DNA of 64,000 nt. Source: Eledone cirrhosa. Lineage: Eukaryota. This document shows, piece after piece, positions 1-64,000 of this stretch. The position numbers and the translations under genes were made by a program. Positions within the stretch are counted from its first letter, which is position 1. Each line of letters starts with the position of its first letter. The stretch is from positions 244,962,001 through 245,026,000 of the forward strand of contig OZ024742.1 in assembly GCA_964016885.1 (NCBI GenBank), given 5' to 3'. The notes beneath the pieces were generated by a model. That model made no database searches and was not told the DNA's origin. It was given only the letters and a program-made list of their open reading frames with translations.

Positions 1-673
1 AATTATTTAATTTTATTTTTTATGGCAAACATATTTTAACTGAAATTTGTTGAATAAAAGTGTTCAAAATTTGAAGTCCTATCATAATAGGACAGCGAGA
101 TTTGTTTGATGAATGTTCCCTAAATAAAGACAGGTTTTGCTTTTTGTCCTGCGAGTTATTTAGTTGTCACTTTCTTCACAAAGACAAAATAGCAGACTGT
201 TCGGTCGATTTAGTTGTCGACGACTCGATAAGGAACATATACATCTAGTGTTTGATTTCATGGCTATTAGAGGTTGATTTTTTTAACTGTTAAGTAATAA
301 ATTTCTGGTAATGAACTAGTGAGAAGAAACCTATGAACATTTTATTCTTTAATTGCTCACATCTAGCTTGTGAACAAATAGATAAAGTTTACCGTATACT
401 TTATGATTAGTTACCGGATACAGAGAGTGTTATATTATAGGTGAAATAGTCATTAAAGTAATTTGGTGAGTAAAAACTTAGCTTAGAAGAAAAAGGAAAT
501 TTATTTAGATAAATGGTGACAGTTTTTTTTTCTCTATTTCTATAATATACATTTAATTATGAATAATACTTTCCCACCTAAATACATCTACTTTTGAAAA
601 ACAAAGGTGTCAATGAATGATGAGAACTTCAGAAAGCAGGTTACAATGTGGTAGACATATACAAAGGACAAAT

Positions 674-1035
674 AATTGTTTCTACGTTTGACACAAGGTC
701 AGAAATTACTTGTACTTTATTTTGTCGACCACGTAAGGATGAAAGGCAAAATTAACCTCGGCAGGATTTGAACCCAGAACGTAAAGGACCATAACTCTGT
801 GTTGCAAAGCACGGTGTCTGATGCTCTACCGATACTGCCAAACCACCGCCCTAATAATTGTTTCTACTTTAGGCACAAGGCCAGCAATTACTCAGTACAT
901 TACTGGTACTTTATTTTAACGACCCCGTAAGGATGAAAGGCAAAATTGACCTCGGCGGGATTTGAACTCGGAATGGAAAGGGCCGTAACTCTATGCATCA
1001 AAGCATGACGTCCGACCCTCTACCGATACTGCCAA
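674..1035 (-). mobile_element. Two tandem tRNA-derived SINEs (family A, Nin-domain-like)
   Basis: Minus strand: box A-like TGGCAGTATCGG, box B GAGTTCAAATCC, core GCCTTTCATCCTTACGGGGTCGATAAAATAAAGTACCAG. Confidence 0.85.
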
Positions 1036-1429
1036 TATCCAGTCATACCTCCAGACCCTCTTTTAAAATGGAAAATAAAAACAATGCGTTTTTTTTTTGT
1101 TTTGTTTTTTAAACTAATCCGAGTGTTTGGATATTTCACCCCTCTCTCTTGTTTTTTGTTATTTGTCTCCAGATCTGCACCGTTCAAGTAGATCTATTAT
1201 CAAAAACATTCCAGCCATGTTCATCTTGTCTTTTAGGGGCAGGATGAAGGACTACATTATCTAACATGTCATATTCTTTAAAGACAGTTAAGTGTAATAC
1301 GAAGATGGTTTTTCTGCTATTTCTAGTTGATGTTTCTACGTTGTTGCTTTTTCGTGACTTTGATCAATAGTCATCTACTCTAATTCTAGTGCTTAAATAA
1401 TATATTTATGTATATAATGATCATGATTT

Positions 1430-1830
1430 AATGTCCTTTTTCTACGCTTGAATAGGTTGGACAGTTTTTCTCCATCACAACGTATTGTTGTCACTTGTTC
1501 CAGTCGTTTGTCACCTCATTCTTGTTGTCCAAGCCTCTAAGATTAGCCTCCCCCATATCTTTCTAGGTCTTCTCCTGCAGGTTCCTTCAACTTGGATTGC
1601 TTGGCACCTCTGTACCCAACTGTCATCATCTATCCACGCCAACAGAGTTTCCTATCTTGTACAATCTAGCCGATTCCTCTTATACCTAGTTTTTCTTTAA
1701 GTTAATTTTCACTCCATCGTTCTAATACTACTCTTCAGGCGCAACATGCTTGTCTCATTTCTTCCTAGCCATCACACACCCTCTGCATACAATACTCATA
1801 TTTCACTATCATGCAACATCGCACATTTCC
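1430..1830 (-). mobile_element. Old LINE 3' fragment (RTE-like)
   Basis: Minus strand resembles the RGRPRKxW..WR C-terminus of RTE ORF2; heavily decayed. Confidence 0.45.
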
Positions 1831-2089
1831 TTATTCCTCCCCCACATGCAGGTCACCTAGTACTTCTGTAAACCTATGTCTGCCAGAGCGATAATTCAGT
1901 TTTCGCAACTTCCAAAGGAATTCTTGTGAAACTGATCAGTTTTGTTAAACAAGAAATCCTGGTATAATTGCTAAGATTTGTCTTTTGTTTAGCGCTAGGT
2001 CTTTATAGTAGTAAACAAACAACAACAAAAAACTGTTCAATATATATGGCAACGAGGAAACAAAAAGAAAAAAGAGGAAAATATCGGAA

Positions 2090-3300
2090 CATCACGGCCC
2101 CTTTCAACGTTTGGTACCTGACTGATGCCACGTTGGGCGGGCACAAGGGGACTGTCTGCCACAACCTGTGATCCGTGGTTCCTGCTCTGGCGAGAATCAC
2201 CCTCGAGGTCAACTCGTCTAAGTTGGAGGTGGTGAATGTCCAGCACGATGCAGAGGGCTTTACAGCTTCTGTCTCGGACATGCGATCCATTTTCTGCCAG
2301 GTGCATGCGACCCCGAAAGAAGATGTCTTCATACTCAGGTCGCCGATCCTCCCGCCGGTCATCCGCTACACCATCAAGTTCAGGCTCCAACAACTCACAA
2401 CCATCACAAGCAGACTGGGCATTATTGACGCCCATCCAGCCCTCTTCCTGTTGAGGAACTGCTTCACCATGCCGAAGCTCCTCTATACACTTCGTAGCGC
2501 TCTTTGCTAGAGCCACGCATCTCTCCTTACTGACTTCGATACTTCTATCCGAGTTGCAGCTGAGGAGATATGCAATGTCAGATTTGACGATTTGGGATGG
2601 CAACAGGCCACCTTATCTGTTAGAAACGGTGACCTTGGTCTCCCTTTCGACTGGCACGCAGCTGGATAATGATAGCATGCGAATCGGAGTTCCCCTGTGG
2701 CTCGGCCTCTGGATCTGCGAGCCAAACAAACGTCGCTCCTCCGTATCCACGGTAGACTCATTTGGTCTCCACTCGCTATCGTGTCGCTACAATGCCGACC
2801 GCCTTCCACGCCATGCTGCTCTCAATGAGGTCATAAAGCATGGCTTGGATGCTGCAGGCTTCCCCTCCCAGCTCGAGCCAGCGGGGCTGGACCAAGGAGA
2901 CAGCAAAAGGTCAGACGACATGACCATCTTCCCGTGCCGCGGCGGTAAACCCCTCATCTGGGATGCCACATGCAGCGACACATTCTCCAATGGCAACTTG
3001 GTGCAGTTTGTGACTAACCCAGGTTCTGCTGCACTTCGCGCCGAAAAGGGTAAATTCTCCAAATATCTGTCGCTCTCCGACAGGTTTGCAGTCGAGCCCC
3101 TAGCAGTGGAGACTTATGATGTCCTTGGCCCTAGGGCCACCTCCCTACTCAACTCCATCGGCACAGAGCTGGCTACCTGCAGGCGTGAGCATCGCGAGTT
3201 GGAATAGTCCTTCCGACCCATCTCCTTCATCATCCTTCGGGGAATCGCCTTCTCTATTCTGTCCGCCGGGGCTGCGGGGTGGTCGGCGCGTGGGCCCCCA
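2090..3300 (+). mobile_element. Degenerate CRE-like non-LTR retrotransposon (RT remnant and restriction-like endonuclease)
   Basis: WYLTDATLGG (YLDD-like); H-x-LSC zinc-knuckle remnant; RH..RSDD..LIWDATCSDT..AEKGKFSKY..PLAVET (PD-(D/E)xK type RLE); frameshifted. Confidence 0.8.
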
Positions 3301-3578
3301 TTTGCTCAATGGGGAGAGACGGAGGCAGTGACAGTGGGAGTTTGGTTCCTTTATGTTCAGACCTCATACACACACACACACAGATATATATATATATATA
3401 TATCTATATATATAGTATTAAGGATACTATTTATGGTTATGTATATACTAAAACCTTAGATAGTAATATATATTTTAAACCCTAGACAGTGAAAGACAGT
3501 AATTTATTACTACATTATTAACAGTAAGATAAATAGCTCAATGTAATAACATCAGTTGTTCTACAGATACAGAGCAGT

Positions 3579-4003
3579 TATATAGAAATTACATGAATCA
3601 AAGTTCTGTTCAAATCATTTATTCGCTTACAATTGTTTCTTCCAAACCAAGGTTTGGAGTCTTCGGAGCAATTTTTCAATGATTGTTTACATACATGACC
3701 TCCTTTTCAATACAAGAGACATACAGAAACATATGTATATATCGATGCACAGTGGGTTGACATCCATTATAATATTTTAGCTTGGCAATTTACATTCAAA
3801 GATTAAAATCATATTATAATGGATGTCAACCCACTGTGCATCAATATATACATATGTTTCTGTATGTCTCTTGAAAAGGAGGTCATGTATGTAAACGATC
3901 ATTGAAAAATTGCTCCGAAGACTCCAAACTTCGGTTTGGAAGAAACAATTGTAAGCGAATAAATGATTTTGAACAGAACTTTGATTCATGTAATTTCTAT
4001 ATA
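3579..4003. repeat. Fold-back element, Penelope-like pLTR-derived
   Basis: Arms 3579-3775 / 3811-4003; TA tracts at about 3385-3412 and 3998-4021; hammerhead motif in the arms. Confidence 0.85.
3910..3958 (+). ncRNA. Minimal type-I hammerhead ribozyme motif (U4C variant)
   Basis: TTGCT-CCGAAGA-CTCCAAAC(TTCG)GTTTGGA-A-GAAA-CAATTG-TA-AGCGA: stem I, cUUCGg-capped stem II, palindromic stem III, GUA site. Antisense copy at about 3623-3671. Confidence 0.7.
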
Positions 4004-4084
4004 TATATATATATATATATAATGTTTCAGAAGATCCCGTTAAGGGTGAAAGCAGCGAATTTTTGCTTAAATTTTAATCTGTTA

Positions 4085-4159
<75 letters not shown>

Positions 4160-4182
4160 TTTACGGCCTCTGCTATAGAGAA

Positions 4183-4805
4183 AGAGTTAGAAAAAAAAAG
4201 GGAATTAAGTAACAAAATAAAGGAGGAGAAGGGACGAAAGGCATTACACCCTGTCTGAACGGTGTTTCAGCTGAGCCCCACGGATAAAATGGCAAAGGTA
4301 TTGCTGCGGTCAATGACCAGTGACATAAATATGTCAGCGATAGAATTCTTTTCTTTCTATTCGATTATCTATTAAGAGGTAGTCATGCATGTAGCTAAGC
4401 TATTATTAATTTGTTTCTATTTTAGGCCAAGGCCAGCAATTACCCAGTCCATTACTGGTACTTTATTTTATCGACCCCGTAAGGATGAAAGGCAAAGTTA
4501 ACCTCGGCAGGATTTGAACTCAGATCATAAAGGGACGTAACTCTATGCTTCAAAGCATGGTGTCCGACTCTCTACCGATACTGCCAATATTATTAATTTA
4601 ATGTTTTTTTTTCAGTAAAAGTTTCCTGGTATAAATTTTGCTTATATAAATTCCCCCTCGTGCTTTTTATATATATTTAAATACGCGCACATTTATACAC
4701 AGATAAACGCATTAAAAATATATACATGTACTTAAACACACACACACATATATATATATGCATATATATATATACACACACAATATGGGATGTCCACGTA
4801 AGCAT

Positions 4806-4845
<40 letters not shown>

Positions 4846-5642
4846 TATATATATATAAGTTAAAACAATGAAATAAAAAATCAAGTCATTAGAGATATAC
4901 TTCACTGATTTAATGTATTATCATCATCTAGAAACGATCGTAAAGCAGTGAAGTATATCTCTAATGACTTGATTTTTTTATTTCATTGTTTTAACTTATA
5001 TATATATATATATATATCAATGCTTACGTGGTCATCCCATATTGTGTGTATATATATATATATGCATATATATATATGTGTGTGTGTGTTTAAGTACATG
5101 TATATATTTTTAATGTGTTTATCTGTGTATAAATGTGCGCGTATTTAAATATATATAAAAAGCACGAGGGGGAATTTATATAAGCAAAATTTATACCAGG
5201 AAACTTATACTGAAAAAAAAACATTAAATTAATAATATTGGCAGTATCGGTAGAGAGTCGGACACCATGCTTTGAAGCATAGAGTTACGTCCCTTTATGA
5301 TCTGAATTCAAATCCCGCCGAGGTTAACTTTGCCTTTCATCCTTACGGGGTCGATAAAATAAAGTACCAGTAATGGACTGGGTAATTGCTGGCCTTGGCC
5401 TAAAATAGAAACAAATTAATAATAGCTTAGCTACATGCATGACTACCTCTTAATAGATAATCGAATAGAAAGAAAAGAATTCTATCGCTGACATATTTAT
5501 GTCACTGGTCATTGACCGCAGCAATACCTTTGCCATTTTATCCGTGGGGCTCAGCTGAAACACCGTTCAGACAGGGTGTAATGCCTTTCGTCCCTTCTCC
5601 TCCTTTATTTTGTTACTTAATTCCCTTTTTTTTTCTAACTCT
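4183..5642. repeat. Long near-perfect inverted duplication (about 700-bp arms) containing a SINE
   Basis: 4183-4912 is the reverse complement of 4941-5642 with about 6 substitutions and a TA-length difference; 4912-5000 is directly repeated at 5733-5822. Confidence 0.9.
4411..4587 (-). mobile_element. SINE family A (mirror copy at 5238-5415, plus)
   Basis: Family A consensus; lies in both arms of the 4183-5642 palindrome. Confidence 0.85.
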
Positions 5643-5824
5643 GTTAAAACAGCTGGTGATATGCATGTAAGTAAATATTCTCTCTATCTGATAGTTTGTA
5701 AACTACATAGATCAATAACTGAATATAGATACAATGTATTATCACCATCTAGAAACGATCGTAAAGCAGTGAAGTATATCTCTAATGACTTGATTTTTTT
5801 ATTTCATTGTTTTAACTTATATCA

Positions 5825-6060
5825 TGACTCTGTTTTCCTTTTAATGTCTACTCCCGAGTCTCCTGTCGGTTGGTTTTGCCCGTAAAATCTGTCCAGCGAT
5901 TCTTTTCTGAGACATTCTAACCACATGACCATAGTATTGGAGCTGTGATTTCTCAATTCGGAGAAGTAACTGCTTAACTGTAACTCTCTCATGTCTGAGA
6001 TATGCCCTCTATCGAGTAACGTTACTCCAAACACCCATCAAAGGAACCCCATTTTTTCTC
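5825..6060 (-). mobile_element. RTE-like LINE 3' fragment
   Basis: Similar to 50030-50240. Confidence 0.65.
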
Positions 6061-6477
6061 CTATTCTCCCTTTTGCAATGAAATACATTTAAATATAATT
6101 TAATGAGTCCACCTTGACTGATAAAGACATATCCGATCACTTCTAAATTTCATCTAATTTTACCTGTACAAGTACAGTTTATACATAAATTCAAAAACAG
6201 CTTAACTTCGACTTCGACTCATTGGTGTATCGATGAAATATTAGATATCGAAACAAACATTTGCAGATGATAAATAAAGAAACAATACAGCATACTTAGC
6301 TTTAGCTAGCATTTTTACAAAAACAAATAAAATATATAAATATACAAATATATTTAGTCTAAACGTGAGCATTGGTTTTCTTTTGATAGAGATCTCGTAC
6401 TGATAACGACGTAAAGTATTGTTTTGAAATAGTGATAAAGAAAATCGGTTTCTTTAACTGGCATGTTTACAATATCG

Positions 6478-6762
6478 ACCCAGGTTCTGCTGCACGTCAG
6501 GCTGAGGAGGCCAAACTCTTCAAATACCGGTCGCTCTCCGACAGGTTTGCGGTCGTACCCCTGGCAGTGGAGACTTCTGGTGTTCTCGGCCCAGAGCTAC
6601 CTCCTTACTCACCACCATAAGCGCTGAGTTGGCCAGCCGCAGCTGTGAGCCCCGCGAATTGGAGTGGCTTTTCCAGCGCGTCTCCCTTGCCGTCCTCCGG
6701 GGAAACGCCTTCTCCATTCTGTCCGCCGGGGCTGTGGGTGGGTCCCATCGCGTACCGTTGTA
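6478..6762 (+). mobile_element. CRE-like LINE 3' fragment
   Basis: Similar to 3017-3300 (AEEAKLFKY..PLAVETSGVLGP). Confidence 0.75.
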
Positions 6763-7197
6763 ATTGTTGTAGAAGAAACAAGAAGACATGTCTATCGTAA
6801 AAGGCTCTAATTAAATTGTTGTTGTTGTTGATGGTGATATTTAAAGCTATACATGCTTTAAAATATAATCAGTAACTTCTCACTTAAGCACATAACTGCC
6901 ATGAAAATATGGAACATAATGTTCGCAAATTGATAATTTGATTTTAATCGCTATCGAACTTGTTTCGTTTAAAAACAAATATGTCTCAAGAGGCCAATCG
7001 AAATTTCTTTACACGGAATTCTGAAAGAATGGACGCGCTGATAAGAACGAGTCTTGACCGTATCTCCAATAAACCCGATATAAGTCTCTGATATGCTGTT
7101 ATTATCTTGTTCCGGCTTAACACAATATACATTGATTTTTGAAAGGCAAGTTCCGTTGGGACGACAGTTTTTTTATTTGGTCGCTGCATTGCGGATT

Positions 7198-7290
7198 TCC
7201 TCCGCAAAATCAGAAACACAGTAGTCCGCCTGAGAAAGGAGCCCCGCGAGGTGGGGTGACAGTTGCAGCGAGTGTCACTGACCAGTCTCA
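7198..7290 (+). mobile_element. Short CRE-like LINE fragment
   Basis: Resembles the reverse complement of about 52110-52185. Confidence 0.5.
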
Positions 7291-7347
7291 GTTGAGGTAA
7301 CAATTGTTTGTAGCAATACAATTACAGGCATGATAAAAGACTATTAT

Positions 7348-7567
7348 TGGCGGTGGATTGGCAGTATCGGTAGAGCACCGAACACCATGCTTCGTGACAT
7401 AGAGTTACGTTCTTTATGTTCTGAGTTTAAATCTTGCCAATGTTAACTTTGCCTTTCATCCTTACGGAGTCTATAAAATAAAGTACCAGTAACGCACTGG
7501 GGTCGATTTAAATGACTTTCCCCTCACCCAAAATTGTTGACCTTGTGCCTAAATCAGAAACCATTAT
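7348..7567 (+). mobile_element. SINE family A (long-tail variant)
   Basis: Family A consensus; another copy at about 8106-8325 (minus). Confidence 0.85.
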
Positions 7568-8363
7568 TGATGTTTAAAAGGTTTAATGAGTTTGCAAGTT
7601 TTTAGAGCTAGAAAAGTTAATTTTATTTGAGTTTCTTTTAAAATATTATGAATTCTATGAGTTGTAATAACCCTCATCTAAAGATAATGAAGACATACTT
7701 TTACTAATGTTAGGAATTAAATTTCGTAGACTATAAAGTGGATGATTACAATTTTTATTTATATGTAATAATCGGGGTTGTATAGTGAAGTATATACGAA
7801 ATGTTTATGTTGAATAAACATCCTTTTAGCCTCGCTATGAATTTTAAAATGTATAATAAACATCCTTTTAGCCTCACTATGAATTTTGAAAAGGATTATT
7901 ACTGCTTATATAAAATAATCTTTCATTAGGTTTTCGCATAGGAGCAAAATATATTTATATGAAAATTTAAAGTAATCTAAAAAGAACAAAAGTAAAAAGA
8001 AACGAAAAGAAACTATACTCTCATCTTTAAAAGCATATGTTTCAGATGATCCCGCTTAGAGTGAAAGCATACATTTTTTGCTTGAACTTTTAATCTGTTA
8101 ATAATAATGATTTCTAGTATAGGCACAAAGCCAGTAATTTGGGGGGAGGGGAAAGTCGATTAAATCGACCCCAGTACGTTTCTGGTGCTTTATTTTATCG
8201 ACTCTGTAAGGATGAAAGGCAAAGTTAACCTCGGTGGTATTTGAACTCAGAACGCAAAGGGCCATAACTCTATGTTGCAAAGCATGGTGTCTGGCGCTCT
8301 ACCGATACTGCCAATCCATCGCCCTTTGATAATAATAATTACACACACACACACACACACACA

Positions 8364-8442
8364 CACGGTGTCCTAAAAATGTCTACACAGTTCAACAGCA
8401 TTCTAATAAATATGTGTATACATTTTTGGGCGACAACCTGTG
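8364..8442. mobile_element. Very short Tc1-like MITE
   Basis: Imperfect TIRs CACGGTGTCCTAAAAATGT.. / ..ACATTTTTGGGCGACAACCTG. Confidence 0.5.
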
Positions 8443-8778
8443 TATATAATCGATAATTTCACATAGTTCTCGCCCATCGTATGCTTCAATGTAAACATCA
8501 AACGGTTCGTCTTTGTATTTAAATTAACCTAGCACGAGTTATCAAACACAAAAGGATTTGCTTGTATTTATAATTACCTGGTTTACTAAGTGTTACAATG
8601 GTGTTCACTCAGCAAGAGTTTGGATTAGGATGAGTTTAGCTATGGAAGAATATAATGCCATAATATCAAATTAAGTAAATTTATCGTTTTGTTTGTTATT
8701 GTTTCTACTTTTGGCACAAGGTCAGCAATTATCCCAGTGCATTACTAGTACTTTATTTTATCGACCTCGTAAGGCTGA

Positions 8779-9601
8779 TAAGTTGCTCGCTCTCTCCAAT
8801 TTTCTTTGCCATAGCCATTGACTGGGTACTAAGAAAAGCGTCTAAAGACCAGGGTATATCTTGGGTGGGAGAGCAAAAGTTGTCTGACCTGGACTTTGCG
8901 GACGATATTGCTGCACTTGCAGAGAGCACAGCTGACCTGCAAATCATTGTGAACAATATCAATGTCGAAGCAGGATGCTTAGGTCTCAATATCAGTGCCA
9001 AGAAGACCCACCACCAACCAGTGTCTTCATTGAACAGGGGAGGTGGAGATAGTGGACAACTTCACCTACCTAGGAAGCTCCATTAACAATGAGGGCACCA
9101 TGCACAGTGAACTGCAATGTAGAATGGGAAAGGCTTCAGCAGCATTTAACCAGCTTGACAAGATCTGGAAGAGCAGGAAGTTCACCCTCAAAACAAAGAT
9201 GAGATTCTACAACAGCAACGTACACACTCTTGTACGGAAGTGAAACATGGCATTCGAAAGATCCTGGGGATTAAATGGAATGACCATGTAACAAACCAGG
9301 AAGTCAGGAACCGCACCAACCAGCAGCTAGTCTCTTCTACCATCTGCAAGCGACGCCTGGGCTGGTTTGGACACGCTTTGAGACTTCCCCGGAGAGACTG
9401 GCGAACCAAGTACTTAAATGGAGCCCGCAGGAAAGCAGACGGAGAGGGCGACCCAAAATGAACTGGCGCCAGACAGTTGAGAGGGACCTGCGAGCGACAA
9501 ACAGACAATGGCGGGACGCTGTGCAACTGGCTGCTGACCAAATGTGATGGAACACTATGATTGCCTCATGCGTCGCAAGACGCGGGAGCTTCTGAGTCTG
9601 A
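8779..9601 (+). mobile_element. 5'-truncated RTE-like LINE inserted into a SINE
   Basis: LSPIFFAIAIDWV, LDFADDIA, FTYLGS, RRLGWFGH motifs with frameshifts; (CTGAGT)2 tail; TSD GTAAGGCTGA at 8769-8778 and 9602-9611; the flanks rejoin into one SINE. Confidence 0.85.
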
Positions 9602-11235
9602 GTAAGGCTGAAAGGCAAAGTTAATATCGGCGGGATTTGAATTCATACCATAAAGGGCCATAACTCTATGCTGCAAAGTATGGTGTCCGTGGCTCTACCG
9701 ATACTGCCAATCCAATTTGTTTGCTCGGTGTTTAGACATTTATCATTCAAAATAGTCTTGAGTTGTACATTTCTACGTTTTTATATACTCTTCTTGCCCA
9801 ACGATGGTGGGGCTCATCCTAAGCCAACGATCCCAAAGCATCGTCGTGCGTAGAGTTGACCAGATTCACCAGCGCCCTCCATCGCTGGCGGTCCTGTGCC
9901 AGCTCCTTTGGATCCTCCAAGGTGATGACGATCCTTTGGAGATCTATCTAATTTCAAATTCTCCGCTGTTTGTAAACAAAAGCTAAAAGCGTTGTATCTT
10001 ATGTATTCATACGCTATGATTATATAGCTTCAAATTGAATGGAAATTTGTGTGAGTGGTGTAATGGTTAACACAAGGCCATGGTAGCCAGAGATGTGGGA
10101 TTGTGTCCCATGTACGTTAATGCTCATTAATTTTTTCATTCTGTGGGTTTTTATTACTCCTATTATTAGGCTAATTTATTTAGTCAAAAATACAACGGAG
10201 GCACTATTTTACTATCTAATTATAAATTTATATTTTTTACATTCTCGTTTTTATTTAGTTTTTGTTACATACATTCGCTTGTCCTTTACCTGGCAACTCG
10301 TCTCTTTCTCCCACTCCCATCTCCTTATTTATCAAATAACGGTTATAATATATAATATCATTTTGTTCTATTTTATCCATCAGAGTCCTATGATATTCAT
10401 ATACTGTAGCTGAAGATCAGATCAGTAAAATATATGTGTAACAATTAGATAAGGATCCGCCAAAGTCTATGGAACAGTTGGTTATCCATACGGGTAAAGA
10501 GTTAGTTGAAAGTGTTGGTAAATTTTGAAAATGTTGTGGTTACACGATAATATCCTTTCCGTATTATTTAGTAGAGGGTTCTAATCTAGAAGTGTTTCCA
10601 ATAATTTCGCCGTAAAGAAGTCACCTTCTTTATTATTTTTTATGCTTTAACCTTATTTAGCATATCTCACTTCAACTCATAGGATATATTGTCATTCAGT
10701 TTCCATGTGTAGCAAGGCATTGTTGTTGAATGTCTTCTCTATATCCATCGAAAGGAGTGTGCATGTGGCTGCTATCCAATTTTAAAGTTACTAGTAGTAA
10801 AGAGTATTTACGCTTGATTGGAATTTGACATTTTTTACTAAGAATTTATATACTAAGTTCTGAGCTGAGCAATTCGAGTTTAGAGGCATATTTTAAAATC
10901 GATACAATTACAATAATTATTGTTTCTACTTAAATCTAATTTAGCTAACTTATTTGAAGCTATATTTTGGGTAAGTTTAGATGCAGTCAAGTAGGATAGT
11001 TTAGCAGCATATTTTTAAAGATTCTATAGTAATTATGCTTTGTTCATATGATGGTTAATTTCAAAAGAGAAGGCAACCAATAAGGATAATTAGATTTACT
11101 GATTAAAATCTAAATTATTCTTGAACTTTACTTAAGGTGGCATATAAAAACACTTGATAACTTTAAATAATAAGTGTTTCTGTTCAGATTTTCTCATTTC
11201 CTATGATACTTTACCCGACTTATTATTATTATCAT

Positions 11236-12116
11236 GGATTGGTAGAGGGTCGGACACCCTGCTTTGCAACACAGAGTTACGGCACTTTATGGTCTGAGTT
11301 CAAATCCCGCCGAGGTTAACTTTGCCTTTCATCCTTACGAGGTCGATAAAATAAAGTACCAGTAATGTAATAGGTAATTGTTGGCTTTGTGCCTAAAGTA
11401 GAAACAATTATATATAGGGCGGTGGATTGGCAGTATTGGTAGAGCGCCAGACACCATGCTTTGCAGCATAGAGTTTTGGCCCTTTAAATTCTGAGTTCAA
11501 ATCCCGCCGAGGTTAACTTTGCCTTTTATCCTCACGGGGTCGATAAAATAAAGTACTATTAATGCACTGGGATAATTGCTGGCCTTGTGCCAAAAGTAGA
11601 AACAATTATTTTTATTATCTTATATATATATATATATATTCTAGCCAATTAAGATAGGACTTATAACCCTACTGAAACTCAATGTAGTCTAGATATGAAT
11701 ATCCCATCGACAAAGCGAAATTTGTTTTTCTGGAAAAGTAGTGCCTTCGTACATGTTGAGTCAGATATTATAACGAGGTTTAGTATCTAAATTAATCCAT
11801 TGTTTTACGACCGTTTCAAAGGGCAAACTAATTTAAGATATTATCGATATATTTATGGAAACATTGTTTCTGAGGATGAACGGCAAAATTGATGAATTGG
11901 ATCGAAACTTTACTATGGACTGGCATAACTGCTATCGACCAGTATCAGTAGAGAGTAGGACGCCATGCTTTGACGCATAGAGTTACAGCCCTTGCCATTC
12001 TGAGTTCAAATCCCGCCGAGGTTAACTTTGCCTTTCATCCTTACGGGGTCGATAAAATAAAGTACCAGTAATACACTGGGTAATTGCTGGCCTTGTGCCA
12101 AAAGTAGAAACAATTA
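11236..12116 (+). mobile_element. Three SINE family A copies (11236-11410, 11417-11608, 11940-12116)
   Basis: Family A consensus. Confidence 0.85.
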
Positions 12117-14006
12117 TATCCATATCATAATCTATTTTGCCCTTCGAAGCGATCGTAAAACAATGAATTAATTTAAGTATTAAACCTTGTCTTATTTGTT
12201 TCCACGATTCAACTTTATATAAATGATATTAAATATTAGAGTCAGCTCTACACACCAGTTTGATATTGACAAAAAACAACACAGCTACACCAAACAAAAG
12301 ATACGTAGTTCAGTTTCCATCATTCGTTTCACAGTTTCTTTTCGATCTCAAATTGTCTTACAAATAAGATAATGTTTAAGGAGTTCATCCTTACCAAACA
12401 CACACTGGCACACTGTATACGTGTATATATGTATGTGTGTGCGTGTTCGTACATGCGTTCATGCACAGAAAAATCTTTTTTTGTTTGTTTTGCAGGAGCT
12501 GGTTGCTTAGAAACAGGAATGGAAGGGGATTTCTTTCTTTTTTTTCCCCTGTCTCTCTTGGAATTATTTCCAAATAAATTAGATACTAGGTATATTTGGT
12601 CGACAAGTAAAGCAAGAGACAGTTAATTAACATCATTGCTGCTTCAAAATTTCGCTGTCATATAGCATGTAAAGTTACTGACTGTGAACGAATCTATGTG
12701 CAGAAGGTTTGGACAGGGAAAGTGGGTCGATCGTAATCTGCTTCAGCTCATTGGGACTTTGACCAGAATAAACGTATAAAGAAAGCGAAATGAATTATTG
12801 ATATTCTACTACGGAAGTGACTGAGAAGGAAGCATATGTCAAACACGTACGTAGACGCACGTACACCCAAACAAACGCAAACACACTCACGTATACTCAC
12901 GTACACTCACTTCCAGACATACACATATGCTGACACACATACTTGCAGGCTTGCACATATGCAGACATACTCGTACGTGTACGCACATATATAGATGTAG
13001 TAAAAAAAAAAGGGGCTGGGGAGAGAAAGGGAGTATATGATTCTAGCAATGTTTGTTGCTATGCAATTGATTCAATGTAATTCAGTGACATTGTGGAAGA
13101 AGAGCAGGAATTTCCTACAATATTATCTACAACTAAATTAACATCTCTACTACCGAGAATGATAAAGAGTTTGCTAAAGTTGATCCATATTTTAGAGATG
13201 TTGACATTTAATGTAATTGATAGTGTAAGGTCACTTCTCTTCTGTCAAATAACAAAGGAAAGAAAAAGAAAAAAAAAACAACTCTCAGGAACGAATGAAA
13301 AAAATATATATATATAAAATTAAAAAAAAAAGTATTTTCTAGAAAAATTTTAAGAGAATTTTTTTTATAGTCCATAAAGTGTATTTTCATTTTAAATCCA
13401 TGTAGTAGTCAGTCGATCGACTTTCATCAAATCGGACCGATGAAATAATGTTTCCATTGGTCTTTCCAATTGCTAATACTATCTATCGGTCACAAATCCA
13501 GGTAGAAAGAGCAACGTGAAATAAAGAAACTTGCTCAAGGACATAACGCATCGCCCGGTCCGGTAATCAAACTCACGATTGCAAATCCAATTCTCTAGCA
13601 ACTCAGCCACGCGCCTTAGTAGCAATCAATGTGGTTTTATTGCATTATATATAAATCACTATGTATGTATGGACCCTTAACACCTAATAGAATCGTAGGG
13701 GTGCCGCAGATTCATACACCGTGTCTTGGGCATTTTAAGCCAGGCGGAGGCCTTACTCTCCCTCTTCAGGTGTGAATACAGCCGATTTTTTCTAGAGAAT
13801 GGAACAGAGAGAGCCGACCCGATCCCAGTACTTTACTCCCCTCCCCCCTGCAAGAATGAAAGTTAAAGTTGACCCCGGTGGATTTTCAACTCTGAACGCA
13901 GAGAGCGGGAATGATTACCGCAAAGCATTCTATCTGATGTTTTAACGACTCTGCCAATCGACAGGCTTGATAAATCGCTACGGAGATTGATATTTCAAAT
14001 ATACAG

Positions 14007-14347
14007 TAATACTAAATAATTGTTTCTACTTTAGGCACAAGGCCAGCAACTGGTACTTTATTTTATCGACCTCGTAAGGGTGAAAGGCAAAGCTAACCTC
14101 GGCGGGGTTTGAACTCAGAACGTAAAGGGCCATAACTTTATGCTGCAAAGCATTGTCTGATGCTCTACCGATACTGCTGCCAATCCACCACCTAATACTA
14201 AATAATTGTTTCTACTTTAGGCACAATTTAGGCGCAATTACCCAGTACATTACTGGTACTTTATTTTATCGACCCCGTAAGGATGAAAGGCAAAGTTAAC
14301 CCCGGTATCTACTGATACTGCCAATCCACTGCTTAATACTAAATAAT
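14007..14347 (-). mobile_element. Two tandem SINE family A copies sharing target duplications
   Basis: TAATACTAAATAAT at 14007, 14193 and 14334. Confidence 0.85.
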
Positions 14348-14816
14348 AGATAATCATTCTTTTAACTGTCATATCCAGCTGCAGGATGTACATCCTGACG
14401 ATGGAACATTCTAACATTAGAAACAGAAGTTTGGCAGATAGTAATCTGATTCTTTAGCAACCAGTCGATTTAACTTTCATACATATAAACTGTAATGTGT
14501 TAAACATACCATGTAAGCAATCTATAACGGATATATTGCTTCTCAGGCCTAAGTTCAAATATAATACTTTGACGGAGAGACATTGTAATGTTTTAAAGAA
14601 TAGCAGAGATAAAAAGTAAAAGCAAGATGAATTCTGAGTTCAAATCCTACCGAAACCAACTTTGCTTTTCATCATTCCAAGGTCAAAATAATAAAATACA
14701 CGTCAAGTACGATGGTCTATTTATTCGAATGCCCACATCTCCCCACCAAACAAACAACAACGAAACACAAACAAATCATGTTCCTATAGCTATGTTAGAA
14801 TATATATATCTCACGT

Positions 14817-15218
14817 TATAACGGGTTTTAGGGTCAATTCTTAATATACATAATAGAGATCAGAAGGCATTTAGAACATTGACTAAATCCATTATCGATG
14901 TTGTAACTCTATTTATTAGTTGTACAGGTTGAACGGATACATTAGGTACAGGTCGTATCTACATGTGTAGGATGTAGTTTGGTCCGCTTCATTGCAAGAT
15001 GGAGATGTTGTTAGCAGCGAGGAGTGTAGCCTGGTCTTGTCGATAAGAGAGGTGCGTGTAGACTAATGTCTCTCTTGGTCACCTCCGCTCACCTGGTGAC
15101 GTAGTTCTGGACAGTCCAATTAGTGCACCGAAGGTTTCGATTGGCTCACACTTCAGCCAACTTACCTCCGTAACACCATTCCGCCGCAGAAGGAAAATAC
15201 ATTTCATTCACTGTTACA
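14817..15218 (-). repeat. 3' LTR of the Gypsy element
   Basis: Direct repeat of 20163-20564; on minus reads TGTAAC...GTTATA; minus-strand AATAAA at 14912-14917. Confidence 0.95.
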
Positions 15219-15230
15219 TCACCCCCTGCT
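15219..15230 (-). promoter_or_regulatory. Polypurine tract
   Basis: Minus strand AGCAGGGGGTGA immediately before the TG of the 3' LTR. Confidence 0.8.
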
Positions 15231-15440
15231 TAGGCTTACAGCCGACAGAGAAATAAGGGTAGCAGTTGAATGAAAGAAAAAGTACTATATAATAGTAAAC
15301 ACAATAAAATATATCACTGATAAAGAAATGTTCATATTACAGGAAAGTCAGAAATAGTGTAATGTTCACCTTAGTTCATACATTTAATACAAATACAAGG
15401 GCGGAGCAAACTCCAAGAAGATTGCTGTAAATAACATAGT

Positions 15441-18400
15441 TCATATATAAAGAGTCTTGCAAAGCTTCTTGGGCCAATGTACTCGCCGACCGCTACGTGT
15501 GGTGGTGACATATGTAGGTGTAGGTGTGTGCGATGTTATATGTGTATTGTGGCTTGGCTGATGCCAGGTGTATGTGGGGGGAAAATGGGGCTCTTGTGTG
15601 AGAGTGTCTGTATAGGCCCGTTTTACCCTGTCAATGGACACAGTCTCTTTTTTACCCCCAATGTCTAGGGTGAATAGCTTATCTGTGCGCTCAAGCACGC
15701 GATAGGGACCGGTATAAGGTGGCATGAGAGGAGCTCTCACGGCGTCCTTTCGTAAAAAGACGTGGGTCCATGAAGCAATGTCTTTCGGGACCGAAGATTT
15801 GATTGTCTGTTGGCGAGGGTGCATAGGCGGAAGATTGCTGAAATATGATTGCAGTCTGCTCACATACAGAGCTGGGTCTGTTGCTGGTAGGTCCAATGGA
15901 GCTAACATCTGACCAGGCAGAGATATAGGCACTCCGTAAACCAACTCGGCGGGGGAGTAGCCTAGATCTTCCTTGATGGCTGCACGACAGCCCAGGAGGA
16001 CAATTGGTACATATTCGCTCCACCGCTGCTGATCCGGATAAGCGCGCAGTGCGGCTTTCAATTGGCGGTGGAAGCGTTCAATCATTCCGTTAGAAGCTGG
16101 ATGGTAGCTGGTCGTTCGAATGCGTTGCATTCCCAGGATCCTTGAAAGCTCTCGGAAAAGGTGTGACTCAAATTGTCCACCGCGGTCAGTGGTGATAGTG
16201 GCTGGAACTCCGTAACACGATATCCAACCCGACACTAGAGCTCGCGCCACAGATTCCGCCGAAATGTCACTTAAAGGAATGGCTTCAGGCCAACGTGTGA
16301 AGCGATCTATGCAGGTCAGGAGGTATGTAAATCCTCGGCTGACCGGCCATGGTCCGACAAGATCTATATGGACATGGCTGAACCTAGCGTCTGGAGTGCT
16401 GAAAGTTCCAAGGGGTGCGCGGATGTGTTTGTGCACCTTTGACTTTTGGCAGGATAGGCAGGAACGTGTCCAGGCAGTGATGTCACGCCTCATATTAGGC
16501 CAGAAGAATCTAGCCGAAATGAGCTTCACTGTGGTCGATATTCCAGGGTGTGCCAGACCGTGCAAGGTGTCGAAAACTGCTCGACGATGAGTCACTGGCA
16601 CTAGAGGGCGAGGTGCATCTGTCGAGGTGTCGCAGATAATCTGTGTGTCCGAAGTGGGCACAGGCAGATATGCAAATTTGCCAGTTGCAAATTCAGAAGA
16701 CGAGAGGTCCAAAGTATCCAGAGGTGGTTGTTCTGTGGCCATTCGTTGGAGGTCGATTTCCGCTGGCGATGACAGGGAATTAATTGGGAGGCGAGACAGT
16801 GCATATGCCGCCGCATTCTGTTCACCAGAGATGTGTCGGATATCGCTGGTAAATTGCGAAACGAAGTCCAAGTGGCGAGTTTCGCGAGGTGAATATTTGT
16901 CCGGCTTAGAACGCAGTGCGAACGTAAGCGGACGGTGGTCAGTGTATATAACAAATTGGCGACCCTCCAGTGAATGCCGAAAGTGTTTCACTGCAAGGTA
17001 CATAGCCAAGAGTTCACGGCCGAATGTGCTATACCGTGTTTCTGCAGGCTTCAGCTGTTTAGAAAAGTAGGCAAGAGGTTGTAACTGTTGTTGGTGATGT
17101 TGCAGTACTGCACCTACAGCTGTGCTTGATGCATCAACAACCAGTGAAAACTGGGCACCAGACACAGGATGTGCAAGCAGTGATGTCTCCGCAAGCTTCC
17201 GCTTCACTTCGTCGAAGGCTTTTAGCTGATTCGTGTCCAATGAAATGGAATCGTTCTTCTTTTTCCTGTTACGTAACAGGTCGGACAGAGGAGACAGGAG
17301 ATCCGCACAGTGTGGGATAAAGCGCCTGTAATAGTTCAGTAGCCCAAGGAAATGTCGTAGTTGACGAAGTGAAGTGGGTGGTTGGAGGTCTTGTACCGCT
17401 TTCACTTTATCAGGTAGTGGCGAAATTCCTTCTGGGCTGATGACATGGCCCAAGAAGACAAGTGAGGAAGCACCGAAAACACATTTTGCCGGATTAATTC
17501 TCACTTGGTATTTTTGAAATCTCTCGAACAGGAGACGGAGGTGATTGACATGTTCCTCAGGTGAGGCACTTGCCACAAGAATGTCGTCGATGTAGTTGTA
17601 CACGAAGTCTAAATCGCGCACAACCTCATCCATAAATCGTTGGAACGTGCTGGCTGCGTTTCGCAAACCGAAAGGCATGGTCAAAAATTCAAACGCTCCA
17701 AATGGAGTTGTTACTGCAGTTTTAGGTATGTCTGCCGGGTTCACCGGGATTTGGTGGTATGCTTTGACCAAATCCAATTTGGAGAATATGTTGCATCCAT
17801 GCAGCGAAGATGCAAAATCCTGTATGTGTGGTATCGGGTAGCGGTCGGGTACCGTCATTGCATTTAACCGGCGAAAGTCCCCAGTGGGACGCCAATCACC
17901 GGAACGCTTTGGTACCAAATGCAAGGGTGCGGCCCACGGGCTTGAGGATGGGCGAATGATCCCGAGCTGCAGCATGTGATTGAATTCAGCCCTTGCGGCC
18001 TTCAGTTTCTCAGCAGAGAGACGGCGAGGGCGCGAAAACACAGGAGCTCCGGATGTTTCAATGTGGTGCTTGGTGGAGTGAGTAGGCTCACTCATCACAA
18101 AATTCAAATTTGTTAATTCCGGGAAGGAATGCAAAAGTGATTGGTAAGGATTTTCTGTAGCAGCGATAAAGAAGACCGGGCTGACCGACGAGACAGTCGA
18201 TCTGGTACCCGGCACAGACAGTTCTGTGTTGGCATCCAACAACCGGCGTCTGCGCATATCCACTATCAAGTTATAGTGGTGCAGGAAATCTGAGCCTAGG
18301 ATGGGGTAAGGCAGATCAGCAACAGTGAAGATCCACGTGAAATCTCTACGCAATTCTAGGTTCAAAGAACGAGAAATCTGACCGTACGTGGGGATCGGTG

Positions 18401-18617
18401 ACTGGTTTACTGCTTGCAGAGAGACGGTTGAGAGTTGGGGCTTCTCTTTGAGAAGTTTTAGCGGCCAAATGCTACAAGCCGCGCCGGTGTCGATCAGACA
18501 ACGTGCTTGCGACTCAGTGTCTGTGATGAAAAACACACGGTTATTAGGGAGGGTCAGAGGAGACTGTGCCGTGCTCAGGTCTCCTGAAATCTGTTTCTCT
18601 GGTCTGAAAATGTACAA
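15441..18617 (-). CDS. pol: Pol polyprotein (protease, RT, RNase H, integrase), probably expressed by -1 frameshift from gag
   Basis: Uninterrupted 1058-aa ORF: LIDTGA protease; PFGLRNA and YIDD (RT); VDAS..ELLA..TDH (RNase H); HxxxH/CxxC, D,D-E and GPY (integrase). Overlaps the end of gag in the -1 frame. Confidence 0.95.
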
Positions 18618-19483
18618 GGCTGTTTACAGGAGCGTGCTGCTGCGCCAAAACGGCTGTGGTAGTAACACAAACCTGAACTGCTTGTGTGACGGCGTCGTGG
18701 CGATGGTGAACGGCTCTGGAAACGGCGTCTGGGCGAATGAGCCCTGTGAGTGCTTAGTTTTCTCACTTCCTTGGTTAGCTGCTCTATTGCTTGCAGCATT
18801 GCTGCATTTGCAAGTGACTGGTCGGTATAACTGGCAGCCGCTGGAGTGAAGGAAGCGACCGCAGTCGGCGGCTGGGATACATTGAAGGAGACAGGAGCGA
18901 ACGGATTGACCGCAGCCGGTGGCTGAGGTGCCTGGAAGGAGGCAGGAGAGAACGGATTGACCGCAGCCGGTGGCTGAGGTGCCTGGAAGGGGGCAAATGA
19001 GGCTGGGTGTCCGATGACACTCATAACCCTGTCGGCCGAAGCCGCTAGCTGGTCGACAGGAGCAGCCTCCATCATGGGCGCTAAGATCGCCTGAACTCCG
19101 GGGGGTAGCCTTGAGACAAAAAGCTGTCTAAGGAGGGCACTGTCAGCTGGGGCATCTTCCGCCAGCTCTCTCATCCGACGCAGTAGTTGTGTGGGCGTCC
19201 GATCACCCAAATGTTCGTCATTGACGAGCGTCTGAAATTTTTTTTCTGCGGACAATGTGGTCCGCCGCAACACTTCGAGCTTCACGCTCTCATAGGAGAC
19301 CCCAGGGCGAGGATCGGTAATTAAGTCTTTGACGACCGACGTCAATGACGCTGGAAAAGCGCTTAACAGGAGATTTAACTGTCTGTGGTCACTGGTGATG
19401 TTATTCGCTGTGAAATGTGCTTCTATCTGGGCGAACCAGACAGTGACGTCACCGGTAAACGGTGGCAATGAAGTGCTACCCAT
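18575..19483 (-). CDS. gag: Gag protein (302 aa from the first ATG) with CHCC zinc knuckle
   Basis: ORF 18575-19513, ATG at 19483 ([18 protein letters not shown]); C-terminal [18 protein letters not shown]; internal duplicated [13 protein letters not shown] (51-nt repeat). Confidence 0.9.
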
Positions 19484-20142
19484 TGTGTATACTGATGTAA
19501 AAGCAAAGGGCAAAGAAAGGACAACTCTGCACTTGTCACCGAGACAAAAGTGAAAATTCAGGCCAAGAAAAAATATAATCCGAGTGAAGGACAGAAAAAG
19601 AAAAATATATCAAAAACAATGTTGGAGGGAAAAACGTCAAGCTTTAAAAAAAAAAATTATGATTTATCTTTGTCCTATTATTATTATTATTATTATTTTT
19701 TTTTTTTTTTTGTGTACTTTTCAAAATGGCGTTGCCTCCGTCATTTTGGCGGGAAAACAGCTGAAGAAGACGGAAGTCGGCCATCTTGCTCTGTCCGGCT
19801 ATCAGCGCCAACAGTTTTTCTTTTAGTTTTTTTATAGCGTCGCCCAATCAGAAATTTAGAGGGAAAAATAAGATTTTTGTATTAACGCATGTGTTCGGTG
19901 ATGTTAGAAAGTGAAGGTGTGATGTGCAGATTTAGTAACAATAAGACAATATATCAAATACATATTAGGACTCACGCTAATCGCGTACATACCCCGAGAA
20001 AAGGCGAGTGGCTTTTTTTTTGGGGGGGGGGGGGGGGATGCGAAATGTTGATGTGTTCGTTGCAACGGAAAGATGTGGTTTCTTCTGTGTTGATGTCCTT
20101 AAACGTTCGGGTCACCATTTATAATGTGATTTGTTGTATCGT

Positions 20143-20160
20143 ATCACGTCGGGGTCACCA
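20143..20160 (-). promoter_or_regulatory. Primer binding site, tRNA-Trp
   Basis: Minus strand TGGTGACCCCGACGTGAT, the 18-nt complement of the tRNA-Trp 3' end, 2 nt from the 5' LTR. Confidence 0.9.
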
Positions 20161-20162
20161 TT

Positions 20163-20564
20163 TATAACGGGTTTTAGGGTCAATTCTTAATATACATAAT
20201 AGAGATCAGAAGGCATTTAGAACATTGACTAAATCCATTATCGATGTTGTAACTCTATTTATTAGTTGTACAGGTTGAACGGATACATTAGGTACAGGTC
20301 GTATCTACACGTGTAGGATGTAGTTTGGTCCGCTTCATTGCAAGATGGAGATGTTGTTAGCAGCGAGGAGTGTAGCCTGGTCTTGTCGATAAGAGAGGTG
20401 CGTGTAGACTAATGTCTCTCTTGGTCACCTCCGCTCACCTGGTGACGTAGTTCTGGACAGTCCAATTAGTGCACCGAAGGTTTCGATTGGCTCACACTTC
20501 AGCCAACTTACCTCCGTAACACCATTCCGCCGCAGAAGGAAAATACATTTCATTCACTGTTACA
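20163..20564 (-). repeat. 5' LTR of the Gypsy element
   Basis: Direct repeat of 14817-15218; followed on minus by 2 nt and then the PBS. Confidence 0.95.
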
Positions 20565-20810
20565 ACGTGGCTTAGTGGTTAGAGAATTTGATTTCTAGTC
20601 GTGAGGTTGCGTATTCGATTCCCAGACCGAGCAATGCGTTATGCCCTTGAGCAAGACACTTTATTTCATGTTGCTCTTTCTGTCAGGAATTACGACCGGT
20701 AGACCGTATCAGCAATAGAAAGACCAATGGAAACATTGTTTCCTTTGTTTGACGAGTCCTACCCCACTCGGTAAGCGAGTGGGGTTTGGGACCTTGTCGA
20801 TCGATCTCGC
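20565..20810 (+). mobile_element. tRNA-derived SINE family B (CORE-like)
   Basis: Box A TGGCTTAGTGG, box B-like TTCGATTCC, CCTTGAGCAAGACACTT core. Other copies at about 13440-13617 (minus), 33188-35430 (split by a minisatellite), 61049-61262; related element 37915-38195. Confidence 0.8.
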
Positions 20811-21254
20811 CTGAATGTTAATAGGGACAGCGTAGTCTGATAATAAACTATTGGACTATCACTACTTGTTTTCAGAATATATTTTCAGTGTAGGCGTTTT
20901 GTTGAAAAACATCTACGTGTAAATCTCGTTGTCTGGAATAAGTATCTGTTTGTTGGTTTTGTTGTAGATGTTTCCTACGATAGGTTGTTGTCCCGTTTAC
21001 GAGAGGATTAATCTGTTATCTATCTAATGCCGTTGGTTTCACATTTAAACCTTATCTTTATAAACTTTTGTGACTGGTAGAAACCCTTTCTCTATATTTC
21101 TATATCAAAACAACAAATTACACGGTAATCAGTATGAGATCCCTATTAATTTGGGATTAAAGGAGGCTTAGTCAAACAAGATCCATGCTCAGGATGACAT
21201 CAAATCAATGTTTTAATGCATGCATGCATACATACAGACATGCATGCATACACA

Positions 21255-21440
21255 TCTATACAAAACTAATGAGAAATCTGCAGATACTCCACCCTGACTA
21301 TACCTTCACATTTATGCCTGTGATTATTGGGGCACTGGGATATGTTAGTAACTGCCTCAATACAAATCTTGAGAATCTGGGCTTCACAGAAACAGAAAGA
21401 AAACAAATAGTTAGGAAATTACAAGTACAATCCATTAATC
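21255..21440 (+). mobile_element. RLE-domain fragment of an R4/Dong/NeSL-type LINE
   Basis: Y..LMRNLQILHPDYTFTFMPVIIGALG. Confidence 0.65.
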
Positions 21441-21512
21441 ATTCACTCGCTCGCTCGCCTTTGGTGTGTTGCGAACGCAACACTGATTAGTAGACAGCAT
21501 GTTTACCGTAAG

Positions 21513-21550
<38 letters not shown>

Positions 21551-21633
21551 AAGTTTTATTTAAATTGTTGGGTTACAACGAGTAAATATTTATAACTGAT
21601 ATAAAAGCACTCAACAAGTATTTGGAGTATATT

Positions 21634-21999
21634 TACGATATTAAATAAATGGAAACTATATTTATAAAACCATATTTATTTCATTATACATATTTCAGGG
21701 ATATCATATTAAAAATATGGTATGCCTTCATCAGACAAAATACAATATAAACAGTCTTATAAATAGATAGATTTGACATACCTTACAACTTCAACTTCCA
21801 TTTAAAAATCAACTACCAAATCAACTTTTTAAATGGAAGTTGAAGTTGTAAGGTATGTCAAATCTATCTATTTATAAGACTGTTTATATTGTATTTTGTC
21901 TGATGAAGGCATACCATATTTTTAATATGATATCCCTGAAATATGTATAATGAATAAATATGGTTTTATAAATATAGTTTCCATTTATTTAATATCGTA
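21634..21999. repeat. Fold-back element, Penelope-like pLTR-derived
   Basis: Arms 21634-21808 / 21826-21999, near identical, 17-nt loop; about 85-bp unpaired extension on the left; TA tracts on both sides. Confidence 0.9.
21894..21955 (+). ncRNA. Minimal type-I hammerhead ribozyme motif
   Basis: TTTTGT-CTGATGA-AGG..CCT-GAAA-TATGTA-TA-ATGAAT with canonical core; mirror copy on minus in the left arm. Confidence 0.75.
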
Positions 22000-22135
22000 T
22001 ATATATATATATATATATATATATGTAGAGGTTATATTTAATTTGTTGGGATTCAACAAGCTTAAAAGTTTTTATAACTGATATAAAGCACTCAACAAGT
22101 TAGTGGAGTAAATACACAACATATTAAAAGATGGG

Positions 22136-22766
22136 AAACTATATTTATAAAACCATATTTATTTATTTTATTATACAAAGTTATCAAAGTTATATTTCAA
22201 GGGCGACCAAGGTAAATTATGGTGCGCTTTCATCAGATAAAATACAGATTTGTTTTATAAATAAATAGACATACCCGGAAAAAAACAACCTCAACGGTTG
22301 AAATTTGCTGGATAGTGGAGATACTTGAGCGTGATACAAAGTTGTGAGTGAGTATGTAAATGAGTGAGTATGCAATTTGAGAGGGAGAGAGATAAAGAGA
22401 ATAGATTCTCTTTATCTATTCTCTTTATCTCTCTCCCTCTCAAATGTTTGTCTCTCTCCTTTTTACATCTATTTTGTCTCTCTCCCTTTTACATCTATTT
22501 TCTTCCAACAGTTTAATTTAAATAAACCGTTGCTTTTTTCAATTTTTCCGACACTCATTTGCATACTCACTCACAACTCTGTGTCACCCTCAAGTATCTC
22601 CACTATCCAGCGAATTTCAACCGTTGAGGTTGTCTTTTTTCCGGGTATGTCAATATTTATTTATAAAACAAATTTGTATTTCATCTGATGAAAGCGTACC
22701 ATAATTTACCTTGGTCGCCCTTGAAATATATATAATAAAATAAATATGGTTTTATAAATATAGTTT
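22136..22766. repeat. Fold-back element related to the 21634 element
   Basis: Arms 22136-22366 / 22552-22766; left extension 22025-22135 similar to 21548-21655; GA/TC hairpin in the spacer (about 22379-22441). Confidence 0.85.
22679..22741 (+). ncRNA. Minimal type-I hammerhead ribozyme motif
   Basis: TTTCAT-CTGATGA-AAGCG..CGCCCTT-GAAA-TATATA-TA-ATAAAA with canonical core and palindromic stem III. Confidence 0.75.
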
Positions 22767-22785
22767 GCATTTATTAATTAATATA

Positions 22786-22974
22786 GGGCGGCGGATTGGC
22801 AGTATCGGTAGAGGGTCGGACGTTATGCTTTCCAGCATATTTATGTCCCTTTACGATCTGAGTTCAAATCCCGCCGAGGTTGACTTTGCCTTTCATCCTT
22901 ACGGGGTCGATGAAATAAAGTACCAGTAACGCACTGGGTAATTGCTGGCCTTGTGCCTAAAGTAGAAACAATTA
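22786..22974 (+). mobile_element. SINE family A
   Basis: Full-length; TTAATTAATATAG on both flanks. Further copies at about 25501-25688, 32131-32312 (minus), 32740-32920, 33007-33178, 39233-39417, 46478-46668, 62001-62072 (minus). Confidence 0.85.
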
Positions 22975-22983
22975 ATTAATATA

Positions 22984-23020
<37 letters not shown>

Positions 23021-23097
23021 ATATATTGAGTTAGAAACTCAAAATAGTCTCTTACAATTAAATAGCTCAAGGAAAGAGATTTTTCCGGGCCATGTAA

Positions 23098-23604
23098 TAT
23101 AATTGAATATATAAGAGAGATAACACAGATATATACATATATGTGTTCAAATTGTAAGGGACCAGATTCGCTAAGGTGAAAAAAATACTAACTATGAACA
23201 ATAGGGTTTGCCAGACTCAATTTAAAAGAATAAATCAAGAAAAGAAATACAAACCGATATTGGCACCCAGACAGATTTTGGTAATGCTGTTTCGCAATTT
23301 TAGTGAAGGGAATTACCAATTCTTTTGCTCATCAGTGGGTGTAAAAATTAGTAAACCCTTCACTTCTAAGTATCTCAGAAGACTGAATAGTGTACGTATA
23401 TAAAATAACGCACATGGCATCAGAACCCAGCGTGTCTCATAAACGTATACTCCTAAAAATAGCAGCCAAGTTTACTCGACTGAGTCTGGCAAACCCTATT
23501 GTTCATAGTTAGTATTTTTTTTCACCCTAGCGAATCTGGTCCCTTATGATTTGAACACATATATGTATATATCTGTGTTTATCTCTCTTTTATATTCAAT
23601 TATA
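23098..23604. repeat. Fold-back element between TA tracts
   Basis: Arms 23098-23219 / 23481-23604; only a degenerate GAACA-CATATATG-TA half-motif. Confidence 0.8.
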
Positions 23605-23965
23605 TATATCTATATATATATATATGTTCACCCAAACGGAAATAATTTAGGATATTGACATCCATACGAGCTAGATGAGAGAATAAAAAATTATTCATTG
23701 CGTAAAATATATGTCTGGGAAGGAATTTCCAGATTAATCTAGTTTTACGGATTAAGGGAGCTGAAAAAATAGATAGTATGGATATGGCTGTGAGAATAGG
23801 ATGAAGCAGGTTGCGATTAGTAGCTTAAAAAATGGAAAATTATGAAAAGTCATCACTCTATGTGGTTTTTCTAATTGGTTTCTGTCATAAAAGCTGAGAC
23901 TGGATCTACCGAAATAAGAAAACTGTTTCAATATTGCAATTGCATAAAAATCTTTCACATATCAT

Positions 23966-24114
23966 CTGTGCCGGATGTGCTTAAGCACAGGGCCCCGTTG
24001 GCCAGGAGGTGGGGGCTCTTTCTGTCCCCCCCCCCCAAAAAAAAACAATTTTTACGATGAATTACTTCCTTCAGGGCCCAAGTAAGGGGCCTCATTTGTC
24101 CTAATCCGGCACTG
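23966..24114. mobile_element. hAT-type MITE
   Basis: TIRs CTGTGCCGGAT / ATCCGGCACTG; 8-bp TSD CATATCAT / CATATTAT. Confidence 0.75.
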
Positions 24115-25810
24115 CATATTATAAAAAAATTACAGGAATGACTAATCTTATCGCCGCGATATTTTTTTTATCTGTTAGTTAGGAGGGTATGGCAGTACTC
24201 TTGATCCCTTTTGTTGGAGGGTGGGAGGAAAGGAAGAAGGTACTATCAAACCGGAGAGCCAGATGGTGGAGCTAAACTGGGCGACGGATTAAGTCTACTA
24301 CCCAAGTAGGCCACGGCGGAGTTTGAGCTCAAATGCAATGAACCGGAACAATTACCACGAGACGTTTTAAGAATTCTGCCAGTCCACCATACTGATACTT
24401 TATTTATCGACCGCTGAAGGATGGAAGGCAAATTTGACCTCCGCAGGGCATTTCGTTCGACACTCTAACGCTTCTGTCAATTCGCTGTAATTTTATGAAA
24501 AATGGACGTTAATTGCTAGCTTAATCTGTTACTGGATCATGTTTGGTTGGAGCAAAAAAGTGATTATCCCCAAAACTGTAAGAGTTACCAAGATTAAAAA
24601 GTACTTTTTGTGTTGGTTTCTTACAGACACAGTTTGATGTCTAATTTAAATCGTAATAGAGTTTTTGAAGATTTTTTGTAAAAGTAGTGGAATTACTCTA
24701 TCACCCGGTTTAACACCACCACCCGACCCTTGTGTGTTTTTGAACTCAGGATAACTTGATTTCTTGATGTGTTGATCCTCTCTTACTACATTAATACATT
24801 AATCGTATTCTCTTCTTCCCATGGATTTCGGGGACTCTGAAAGGTCATGGACGTTGCCTCTCCTACTACATCAACACATTAATCGCATTCTCTTCTTTCC
24901 ATTCTTCCCATGGATTTTGGGGACTCTGAAAGGTCATGAACGTTGCTTCTCCTACTACATCAGCACAATAGACGTATTCTTTTCTTCCCATTCCTTCCAG
25001 GGTTCTCCGGAACTCTGCAAAGGTGATGAACGTTGCTTTTCAACCTCTGATTAAGTCATAAAAATAAAGTCCGGAATCCGAGGAAATTGGCAAAGGTATG
25101 TATCGACAGCAATAAATCAAAAGAGCCCGTGAAATGTTGAATAAGATCAACTTCTATGTGGAGCAGAAAGTCTAAAGTTCGGAGATCTTGTCCTTCAGCT
25201 CAAAAGATATCTGTTATAAGACAACAGTGTGAAACACTAGATCTTCTCTTCACGACAACTGAGCTTCTTCGACATTCATTTATCTCGCCATAAAAATATA
25301 AATTGGATCGACTTCGGCATAATACTGGTACTTACATTATCGACTTCGAAGAGACGAAAAGTAAGGTCTATGATTTGAACATGTGGGGTTTGGATGACGT
25401 GGAATTCTAACATGTGGGTTTTGAACACAGGAACGGGAATCAAAAGATAAAAAAAAAATGGAAAGCATACAAATCCGACACTTTACTGTTTCTTGCGAAT
25501 GTGGATTGGCAATATCGGTAGAGGGTCTGACGCCATGCTTTGCAGCAAAGAGTTACGGCCCTTGCCATTCTGAGTTCAAATCCCGCCGAGGTTAACTTTG
25601 CCTTTCATCCTTACGGGGTTGATAAAATAAAGTACCAGTAATGCACTGGGTAATTGCTGGCCTTGTGCCTAAAGTAGAAACAATTATTACATAAAATATC
25701 TTCATGAATAATTAACAATAACGAACCCGTGCTTCACTACCGCCATCAGCAGCAACAGTAGTTGATTCATCCTTGTTGCCAACACATCTTCCGCAATGTT
25801 CTTCATCAAA

Positions 25811-26658
25811 ATCATCGCCACCACCACCATCATCATCGCCGCCACCACCATCATCATCATCGCCACCATCATCATCGCCACCATCATCATCGTCGCCACC
25901 ATCATCATCGTCACCACCATCATCGTCACCACCATCATCATCATCATCGCCACCACCATCATCATCGCCGCCACCATCATCATCATCGCCACCATCATCA
26001 TCATCATCGCCGCCACCATCATCATCGCCACCATCATCATCGCCGCCATCATCATCGTCATCGCCACCATCATCGCCACCGCCACCATCATCGCCACCAC
26101 CACCATCATCGCCACCACCACCATCATCATCGTCGCCACCATCATCACCATCGCCACCATCATCATCGCCGCCATCATCATCATCGCCACCATCATCATC
26201 ATCATCATCATCGCCACCATCATCGTCATCGCCATCGCCACCATCATCGTCATCGTCACCATCATCATCGTCACCATCATCGCCACCACCACCATCATCA
26301 TCGCCACCACCACCATCATCACCATCGCCACCATCATCATCACCATTGCCACCACCATCACCATCACCATCGCCACCATCGCCACCATCACCATCGCCAC
26401 CATCACCATCGCCACCATCACCATCGCCACCATCACCATCGCCATCACCATCGCCACCATCATCGCCATCGCCACCATCATCGTCATCGCCACCATCATC
26501 ATCGTCACCATCATCGCCACCACCACCATCATCACCATCGCCACCATCATCATCACCATCGCTACCACCACCATCATCACCATCACCATCGCCACCGCCA
26601 CCATCACCATCGCCACCACCATCACCATCGCCACCATCACCATCGGTATCATCGCCAC
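25811..26658. repeat. Compound trinucleotide repeat (CAT/CAC/CGC/CGT)n
   Basis: About 850 bp of in-phase triplets; followed by (CTA)n near 26750-26822. Confidence 0.95.
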
Positions 26659-26771
26659 AAACACTTTTTGATAACTCTTTTACTAGACATCATGTTTTGT
26701 ATTAACAGACAATAACAAGTCTGCTAATATCGTTTCGCCGCCGCCGCAACTACTACTACTACTACTACTAT

Positions 26772-26822
<51 letters not shown>

Positions 26823-27209
26823 CATCTTTGCTGCTGGCAGAGTTAAGGGATGTAATTGCCAGCACTAGCAGAACACAAACAGTGATGTGATGGAAAAGTA
26901 AGAAAGTAGGCTGAACTGATGGAAGCAAAAAGAGGGGAAGTGTCTGAGCAGACATGCAGGAGATCATCACACAACATATGCACCCATTTACTCTCTGGTT
27001 TAGTACTTCCACTTGCTGACATATTATATAAGTCATGCATCATATATTTCTGCCCACACCTACTGACATCGCCCCTAAGCATGCGTGCACCGCTTTATCT
27101 TCACCACGTCTATATAATTGCCTCTCTGTGTTTGGGCGTCCGTGCGTGGGTTCACGTGCACGTATGTTTGGCTTATTTCAACTCTGTTGTGTCGCTACAA
27201 GACACGATC

Positions 27210-27592
27210 TCTCACTCACCCACCCTCCCCCTCTCTTTCACTCACTCACTCACCCCATCCCCCTTCTCCCCCCTCTCCCCTTCTCTCACTCACCCCTCTC
27301 CCCTTCTCACCCACCCCCCTTCTTACCCCCCTTCTCCCCCTTCTTCCCCCTTCTTCCCCCTCTTCTCCCCCTCTTATCCCTCTTCTCCCCTTCTTCCCCC
27401 TCTTCCCCCTCTTCTCCCCCTTCACCCCCTCCCCCTCTCCCACCCCCTTCTCCCCCTCACCTCTCCCCCTTCACCCCTTCACCCCTCTCCCATCCCCATT
27501 CCCCCCTTCACCCCTCTCCCATCCCCATTCTCCCCCTTCTCCCCCTTCCCCCTTCTCCCCTTCACCTCTCCTTCTTCCCCTCCCCTTCTTTC
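27210..27592. repeat. C/T-rich low-complexity tract (G-runs on minus)
   Basis: Repeated TTCTCCCC/TTCACCCC-like units. Confidence 0.9.
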
Positions 27593-27649
27593 TCACTCAA
27601 TCTCAATCAGTCTCGTCCTACCAAAGTCATTCTTCCGAGATCGATAAAA

Positions 27650-28975
27650 TATAGACCCTTCGGAAGAACTTCATTTCAGCCGTTTGTACTGACGATCGTA
27701 CTCTTTTGGTCATTACCCAAGATCATAGGTATGGGTTGGCACGAATACCGAAAAGATGGCAAGTTTGGCTTTTACGCCCACCTCCCTTCTTCTGATTACC
27801 GAATGCTGAAGCTGGCGCTTAATCCAGTCTCCTGCCTTCTGTCACTCGCGAACACAGCCCCGAGATACTTGAACTTCTCCACCTGCTTCAGTGGACCGCC
27901 ATTTACATGTCGAGTGCACTACGTAGGGTCCTTGAGATGATGAATGCCTAAGTTTTCGTAGCTCAGATTTCCATTCCATCCATGCAGCACTCTACATCAA
28001 ACCTATCAAGTGCAAGCCGGAGATCACGTTCTATCGAGTTAAGTAACACCATGTCGTCTGCAAATTCCAGCCGACTGATTTTACACATGCCAGTTGTGCT
28101 ACCATTTCCAATTCGGCTGCGCATGTCAAACCTGTTCGGGAGAGGTGATAGACTCCGCTAAGTGTGTGTACTAACTCCCAAATCGAATGGTTTCGATTTA
28201 ACACCATTTATCCGAACACAAATACTCTGGCATTCGTATAGAGACATCAGGGCAACACGAAGCTGACCAACGATCCCGTACTCATGCAGAACCCCCCACA
28301 GCAGTTCGCGAAGAACGCGATCGTATGCCTTTTCGATGTCTACAAAACAAGAATATTCCTCTTGGCAATATTCCCACTCGGCGGATGGTCTGCCAAGAGA
28401 CATTATTCGCTGATCTGAAGTCGGATTCCAGCTTAACCCCAAAGTCCACCGATGCTTAACTTTGGAAGCCTTTACTGTCTCTGCTGCAATTATTTGTGCC
28501 TGCTTGTACTGCAAGTGCAAGGAGAAGGACTCATTTCCAAGCCAAGCTATGTAAGCCTCCTACTTTGTTCAGATGACCCCTTAATTGAACCAAGGTGTCC
28601 TCCTGCCACCTAGCACCACACGAACCCTCTTTCGCCCGCAGCATTTAACAGCAGAAGCAGAAACTGCTGAGCTGAACAGTCTCCACTCTGTCTCAACATC
28701 CTCAGTTTACTCAGGAAGTTTTCTGAATTTGGATGCAATAGTATTTGTATATTTGGTCCTGACTTCCTTATCCACCAATGTTTTCCACTTTATCCTGTAG
28801 GTCACCCTTAACCTGCCAGTTTTGGGGGCTTTTTTTGGCTTTAGGTAGTCTGAAGTTGCAGATAATTAGATGATCGGTTGACAGCTCAGCCCCTCTCTTA
28901 ACACGAACATCCAGCATAGAAGACATCAGAGACAATAATAAAATCAGTTATTGATCACTGTCCCTGATTACTCTT
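27650..28975 (-). mobile_element. Degraded RTE-like LINE fragment
   Basis: FVDIEKAYDRV..LWGVLHEYGI; ADD and YLG motifs; homologous to 49892-51265. Confidence 0.75.
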
Positions 28976-29324
28976 ATACCACTGTCCACATACCGCTGCC
29001 CCTCTGTAGGACGCTAACCACGTTATAATTCTCTTCTTCGAAATTATCGCTGGTAGCGGATAACTCAGTTGAATCCTTTCTTGTTTGAAAATGTTTCCTG
29101 GCGATTTGAGATTTTTACAGCACCAAATGCTGACTTTGCTCAATGAAACTACAGTAGGGCCGCACTAAGTAAATAGGTAAATATTTCTGTATTTTATTTG
29201 TGTTTCCCAAATATAATTTATATTATGCTCTGAATAATTAATTCTTATTAATTTTTTCAATGAGCAAAATTAGTATCTGTTGAACTTCCTCATATGTATG
29301 TCTATTCTTGTGTATATATGTCAT

Positions 29325-29645
29325 CATGGAAGGAATTGACCAAGTTGATGAAGTGTTGGGGACAACCCAGCTTTCCCAAAACAACCTAGAGCGCTTCCCT
29401 GTTGACCGTATCAAATGCCTTTATGAGATCGAAAAAAACTGGATATAAACACTGGACCTGTTCTACACTATTTTTTGGATTTGGTGCGCTGTAAATACTA
29501 TGTCCATGGTTCCTCTGTTTATTCGAAAGCCACACTGCGATTCTGGCAAAACCCTGACAGAGATATGGGAGTTCAGTCTGGACAGGATTATACTAGACAA
29601 AATCTTTCTGGCTGTGCATAAAAGAGTTATGTTTCTGTAGCTTCG
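29325..29645 (-). mobile_element. RTE-like LINE RT fragment
   Basis: SYRNITLL..LPESQCGFR..GTMDIVFT..FFDLIKAFDTV. Confidence 0.75.
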
Positions 29646-30879
29646 CATGCATACATGCATACATACATGCATACATACATACAGTTTAATGGCTCTTCTG
29701 CAGGACAAAGCTGCATTCTTTATATTTGTCTCAGAGATAGCTGATCCATCATCCACTAACCCTCCCTGTGGTTCTAAACAACAGAGTCATAATGACCAGA
29801 CTGCTCCTTGACAGAGTAATTAGGGGCTCTAACTCTAGTGCTGTTAAATCGACTCTCCATGGTTCTTTTCAGTGGCTGACAATACCTTACCGGCGCCACT
29901 CGAATAAGGTAATTATTTAACCCATAAATGGGACCCTAACAGGTACTACTACTCCGGGCCAGAGCAGACCTGGGAGTTATGACAACTAAGGGGTAACTCC
30001 ACATTCCCCACAGCTCCTGAACTCCCGAACTGAAGCCTTGCCAATGTATGTAGTTTAATGTCATACCTGAACAGTCCTCACATTCAGAGTACCGAAATGA
30101 CTCGTCCATGGATCTCGGGAATTTTACCCGCCCTAGATAGATAGATAGATACATATGCATATACGACGAACTTCCGCCCAGTTCCTATCTACCATTCCAC
30201 TCACAAGTTATCGATCAACTTGAGGCTATGGTAGAAGACATTTACTTATGATGTTTGTTGAAACAAACCCAGGATCACGTAGCTGCAGTGCGAACTTCGT
30301 AACCACACAGATAAGTAGTTAAAAAGAAAACTCCAACTATCAGCCGGAAACTCGTTCTTTTTGTTTTTTGAATTCCATTCCAATATATTGTCTAGACTGT
30401 GCTATTCCGCTTACTTACCTTCGACACTACAACGCTGGCTCATTTGTTTTTACAATTAAGCTTGAACCGCTAACTTTCTTCCTTATATTTGAAACTAACT
30501 CACTTTGGATTACAATTGATTTGCCAGATGGAAATTGCAGTTCTTCTTTACTTCCTCACGATCCTCTTCTTTATTGAAAAAAAAACCTTCTCTGTGTGCT
30601 TCATGTTCCTCACATCTACCCACTATCGCCATCACCACCACCACCACCAACACCACCACCAACACCACCCACGATCTGACGTGCTTCAAATCTGCTATTA
30701 GCATATGAAACTTCCTTCATCCACTGAAAACTTTCCGGTCATTAAAACTCATTATTTCATTTCTTGCAACACGAACGAGATACCTAATTGTAATGAGTGT
30801 GGTAGTATTGGCGATAGTGGAGGCTGCGGTGATTGTGATGTTGGGGTCAGAACTGGCTCCAGGGCAATTAGCACCCGCG

Positions 30880-31660
30880 GCTAGCTCTACAACGCGCACC
30901 TGGTTATTTATCACCCAATGCTAGCTCTACAACGCGCACCTGGTTATTTATCACCCAATGTTAGCTCTACAATGCGCACCTGGTTATTTATCACCCAATG
31001 CTAGCTCTACAACGCGCACCTGGTTATTTATCACCCAATGTTAGCTCTACAATGCGCACCTGGTTATTTATCACCCAATGCTAGCTCTACAATGCGCACC
31101 TGGTTATTTATCACCCAATGCTAGCTCTACAATGTGCACCTGGTTATTTATCACCCAATGCTAGCTCTACAATGTGCACCTGGTTATTTATCACCCAATG
31201 CTAGTTCTACAATGCGCACCTGGTTATTTATCACCCAATGCTAGCTCTACAACGCACACCTGGTTATTTATCACCCAATGCTAGCTCTACAACGCGCACC
31301 TGGTTATTTATCACCCAATGCTAGCTCTACAACGCGCACCTGGTTATTTATCACCCAATGTTAGCTCTACAACGCGCACCTGGTTATTTATCACCCAATG
31401 CTAGCTCTACAATGCGCACCTGGTTATTTATCCCCTAAAGCTAGCTCTACAATGTGCACCTGGTTATTTATCACCAATGCTAGCTCTACAATGCGCACCT
31501 GGTTATTTATCACCAATGCTAGCTCTACAATGCGCACCTGGTTATTTATCACCTATGGCCAGCTCTAAAGTATTCTCCCGTGTAGTTTTTATCCGGGGCT
31601 ATCTCTACAATGTACTTCTGAGTATTTAGCAACCAAGGCTAGCTTTACAATGTGTACCTT
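30880..31660. repeat. 40-bp minisatellite, about 17 good units plus a decayed tail
   Basis: Unit GCTAGCTCTACAAYGCGCACCTGGTTATTTATCACCCAAT. Confidence 0.95.
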
Positions 31661-33285
31661 CTCCCAATGATGTACCCCATTCTCACAAATATAAATTTTC
31701 AACTCACAGTTTGGCAAGCTGACTAACCTATGTTTTAACATATTTTGCTCTGACTACACTAAGAAAATTACTCAGCCTACATCTTCCGCTACACAGTCCA
31801 CACTCACCTACACCCAATCTCATGACAGGTCATAACCCCATAAGACCAGCTCCACCGCTTTTGATATTTCTACAACGCTGCTACGTGGCAAATATATTTC
31901 ACGATATGTTTATTGATCGTAGGAAATTATTATATATTTAATTTAATTATATAAATTTGTATAAAAATGTGATCCTTTAAGGTTCCGTAATGTGCCCCTC
32001 TGTGGTCAGAGACTCTTGACGACTGCTTAGTTGGGTTTAATGATAGCACCGGCCTTGGGTGCGAGGGTGAATGATACAGTTTCGGGTATTGTATTAATTT
32101 TGATGATTAAAAGTTGGGTTACAAATAAATAATGATTTCTAGTATAGGCACATGGCCACTAATTTGGGGGGAGGGGAAAGTCGATTAAATCGACCCCAGT
32201 ACGTTACTGGTACTTTATTTTATCGACTTCGTAAGGATGAAAGGCAAAGTTAACTTCGGCGGGATTTGAACTCAGACCGTAAAGGGCCGTAACTCTATTC
32301 CAATCCACCGCCCTGGTTACAAACAAATAATATCTCTCTCTAATCTGGCCGAGTTTACACTCGCAAATAAGAAGAACCAGGGCCGCCCCTAGGAACATTG
32401 GATTTGATGTACTGCATATTTGTTTCGGTTGCTGAATACAATCAGGGGTCACTGCTTCTCCTGAAGGTCAATAGTTCTCTTCTAACTGGAGCGGGAGCGC
32501 CTGCCCATTGTCAATTTGCATTGATCATCTGCAAAGCCGCATTGTTCTCAGAACCACTACACCAGTCTTTCGATGCGTGCAGCTGGAACTACTGCCACCT
32601 AAATAAAAGTAACAAGAATATTTGTGGTTTGCTATGATATTGTTGCTACAATTCGATGTATGACAATATGATGGTGGAAACTCAACTCTCGCTTTCTATA
32701 GAGGATTAGTAAAGACTATGAGCATCATAGGTTCCCCGAGAGCGGTGGATTGACCATATCAGTATAGTGTCGGAAAATATGCCTTGTGGTATTTAGTTAC
32801 CACTTTCTACACCCAGAGTTCTAATTTCGCTGTGGTTAACTTTGCTTTTTATCCTTACGGGGTAGATGAAACAAAGTACCTGTAATGCACTGTTGAGCTG
32901 GCCTTGTGCCAAAATTAAAAATAATTATTTTTATTGTTCTAAATGTTATTGCTATTGTTTCTTTTAGATGTGTCTCACTTCGGCTTTTTGTAAGTTTCTT
33001 GTAAGAGGGTGGTAAATTGGCAGTAATCGGTAGAGCGTCGGACAACATGCTTTGTGGTATATAGTTACGTCCCTTTACGTTCCAGGAGGGTCGATAAAAT
33101 AAAATCTCAGTCTATTTAATCGACCCCCCCACCCAAAAAAAAAATGTTTTGGCCTTGTGCCTAAATCAGAAACCATTATTATTCTGAAGGCATGCGGCTT
33201 AGTTGTTAGGGAATTAGATTCGCAATCGTGAGGTTGCGAATACGATTCTCGGACGTGGCAGTGCATTATCCTTGAAAAAATCACA

Positions 33286-35325
33286 TCATTTCACATGGCT
33301 CCTTCTGCTTCATTTCACATTGTTCCTTCTGTTTCATTTCACATTGCTCCTTCTGCCTCATATCACGTTGCCCCTTCTGCTTCATTTCACATTTCTCCTT
33401 CTGCCTCATTTCACATTGCTCCTTCTGCTTCATTTCACATTTCTCCTTCTGCTCCATTTCACATTTCTCCTTCTGCTTCATTTCACATTGCTCCTTCTGC
33501 CTCATATCACATGGCTCCTTCTGCTTCATTTCACATTTCTCCTTCTGCTTCATTTCACATTGCTCCTTCTGCCTCATTTCACATTTCTCCTTCTGCCTCA
33601 TTTCACATTGCTCCTTCTGCTTCATTTCACATTGCTCCTTCTGCCTCATATCACATTTCTCCTTCTGCCTCATATCACATTTCTCCTTCTGCTTCATTTC
33701 ACATTTCTCCTTCTGCTTCATTTCACGTTGCTCCTTCTGCTTCATTTCACATATCTCCTTCTGCTTCAATTCACATTTCTCCTTCTGCCTCATTTCACAT
33801 TGCTCCTTCTGCCTCATTTCACATTGCTCCTTCTGCCTCATTTCACATTGCTCCTTCTGCTTCATTTCACATTGCTCCTTCTGCCTAATTTCACATTTCT
33901 CCTTCTGCCTCATATCACATTGCTCCTTCTGCATCATTTCACATCGCTCCTTCTGCTTCATTTCACATTTCTCCTTCTGCTTCATTTCACATTTCTCCCT
34001 CTGTTTCATTTCACATTGCTCCTTCTGCCTCATTTCACATTTCTCCTTCTGCGTCATTTCACATTGCTCCTTCTGCCTCATTTCACATTGCTCCTTCTGC
34101 CTCATTTCACATTGCTCCTTCTGCCTCATTTCACATTTCTCCTTCTGCCTCATATCACATGGCTCCTTCTGCTTCATTTCACATTTCTCCTTCTGCTTCA
34201 TTTCACATTGCTCCTTCTGCCTCATTTCACATTTCTCCTTCTGCCTCATTTCACATTTCTCCTTCTGCCTCATTTCACATTGCTCCTTCTGCCTCATATC
34301 ACATTTCTCCTTCTGCCTCATATCACATTTCTCCTTCTGCTTCATTTCACATTTCTCCTTCTGCTTCATTTCACGTTGCTCCTTCTGCTTCATTTCACAT
34401 TTCTCCTTCTGCTTCAATTCACATTTCTCCTTCTGCCTCATTTCACATTGCTCCTTCTGCCTCATTTCACATTGCTCCTTCTGCCTCATTTCACATTGCT
34501 CCTTCTGCTTCATTTCACATTGCTCCTTCTGCCTAATTTCGCATTTCTCCTTCTGCCTCATATCACATTGCTCCTTCTGCCTCATTTCACATCGCTCCTT
34601 CTGCTTCATTTCACATTTCTCCTTCTGCTTCATTTCACATTTCTCCCTCTGCTTCATTTCACATTGCTCCTTCTGCCTCATTTCACATTTCTCCTTCTGC
34701 CTCATTTCACATTGCTCCTTCTGCCTCATTTCACATTGCTCCTTCTGCCTCATTTCACATTGCTCCTTCTGCCTCATTTCACATTTCTCCTTCTGCCTCA
34801 TATCACATGGCTCCTTCTGCTTCATTTCACATTTCTCCTTCTGCTTCATTTCACATTGCTCCTTCTGCCTCATTTCACATTTCTCCTTCTGCCTCATTTC
34901 ACGTTTCTCCTTCTGCCTCATTTCACATTTCTCCTTCTGCCTCATTTCACATTGCTCCTTCTGCCTCATATCACATTGCTCCTTCTGCCTCATATCACAT
35001 TTCTCCTTCTGCCTCATTTCACATTGCTCCTTCTGCCCCATATCACATTTCTCCTTCTGCTTCATTTCACATTGCTCCTTCTGCCTCATTTCACATTTCT
35101 CCTTCTGCCCCATTTCACATTGCTCCTTCTGCCTCATATCACGTTGCTCCTTCTGCCCCATTTCACATTGCTCCTTCTGCTTCATTTCACATTGCTCCTT
35201 CTGCCTCATATCACATTTCTCCTTCTGCCTAATTTCACATTTCTCCTTCTGCCTCATTTCACATTTCTCCTTCTGCTTCATTTCACATTTCTCCTTCTGC
35301 CTCATTTCACATTGCTCCTTTTGCT
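33286..35325. repeat. 24-bp minisatellite, about 85 units
   Basis: Unit CATTTCACATTKCTCCTTCTGCYT. Confidence 0.95.
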
Positions 35326-37450
35326 AGGAAAGCCCAATGAAAACATTGTTTCCTTGGTCCGATTTGACAAGTTCCAACCCACTCTGTAAGCGAATGAGGT
35401 CTGTGATCTTGTCGATCAATTCGATCGATCTTGTTTTAATTGTTTAAAACACACACATTGTTGCAGTCTCTTATTAATAGGCATCCTATTTCACACACAG
35501 GGCAGCCTATATTTTGAGTCCTGTGGGTAGAAATTCAAAATACATTTCTAGACTGTTAGTTGCAGGAAACTTTGGTGACGCTATATAGCGTCACCACCTT
35601 CTACTCCCCCTTCCTACTCATGTCACGATCATGATACAAGACAGCAACATCAGCAGCAATAGATATGAAGCTACTGTAGAGTGTCACGTTACTTTTCCTG
35701 CCTAAACAACAGCTAACCAGACCAGAACAACATTACACCACCACAGTAAAAGCTAATGCTGCCAATAAGATTAGCAGCAGCGGCAAAAGCACCGGCGCCA
35801 ATTGAACTCTGAGCCCAATTGACAACATATTTTCTTTGAGTTACAAACAGAACTGTAATACTCCCCCCCCCCCCCCCGTTGCAGCAAAAGAAGCAGGACT
35901 CTCAAAGATCTTCCTGTTCAGCAAGAACTCATGTTTGACACAGGTGGTCAAATTAGTGAAAGTGGATAGGAGAAGGGTCCAATTAGCTATCCCATCAGAG
36001 GTGTTGGTAGCAACTGCGGGAAGAACGGTACTATATCATTGCATTTCGGTAAAAGCTTGACATCTAGAAGCAACAACACTGGTCCAAATTGTGAGGTCAT
36101 TAAAAAAATATGACCCGACGTTGAATTCGTCGCAGCGGCAAGAAGGTTTGAGGGCGTGGAAGAGTTTTTTCCGAAGCGTGGCCCTCACGATAAAACATTC
36201 TGCAGTCCCCTGTCGCAACAACGATTACATGCTTTCCTATAATATTTAGGGGGGAAAAACGGTAAGGATCAGGTTTTCGAGTGTCATTTATTTATGATGT
36301 GATGCCAACCACAAAAACGGGGGGCCGTAACATCCTCCGGCAGTAGTAGTAGTAGTAGTAGTTGTTGTTGTTAATGGGCCCTTTTAGAGCTGCATGAGCT
36401 TTGAAGAATTTCTAGATTACTTTCAGAATTGTTTCTGCATTCTGTCCTGTAGACTTGTTTTATAGAAGGGTGAAAAGTTTTACTCCTGTTTGGGGAATCT
36501 TGGTCGATGTATGGAACAAAATGGTTTCGAATAGCTTGTGGATGGCATATGGAAGTGTGTCTCGTTTTCAATACTAGAGACGAAGGAAAAAAAGCAGGTC
36601 AAGCTGGTGTTACAAACCTGCCCATACAATGGGGCCACAATGCATGCGATGACGATGTAATGTGAAGGTCATAGCAAAACATATTGCTGATGACCTTGAT
36701 TCGGTGTCACATTTGTGACACAGTACAGGCAGGTGGTGATACAGAGGTGATACACAACAACTGGTGATGTGAACCAACCCGTTGGAGACCTTTAACCAAT
36801 GCCACTATTGTTTATCAAATTCGATATAAAATAAACTAAGTAACCCCACATTGTTTATTCACACGAGTTTTTCTCGCAGGACATTTCCAACCAAGTGGAA
36901 TACTTTCCTTGTGATATACGTATAAACATAAATGGAAATAAATCTGTATCTGAATTCTCGAAGTATCCACGTATTTTGTTATTCAACATCATTAGCAACT
37001 TTATGGAATCAACTGTCCACAAACAAGAACACGAACAGACAGACAATTGCGATTCCGATCAAATTAGAATGTAGCAGATTACACTCCTTTTGTCAAACCT
37101 CAGGATAACAGATGAGCTTGTGGTATTGTCTGGCTCAAACGACTGTACGAAGAAAGGAACGGTTGCGATCAAGTTGTAAATTCAACTAAAAATCAAAGTG
37201 GATACGGAATAAGCTGTTTACATGGAGCTACCGTAATCAGACATGCATTAACGTCACGTTATTTTTATAGGTCAATTCTCTGATCTCATCCACCAGTCAC
37301 ACTAGAATCAATACTTTACTTACTTGTGTTCTTGTCAATGCATATAAAAACAAGCTGATGACTCAACGTTATTTGCACGCGCAACTCTCTTCAATTGATG
37401 TTTCACGCCAATCATTAGAAAATGGACATTTTTTTCTGACCTGTTCTACA

Positions 37451-37485
<35 letters not shown>

Positions 37486-37530
37486 GCACACACACACCAC
37501 TGATACATGCACCACACACAGACACACACA

Positions 37531-37728
37531 CGAGGGTCGGCTGAAATGTTCATAGACTGACCAAGATACTCTCATGGAATGATCAAATGAGGTTTAATTT
37601 TCAGCATATTCTTTGGAAAAAAACAACAATGCAGTTATTAATAAGAGTTGAAATTAATGCATGCAAGATTTCACATATCTAACATCACTCCTTCATAGTC
37701 AGCTTATGGATTTTTCAGCCCACCCTCG
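37531..37728. mobile_element. Mariner-type MITE
   Basis: TIRs CGAGGGTCGGCTGAAA / TTTCAGCCCACCCTCG; TA on the right, CA on the left. Confidence 0.75.
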
Positions 37729-37762
37729 TATATGATGTACTCAATACCGAAGTAGAGTTTTA

Positions 37763-37912
37763 ATATTCATTTTATTAAGGCTAAATAGTGAGTTTTGTTA
37801 CTCTGGAGATTCGCCTGTTTATCACAGGGTCATCTTGTCTGATAACCCTGCGATAAACAAGCGAAACTCCAGAGTAACAAGACTCACTATTTAGCCTTAA
37901 TAAAATGAATAT
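37763..37912. repeat. Short fold-back element made mostly of a hammerhead motif and its mirror
   Basis: Arms 37763-37834 / 37841-37912. Confidence 0.85.
37834..37881 (+). ncRNA. Type-I hammerhead ribozyme motif (G8A in this arm; the mirror arm has GATGA)
   Basis: CTTGT-CTGATAA-CCCTGCGATAAACAAGC-GAAA-CTC(CA)GAG-TA-ACAAG; perfect stem I; the mirror arm restores stem II CCTGT/ACAGG. Confidence 0.7.
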
Positions 37913-38545
37913 ATGAGTTCCATTCTCGGACCGAGTGATATATTGTGTCCTTGAGCAAGACACTTTATTTCACGTTGCTTCAGTTCACTCAGCTGTAGAA
38001 ATGAGTTACAGCGTCACTGGCGTTAAGCTGTATCGGCTATTGCCTTTCCTTTGGACAACATAGGTGGCTTGGAGAAAGGAAGCTGGTATTCATGGGCGAC
38101 TGCTGGTCTTCCACAAACAAACGTTGCTCAGGCTTGTGCTTCAGAGGGAAACTTTCTAGGTGCAAAACCATGATAATTCGTGACCGAGTGGGGCCTTAAA
38201 ATAAATAAAGTAAATAAATAAATATATATAATATACATATACACAAACAAAGGAACCTCGATTCCCGAACATTTCGTGTGACGAACGGCCTCCAGGAATG
38301 AATTAAGTTCGTGAGCCGAGGTTCCACTATATGTGTGTGTGTAATTATGGGTTTTATATCGAATAATAATATTCGATTCGTTTTCAAGCAAACAGCCCCA
38401 TTATGCTATATTCTGTTTTTGATGACCATCGTCATCCGTTTTTTTAATAAGAGCATCGAAGAACAGTCAACATGTTTCTGGGTTATTTCCCTTCATCTTC
38501 CCTGCTACTCGTTTCAACTGTTGAAACTACATAGTATTTTCTGAA

Positions 38546-38581
<36 letters not shown>

Positions 38582-38829
38582 ATATATATAAAGAGAGTGT
38601 GTGTGCGTGTGTGTGTATTTGAAAATATATAATACGTTTATATATAATAAACATATGGGTAGCCTCGCTGCCGAGGAAACATACTTTTTCGTAAAGAAAT
38701 GAAATGAAAAAAATTGTATTTTTCTCTATTATCCTCTGTGAATATATTACAGAGTTGCCAGTATGTTCTGAGAATGTCAGACAGCATTGTTTCAAGGTTT
38801 AATCTTTCATCAGTGACACTCATTCAAAA

Positions 38830-39150
38830 TGTACTGGCAGGAAATAGCCTATATAGAATTTTGCGTGATGATCAGATGCTTATTTCTATATAACAAATAG
38901 AAAACATCGGCTGGAAATGGTCATTTGCATGTAGTGTGAGCTTGGCCTGGTTATGTGTAATTGGCAGTCGCACTAAGACAGGGTTCGTCAGGTACTTATA
39001 AGAGGAATACTGTTTGCGGATGACACAGCAATGCCAGCGTACTCTGAGAAGCAAATACAGCAACTCATTGACAAACACTGGAGATCACCGGGAATTCAGC
39101 CTGACCATTAGCCTGAAGAAAACCAACGTGGGTTAACGTGTTAAGCATCC
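38830..39150 (+). mobile_element. RTE-like LINE RT fragment
   Basis: ..EILFADDTA motif, decayed. Confidence 0.55.
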
Positions 39151-39526
39151 CATACCATTACCATCAACTATAATATAATATATATATATAAATATAGTAA
39201 GAATAATAATGATTTCTTTATTGGCAGACCATTGGTGGATTGGCAGTATCGGTAGAGGGTCGGACGCCATGCTTTCCAGCACAGTTACGTCCCTTTACGG
39301 TCTGAGTTCAAATCCCGGCGAGGTTAACTTTGCCTTTCATCCTTACGGGGTCGATAAAATAAAGTACCAGTAATGTACTGGGTAATTGATGGCCTTGTGC
39401 CAAAAGTGGAAACAATTATATATATATATATATATATATATACTTGTGTAAAGGCGTGTGGCTGAGTGGTAAGAGAATTGGATTAACTCAAATATCGAGT
39501 TTTGAAACGCGAGTGTATTAGAATTC

Positions 39527-39824
39527 ATATAAAAATGGAAAAACTCGGCAGCAAGGAAGCTGCTAAAACAGCGAAATGCCGTCGAAACGACGTTGGGTAA
39601 AACATTACCTCGGAGGATAGAAATTAACGGCTCGAAGAATTGATAGGAAGGAAGAAATAGAATGGATGATAGGAGATCACAAACATTTAAATACATTCAT
39701 TCTATTTCTTCCTTCCTATCAATTCTTCGAGCCACTGATTTCTGTCCTACGAGGTAATGTTTTACTCAACGTCATTTCGACAGCAATTTGCTGTTTTGAC
39801 AGCTTCCTTGCGCCGGGTTTTTCC

Positions 39825-39834
<10 letters not shown>
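39527..39834. repeat. Older fold-back element next to TA tracts
   Basis: Arms 39527-39668 / 39694-39834, roughly 85-90% identical. Confidence 0.8.
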
Positions 39835-39871
<37 letters not shown>

Positions 39872-40439
39872 TTGAAAAAAATGAAAACGAAATTTCATTT
39901 CTCACTCTTAGTACGGCACTTACTTACAATATATATATATATGCATGCTGCTGTACGTCTGTATACATATATGTATGTACGTATACACACATACTTACAT
40001 TTATATATATATGTATATATGTGTGTGTGTGTGTATACAGTACTAATAATAATGAATACAAATACTGTTATTATATATATATATTGTAGAAAGAGAGAGA
40101 GTGAGAGAGAGAGAGAAAATGTAGCAAATTTAGAATAATGCATTACAAAATAATTATTAGAAAAAATATAAAAAATAATAATATACATGTTATTGAGGTG
40201 AATACTGTCATTTTCATATGTTATACAATGCCACTTAGATATCAAATCCATATATTGTTTATATCTATCAAATCAAAAGACACGGATTCCTTAGCCTCTG
40301 GAAGCTTTCTTTTATGCCGAAAAGTCAGCCAAAGTAAGTTTCAATATATATGCGTCTGAAACTAAAAATCTGATATTACTTTAATCTGAATATTTGAAAT
40401 ATCTGATGTTCATTGTACATTTATTTCCCCAACTTAATC

Positions 40440-40835
40440 CTCATTATCCGTCGGCTTCAACCGAAATGGACTCAACAATTGCTCTCCACGTGGGTCTGTC
40501 ATTCATTGCCGTTGCCGAGCTGGATTTCAATACCAGAATCTCTGGAGATGACATCGGGGTAGGAGAGCTTGCGCCCCCTGTTATTAGTGACTGCTTGTGG
40601 TTTCCAAAGCATTATTGGTGACACAGCCTCGTAGGAGGCACGATGGCAGTGACCAGCAAATCTTTTACGTTCAACGACAGATATGCGTGGGAGGCCGGCA
40701 TATATCTCTCTCAAAGGCAGATGTCGCCAGCTTGTTCTGAGTGCGTTGAAGCAGGCGAGTGTAAGTGCCATCAAGGTGCTTATCTTGTTTGGATGAAAGC
40801 GTTCATGTTTCACTTCCATATATCAAGATTGGTTG
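40440..40835 (-). mobile_element. RTE-like LINE 3' fragment
   Basis: SWRHL..IYAGLPRIS..RFAGHC..LWKP..RGR motif typical of RTE C-termini. Confidence 0.7.
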
Positions 40836-42182
40836 AATTGTTACTTGGAAGTGTCTGATCTTGGTATGGTTAATAGGTGTTTGGCAATTAACTATTAAAT
40901 ATTCATGTTATATGTAGAACCTATTTGACACGAGTACATTTTTTGGTATATAATTATTTGTTCATTATTTTTGTTTAGCTTCAGGTAAACCCTAATTGAG
41001 CAAAGACATTCTTATCGTGGCCATCCAGTATTTTGAGACAGTTTATCCCAAACTAGATTATTATATGTTTTATAGCTGGTAGAGTGGGATTTGAGAGAGA
41101 TTTAACTTATATTTTTAGCAGGACGAGCGACTTCATAAAGATTCCTTCATTAGTTCGTCCCAAATTGGGAGGTTTATTCGAAGTGAAAGAAAAAATAGTT
41201 TAGAAAACGTCAGACATTACTTTGTGTAGATAATACCTTGTTTCAGTTTCTATAACTTTATTACTGGGGTAAGCATATCTTCTGGTAGTTAATTCTATAC
41301 CGAGATCAGTTTTGAGGTAGAAGGTTAGACCAGGAAGTTTAGAAGAAATATTTGGAAAGGAAGACTAGAAGGGCAACATGGTAATGCAAGAGGAGCTTGA
41401 GAACCATAAAATAAAATGGTTAAGCCCATACATAAAGGAAAAATTAAACAAGAACAAGAAAAATTGTTTGATGAAGTCAAAAATATATATTTATAAGTAA
41501 CTGGGAGTTAAACATTTGATCCCCCGCTTTAAAGACAAAGAAGAAAAAACTATTTAAAATTATATTATAAAGATACCTTACAGTTATAAAGATACCTTAC
41601 ATTTTATGCATGTATAATAATTTATAATGTACCGTGAAGACAAGAGATTTTTAACGCTTATAGCAGGACCTTTCTTCGAAAATGTATTATATTTAATTTT
41701 GGTTATTCTCGGTTTCAATTTCAACTCTCATCGAGGGAAACTTTGCCTTTCTTTTCCTCGTAGTAGAATATGATACCCAGTACTATATTGGTATCAGTTA
41801 AAATGACTATATCGCTCTTTAAAATTTGTCCCAATCCAATCCAGGACCTTCTCACTTCTGTTGGAGGAACTCCTCCTTGGTTGATCTCCAGCAATTTCTG
41901 TTTGGTTTTGGTCATGTCAGGTGTGTAGCCGCACTGACCATGCTTTCCCATTTGTGAACTGCTGAGTCTATTTACTCCATAGTTGGGTGAAAATTTATCC
42001 CAGTGTCTAAATAATATTCACTAATACAGTATCAACCAACCCTCTTATTGTTTTCTTATTTTTGTTATTACCAAATTTGATACAGCAAACATTTTTTACG
42101 TGCTTATCTCAGCTGCCATTGTGTAGTCATAATTGAATTACTAAAATCGTTCCAGCTTAACAATCTCGTCTTTTTAGACATA

Positions 42183-42353
42183 CCGTATTTCCCGGCGCCG
42201 AAGACGCTTCGTCCTCGAGGACGCACTCTAATTTTGACTACCAAACATTTGAAAAACAAATAATAATAAACAACCTTCGGCTTCCAGGACCCATGGTAGA
42301 TTTTGAGACTTATTTTAGAAAAAATGTAGCGTCTTCGACGCCGAGAAATACGG
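42183..42353. mobile_element. MITE, Tc1/mariner-pogo type
   Basis: TIRs CCGTATTTCCCGGCG / CGCCGAGAAATACGG, TA on both sides. Confidence 0.85.
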
Positions 42354-43992
42354 TAGCTTTATCTCACACTACATTATTCAATGTCTCTCCTATTTTTAAA
42401 AATTCAAGGATGTAAATATGAGAGATTTGGCTTGCAATTTCTAGCATGTCGAGCGACCATGTATAGGCGTCACATTGGCTCATGATTAATTAGTTTAACA
42501 TAATTGCTTACCAAAAGGAAGAATACCAATGCCATAAAAACAAGGTGACTACTTCAAGCGGTGCCATAATTTATCCTGTGTTGGGCAATTAATTAATATT
42601 CTCAATATTCAATAGTTGGCACTGTTACCATGACATACGCTTAGTGGTTTGCAGACTATTTTTAGAATATGAAATCTTTGAGTCAGTCTACAAACTGATA
42701 CTTTTTCTCAAACCTGTGTGTCTAAGAATATTTCCTGATTTATCGGTTGTTCGCATACAAGCATATACATCACACACCGAAGTAGACAGTTACAAATGAA
42801 AATATTTCGGAGCAAGCTAGATTCCTGATAAATTCTTTATCAACTAATTTACAAATATTCTTTAAAACAATTCATCACTGTTTGTTTTTTCCAGTTCTTC
42901 CAGTCGTCAGTAGTGATGTTGCATCTATCTGAATTAATGTATCAAGATAACTAGAAACAATTACGATTTGAAATAAAACAAATCATTATTCAAGTTGTAC
43001 GGTTGTCTAAAAACAAAATACGAAATATGAAAGTGACTCAGGAAAAGTTGCTGAAGAAATATTTAATCAATTAAAATTATACCCGTAGCAAGGAGAACAA
43101 AAAATAATTAGCTTTAAAGATTAATTCTAGTCGAAAGTAAGGGAGACAACTCCAAAATCCAAATATATCCGTAGGTGCCACCACTGCAATCATGTAATCT
43201 TTAGTTTCAAATATATATATATATATATATATATATCCTTTCTCTTTTTGGCTAAGCTACCACATTTCTATCTCTTTCCTTTCAGTTGATGCACATTGGT
43301 TTGTACAATTTTTCGTCTTTATTTATGTAATTTGGCGAAAGGCGTAACTTTCTGCTTTGTTGTGCCCTAATGTGCTGTGGAATAGATAGTATCAACATTA
43401 ATGCTTCGAAATTATAGTGATTTCCAGAGGTTGACTGAAGAGAAGGGACTGTTCGTTTTTCCGTTGTTGCGCTCCATTTTTTTAAAATTCACACACACAC
43501 ACAGACACACACACAGACACACAGACAGTACATGGTAATCGATATGCTGTAAATGTGTATATAAATTTACACATTGAGTATATAACGATGTCAAATTTTA
43601 CATACTTACCTATAAATTCATTGAAGCGATAGTTCAGGTTTGTTGAACAACTGAAAGCAAATTTGTTATCCGTAGATTTTGTTTACCATTTTAATCAAAT
43701 ATGTTGGAGTATAATACAGTTTGAAATATCAGAACTGTACAATCATTAGCGAGAATTATTTCCAACAACTCGATCTTTCGTACACTGCGTCGAATTAACA
43801 AGTAGACGAAGCATGGCCGAATGGCTAAGTAGTTCGTATCACAATTAGTAGATTCTGGGTTCAATCCAACCGCGTTGTATGTTGAGCAAATGTGGGTCGA
43901 CCTTATATATATATATATATGCTTTAACATTATTTAAGGTATATTCACACACACACACACGCACGCACACACATATAAATGATTCAGTTATA

Positions 43993-44042
<50 letters not shown>

Positions 44043-44174
44043 GAATAGAACTAACCGAGACTATGTAAATATGTATATAAATTTACACATTATTATATAG
44101 ACACCCAAACATGGCAAATACGTATTACCTTGTAAATTGCTAAATTAAAAAAAATAAATATATATATATATATA

Positions 44175-44359
44175 CCGTATTTCCAGGCGTCGAAGACGCT
44201 ACTTTTTTTCCTAAATTAAGTCTAAAAAATCTACCATGCGTCCTGGAGGCCGAAGGTTGTATATTATTGTTTTTTCAAATTTTTGATTGTCAAATTTTTG
44301 ATTGTCAAAATTAGGGTGCGTCCTCGAGGACAAAGCATCTTCGGCGCCGGGAAATACGG
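44175..44359. mobile_element. MITE, second copy of the 42183 family in opposite orientation
   Basis: Same TIRs and internal sequence (reverse complement); inside a TA tract. Confidence 0.85.
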
Positions 44360-44365
44360 TATATA

Positions 44366-45170
44366 CCGTAAATCATGGTTACTTCGAATAATTTTCGTTA
44401 ATTTTGCATCTTTTATGCCGCATAGCTCAATTCTTTAATTGTTGGATGTTGCTAATATAGAGGTAATTCAAAGAAGCCCTACCGAATGCAACTTTTGTCA
44501 AAAAATTGTAAAAATATCTTAATTCGTTATATAGTTATTGACAGTAATGTTTAGTCTTCAAAGAAGCCCGACGTCGGGGCTACGTTGAAGACGAAACATA
44601 ACTATACATTACAGAGTAAAAGGTATACCTGTAATACATTTTATTGATATTTTAATTGAAGTAAGTATAAATTTCACAGAAATTATGTCAAAAAACAATA
44701 TTTAACTATACACACGACTAATGGAGTGATATATTATGTGATTACACTTCAACACTATTTTCAAGTGAAATATGAATTGAAAATTTATTCACAAAAGTCA
44801 CACAAGTAGTAGTCTTGGCTAAGTTGTAGTGAGTGCAAGCCTCATGGCACCAGTTTCTATATTTATGCCACTGGATCCAGTCTTCATTTGGAGTCTCAAT
44901 ATACGGTTCTTCACAAATAATACACATGTATTTCAACTTAACAGGTGTATTTTGAGCTTTGCACTTACCCTTGGTCTGATTCTTCATTGAGCCTACACGT
45001 GTGTCCCAGCAAATAAGTGAATTTTTCGGTTGTAAAATTGAATATTCGACAGGGATAGTGGATGTTCGGCCATATTTAACCCAGTAAATATATAAAAATT
45101 CGGCTATATATCATAAATAATTATAAACGCAGGACATTTTTAAACATACAAAGTAACCCCGATTTTGGCA
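44366..45170 (-). mobile_element. Deleted pogo/Tigger-like DNA transposon with C-terminal PHD-finger remnant
   Basis: Begins TA|CCGTAAATCATGGTTACTT; imperfect inverse AAGTAACCCCGATTT near 45150; ORF 44742-44987 CIICEEPY..WIQ..WCHEAC is PHD-like. Right boundary uncertain. Confidence 0.55.
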
Positions 45171-47049
45171 TGATTGACAAAAAGTCTGATTACACGGATT
45201 TTGTAGCTGAACCATATATCCAATTGAAATATAATTTACATAATCAATTAAAAACATATTAAGAATGTATCAGATATAAAAATATATACAAAACACACAT
45301 TTATTCCCTTTGATCAGACTGAAAGTTGATAGTCAATATTTCAGTGTCTGTGTGCCGCCCACATAATTTACATATTTTTACGAAGTTTAAAGTCATTTAA
45401 AGGAAATACTTTAAAAGAAAATTTAAATGATAATGAAAGTTTCGTTTTATCAAAACATATTTTCCAAAATAATAATATTTAAGAAACTATGATGAAATAA
45501 AGTAACGGCCAGTTTTTATATATATATATATATAGTGAAGAATAAGTATGCAAAATGGGTTTTTACAAATATTTATTCGAAAATTTTCCATTACAAATGT
45601 TTCGATGGGTTTGACGACTACGCAATGTGTTGGTTGGACTTCTGAACATTTATTATCCACCCTCTGGTTCTCTGCAGAATCTGGTGTGGCGAGATAGAGG
45701 AACTGATAACATCCAGTCTCACCTCTCTCAATATCAGCTCCCTTAGTTACAATAGCCTAACTGGTCATCTACCTGCATATAATATAGTATAATATATATA
45801 TATATATATAATGACCATACCTCCACAAAACAGGTATAATTATATTTCTGCTCTCTTCCCGATTGAGCACTGCTTTCCTTTTTTTCTTTTCGCATCTACG
45901 AATGTTACATAGATAGATAGATACACACACACATATTTGTGTGTGAGAGTAGTGTTGTGTGAGACTGTATATATAAATCTGACGCGCATTCATACAATAA
46001 CACGCGGAGACAAACAAAAGGCATAGCCTGATTCAACTTGGAAATACAATTGAAATAGAGAATATTTGATGTTCCATCTTTCTCTTTATAGTTGAGCAAA
46101 GCAGGGGTTAACTAACGGCCAACCTAGCTACTGAAGCTTAGGTAGACAGACTGTCCCTGTTTCAAAACCGAACAGAATAAGGGGTTGTTGTTGTCGTCGC
46201 CGCCGCTGCCGCTGGGCCGGACCGGGCTGGAAAAATGCCTAGCAGTGTTTATTGTTGGTCATTACTTTCTGAGTTCAAATTCCGTCGAGGTCAGCTTTGC
46301 CTTTCGTCAATCCTGAGTCGATAAAATAAAGTATGAGTCAAATTTAGTGTTCGATGTAATCGACTATAGCTGTCCACTCAAATTGTTAGTCTTCTGCCTT
46401 GAGTAAAAATGAGTAATGTACTGGGTAATTGCTGGCCTTGTGCCAAAAGTAGAAACTATTATTATTATTATTATTTCGGCGGTGAATTGGCAGTATCCGT
46501 AGAGGGTCTGACGCCATGCTTTCCAGCATAGAGTTACGTCCCTTTACGGTCTGAGTTCAAATCCCGTCGAGGCTAACTTTGCTTTTCATCCTTACGGGGT
46601 CGATAAAATAAAGTACCAGTAATGTACTGGGGTAATTTCTGGCCTTGTGCCAAAAGTAGAAACTATTATTGTCGTCGTCGTTGATGATGATGATCCTTCT
46701 CCTCCTCCTCCTCCTCATCATGGGTTAACTTTGCCTTTCATCCTTACGGGGTCGATATTCCATGTGGCAATTCGAACAAGGTCAAATTATGAGAGTGTTT
46801 GTATTTGTAGTAGGTTTTCATCATATTAGGTTTCATTGAGGATCCAAACTACAGTTTTATATGTATATGTCTATTGTTTTACAATCGTTTCAGAAGGTTG
46901 ATTGAGCATGATAAATTGATATAGTGACTAATAGATAGTAATGTAACTCCATATTATTAGTCTTGATATTATAGATCCATCTAACTGTCTTATATATAGG
47001 TTTTAGTAATACTATTTTCTATATGCAGTGCATATTTGTAAGTCGTTGG

Positions 47050-47350
47050 GGTTTGGGTTGTATGTTTTTAATTATTGCCAGACCTCATCTTATACAGGTT
47101 GTTTCTGTTTTCATACCCTTCATTCTCTTTCTAGATATTTATATTTGGATTTATTTTTGTTTATTTGAGAGATATATTGGGGTTGATATTTCAGTTAGAA
47201 TGTATTACTTTTCTTTGTGATTCTTGATCACAATATCTGAACGATTAGCCTTTGTCTCCCTATTTCTGTGTATTTACATATCAAAGATATGGTCACTTTG
47301 TCATTCTTTAAGACCTTTTATATTGTATGCTTATACCACAGTTTGTATGT
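47050..47350 (-). mobile_element. Degraded RLE-domain fragment of an R4/Dong-type LINE
   Basis: Minus strand reads KANRSDIVIKNHK followed by frameshifted ..SKY.. remnants. Confidence 0.55.
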
Positions 47351-47735
47351 GTCCGTTTACACTATGAGTTAAAAAACAGTGGAACTCAACTTTCCCTTTT
47401 GCCCTTCTGGGGTCGATAAAATAATTACTTGCCAAGTACCGAGGTTGATATAATCAACTCTTCTCTCTCACCAAAATTATGATGCCCACCCCCACCCCAT
47501 AAAAAAAACAACAACAAACAACAAGAACAAAAGAAAGAAAAAATCATTGCTATTGTTAGAGGGTCTGACAGAATATCTAGAGTTATTTGTTCCCGCTTTT
47601 TACGTTCTGAGTTCAAATCCTACATACGGAGCACAAAGTCTGAAACTGGTAGAGTATGATATCTGGAGGAGTTAGAAAAAGAACTGAAGTATATATATAT
47701 ATATAAATTATATAAAACACGCACTCATGCACGCG

Positions 47736-47778
<43 letters not shown>

Positions 47779-49059
47779 TTATGCGCTCACTCACACGCAC
47801 GCGCACACGCACACACACACTGTTATGCGCTCGCTCACACGCACGTACGCACACACGCAAATATAGCTACACAATAAGCGGCGTGTTAAGTCTAAAACTA
47901 TTGATATGTCTCGAGGCTCCAAAAATTCAATGTAAATGGGGGGTGAAATTATCTTGGAGAGAGAGAGAAAAGTGTATGAGTGTTTATACATCACTCGACT
48001 GTATAGGAGTGTTTTGTAAAGAAAAGAAAAAAAGAAAGCAAGAAGTGATGTTTGATGTGAATCGTCACGCCTCTTGTCATAGAATAGATGCTTGGAGAGA
48101 GAGAGAGAGAGACTCGGTTGGTATTGCTTTGTTAGTTGAATGTGAGTGCGTGAGTTAAGTTAGCAGACTAGCAAGCTAGTAGAAATACCTGTTATGGAGG
48201 TGACATTGTTTGATGGTAGAGACCCACGTGTATGATATCTGTGTGTATCTATGTGAAACAGTCATATATTATTAGTTTTAATTGACCAATGTACGCGCAG
48301 GCGCACATACATATATATACTATGAGTAAAACAAACTGATAGACATATAATGTAGCTGAATAAAGTCACGTACTCTTTTTATCAAGGAAGTAAAATAGAC
48401 TAAACGTAACAGAATGTTAAAGATTTAGTAATTTAATCATATAGACATCTGGTTTATAAAGTTAAATTAATTAATTCTCTGGAAATTAGTACACACGGTA
48501 GTACCCTGATATCACCTTGGTTATGATGGCTAAAAGATACTAAAGAAGGGCGAATACTTCAACCGGTGTCATTTCAAAACTAGCGTAAGCGATTCCGTGT
48601 TTCAAGTCTTGGTAGGTTTTCGTCTAAGTAGATCTCACTGTCATTTGTAAAGGAAAACGTGACATTCTTGTCTATATAAAAATCAGTATACATTGGAACC
48701 CATAGTTGATAGGGTGCTCCAAGCTGTTGTCTTTCTTCTGTTTGTGAAGGACCCATTTCTCAGAACTATGTTAAGAGTACACGTGTTAATTGAATGCTCA
48801 ACCACGGGTACGTTAATCTTACGAGCAGGTTGTTCAAGAACACTCGCTATTGTCGGAACCGACGGAGGTCCAAAGAAGAAAAAGAAAGATAGAATAGTGC
48901 ACATAACTCTCTTTCTCTCTGTCCTAGATTCTCTCTTATAGCCTCGGGAGGGGGGGGGGGGGTGTGAAATATATACACAAGGTCCGAACAGAAAAGAACC
49001 GAACTCTCACTGCCTTCGCCTCTCCGGCTCTCCCTATTTCTCACTATTATGAGTGAGCA

Positions 49060-49228
49060 AATGGGGGCCCCATGCCGTGGCCACCCTGCGGCTCCCAGTG
49101 GACAGAATGGAGAAGGCGTTTCTCTGGAGAATGGTGAGAGAGACGCGCCGGAAGAGCCATTCCAGCTCGCGAGGCTCACCACTGCGGGTAGTCAACTCTG
49201 TGCTGATGGTGGTGAGCAGGGAGACGTC
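49060..49228 (-). mobile_element. CRE-like LINE 3' fragment
   Basis: Reverse complement resembles 6600-6750. Confidence 0.7.
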
Positions 49229-49564
49229 TCTTTACTGGTTACAACAAAATAGCTTTTTAAAGTCTGAAAATAAGTCTGAAAATAAGTCTGAAAATAAGAC
49301 CAAGTACGTCAACCGTTCTGATAGATATGCTTGGAAATATCAAAACAAAAACTGCAAACATTTCAAGAACACAACCTTCATAAGAATAGAATTTTTGTTG
49401 TGGCAAAATCAGGATTACAGTTAAAGCATTCAATTCATGTTATGTTGTGTTATGTTATTTGTTATTAAATTAATTCCGTGTTCCCAATGGACTCCTCATT
49501 ATGCATTATTTCTACTTTTGGCACAAGACCAGCTATTACTCAAGTGCATTATTGGTGCTTTAAA

Positions 49565-49752
49565 GGGCGGTGGATTGGCAGTATCGGTAGAGGGTCGGAC
49601 GCCATGCTTTCCAGCATAGTTACGTCCCTTTACGATCTGAGTTCAAATCCCGCCGAGGTTGACTTTGCCTTTCATCCTTACGGGGTCGATAAAATAAAGT
49701 ACCAGTAATCCACTGGGTAATTGCTGGCCTTGTGCCTAAAGTAGAAACAATT
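49565..49752 (+). mobile_element. SINE family A inserted in an older SINE end
   Basis: ATTATTGGTGCTTTAAA duplicated on both flanks. Confidence 0.85.
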
Positions 49753-49891
49753 ATTGGTGCTTTAAATATTAATGCATTCGTATCATTAAACAATATTTTC
49801 TTTAACTTCCTACTTCTTTTTCCTTTTCTTTTTCTTTCTCCTTTTCTTTTTCCTTTTCTTTTTCCTTTTCTTTTTCCTTTTCTTTTTCTTC

Positions 49892-51265
49892 TTAGGGTCG
49901 TGGGGTCAGAGTCCTCAAACACTCCTTCCAGCAGGCCCTGTCAGAAACAACCGTCTCCAACTGATCTGGCTCGGTCTCCAAGTGACACCAGTCAAGCTCA
50001 TGGATGTTATCCAACCATCTTGCTCGGGGTCTACCCCCGGGTCTCCTGCCGGTTGGTTTTGCCCGTAAAATCTGTCCAGTGATTTTCCATGAGACATTCT
50101 AACCACATACCCATAGTATTGGAGCTACGATCTCTCAATTTGGAGAAGTAGCAGCTCTACTTGGAGTGACTCTCTGATCTCCGAACTACGCACTCTATTG
50201 AGTAACCTTACTCCAAAGACCATTCGGAAGAACCCCATTTCAGCCATTTGTATTCGAGATTGTATTATTTCGGTCATTACTCAAGATTCATGACCATATG
50301 TAAGAGTTAGCACGAATACCGACTTGAAGATAGCGAGTTTGGGTTTTACACTTACTTCCTTTCTTCTGTTTACCGAATGCTGAAGCTGGTGCATTACTGA
50401 ACCAGCTCCTGCAATTCTTGCACCTAATTCAGCCTCCTGCCTTCCATTACTCGTGAACACTGCCCCGAGACACTTGAACTCTCTACCTACATCAGTGGAA
50501 CTCCATTTACATGTAGATTGCACTGCGTAGGCTTCCTTGAGAGGACGAATGTCTCGGTTTTCGCAGCAATGATTTTCCTTCCAGCCGTGCTGTATTCGGC
50601 ATCAAACTTATCGAGTGCAAGTCGGAGATCATCTTCTGTCGAGTTTAGTAACACCACACCATGCCTTTTGCAAATTCCAGCCGACTGATTTTACACCCGC
50701 CAGTCATGATACAACTTCCAACCCGGCTGCGCATGTCAATCCTGTTCGTGTAAATAATGAGCAGAAGAGGTGACAGTACGCACCCTTGGCCGAGTCCGAC
50801 TCCCACAGCGAATTGTTTCGATTTAGCACTATTTATCCGAACATATACTTGGGTATAAAGACATCAGGGCAACAAGGAGCTGGCCATCGATACCATACTC
50901 CTGCAGAACCTTCCACAGCAGGCCCCAAGGAACGCGGCCATATGCCTTTTCAAGGTTGACAAAAGAAGAATATGCTTCTTGGCAATACTCTCACGATTTT
51001 TCACAGACCTGCCATAGTGTGAATATTTCGTCGCATCCAGAGCGAATACTGCACTGCTCATCAGCTAGTTTGGACTTTACAATCTCCCCGCATCTCTTTG
51101 CAAGGCATTTAGTATAGACTTTACTGGGAGGCTTAACAAGGAGATCCCTCTGTAATTGGAACAATCTCTTTTGTCTCCCCTTTTGAAGATTGGGATTATC
51201 ACTCGCGATTGCCTTTCCAGAGATCCAGGCCACCAGGCACACACGAGTCAGTCAGAGAATACCTA
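49892..51265 (-). mobile_element. Degraded RTE-like LINE (RT to 3' end)
   Basis: VGLGQGCVLSPLL, KAYG, FKCLG, LTYGHES motifs; same family as 27650-28975 and 5825-6060. Confidence 0.8.
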
Positions 51266-51637
51266 ACTTTATTAACAAATTAAATTAGTTTCTGTGTTAT
51301 TTTTAAGATTGTCAGAAGAGTAAGAACCTTGGAGAAAATATCTTCCGGTATATTCCGGCTTTTTACATTCTGAGTTCCAAGCCGCCGGTCAAGCTTTCCC
51401 GAGTCTATAAAATACCAGTCAAGAACTGGGTCGATTAAATTGATTAAACCCGCTCCACCAAATTTCTGGCCATGTACATATGTTAGAAACTGTTTTCTCC
51501 TTTATATCAATCACATTGGTATATTAACATTGTGTAGGCTAATCGATGAGACCAATATATAGTTTAAACTTAATTTCATTCGCTGTTCGAGTTGTGTAAA
51601 TAAAATAATGACTAATTTAGTAAATCGCGCGCGCGCG

Positions 51638-51701
<64 letters not shown>

Positions 51702-52059
51702 ACACACCACACACCACACACCACACACCACACACCACACACACACACACACACACTAAACCCGAAGTTCTTTAACTCGGAGAAGTTTCATGATTCCTGG
51801 GTGAAATTTGCGGAGTTTAGTGAGGAAATTGTTTATCATTATTAAGTGTTTTTCCTAGATTTATTTTTCTTCCAGTTTTTTTTCAGGGTAGTAGTTTATT
51901 TTATTCACAAAGTTAGCTTAAAAAAACATTGGTGATTACATAAATATGAAAAATAAATATAAAAGCAAAATTAAGTAAAGAAGGGCTGATCTGGTTGTAT
52001 GGGAAAATAGAGGAAAGAACTATAAATGCCATAAATAAGAGGGAAAAATCAAGGTTTGT

Positions 52060-52490
52060 TGGGCCACAGAAGAAAGGAGGGGTAGAGGGTGATGGGCATT
52101 TCCGTGGACAATGGCTAGCGACCCCCTCCCCCTCGAGGGGATCCACCCTCAGACGGGCTGCTGATGTTCTGATTTTGCGGAGGAGCTCGGTAGTACGGGG
52201 TCCGAGGACGACTGAGGTCTCGACGGCGACCGATGCGAAGAGGAGGCGGCCGGACAATCCCCTGTATTTGTTTGTCACCCTGTCCTCTGCATTGCAGCCT
52301 GCAGTACCGAGTTTGTGACCGAAGCGACTAAGTTGGAGGCAGAGAACGTGTCACAACATGTCGCGTCCCAGATGAGGGATTTACCTCCTTCGAATGGGAA
52401 AAGGGTAATCCCGTCGGAACGCTTGCTGCCTCCGTGGCCGAGGCCTGCTGGCTCCAATTGTTATGGGAAGCCAGTGGCATCCAAGCTCCT
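52060..52490 (-). mobile_element. CRE-like LINE RLE fragment
   Basis: EPAGLGHGGSKRSDGITLFPFEGGKSLIWDATCCDTF..VAVETSVVLGP. Confidence 0.8.
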
Positions 52491-52851
52491 CTTTCTTATT
52501 GATTATACGGATGCTATATTCTTAAATGAATATAAGGTTATTAATTTTACGAATTAAATTGTGTTGTATACAAGACAACTCTTTTCTTATATATGGGGAA
52601 AACCAGAATGGTGAATTAGTAAAAAGAAATTGTGGTGAGGAGATATTGAGAAAAAAGTTACAAAATATTGACCTTAAACCCTCATTTATTCGTCTTGTAT
52701 CAATATATTTTACAAAACGTGCCGGTATTTTTATTCTTTGCAATTGAAGCTGCGAATAGTTCTAAAGTTAAGAAGTTCTCTTCACAACGTTTTCACGTAA
52801 ATCCAGTAGTACAGCAAATATGTTATAATCTATTCAATACACATATATATA

Positions 52852-53046
52852 CAGACCTGTCAACTCTCCCCGTCAGACGGGTAGATCTCCCACCCACTTT
52901 GGGGTGTGTGAGAGGTGTCTTCTGTTGTGAAATGGGTATAGCTTTCATTATGTAAAATCTCCCTATTTTCCCTCATTTCTCCCCGTTTTGGGGAACCTTT
53001 TTTTCATGGTACTCCCTGTTTGGGTTTTTAGAGGCTGGCAGGTCTG
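52852..53046. mobile_element. MITE, probably hAT
   Basis: TIRs CAGACCTGTCAAC / GGCTGGCAGGTCTG in a TA-rich site. Confidence 0.65.
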
Positions 53047-53707
53047 TATATAATTGCTTTACTAAATCATATATACACAGGCAGCGACTCCAAAGAGGTA
53101 GTGCAAAGTAAAAATACACAAATGCAACTGACTTGAACTGTAAAGTTTGTGCGCTTCGATTAGAAAACAAACATTTTTTTTTCTTCTCTTCTCTCAAAGT
53201 CGCAGCTTTGAAACATTAGTTTCCTCTTTTCCTGCACGACAAACAAAATCATTCAAACTCACAAAATGCACTGTATATTTGACATCTCCCTTATTATCAG
53301 TTTCCTTGAATTCTCTTCGTTTAAACTAAGTAGGACCAAGGATGAAGCCTCTACATGGCCGTTTGACTCACTAGAAATAGCAGCCAAATCACACCTTAAA
53401 ATAAATGGGAGGATACACTACAAAGTGACGGCTGGTATGCTTTTGATCATTGTTCTGCCCAGTCACAGTTGACCAATGGTTAAACAACAACAGCTATACC
53501 AACGTGAACGGTAAACTCACCAAAATATTTATATGATTTGGTAGTTGTAACATTCATGTAAAGATCCGAAGCTGTTGTTTGTTGGCTTATTTTAGGACCA
53601 TTTTCTTTTTAAAGGTAAGAAATATTATTGCAGAGGGTAAGGCATGCATTCTTAGGAGTTCATTAGAAATACGGAATTAATTTAATTTAATAACAAATAA
53701 CAAATAA

Positions 53708-53770
<63 letters not shown>

Positions 53771-54050
53771 ACATGAACTGGATGCTTTAACTGTGGTCCT
53801 GATTTTGAAACAACAACAATTCTATTCTTATATAGGTTCTGTTTATAAAAGGTTTGCTATGTTTATTTTGTGACCAGTTAGATATCTTACCTCACTAAGT
53901 TTTGGCAATTAAACATCCTCCCACTCCACAAACCACTTGCTTCGTATTTTAACACTATCTTCTCCCCGTTCTCATAATTTTGGTAACTTAAGCTCTCTAT
54001 CGGGAAGTTGCTAAAGTGATCCGATTTTTTAGAACCTCTTGACCTAATTT

Positions 54051-54778
54051 TCTGAAGTGATAATAATTCTTTCTACTTTTGGCACCAGGCCAGCAATTAC
54101 CTCAGTGCATTACTGGTCCTTTATTTTATCGACCCCATAAGGATGAAAGTCAAAGTTAACCTCGGCGGGATTTGAACTCAGAACGTAAAGGGCCATAACT
54201 CTATGTGCCCGACGCTCTGCCGATACTGCCAATCCACCGCCATCTGAAGTGATAATAATGGCTTCTTATATAGGCACAAGGTCAGCAATTTTGGAGGAGG
54301 GGAAAGTCAATTAAATCGACCCCGGTGCGCGACTGGTAGTTTATTTTATCGACCCCGTAAGGATGAAAGGCAAAGTTAACCTCGGCAGGATTTGAACTCA
54401 GACCGTAAAGGGACGTAACTATGCTAGAAAGCATGGCGTCCGACTCTCTACCGATACTGCCAATTCCCGAAGTGATAATAATGACGCGTTGTTGAGGCGT
54501 TTTGTAGTAGTCAGCAACGGATCATATAAATGATATAACTAATAAAACCATCACCAGATTTTAAAATAATTGTTTCTACTTTTGGCACAAGGCCAGCAAT
54601 TACCCAGTACATTACTGGTACTTTATTTTATCGACCCCGTAAGGATGAAAGGCAAAGTTAACCTCGGCGGGATTTGAACTCAGATCATAAAGGGACGTAA
54701 CTCTATGCTTCAAAGCATTGTGTCTGACTCTCTATCGATACTGCCAATCCACCGCCTTAAACCAGATTTTAAAATAAT
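54051..54778 (-). mobile_element. Cluster of three SINE family A copies
   Basis: (TCT)GAAGTGATAATAAT at 54051, 54243, 54469; ACCAGATTTTAAAATAAT at 54553 and 54761. Confidence 0.85.
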
Positions 54779-55307
54779 GGTTGAATTCTGGTTGTCCTCA
54801 TTGTTTATTTCATTTGTGATACATCTGTCGTTCTGTCTTGATTTGTATTTTGCTTTCAATAAACCTTCCTAATTTATACGTGTTTAGTTTTGTTTTACAT
54901 GTGTTTAGAATATTTGTCTGTCAAATTAGTGGCATAAAAATTACGTGTAGATGAAGATAAAAACGATTTTCTTGTTATTTTCAGATGTTAAATTGCTTTC
55001 GGAATAGCTGTGGGAATGACTTGGTCAACATACGTCCTGTCTATCTCAGCATCAAATGCCGCATATGTGGACATTAATTTAAAGAATATCAATTTTCACA
55101 CCTGAGAACAAAGTGCAGGTTAAAATGGGACACTGTTCTCAGATATTTCGATATTTCAAACACTCTAAAGACCCTGTCAAATCCTCGCAGGGTCCACAAA
55201 AAGAAAAAACAAACAAATCCACATTACGTGTCACAAAGGTAAGATGCACCTGGTTCTCTATTTTAATTATGCCAGTATCAATCTCCGAATACAAAATCTT
55301 CAATTGA

Positions 55308-55492
55308 GTATTGATAATTGGCCAATAGCTGCTTATTTTCCAATAGCTACTTGTATTGATTATTTTCAAATAGCTACTTGTATTGATGATTTTCCAATAA
55401 CCACCTGTATTAATTATTTTGTAATAGCTGCTTGTATTGATCATTTTCCAACAGCAACTTACATTGATTATTTTCCAATGGCTTTGTATTGT
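55308..55492. repeat. 27-bp degenerate tandem repeat, about 6-7 units
   Basis: Unit TTGTATTGATTATTTTCCAATAGCTAC. Confidence 0.85.
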
Positions 55493-56601
55493 TAATGCTG
55501 ACTTTTCTTTTAATGCATAATTTTACGTTTTTATTTATTTTTCTTATGTTTATACTTCAAAATCAAAACACGTGTAAATAAACTGTAATACCCTTTGAAG
55601 GTATGTCTGAAAATAATCTCAAATATAGAACTTTGTCCGAAGGTGTTTTTTTTTTCTTTTGTGATAAGCGCCCCCCCCCCCCCCCCCCCATATCTACCTA
55701 CACCTTGGCATGGTGGTGACAAAGGATTAGTCATTTGTTTTTCACAGAGGATATAAATTGTTTTACATGCCCAACCTTAAATGCCTCTTTAAAATGCCAA
55801 GTCAAACTATAAATATATGCACAGGCACAGGTTGGTCTTCAACCTATTTGTATTTATCGTTGTTGTGGTATAAGTATAGCCACTGCTTTTGATTGCTTTT
55901 CTTTGTGTCATACTTTCTTAATTTTGAGTCTACTCTGGACGAAAATGTATTAACTTTTCGTTCCATTGAGTGCTTTGTGATCGCTTCAAACAATTCGATT
56001 AGTATCTGCTATATTGTGTTACGACTTTGTAGAATTGTTATATATAGGGTATAAATGGAACATGATTCGTAGTTGTTCACCAGGAAAGCAAGTAAACTGA
56101 CAGAATCACAGTTTGAACTAAACAACTTATCCGGGATGAAGGTAAATAAGGTAGGAAATTGTGGGGTTATAGGTGGTGCACTGGAATTAACAGGAGGAGC
56201 GACGTCACGTGAGCCGAGAGGCAAAACAACAGTGCCGCGTTCCTCGTGGGGATGTGTGTCTGTGAGCTAGTGTAAAACCCAGAATATCTGGCCAGAGTCG
56301 GGCTGAGTATAGTTCGTGGATTACGCAGCTAGACTACAGTGACGTTTAGGGGAAGAATGCCAAGGCGTGCAATTTTACGTTTCTCCCCTACACAATGGTA
56401 TTCAGAAACAGTGAAAGTAGAAAGGTACTACACATATGCTGCTATAGGAAAACTTCCCGGAGAAGCCATGTACTCGGTAGAGTTTGTTGAAACTGTAGGA
56501 TGGATGTCTTTGATAGCAGGTTTTTTATGGTATCCAAGAAGCTGGGTATCCAACCCAATTATTTCTCTGTCCCGGCGCATATATATACACATGCATACAT
56601 G

Positions 56602-59600
56602 TTTAGGAAATTAGTATCAATGTATATAAATATTATCAAGAATGACAATAAATGCAGGTGAGAGTTGTGACATGGTTTTACTTCACAGAAGTCAAATAAA
56701 TTGTTATAAAGAATTGTTACCACATGTTGATATTCAGGTGGTCACAGCTCCCAGACTGGAGTGTGTGGAGGAGAACAGAAAATCTTCTCTTGGTAAGGTT
56801 CAAGTGTTTCTTTAGGCTGCCGGTGTTCTTCTTCTTGGGTGCAAAGGAAGTGAAACAGGAGTCATCTCTTGACAAGATCTCAGGTGTTCTTGTCCCTTCA
56901 AAGTTCAGGAGTAGAGTGTGTCTTATGCCTTGATTGTCTTCGACTATATAGTCCCCAGGGGGACGCAACTCCGTTTAGTACATGAATCTGCCGCTGGGAG
57001 TCGCGCCCGTCGCAAAGGGACGTAACTCCTATACGTGCTGAGTCACAGGCGTAAGGAGCCGCTACAGTACCCTCCCCCAGACGCTAGGCGAAAAGCCCGA
57101 AGGTAACTGTAGCGAACCCACAAGCATGGGCTCCCAGCACAGGCATGAAATATCAACGCAAGGGGTACATGTATGAAATCAGGCATAAAATGGTAAAGAA
57201 AAGGTACATAGTAATACAATAAAGAGAAAAACAAAAAAAAGGCTCCAGTGGCCAGTTCACATGAAAAAAGTTTGGCAGAGTTTGTTTCCAAAAAGGCTCC
57301 AGTGGCCAGTTCATATGATAAAAGTTTGGAAGAGTTTCTTGGGCCAGTGGACTCTTCGACCGGAACGGGTCGTGGTCTTGTATGTAGGTGAAGGTGGGGC
57401 AGAAGGAGCAGGTGTATGCACAAGAGAGAAAGATTGGGGTATTTGTGGCTCGGGTGTATGAGCGTCATTGTATGCCCTTTTTAGTCTATCAACCGCAATG
57501 GTCTCTCTGGATCCCTTAATGTCTACAGTGAAATGTTTATCAGAACGAGCTAATACACGGTGGGGTCCAGAGTACGGTTGTATGAGAGGTGGTCTCACGG
57601 CATCGTTTCTAACGAACACATGGGTCCACGAGGCAATATCCCTCGGGACTGCAGCTTTAATAGTTTGTTTCCTAGTATTCATGGGCGGTAAGTCCTGAAA
57701 ATAGGAGCGCAAACGAGATACGTAGGAAACAGGGTCCTGGAAAGCAAGATCAACAGGAGCAAGCATTTCCCCAGGCAACGCTAGAGGAGCACCATACAGT
57801 AATTCGGCCCGGAAGAACCCAAGGTCCTCCTTTATTGATAACCGAATTCCTAACAACACAATAGGAAGGTACTTGCTCTAACGTTGAGAGTCTGGATAGG
57901 CGCGAAGAGCGGCCTTTAATTGGCGGTGGATTCGTTCCACCTTTCCGTTTGAAGTAGGATGATAGGCTGTGGTCCGAATCCGTTGAGCGCCAATGATCTT
58001 TGTGAGCTCAGAGAAAAGATCTGTGGTGACTATAGTTGGTCCTCCAAAGCGGGTAATCCACCCTGATACCAGGGCATGCGCTACAGTCTCGGCAGTTATA
58101 TCTTGTAAGGGGATGGCTTCAGGCCATCGCGAAAAACGATCGATACAGGTCAAGAGGTACGAATATCCACTGCTGAATGGCCAAGGTCCAACGATGTCAA
58201 TGTGGAAGTGTTGAAACCGAGCATCTGGAGTACTGAAAGTACCAAGTGGAGTCCGAATGTGTCTGTGGACTTTAGATTTTTGACACTGTGCGCAGGAACG
58301 GCAACAGACAGTAATTTCTCGCCTCATATTGGGCCAGAAAAATCTAGCCGTTATAAGCTTTACTGTGGCAGAAATTCCTGGGTGAGAAATGCTGTGCAAA
58401 GCAAGGAACACAATTCGACGGTGAGTCTCAGGAACAAGTGGTCGTGGTGAATCTGTAGATACATCACATAGAATCTGCCTGTCGACAAGGGCAGATGTTT
58501 GAAGATGCAAGTCGCAAATTCGGCAGAAAGAGTATCCAACGATTGGAGTGCAGGTTGGTCTGCAGCTAAACGATCTAAGTCGTTCTCCTGGAATGACGAG
58601 ATGGAGCTGATTGGCAAACGTGACAATGCGTCTGCAGCTATGTTATGCGAACCAGCAATGTGCTGGATATCATTTGTAAATTGCGAAATGTAGTCCAGGT
58701 GCCTTGTCTTTTTGGGCGAATATCTGTCGGCTTTAGCCCTCAAAGCGAAGGTCAAAGGTTTGTGGTCGGTTAAAACTGTAAAATTTCTCCCCTCAAGAAT
58801 ATGAGAGAAATGTTTAACCGACAGATATATGGCTAATAAAACGTGCTGTAACGCATTTCTGCTGGTTTCAGCTTCCTCGAGAAAAATGCCAAAGGTTGTT
58901 GGTTTCCAGCGTTGAACTGCTGTAAAACTGCTCCCACAGCGGTATCAGATGCATCAACACAAAGCGAAAGCTTGGCCTCTGATACCGGATGGGCTAGCAA
59001 AGATGAACTAGCGAGTGCTGTCTTGGCAGTCTGGAAGTCTTGAAGTTGTCCTTGTGTCAAGGAAATATCCTCATTCTTCTTACGACGATTTTTCAAAATG
59101 TCAGTAAGGGAAGATAGCAAATTAGCACAATGAGGAATGAAACGCCTATAGAAATTGATAAGGCCTAAGAAGTGACGCAACTGGTGAAGTGTAGTAGGCG
59201 GAGGTAAATCCTGTATGGCTTGAACTCGCTGAGGGAGCGGCCTAATACCTTCGGCGTCGATGAGGTGGCCTAAAAAATTTAGCGAAGTGGAACCGTAAAC
59301 ACACTTTGCAGGATTCACACGAACGCGGTAATCCTGAAGTCGCCGAAATAAGAGATGCATGTGGCGCATATGCTCTTCCGGAGAGGAACTAGCGACGAGA
59401 ATATCGTCTATGTAAGCATAAATAAAGTCCAGACCACGAGTGACTTTGTCTATGAACCGCTGAAAAGTGCTAGCGGCGTTCCTGAGTCCAAAAGGCATGG
59501 TCAAAAATTCGAAGGATCCGAAAGGAGTTCTAATCGCCGTTTTCGGAATATCCTCCTTCGTGACCGTAATTTGGTGGTAGGCTCGCACTAAATCTAGTTT

Positions 59601-60102
59601 TGAGAAAATCTTACACCCCTGCAATGAAGATGCGAAATCGTGGAGATGGGGAATGGGATACCTATCCAGGACGGTCATAGCATTTAACCTCCTATAATCC
59701 CCAGTGGGTTTCCAGTCGCCGGAAGTCTTGGGCACCATGTGTAACGGTGAAGCTCAAGGACTCGTAGATGGGCGAATAATGCCCAGCTGCAGCATATGGT
59801 CGAACTCGGACCGTGCTGCCTTTAATTTGTCCGCCGGTAAGCGGCGTGGACGTGAGAACACTGGGGCGCCAGTTGTAGAGATAAAATGCTCCGTTGTGTG
59901 AGTCGGTTCGACAACTCGAAAATTTCCCTGAGTAAGCTGTGGGAAAGAATTCAACAATGCATGATAGGGATTCTCAGCATTAGCGATGAAAAAGGTCGGG
60001 CTAACCTTTGGAAAATTAGCTTTCTGCCGCTGGGAGTCGTACCCGTCGCAAAGGGACATAACTCCTATACGTGCTGAGTCACAGCCGTAAGGGGCCGCTA
60101 CA
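56602..60102 (-). mobile_element. Degenerate, internally deleted CsRn1-clade Gypsy element
   Basis: Pol remnants homologous to the 15441-18617 protein; 80-bp LTR segment at 56987-57066 repeated at 60023-60102 (5 mismatches); PPT GGGGGAGGGTAC (57067-57078, minus); candidate TSD CATG (56598-56601, 60103-60106). The left boundary is less certain. Confidence 0.8.
57311..60020 (-). pseudogene. pol: Frameshifted pol pseudogene (RT-RH-IN); gag and protease deleted
   Basis: Consecutive ORF fragments 59754-60125, 58833-59738 (YIDD), 58360-58755 (ADALSR), 57878-58510 (integrase), 57311-57859 (ends [15 protein letters not shown] like the intact copy), separated by frameshifts and stops. Confidence 0.9.
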
Positions 60103-60310
60103 CATGTATATACATATTTACACATTTTTGGATGGCCGTTGACTCTTATGAGTTCTTCCGCCCTTTGTCAGGTTTTGTTTTTTGTCGTGTAGGGTGTCCA
60201 AAATCACCCTCTTCACCAAGTAAACTTGGTGGGGTTGCCGGTTTAGTCGCCGACGACCCGACCATGCGACAGGTTACATGTTACCAGTAACACTCAAGAG
60301 TGACCCGACA

Positions 60311-60943
60311 TACATACATACATACCTACATACCTACATGGTGGCTGCCAACTCGTTGTCGAGTACGGCCACTACTTTATATCCATCTAGGAGAACCCCT
60401 ACCGATGCGCTAAACAAGTGGGACTTTTAGTCCAGCCAGCGACTTGAAAACTCTGGTACAAACACTACAGCTGTGCCAATTATTGACACATAGTGCTGGG
60501 CCCATGGCACAATGTGACGACAAGTGCAGAGATCTCCAGATATAAAGCAATGCCTGTGCCGTGAAGCTTTTATAGTGAACAAAGGCACTGCACAAAGCCA
60601 GTCCCACTCTCTTAACCAAGATGATATTTACCAAAAAGAAGAACAAGTCAACATCATTGGATACCATCAGGGTTGCAGGTGTTATATCAGAGTTTTCCTT
60701 CTCCTAGAATTCTGCCTTGACAAAGGCTAAGGGGTCATCTCTCCCGCTGATTTTGGATGGCCATTGACTCTTAAGAGTTCCTTTGCTCTTTGACAGGTTT
60801 TGTTTTTAGTCCTGCAGGATGTCCAAAGTCCCCCTCCTCACCAAGAAACCTTGGTGGGGTTGCCAGTTTAGTCGCCAACGACCCGACCATGAGACAGGTT
60901 GTACTGGGATACATGTTACCAGTAGCACCAACTGGTGACTTGA
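60311..60943 (-). mobile_element. Internally deleted RTE-derived element (putative 5' end joined to 3' end with (ATGT)n tail)
   Basis: 60752-60943 is repeated at 60127-60310; 3' part encodes CSVCTRVFKSLAGLK (C2H2-like); tail at 60311-60340. Confidence 0.55.
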
Positions 60944-60944
60944 C

Positions 60945-60979
<35 letters not shown>

Positions 60980-61048
60980 TACATGTGACATACTGAGAAC
61001 TGCAATCAGTGGTAAAGTGGAGGCGTTATCGGTAGAGATATTTGTGAA

Positions 61049-61262
61049 GGCGCGTGGCCGAGTGGTTAGAGAATTGGATTCGCAATCGTGAGGTTGTGAG
61101 TTCGATTCCTGAATCAGGCGATGCGTTATGTCCTTGAGCAAGACACTTTATTTCACGTTGTCCCATCTATCTGGAGTTGCGACTGATAGATAGTATTAGC
61201 AATTGGAAAGACCAATGGAAACATTGTTTCCTCGGTCCGATTTGATGGTAGTCGATCGACTG
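61049..61262 (+). mobile_element. SINE family B, intact 5' head
   Basis: GGCGCGTGGCCGAGTGGTTAGA..GAGTTCGATTCC..CCTTGAGCAAGACACTT. Confidence 0.8.
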
Positions 61263-61679
61263 ATATATATTAGTTAATGGAAGTGACGGTGGGGATTGTG
61301 GCTGCGGTACTGAGGGAGAAAAAGGACTGTCTTCTGCTAAACCGAACTCTTTACAAATAAGTCAATTTCCAGTTAGATTACCTAAGTAAATGAAAATGAA
61401 TACAGTACAAGGTCAAAATCCGGCACTCTCTCAGGCTGGAAAATTAACTGATGTTTTTATTGGGGTAGTTTATAAGCAAAGCAAACAAAAAAAGAAAAGC
61501 AATCACTAAAAACATTGTATATAACGAAGTATTACATTAATGGTATAAATTATGTTACTGGTAATTAATGGTATAATAATTCAAATGATACAACAATGAA
61601 ACAACAAATATATGTCAGAGTATTTATTGTCTTAATTTTCAACAACCACAGAAATTCTACTAGTTCAGTTAGTTTACAG

Positions 61680-61940
61680 CTAATTACATAATAGACGTCG
61701 TTAAACATAACAAAATAAGAATTTTTGCAGATGATTCTAAGTTGCAGAAGGTCATCAACGGAGTGGGAAACTTGGAATACTTTCAATTGAATCTATAAGC
61801 TGTTATTCAGTGGTCGGAGAAAAACAATAGAATGTTATAAAAGGGAAAAAAATTAAGTTAATCCACTTTAGAAAAGGGGACGTACTTAAACAACCATATT
61901 CTCTTCATTCGGCAAAAATCCCTGTGATATCAAATTATCA
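61680..61940 (+). pseudogene. Degraded RT fragment of the same CR1-type LINE family
   Basis: Reads ..[24 protein letters not shown].., similar to the reverse complement of about 63180-63450. Confidence 0.75.
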
Positions 61941-62178
61941 AAATTTGTGTTGGTGCTCTGAAATAGCGATGTATATATGAATGTACGTATTGTATATTTA
62001 ATAATTGTTTCTACTTTTGGCACAAGGCCAGCAATTACCCAGTACATTACTGGTACTTTATTTTATCGACCCACTGTATGTTCATTTAAAAACATTTTGA
62101 AGGCCTTTCACTATAAATTCAAGGTAGCGACAATAGTCACATCCCTAGCTTCAGCAAAAATAAAGGGAAATAATCTCC

Positions 62179-62251
<73 letters not shown>

Positions 62252-62322
62252 GTATATATTTATATGTATATATATATATATATGTATATATTTATATATA
62301 TATATATATATGTATATGTATA

Positions 62323-62371
<49 letters not shown>

Positions 62372-62382
62372 GTATATGTATA

Positions 62383-62430
<48 letters not shown>
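62179..62430. repeat. (TA)n/(TATG) microsatellite
   Basis: About 250 bp; many shorter (TA)n, (CA)n and (CT)n tracts throughout the window (e.g. 4090-4158, 51626-51756, 53711-53770). Confidence 0.95.
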
Positions 62431-64000
62431 ACTTTGAATAACTTTGAAATGTTTTGGCCAGTATTGGCCCAGGCCATGTCTAACTTAATAGCACCACCTG
62501 GCGAAGTCTTTCAATTCAGGATTTGGGCACCATGGCCCATTCGAGAAGAGAATTACTGTTTGCGGAGACATATCCGGGTGTGGGTGGTTTGTCCGGGATT
62601 ACTTGGAGGAATTTGTCCAAAGATTTCTTGAATTTTGTGTGGTCAGTTTCTGTTTTGACGTGTCCTGGTGTGATGTTGAAGAGAGCAGGGCCGATTGAGG
62701 TGAAATAATTGTGCCGTATTGTTGTTATGAGTTGCGATTTAGATTTTTGAATGGGACGGATAGCACGGGGCCCAAGCCTTGGGTGTATCTTGAAGGCGAT
62801 GCCAACATCATTTGGGCAGTGATGATGGAACATTTTCCACATCATGCAGATAATATAACGCTCACGGCGACGTTGGAGTGAGTAAAGTTTCAGGTTTTCC
62901 AATCGACCCCAGTAGTCAAGGTCTGACATGCCATCTATCTTTTTTGTGATTGCCCTTTGAGGAGCTTCAAGTTTCATGATACTTTGTTTCGTGTGGGGAG
63001 ACCACAGTGGACAACAGTATTCAAGGTGTGGTCGGGCGAAAGTAGAGAAGAGAAGGATAATGGTGCGGGAATCTCTCGACTGGAAGGTTCTGAGGATCCA
63101 GGAACACATTCTGCGGGCCATGTCAACTTTGCTGCTTATATGCGTGGTCCAGCTTATGTTGCTGTCCACGGTTACTCCCAAGTCTCTGATGTTGTTAGAT
63201 GCCACGAGAGTTTCCCCGGAGGGAAGGGAGTACGGGAGTTTCAGAGCATCCTCTTTTCCAAAGTGGATCAGTTCGAATTTGTCTTCGTTCAGTAACATGT
63301 TGTTCTTTTCTGCCCATTGGGTAACAGCCAGTAGGTCTGACTGAAGGCTTATCCGGTCATCCACGCCATTGATGACCTTTTGGAGCTTGGAATCATCAGC
63401 GAAAATTTTAATGTTGCTGTGTTTGATGATGTCAGTGATGTCATTAATATAGATGATGAAGAGAAGTGGGCCCAACACAGTGCCTTGTGGGACTCCACTA
63501 CTGACTTTGGCTGGGCTTGATTTGACTCCCTCAACTACAACATGTTGGGTTCTGTTTGACAGGAAGCTCTTGATCCACTGCAGCAGCTTTCCAGTGACAC
63601 CAATATTGGACAGCTTTCTCAGTAGAAGGTTATGATCAACCCTGTCAAAGGCCTTGCTGAAATCAAGGTAGATAACATCAGTGTTGGAACCCTCTCCCAA
63701 GGCTCTCAAAATGTCATCAAAGTGATGCAGTAGTTGCGTCAGGCAATCCCTTCCATTACGGAATCCATGCTGGTTGGAGTTCAGCATATTGTTACTCTCA
63801 AGGAAGTGGGTCATTCGCGATCTCACCACTCGCTCAAATACCTTAATGATATGAGAGGTGAGTGAGATTGGACGGTAATTCACGGCAAGGGATTTGTTTC
63901 CCTTTTTGAAAACTGGGACAACAGACTGGGATAGAAGGTTTTCTGGCACATATCCAGCATCCAGTGAGTTCCGCCACAGATTGGCAAGAGGAGAAGCAAG
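62429..64000 (-). mobile_element. Young CR1-type LINE with short 3' UTR and (TTCAAAGTTA)2 tail abutting a TA array
   Basis: Intact ORF2 3' part; tandem 10-mer tail near 62429-62448 next to (TA)n. Confidence 0.8.
62516..64000 (-). CDS. CR1-type LINE ORF2, reverse transcriptase and C-terminal region (5' part outside window)
   Basis: 477-aa open frame in the ORF track: [53 protein letters not shown]. The element runs to the window edge. Confidence 0.9.

Follow-up and report, generated by a model that had tools for sequence, protein, structure and literature searches.

How did seven inverted repeats come to lie within one 64-kb stretch of Eledone cirrhosa DNA (the whole stretch analysed here, hereafter the window), and are they hairpins that move as such or the ends of something else? 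A preliminary description had claimed at least seven repeats (here E1 to E7) from several unrelated sequence families, and self-BLAST of the window recovered all seven where it had placed them. Their arms are 84-96% self-complementary (99% in E2), and they do fall into several families, six in all, with E3 and E4 in one. Equally real is the one-sided unpaired extension, which sits on the left in all six of the simple elements. The association with TA tracts applies to six elements, which lie in or beside TA, but not to E6, whose flanks in the window are not TA-rich. The suggested density of about one element per 10 kb falls within a plausible range of one per ~5-20 kb: the 64-kb window holds 9 fold-backs, and non-random fetched flanks of 87, 106 and 100 kb hold 4, 13 and 19, respectively.

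Our answer, to which we assign a probability of roughly 80%, is that the hairpins are head-to-head, 5'-truncated ends of Penelope-like elements (PLEs) or monomers in (TA)n, likely primed from both target strands. The hairpins themselves are ordinary insertion by-products. The individual features are as follows.

3414..3578, minus strand: tail of E1, about 160 nt, on the left arm only
3579..3819, minus strand: E1 left arm, pLTR of a putatively Hydra-like PLE, hammerhead at 3623-3671
3811..4003, plus strand: E1 right arm, tailless, type-I hammerhead at 3910-3958
4183..4828, plus strand: E2 segment A, host DNA, the original copy
4853..4912, minus strand: pLTR of family P, tailless left arm, 59 nt
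4912..5001, plus strand: pLTR of family P, second tailless piece, 88 nt, within the duplication
4997..5642, minus strand: E2 segment A', inverted copy of A, 99% identical
5646..5847, plus strand: pLTR of family P and the start of its tail
21550..21808, minus strand: E3 left arm, ~84-nt tail (21550-21633), type-I hammerhead at 21677-21742
21826..22005, plus strand: E3 right arm, tailless, type-I hammerhead at 21895-21954
22031..22366, minus strand: E4 left arm with tail, E3 subfamily, hammerhead with stem III insertion at 22158-22244
22552..22784, plus strand: E4 right arm, tailless, hammerhead at about 22678-22745
23026..23480, minus strand: E5 left arm, ~90-nt tail, part of a 519-nt non-coding monomer, type-I hammerhead at 23256-23343
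23481..23605, plus strand: E5 right arm, tailless
37737..37834, minus strand: E6 left arm with part of a 56-nt tail
37833..37912, plus strand: E6 right arm, tailless, degenerate type-I hammerhead, junction at the family hot spot
39482..39693, minus strand: E7 left arm with tail, part of a ~600-nt non-coding monomer
39694..39834, plus strand: E7 right arm, tailless
43382..43450, plus strand: hammerhead of family F4 in type-SGC order, outside 3414..39868

Four elements had been thought to carry an outward type-I hammerhead in both arms. E1 and E3 have the outward-facing motif in each arm, and both arms of E4 carry a hammerhead, the left one with its stem III insertion. In E6, both hammerheads are degenerate, because the right-arm core reads CTGATAA (G8A) and the left arm lacks the start of the core. 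The right hammerhead of E1 combines the core CCGAAGA with a palindromic stem III and a C10.1-A11.1 mismatch, and the two E1 arms share a 9-nt overlap at the inner junction. The single type-I motif of E5, on the minus strand in the unpaired middle, had been overlooked. E2 and E7 lack a complete motif; their window copies end a few bases before the family core, and the left arm of E7 ends just 3' of its family's type-SGC core. An Rfam scan gave 56 matches at E<=1, with no hammerhead among them and none at the gathering score; an intact core is missing from several window copies.

The long arms of E2 (4183-5642) had been taken for an element but are duplicated host DNA. Segment A is composed of an old repeat fragment, a SINE and unique sequence. 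A 201-nt query from an arm matched at 100% only at both arms, the 38 further hits being 74-89% identical and no longer than ~130 nt; thus, the 646-nt arms are not an element. The joint at 5642 shows 2 nt of microhomology and is spanned by short contigs. The adjoining family P piece starts 3 nt inside the U3-A8 hammerhead core, and its tail is interrupted by another repeat.

The proposed link to PLEs is borne out: E1, E3/E4 and the E2 core (family P, 4853-5847) represent pLTRs of autonomous PLEs with an RT and/or a GIY-YIG endonuclease (EN). E1 and P pLTRs have RT and GIY-YIG ORFs between or upstream of them, and one E3 pLTR is preceded by an EN ORF. E1 pLTRs flank RT and GIY-YIG ORFs in loci L031-L036 and L046, and in L033/L034 the RT with a C-terminal GIY-YIG is linked to the pLTR. 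Family P has its RT in locus L257 and its EN in L258; for E3 we found the EN only (L341), in an arrangement of ORF, 1.35-kb UTR and 1.5-kb arms. A search gave 550 homologues at E<=0.001, and Pfam assigned no family to three E1 ORF pieces or to the L040 ORF piece. The L040 ORF was considered as a Naiad partner and rejected because its EN is C-terminal. The search for autonomous partners thus succeeded for E1, P and E3/E4, whereas no RT or EN partner of E5, E6 or E7 lay within the fetched loci. Of the two origins first put forward, each holds for some families, with E1, the E2 core and E3/E4 as truncated autonomous PLEs and E5 and E7 as non-autonomous monomers with hammerheads, but not as fixed palindromes.

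Judged from translations, the partners of E1, P and E3/E4 carry motifs of the Hydra clade (PMC8557442). The E1 ORF has DKT and a CxCX5C linker but lacks CCHH, and CxxC and CxH lie close to the end of its EN; DKT recurs in P, and CxCX5C, CxxC and CxH recur in E3. Insertion into (TA)n and the hammerheads of the window elements are further likenesses. The E1 ORF shows RWR at the RWK position. The reported units are below 3 kb (PMC8557442), whereas those seen here are longer, with an E1 period of about 4.2 kb and 3' UTRs of 1.3-1.5 kb in P and E3.

The origin of inverted pLTRs and one-sided tails has been stated to be unresolved (PMC8557442), and the way the arms end here, together with the finding that either arm may be the longer, discriminates between insertion models. 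Our census covered 197 loci (210 fetched, 13 duplicates removed), the best-scoring 30 per search and hence a non-random sample. In the 101 classifiable loci, a tailed end was paired with a tailless one in 98, both ends were tailless in 3, and both were tailed in 0 (Fisher p=1e-25); no partner arm was seen within about 1.5 kb in a further 68/197, and 28/197 had an unclassifiable end. The longer arm of the 98 mixed pairs was tailless in 49 and tailed in 30, with 19 equal, and 10 arms consisted of tail only. The ORF, too, sits on either side: on a 3-kb tailless arm in L031, on the tailed arm in L032, and on both in L035/L036. The fixed-arm palindromes of the preliminary description are not borne out, as inner breakpoints vary widely in six of six families and range from tail-only arms to several kb. 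At 92 adjacent junctions, we found 1-9 nt of overlap in 41 and extra bases in 47. TA-rich DNA adjoins 139 of the 189 defined ends.

This insertion anatomy suggests a two-primer step. A PLE protein, probably a dimer, would nick both strands of (TA)n; one RT would start at the end of the RNA tail and the other at an upstream tailless site, both usually copying the same RNA, or sister RNAs from one source. The tail-primed RT would displace the other cDNA, both RTs would halt prematurely, in many cases at the hammerhead structure, and a few bases of microhomology or filler would join the 3' ends of the two cDNAs. Because the inner breakpoints are variable, the palindrome must be made anew at each insertion. 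E2 may be a product of the same reaction in which one cDNA jumped onto 646 nt of adjacent host DNA. A PLE protein studied in vitro both cleaves and extends the two strands, and its reverse transcription begins at two tail-bounding sites (PMC11167929). We looked at the hammerhead cleavage site as the point of truncation and rejected it: P and E6 breakpoints cluster 5' of the core, and only those of E5 lie loosely near the site.

The best case for copying of the same template is E3, a diverse family in which the arms differ from each other by 2.9% and from the family by 9.5%, and share 64 rare or minor alleles at polymorphic sites against 10 differences. In the other families, the arm-arm distance is slightly below or equal to the arm-family distance (E1 2.5/3.8, P 2.2/2.0, E5 4.8/5.4, E6 11.0/12.3 and E7 12.3/14.7%), so that the claim rests mainly on E3. 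Separately, 2 of 89 unpaired arms adjoin the antisense arm of a different family, an arrangement that requires either a nested event or two RNAs. The similarity seen in E3 could also be mimicked by gene conversion between its arms.

In an earlier proposal (PMC3846280), the end of the tailed strand folds back and primes copying of that strand, with the endonuclease cutting the second arm back to the tailless site. Such self-priming would produce palindromes and short junction overlaps, and it accommodates the source alleles common to both E3 arms as well as the pairs in which the tailed arm is longer or equal. Under this model, however, the tailed arm should never be the shorter one, an expectation contradicted for about half of the pairs, by the tail-only arms and by the tailless ORF arm of L031; a deletion would be needed in half of the events. 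As a general explanation we therefore consider it unlikely, and it survives only as a minor route.

Less probable still are fixed-boundary hairpins that transpose whole, as non-autonomous palindromic elements of MITE-like type or as palindromic retrozymes. E6 comes closest: its junction recurs immediately 5' of the hammerhead core, and a junction-free query found 9 of 16 partner arms ending at -82 to -73. However, at this E6 junction the tailed arm is longer in some copies and shorter in others, E6 copies reach several hundred nt upstream into a low-complexity UTR, and across the census, with its variable breakpoints in all six families, we found neither a fixed inner structure nor symmetrical ends. 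Assembly or library fold-back artefacts are the least credible source: inverted repeats in TA tracts are prone to them and the inner junctions of E1, E3, E4 and E5 are spanned by none of the contigs listed, but the arms differ by 1-16%, their outer ends are family-specific, runs X1 and X2 (probably from the same sample as the assembly) contain a 124-nt contig that crosses the E2 joint with 0 differences, and artefacts could not produce the one-tail rule.

Priming from both target strands has a parallel in LINE-1 twin priming, in which two primers on opposite target strands yield an inversion joined by microhomology. Twin priming fits the 10 tail-only arms exactly; by contrast, 88 of the 98 pairs have overlapping, duplicating arms, and both RNA start sites are fixed. 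With published insertions of EN+ PLEs (PMC8557442; PMC3846280), our loci share head-to-head pLTRs, partial tandems (here in L033/L034), an inverted 5'-truncated copy (in the 101 paired loci), a tail at one end, (TA)n targets and hammerheads in the pLTRs. Published tails measure 30-40 nt, whereas ours measure about 45-160 nt; the tail is called optional or often one-sided in those papers, whereas none of our 101 loci is double-tailed, and here either arm may be longer.

E5 and E7 are retrozyme-like, non-coding tandem monomers of 519 nt and ~600 nt. The junction from the E5 tail to the next unit gave a near-full-length match in 40/40 scored candidates, with a period of 519, and the E7 junction query gave 28 matches with periods of 519-699; tandem periods are 519 and 565 in F2 and 413 in F4. 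A type-I hammerhead in each unit is found in E5 only. The E7 family has no type-I motif but one in type-SGC order, so that E7 seems to behave like a retrozyme yet would be a variant. Unit-versus-unit distances, comparing a circle with a linear multimer, were 7.3 vs 8.1% (11/30 usable loci), 4.4 vs 4.7% (9/30) and 13.3 vs 16.6% (5/25), and favour neither form. A longer E5 parent suggested by L173/L185 was discarded, the upstream DNA being the antisense arm of another PLE family.

Metazoan non-LTR retrozymes, for which dependence on PLEs has been proposed (PMC7761336; bioRxiv 10.64898/2026.07.22.740005), are likewise non-coding tandem monomers with a type-I hammerhead, as in E5, whereas E7, F2, F3 and F4 carry type-SGC. 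Arrays here are also shorter, below about two units, and bear the marks of PLE insertion (tail and tailless ends, an inverted arm, a TA target); E5 and E7 are known from genomic DNA, their circular RNA being predicted. These marks provide structural support for the use of PLE machinery by retrozyme-like monomers. E5 and E7 would be moved in trans, with uncleaved RNA in multimeric or circular form as the source.

The E7 family and three more (F2, F3 and F4) carry a predicted self-cleaving hammerhead of the type-SGC, non-circularly permuted form. In the 1.80 Mb of fetched loci, a set enriched by targeted searches, its block order (NUH site, GAAA and CUGAnGA) gave 104 hits, 58 of them distinct, against a mean of 0.33 in 3 local shuffles (28 vs 2 in the first scan); no RT ORF lay upstream of any hit in these loci. 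In 24 copies of the E7 family, stem I is 91.5% and stem III 95% paired, each with 3 two-sided pairs. The stem sequences differ among the four families (for F4, 20 of 30 copies were parsed, with at least one false parse). A direct stem II of several pairs was not found, only pair 10.1:11.1, which is GC, GU, AU or UA across families. Rather, both flanks can pair with an upstream strand; the alternative, a bulged direct stem II, also scored 87.7%.

In block order, conserved core bases and covarying stems I and III, these motifs resemble the HRIMA-1 type-SGC hammerhead (PMC10085705). That paper places type-SGC in metatranscriptomes only, with none in genomes of known organisms bar one type-GCS candidate. 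Compared with that description, the motifs found here lie in animal genomic repeats, their direct stem II of one bp appears to be continued by an extra 5' strand via a four-way junction, and stem III is lengthened by a second helix. If real, type-SGC in multicopy animal repeats would extend a ribozyme type known from metatranscriptomes, one that escapes standard searches. A broader scheme can be offered tentatively, at somewhat less than even odds: PLE integration would be obligatorily two-ended, each RT working on a different target strand from the same RNA, and thousands of protein-free monomers, including the four SGC families with stem II as a four-way junction, would self-cleave, circularise and ride it. 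In the F4 copy at 43382, the putative cleavage site, GUA, is placed after 43391, GAAA occupies 43408-43411 and the core CTGAAGA lies at 43435-43441.

Self-BLAST found again all seven inverted repeats (E1-E7) of the preliminary description:

3579-4003: E1, inverted repeat
4183-5642: E2, inverted repeat
21634-21999: E3, inverted repeat
22136-22766: E4, inverted repeat
23098-23604: E5, inverted repeat
37763-37912: E6, inverted repeat
39527-39834: E7, inverted repeat

The hairpins themselves are real but ordinary, and they display known Penelope-like element (PLE) anatomy. Outward-pointing type-I hammerheads, described earlier in both arms of four elements, were borne out by a descriptor scan in E1 and E3, but E2 and E7 lack a complete motif. 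E4 carries a hammerhead in each arm, the left one with an insertion, E5 has a single one in its unpaired middle, and those of E6 are degenerate. An Rfam search of the window found no hammerheads. A lone type-I hammerhead-like motif with an 8-bp stem I lies outside E1-E7 (window 38766-38821, minus strand). The suggested density was about one element per 10 kb; in fetched flanks, a non-random sample, fold-backs stand at one per 5-22 kb.

Each family was searched in its own genome (3.0 Gb), with 40 candidates scored and the best 30 fetched in every search. The first-look candidates, not to be read as copy numbers, came to 1821 for E1, 220 for E3, 2553 for E5, 356 for E7, 405 and 1170 for E6, and 1203 for P, a separate family that forms the core of E2. 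The proposed link between the arms and PLEs encoding RT and GIY-YIG domains gained support for E1, P and E3/E4 from adjoining ORFs. Among 16 long loci fetched, RT + GIY-YIG ORFs are flanked by E1 terminal repeats (pLTRs) in L031-L036 and L046. Their motifs (RWR, DKT, CxCX5C, CxxC and CxH; no CCHH) match those listed for the Hydra clade in section 11 of PMC8557442. A Pfam search of the E1 ORF recognised no family; among named homologues of its protein, the top ones come from Argonauta. P has its RT in L257 (51% identity to E1 over 365 aa) and its EN in L258. For E3/E4, L341 holds an EN ORF and a 1.35-kb UTR, and the arms there reach 1.5 kb. E6 continues upstream as a long low-complexity UTR, in which we found neither ORF nor tandem in the fetched loci. 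The P copies in L228-L256 combine the U3-A8 variant of the hammerhead core with a stem II of great length. At 10.1:11.1, the P and E1 hammerheads (E1: window 3910-3958) share a C-A mismatch. An unrelated PLE at L039:2564-6213 has a 784-aa frame with RT and GIY-YIG (Pfam RVT_1, GIY-YIG), preceded by a 455-aa frame. A short repeat between TA tracts (window 4022-4090) recurs beside other PLE insertions (L013, L025, L096, L252) and is possibly another PLE end.

Both arms were mapped at 197 loci from six families (210 fetched less 13 duplicates). Two classifiable ends were present at 101 of them, 68 lacked a partner arm inside the locus, and at the other 28 an end was unclear. The outer ends follow a strict rule: 98 of the 101 loci combine one arm bearing a tail, the extension found on one side only, with one tailless arm, three are tailless at both ends, and none is tailed at both (p=1e-25). 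The tailless arm is the longer in 49 pairs, the tailed arm in 30, and the two are equal in 19; ten arms consist of the tail only. Adjacent inner junctions, placed from approximate BLAST edges, show overlaps of 1-9 nt in 41/92, blunt joints in 4/92 and extra bases in 47/92. In P and E6, breakpoints cluster directly 5' of the hammerhead core, in part through query bias; with an unbiased query, the E6 cluster holds 9/16 partner arms.

Head-to-head repeats have been ascribed to self-priming on an antisense template (available text of PMC3846280), which predicts that the tailed arm is never the shorter; this prediction fails in half of the pairs. The available sections of PMC8557442 describe PLE insertion anatomy and call the mechanism undefined. 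According to the available text of PMC11167929, a PLE protein cleaves and extends both strands, uses two RT start sites that bound the tail, and is predicted to dimerize. From this two-strand, two-start-site activity, together with the end types and arm lengths, we infer two-strand priming. Both target strands would prime reverse transcription, one at each RNA start site, and the two reactions would mostly share one RNA, with strand displacement; end joining would then link both products. PLE RT is not known to carry RNase H. In E3, the arms differ from each other by 2.9% vs 9.5% from the family; E1, E5, E6 and E7 show the same tendency weakly, whereas P does not show it. Of 89 unpaired arms, two adjoin an arm from a different PLE family in antisense orientation. 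We did not find the two-strand model in the literature searched.

The 646-nt arms of E2 are host DNA, and its order is A, (TA)n, a tailless P arm, a second tailless P piece, (TA)n, inverted A and a tailed P arm. On the simplest reading, tail-primed cDNA would have jumped via a 2-nt microhomology onto adjoining DNA. A 124-nt contig spans this joint with 0 differences in sequencing runs X1 and X2, probably from the assembly's own sample. The tail lies on the right in E2, whereas each of the six simple elements carries it on the left (window 3414-39834); this may be a coincidence or a strand bias caused by a host transcript. The E4 loop (window 22375-22501) contains an inner 71-nt hairpin and a 26-nt tandem, which suggests repeated template switching at the junction.

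We see moderate interest in the strict end rule of the arm pairs, in PLE marks on non-coding monomers and in a hammerhead variant. E5 and E7 are non-coding and run from tail through a short spacer into the next unit, with periods of 519 (E5) and 519-699 (E7); this junction recurs at many loci. Retrozymes are proposed as PLE derivatives in the available text of PMC7761336 and bioRxiv 10.64898/2026.07.22.740005. At L343:1520-2340 and L344:1493-2163, an E5 arm stands head to head with the pLTR of the C-terminal EN element of L040, another PLE family (20463 first-look candidates for its ORF), which suggests that a single insertion drew on two RNAs, or that the L040 family is a candidate mobiliser of E5.

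E7-family copies show the block order NUH-stem I, GAAA-stem III, stem I-CUGAUGA (type SGC). An eight-helix model, derived from the same 24 related copies on which it was scored, reaches 89.5% pairing, includes 12 two-sided pairs and exceeds all 500 shuffles; slid controls give 29-45%. In this model, direct stem II is a single pair, and its two flanks pair with a strand further upstream. SGC-order matches in fetched loci numbered 28 vs 2 in shuffles before targeted searches and 104 vs 0.33 after them. Four families (E7, F2, F3 and F4) share the motif; their stem sequences differ, yet remain paired, and from sequence we predict a hammerhead ribozyme. F2 has 2201 candidates (best copies 98-99% alike), F3 1548 and F4 1194. 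Partial tandems also occur in F2 and F4 (F4 period 413, L406), and inverted F2 arms pair a tailed with a tailless end. SGC-order hammerheads and TA-targeted inverted insertions appear in young F2 (519-nt monomer) and F3 at L224:1871-2722, L117 and L016:588-1041. The E7 copy in the window ends just before the SGC core; an F4 copy is present:

43237-43480, plus strand: F4 copy, type-SGC-order hammerhead at 43382-43450

The window also holds LTR-retrotransposon gag/pol-like ORFs (15441-19609 and 57311-60167, both minus strand), one copy with a 1060-aa open pol frame and the other broken up. Long minisatellites (CCA/TCA-rich; units of 40 nt and 24 nt) occupy 25819-26644, 30880-31567 and 33286-35324. 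An abundant SINE-like repeat of ~185 nt occurs in both orientations (852-1038, 4404-4588, 11940-12126 and others) and accounts for most long-range inverted pairs in the window.

Follow-up and report, generated by a model that had tools for sequence, protein, structure and literature searches.

The inverted duplication at positions 4183-5822 of the window, the whole 64,000-nt stretch of Eledone cirrhosa DNA analysed here, is likely a DNA-repair scar left by an insertion of the Penelope type (PLE) rather than a copied read-through RNA. In the preferred reading, to which a probability of about 0.5 can be given, one PLE-type insertion entered a (TA)n run and the neighbouring flank was duplicated at the DNA level, by sister-end fusion or by fold-back, the two being indistinguishable here. 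The mirror layout is real in the assembly and comprises the following features, in window coordinates:

4148-4182, unstranded: left flank (L), a (TG)n run with about 22 bases of non-repeat sequence, following (TA)29 at 4090-4147; one match in the window
4183-4807, minus: left arm, in which host segment Y is copied in mirror orientation, including a SINE at 4411-4588
4808-4857, unstranded: (TA)n, 25.5 units with one interruption; likely target site
4853-4912, minus: inverted 5'-truncated repeat stub (the 3' 61 nt of X), with T6 where X and X' have T7
4912-5001, plus: X, a 5'-truncated stub of the repeat in direct orientation; GAAA-CGATCG-TA lies at 4931-4942
4997-5017, unstranded: (TA)n, 21 nt
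5018-5642, plus: Y, low-copy host DNA, parts of which are covered by contigs of organism B
5237-5414, plus: SINE inside Y, predating the duplication
5646-5822, plus: P-X', longer 5'-truncated copy of an abundant repeat
5823-5845, plus: candidate one-sided PLE tail or host flank, from one contig of another locus
5846-6054, plus: right flank (R), fragment of a different repeat, 82% to 50029-50240

The two arms, 4183-4828 and 4997-5642, align over 646 nt without gaps and with 6 mismatches, as near-identical as the sequence-only reading had held them to be. Both carry private changes, two of which are CpG transitions, and two 9-base runs of Y have the same length in both arms; the private changes fit aged real copies, and the difference of about 1% between the arms marks the product as aged and hence likely inherited. 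Beyond the (TA)n runs, which are unequal (25.5 units on the left versus 21 nt on the right), the mirror resumes, with 4853-4912 being the reverse complement of X from position 4941 (61 nt, one substitution and one one-base gap), and a spacer of 28 nt (4913-4940) separates the inverted from the direct stub. The mirrored arm does begin at 4941, as had been claimed, 2 nt from the predicted hammerhead cut: T4941 and A4942 of the GTA triplet are mirrored, and the inner arm end lies 2 nt upstream of the first post-cut base. At the turn, the last A is common to X, giving 1 nt of microhomology, and one further base is extra. The outer mirror end (5642) falls within 3 nt of the start of P. The recurrence of X at X' was likewise borne out (4912-5001 versus 5733-5822, 89 of 90 positions identical, GAAA-CGATCG-TA in both). 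The stub arms differ at 2 of 61 positions versus 6 of 646 in the Y arms, a difference short of significance (Fisher p 0.15 when the indel is counted, 0.47 when it is not). An 8-nt word at 5638-5645 recurs at 5828-5835, bracketing P-X', and is a candidate target-site duplication of this copy, or else repair microhomology; such a match was reached by 62 and 43 of 20000 random placements, under tolerances set after the match had been seen. The mirrored host segment contains no gene, and an open reading frame scan found no RT or GIY-YIG frame at the locus. The genome is that of an animal and rich in AT microsatellites. The window has no N, and a 2-kb tandem array as well as long microsatellites are resolved in it, which suggests a long-read assembly. 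The mirror layout is as seen in the assembly, and among the contigs listed only Y|P of its four junctions is spanned.

Sequencing runs were used to gauge the abundance of these segments. The run search listed 23 rows, 20 of which hold part of the stretch, and the three that hold half or more of its words are one sample (S1); no RNA run is among the rows listed, which says nothing about expression. Contigs were aligned from four of the 23 listed runs, three of sample S1 (X1-X3, organism A) and one of organism B; the S1 contig evidence consists of 32 listed pieces of about 422,000, and bins without cover in X1-X3 (4079-4175, 4758-4854 and 6213-6300) were left out as evidence. In organism A the summed contig depth, which is not equal to copy number, was 28,000-84,000 over P-X versus about 10-40 over the non-SINE parts of Y, a disparity on which the earlier idea of X-Y-P-X as resembling a retrozyme unit fails. 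In organism B the summed depth was 390-5,700 over P-X, and parts of Y were covered too. Since family contigs run across P into X', with alignments starting at 5646-5649, P-X' is one 5'-truncated copy of a very abundant repeat, and X and the inverted stub are shorter copies of it; P, previously taken for a segment separate from X, belongs with X' to one repeat, of which it forms the 5' part. Host DNA of low copy number makes up Y, which in the window occurs in the two arms only. The locus thus holds three 5'-truncated copies of one repeat, with every 3' end directed outward and both central stubs abutting (TA)n. X, X' and the inverted stub differ where the family itself varies (C/T at 5745, about 57/43; T7/T6, with T6 in about 71% of the depth), and these differences, together with the equal runs of Y, make it somewhat more likely that the stubs came from separate RNA templates and that the Y arms owe their identity to DNA, although the excess of stub differences is not significant. 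A circular P-X unit of 190 nt including the 8-mer was considered and found no support, two family contigs ceasing to align at 5646 and 5649 with unaligned letters beyond. The 22-nt motif of X matched no stretch in the metagenome contigs.

The contigs of S1 that cover Y have depths of 9-17, similar to the other contigs listed. One contig of 124 nt (5552-5675; X1 and X2), with no other letters, passes Y|P without a stop at 5642, and another, over 5103-5262, has one mismatch to either arm, carrying one left-type and one right-type letter. A one-base deletion at 5546/4276 (depth 5-7) differs from both arms, so S1 may come from an animal other than the assembled one. Among the 32 S1 contigs listed (of about 422,000) none spans L|rc(Y) at 4183 or the centre at 4912. 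S1 may hold Y once, joined to P. The evidence for this is weak: short branches that lead into repeats are pruned by contig builders, and the window letter at 5723 has a depth of 5.8 in X1 and 7.0 in X2, about half that of Y, but of 21.3 in X3.

The SINE in Y, which we take to be of octopod type, had been described as full; it is present at 5237-5414, and the first bases found in most other copies are missing from it. Over 176 columns compared with the majority of the 10 other window copies, six departures are common to both arms, two of them in no other window copy, and each arm has one private departure. The SINE had thus aged by the time of the duplication.

The motifs of a type I hammerhead, GAAA followed by a short palindromic stem III and a NUH triplet, are present at 4931-4942 and 5752-5763, and motifs of this type have been described for PLEs (PMC4209133). 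Two parts of the sequence-only interpretation, the hammerhead 3' half and the link to PLEs, stand. The CUGANGA half is indeed not identifiable at the locus, as that reading cautioned: the sole look-alike is CTGAATA at 5719, and Rfam returned no match in the window at gathering score, its 41 weak matches in 3300-8500 including no hammerhead and being mostly hairpin or microsatellite noise. X lacks the core and stem I and retains a single strand of stem II, and no stem II closes before its GAAA. Stem I at the locus forms 2 of 8 pairs, versus 6, 8 and 7 of 8 in three other motifs of the window. In P-X' a long domain II is predicted, in which 5646-5670 pairs with 5727-5751 (-17.7 kcal/mol); none of 1000 shuffles was as stable, and it came first among 700 windows taken along the right arm. 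Taken as a whole, the 146-nt stretch is not more stably folded than its shuffles (z -0.36). The look-alike CTGAATA (5719-5725, plus strand) is probably not a core: it lies inside the predicted loop with a stem I of 2/8, its short stem II was equalled in stability by 596 of 1000 shuffles, and the family G at 5723 leaves the motif non-canonical. CTGTTAA at 5641-5647 was also considered as a possible decayed core; two of its six fixed letters are off, a match that by a rough estimate is not beyond chance, and one family contig starts aligning at 5646, inside this word.

P starts 106 nt before GAAA, and in a related window copy the core lies about 90 nt before GAAA once a SINE is removed. By homology, P-X' is predicted to be truncated at the 3' edge of the core, which would lie just upstream of 5646 in longer copies, and the family may carry an intact type I motif of the PLE kind. 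As core and stem I are missing from every local copy, none is predicted to self-cleave, and a local transcript is predicted to stay uncut at 4942. Of the remaining parts of the earlier interpretation, the retrozyme unit did not hold up, and an RNA that starts at the ribozyme cut and reads through the flank is unsupported at this locus. Locally X, which starts at 4912 and runs through the cut site, cannot make the cut, and two extra coincidences would be needed: the insertion would have to coincide with the 5' end of X, and the start with Y|P. A copy self-primed by the domain II hairpin was rejected as well, since it would begin at GAAA (4931) and not at 4912 or 4941. The 5' ends at 4912, 4941 and 5646 match fold landmarks, namely the top of stem II, the cut site and the base of stem II, a correspondence noticed post hoc.

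Several other hammerhead-bearing sequences were observed in the window. The related copy, an older relative of P-X at 11773-12230, has within 11842-12230 a full hammerhead with a stem I of 8/8, CTGAGGA and a long domain II, the latter split by a SINE (11940-12117) inside the hammerhead loop. Next to the locus, a 436-bp palindrome (3579-4003, 188 of 192 identical in ungapped columns) carries a near-canonical type I hammerhead in both arms, with a CCGAAGA core and a stem I of 6/8, and its family is abundant in organism A. A short repeat following (TA)n, at 4022-4084 and 8037-8100, carries CAGA(A/T)GA...GAAA in each copy and may be a hammerhead variant whose core has A at position 4.

At its centre the locus has the known head-to-head PLE junction (PMC8557442, PMC3846280). 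PLE insertions are described, in PMC8557442 and PMC11167929, as often having an inverted 5'-truncated copy beside a direct copy, a one-sided tail of 30-40 bp and (TA)n targets; here too, the inverted 5'-truncated copy (4853-4912) adjoins the direct copy (4912-5001), both with 3' ends outward, the target is AT-rich or (TA)n, and the hammerhead 3' half lies about 60 nt from the 3' end, as it does in those endonuclease PLE insertions. Unlike them, the present locus has three stubs instead of two, both central stubs on (TA)n, about 640 bp of mirrored host flank and no RT/GIY-YIG frame. The window holds seven other head-to-head stubs, five with a recognisable hammerhead; the survey left out SINE-SINE pairs, the element at 42180-44362, a hairpin inside the 22123 stub and a 68% pair at 61681-63446. 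None of the five has an inverted arm that ends at the cut, the distances upstream of it being 143, 36, 122, 183 and 36 nt; on a flat guess, an arm end within 2 nt of the cut would be an event of about 3% per stub. The arm end at 4941 is thus suggestive, one case making no rule. A long TA run lies on one side only in four of the seven other stubs and on both sides in none, versus both sides at the present centre, where, uncommonly, each stub abuts a (TA)n run with the same host segment beyond it. The head-to-head stubs of the window include those at 21628-22005, 22123-22778 and 37763-37912, all with hammerhead motifs, and at 23097-23605 and 39527-39834, where the scans found no such motif.

Under the preferred reading, a PLE enzyme acting in trans would have cut (TA)n between L-rc(Y) and R, and cDNAs would have been primed on repeat RNA free of host DNA. 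Two copies of one DNA end would then have been present, either as sister ends after replication or as one end folded back and copied, and the joining of these two ends through their short cDNAs would have produced the palindrome. The extra arm would end about 640 bp out and be linked to R by the cDNA of R itself, P-X'. The stop of the inverted stub at 4941 may reflect a ribozyme-cut repeat RNA serving as template, or chance. In a variant with the same core claim, the right arm would be original, with X and P-X' placed in one event; the 8-nt repeat around P-X', which resembles a target-site duplication and counts against the preferred form, points to the right arm as original. The predicted product is an inert scar. 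Such a single event would account for a TA run on both sides of the centre, which is expected of two copies of one DNA end, and for a mirror end within 3 nt of P, which is natural if Y|P was newly joined in that event and otherwise a coincidence. In PMC11167929, both strands of AT-rich DNA are reported to have been cleaved and extended by a PLE protein in vitro, with no need for ribozyme cleavage, and the origin of inverted PLE structures is still regarded as open in PMC8557442. Counted against a single event are the microhomology of only 1 nt at the turn, the single contig on which the tail reading of 5823-5845 rests, and the fact that no empty allele was seen. The unbranched Y|P and the apparently single context of Y in S1 also count against it and fit an older P-X', although as evidence they are weak. 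The arm end at the cut stays unexplained unless the predicted family ribozyme is active. A more specific form of this account, quite unlikely as a whole, is that one insertion primed three cDNAs, two on the same chromosome end, which fused, and a third that healed the break, with one of them copied from hammerhead-cleaved RNA; if true, the locus would be an inherited record of PLEs bridging sister DNA ends and mirror-duplicating host DNA, and of a ribozyme-cut RNA used as template in vivo.

Other histories have to be weighed against this one. It is possible, though unlikely, that an RNA from a source site in which two repeat copies frame Y was copied by a PLE in trans into L|R, one arm being a copy of the whole RNA and the other a copy of Y that halted at the hammerhead cut. 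Two direct copies and one inverted copy framing host DNA are the layout of PLE-mobilised DNA in Adineta vaga (PMC3846280), and the inverted arm end 2 nt from the predicted cut, like the absence of a visible branch at Y|P among the S1 contigs listed, would be in keeping with such an origin. However, the best direct match around the whole structure is 2 nt, with no target-site duplication, L is not the upstream part of R's repeat according to the window comparison, and Y is low-copy and confined in the window to its two arms. The left arm would moreover need to start exactly at Y|P and not at the family 3' end, X runs through the cut site, none of the five other stubs ends at the cut, and for the PAc element PMC11167929 reports no RNA reads starting or ending at the cut. 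A history in two steps is improbable as well: P-X' would have entered Y|R with an 8-bp duplication and an ordinary mirror stub would have entered (TA)n; later, host replication or repair, with that stub as a hairpin, would have run back over Y and then rejoined L. The 8-nt repeat around P-X' favours it within the post hoc tolerances given above, duplications of 8-10 bp being typical of PLEs, although their insertions can lack one (PMC3846280), and so do the unbranched Y|P and the mixed arm letters in 5103-5262, as an unduplicated haplotype of S1 would show them. The slightly greater divergence of the stub arms than of the Y arms points the same way without reaching significance. Against it, copying would have had to halt by chance within 3 nt of P after an arm of about 700 nt, and the contig from a different locus, which aligns with 10 other letters over 5738-5847, would assign the right 8-mer to the tail of the repeat.

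An assembly artefact, with a second haplotype or a mis-walked Y placed as the left arm in mirror orientation at a true short palindromic stub, is very unlikely. A difference of about 1% lies within what alleles can show, the left and central junctions are unbridged among the contigs listed, and the depth of Y in S1 looks single. Inverted PLE structures are also said in PMC8557442 to trouble assemblies. Two unrelated novel junctions would nevertheless be required, in a window that has no N and resolves its arrays and microsatellites, and S1, which differs from both arms, need not be the assembled individual.

Both ingredients of the preferred reading are already published, namely the head-to-head PLE junction and the inverted duplication of flanks at L1 breaks. 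In human L1 retrotransposition, bioRxiv 10.1101/2024.12.14.628481 and PMC7058536 describe inverted flank duplications at retrotransposition breaks with a small spacer and little homology at the turn (about 2 bp), fold-backs being attributed in the former to replication and fusion of an unligated end and bridging of sister chromatids by cDNA being described in the latter. The L1 events are somatic or from cell lines, whereas the present turn lies inside PLE-type element sequence. Its spacer measures 28 nt, with 1 nt in common. The pLTR-framed capture in Adineta vaga (PMC3846280) likewise has non-element DNA framed by terminal repeats, two direct and one inverted, and one case there has part of the captured insert inverted upstream of the 5' pLTR; it has an 8-bp duplication around the whole and an empty allele proving transposition, whereas here there is no such duplication, nearly the whole host segment is mirrored, and no source copy or empty site is known. 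Animal non-LTR retrozymes, as presented in bioRxiv 10.64898/2026.07.22.740005, are similarly non-coding and PLE-related with type I hammerhead features, and X-Y-P-X' would give a cut-to-cut unit of 821 nt. In contrast to them, the locus has no complete hammerhead and no tandem units, and Y is not amplified. A literature search largely confined to papers outside subscription journals, and without supplements, showed no account of PLE insertions with a mirrored flank.

The behaviour of broken ends prior to joining can be read from rare insertions that mirror a flank. Were such scars common, PLEs would be a source of inherited inverted duplications of host DNA in this animal, as L1 is in tumours; their frequency cannot be established from one locus without an empty allele.

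Beyond the sequences related to the locus, the window contains further repeats. At 42180-44362, terminal inverted repeats of about 190 bp lie 1.8 kb apart between TA, as in a non-autonomous DNA transposon, presumably Tc1/pogo-like. On the minus strand, 15441-19609 contains an open pol frame of 1060 aa and an upstream frame of 344 aa, and 57311-60167 a broken second copy, which by their motifs we take to be Gypsy-like gag and pol. Finally, two tandem arrays were recognised, one of 40 bp x 17 at 30880-31567 and one of 24 bp x 85 at 33286-35324, the latter being open in several frames.
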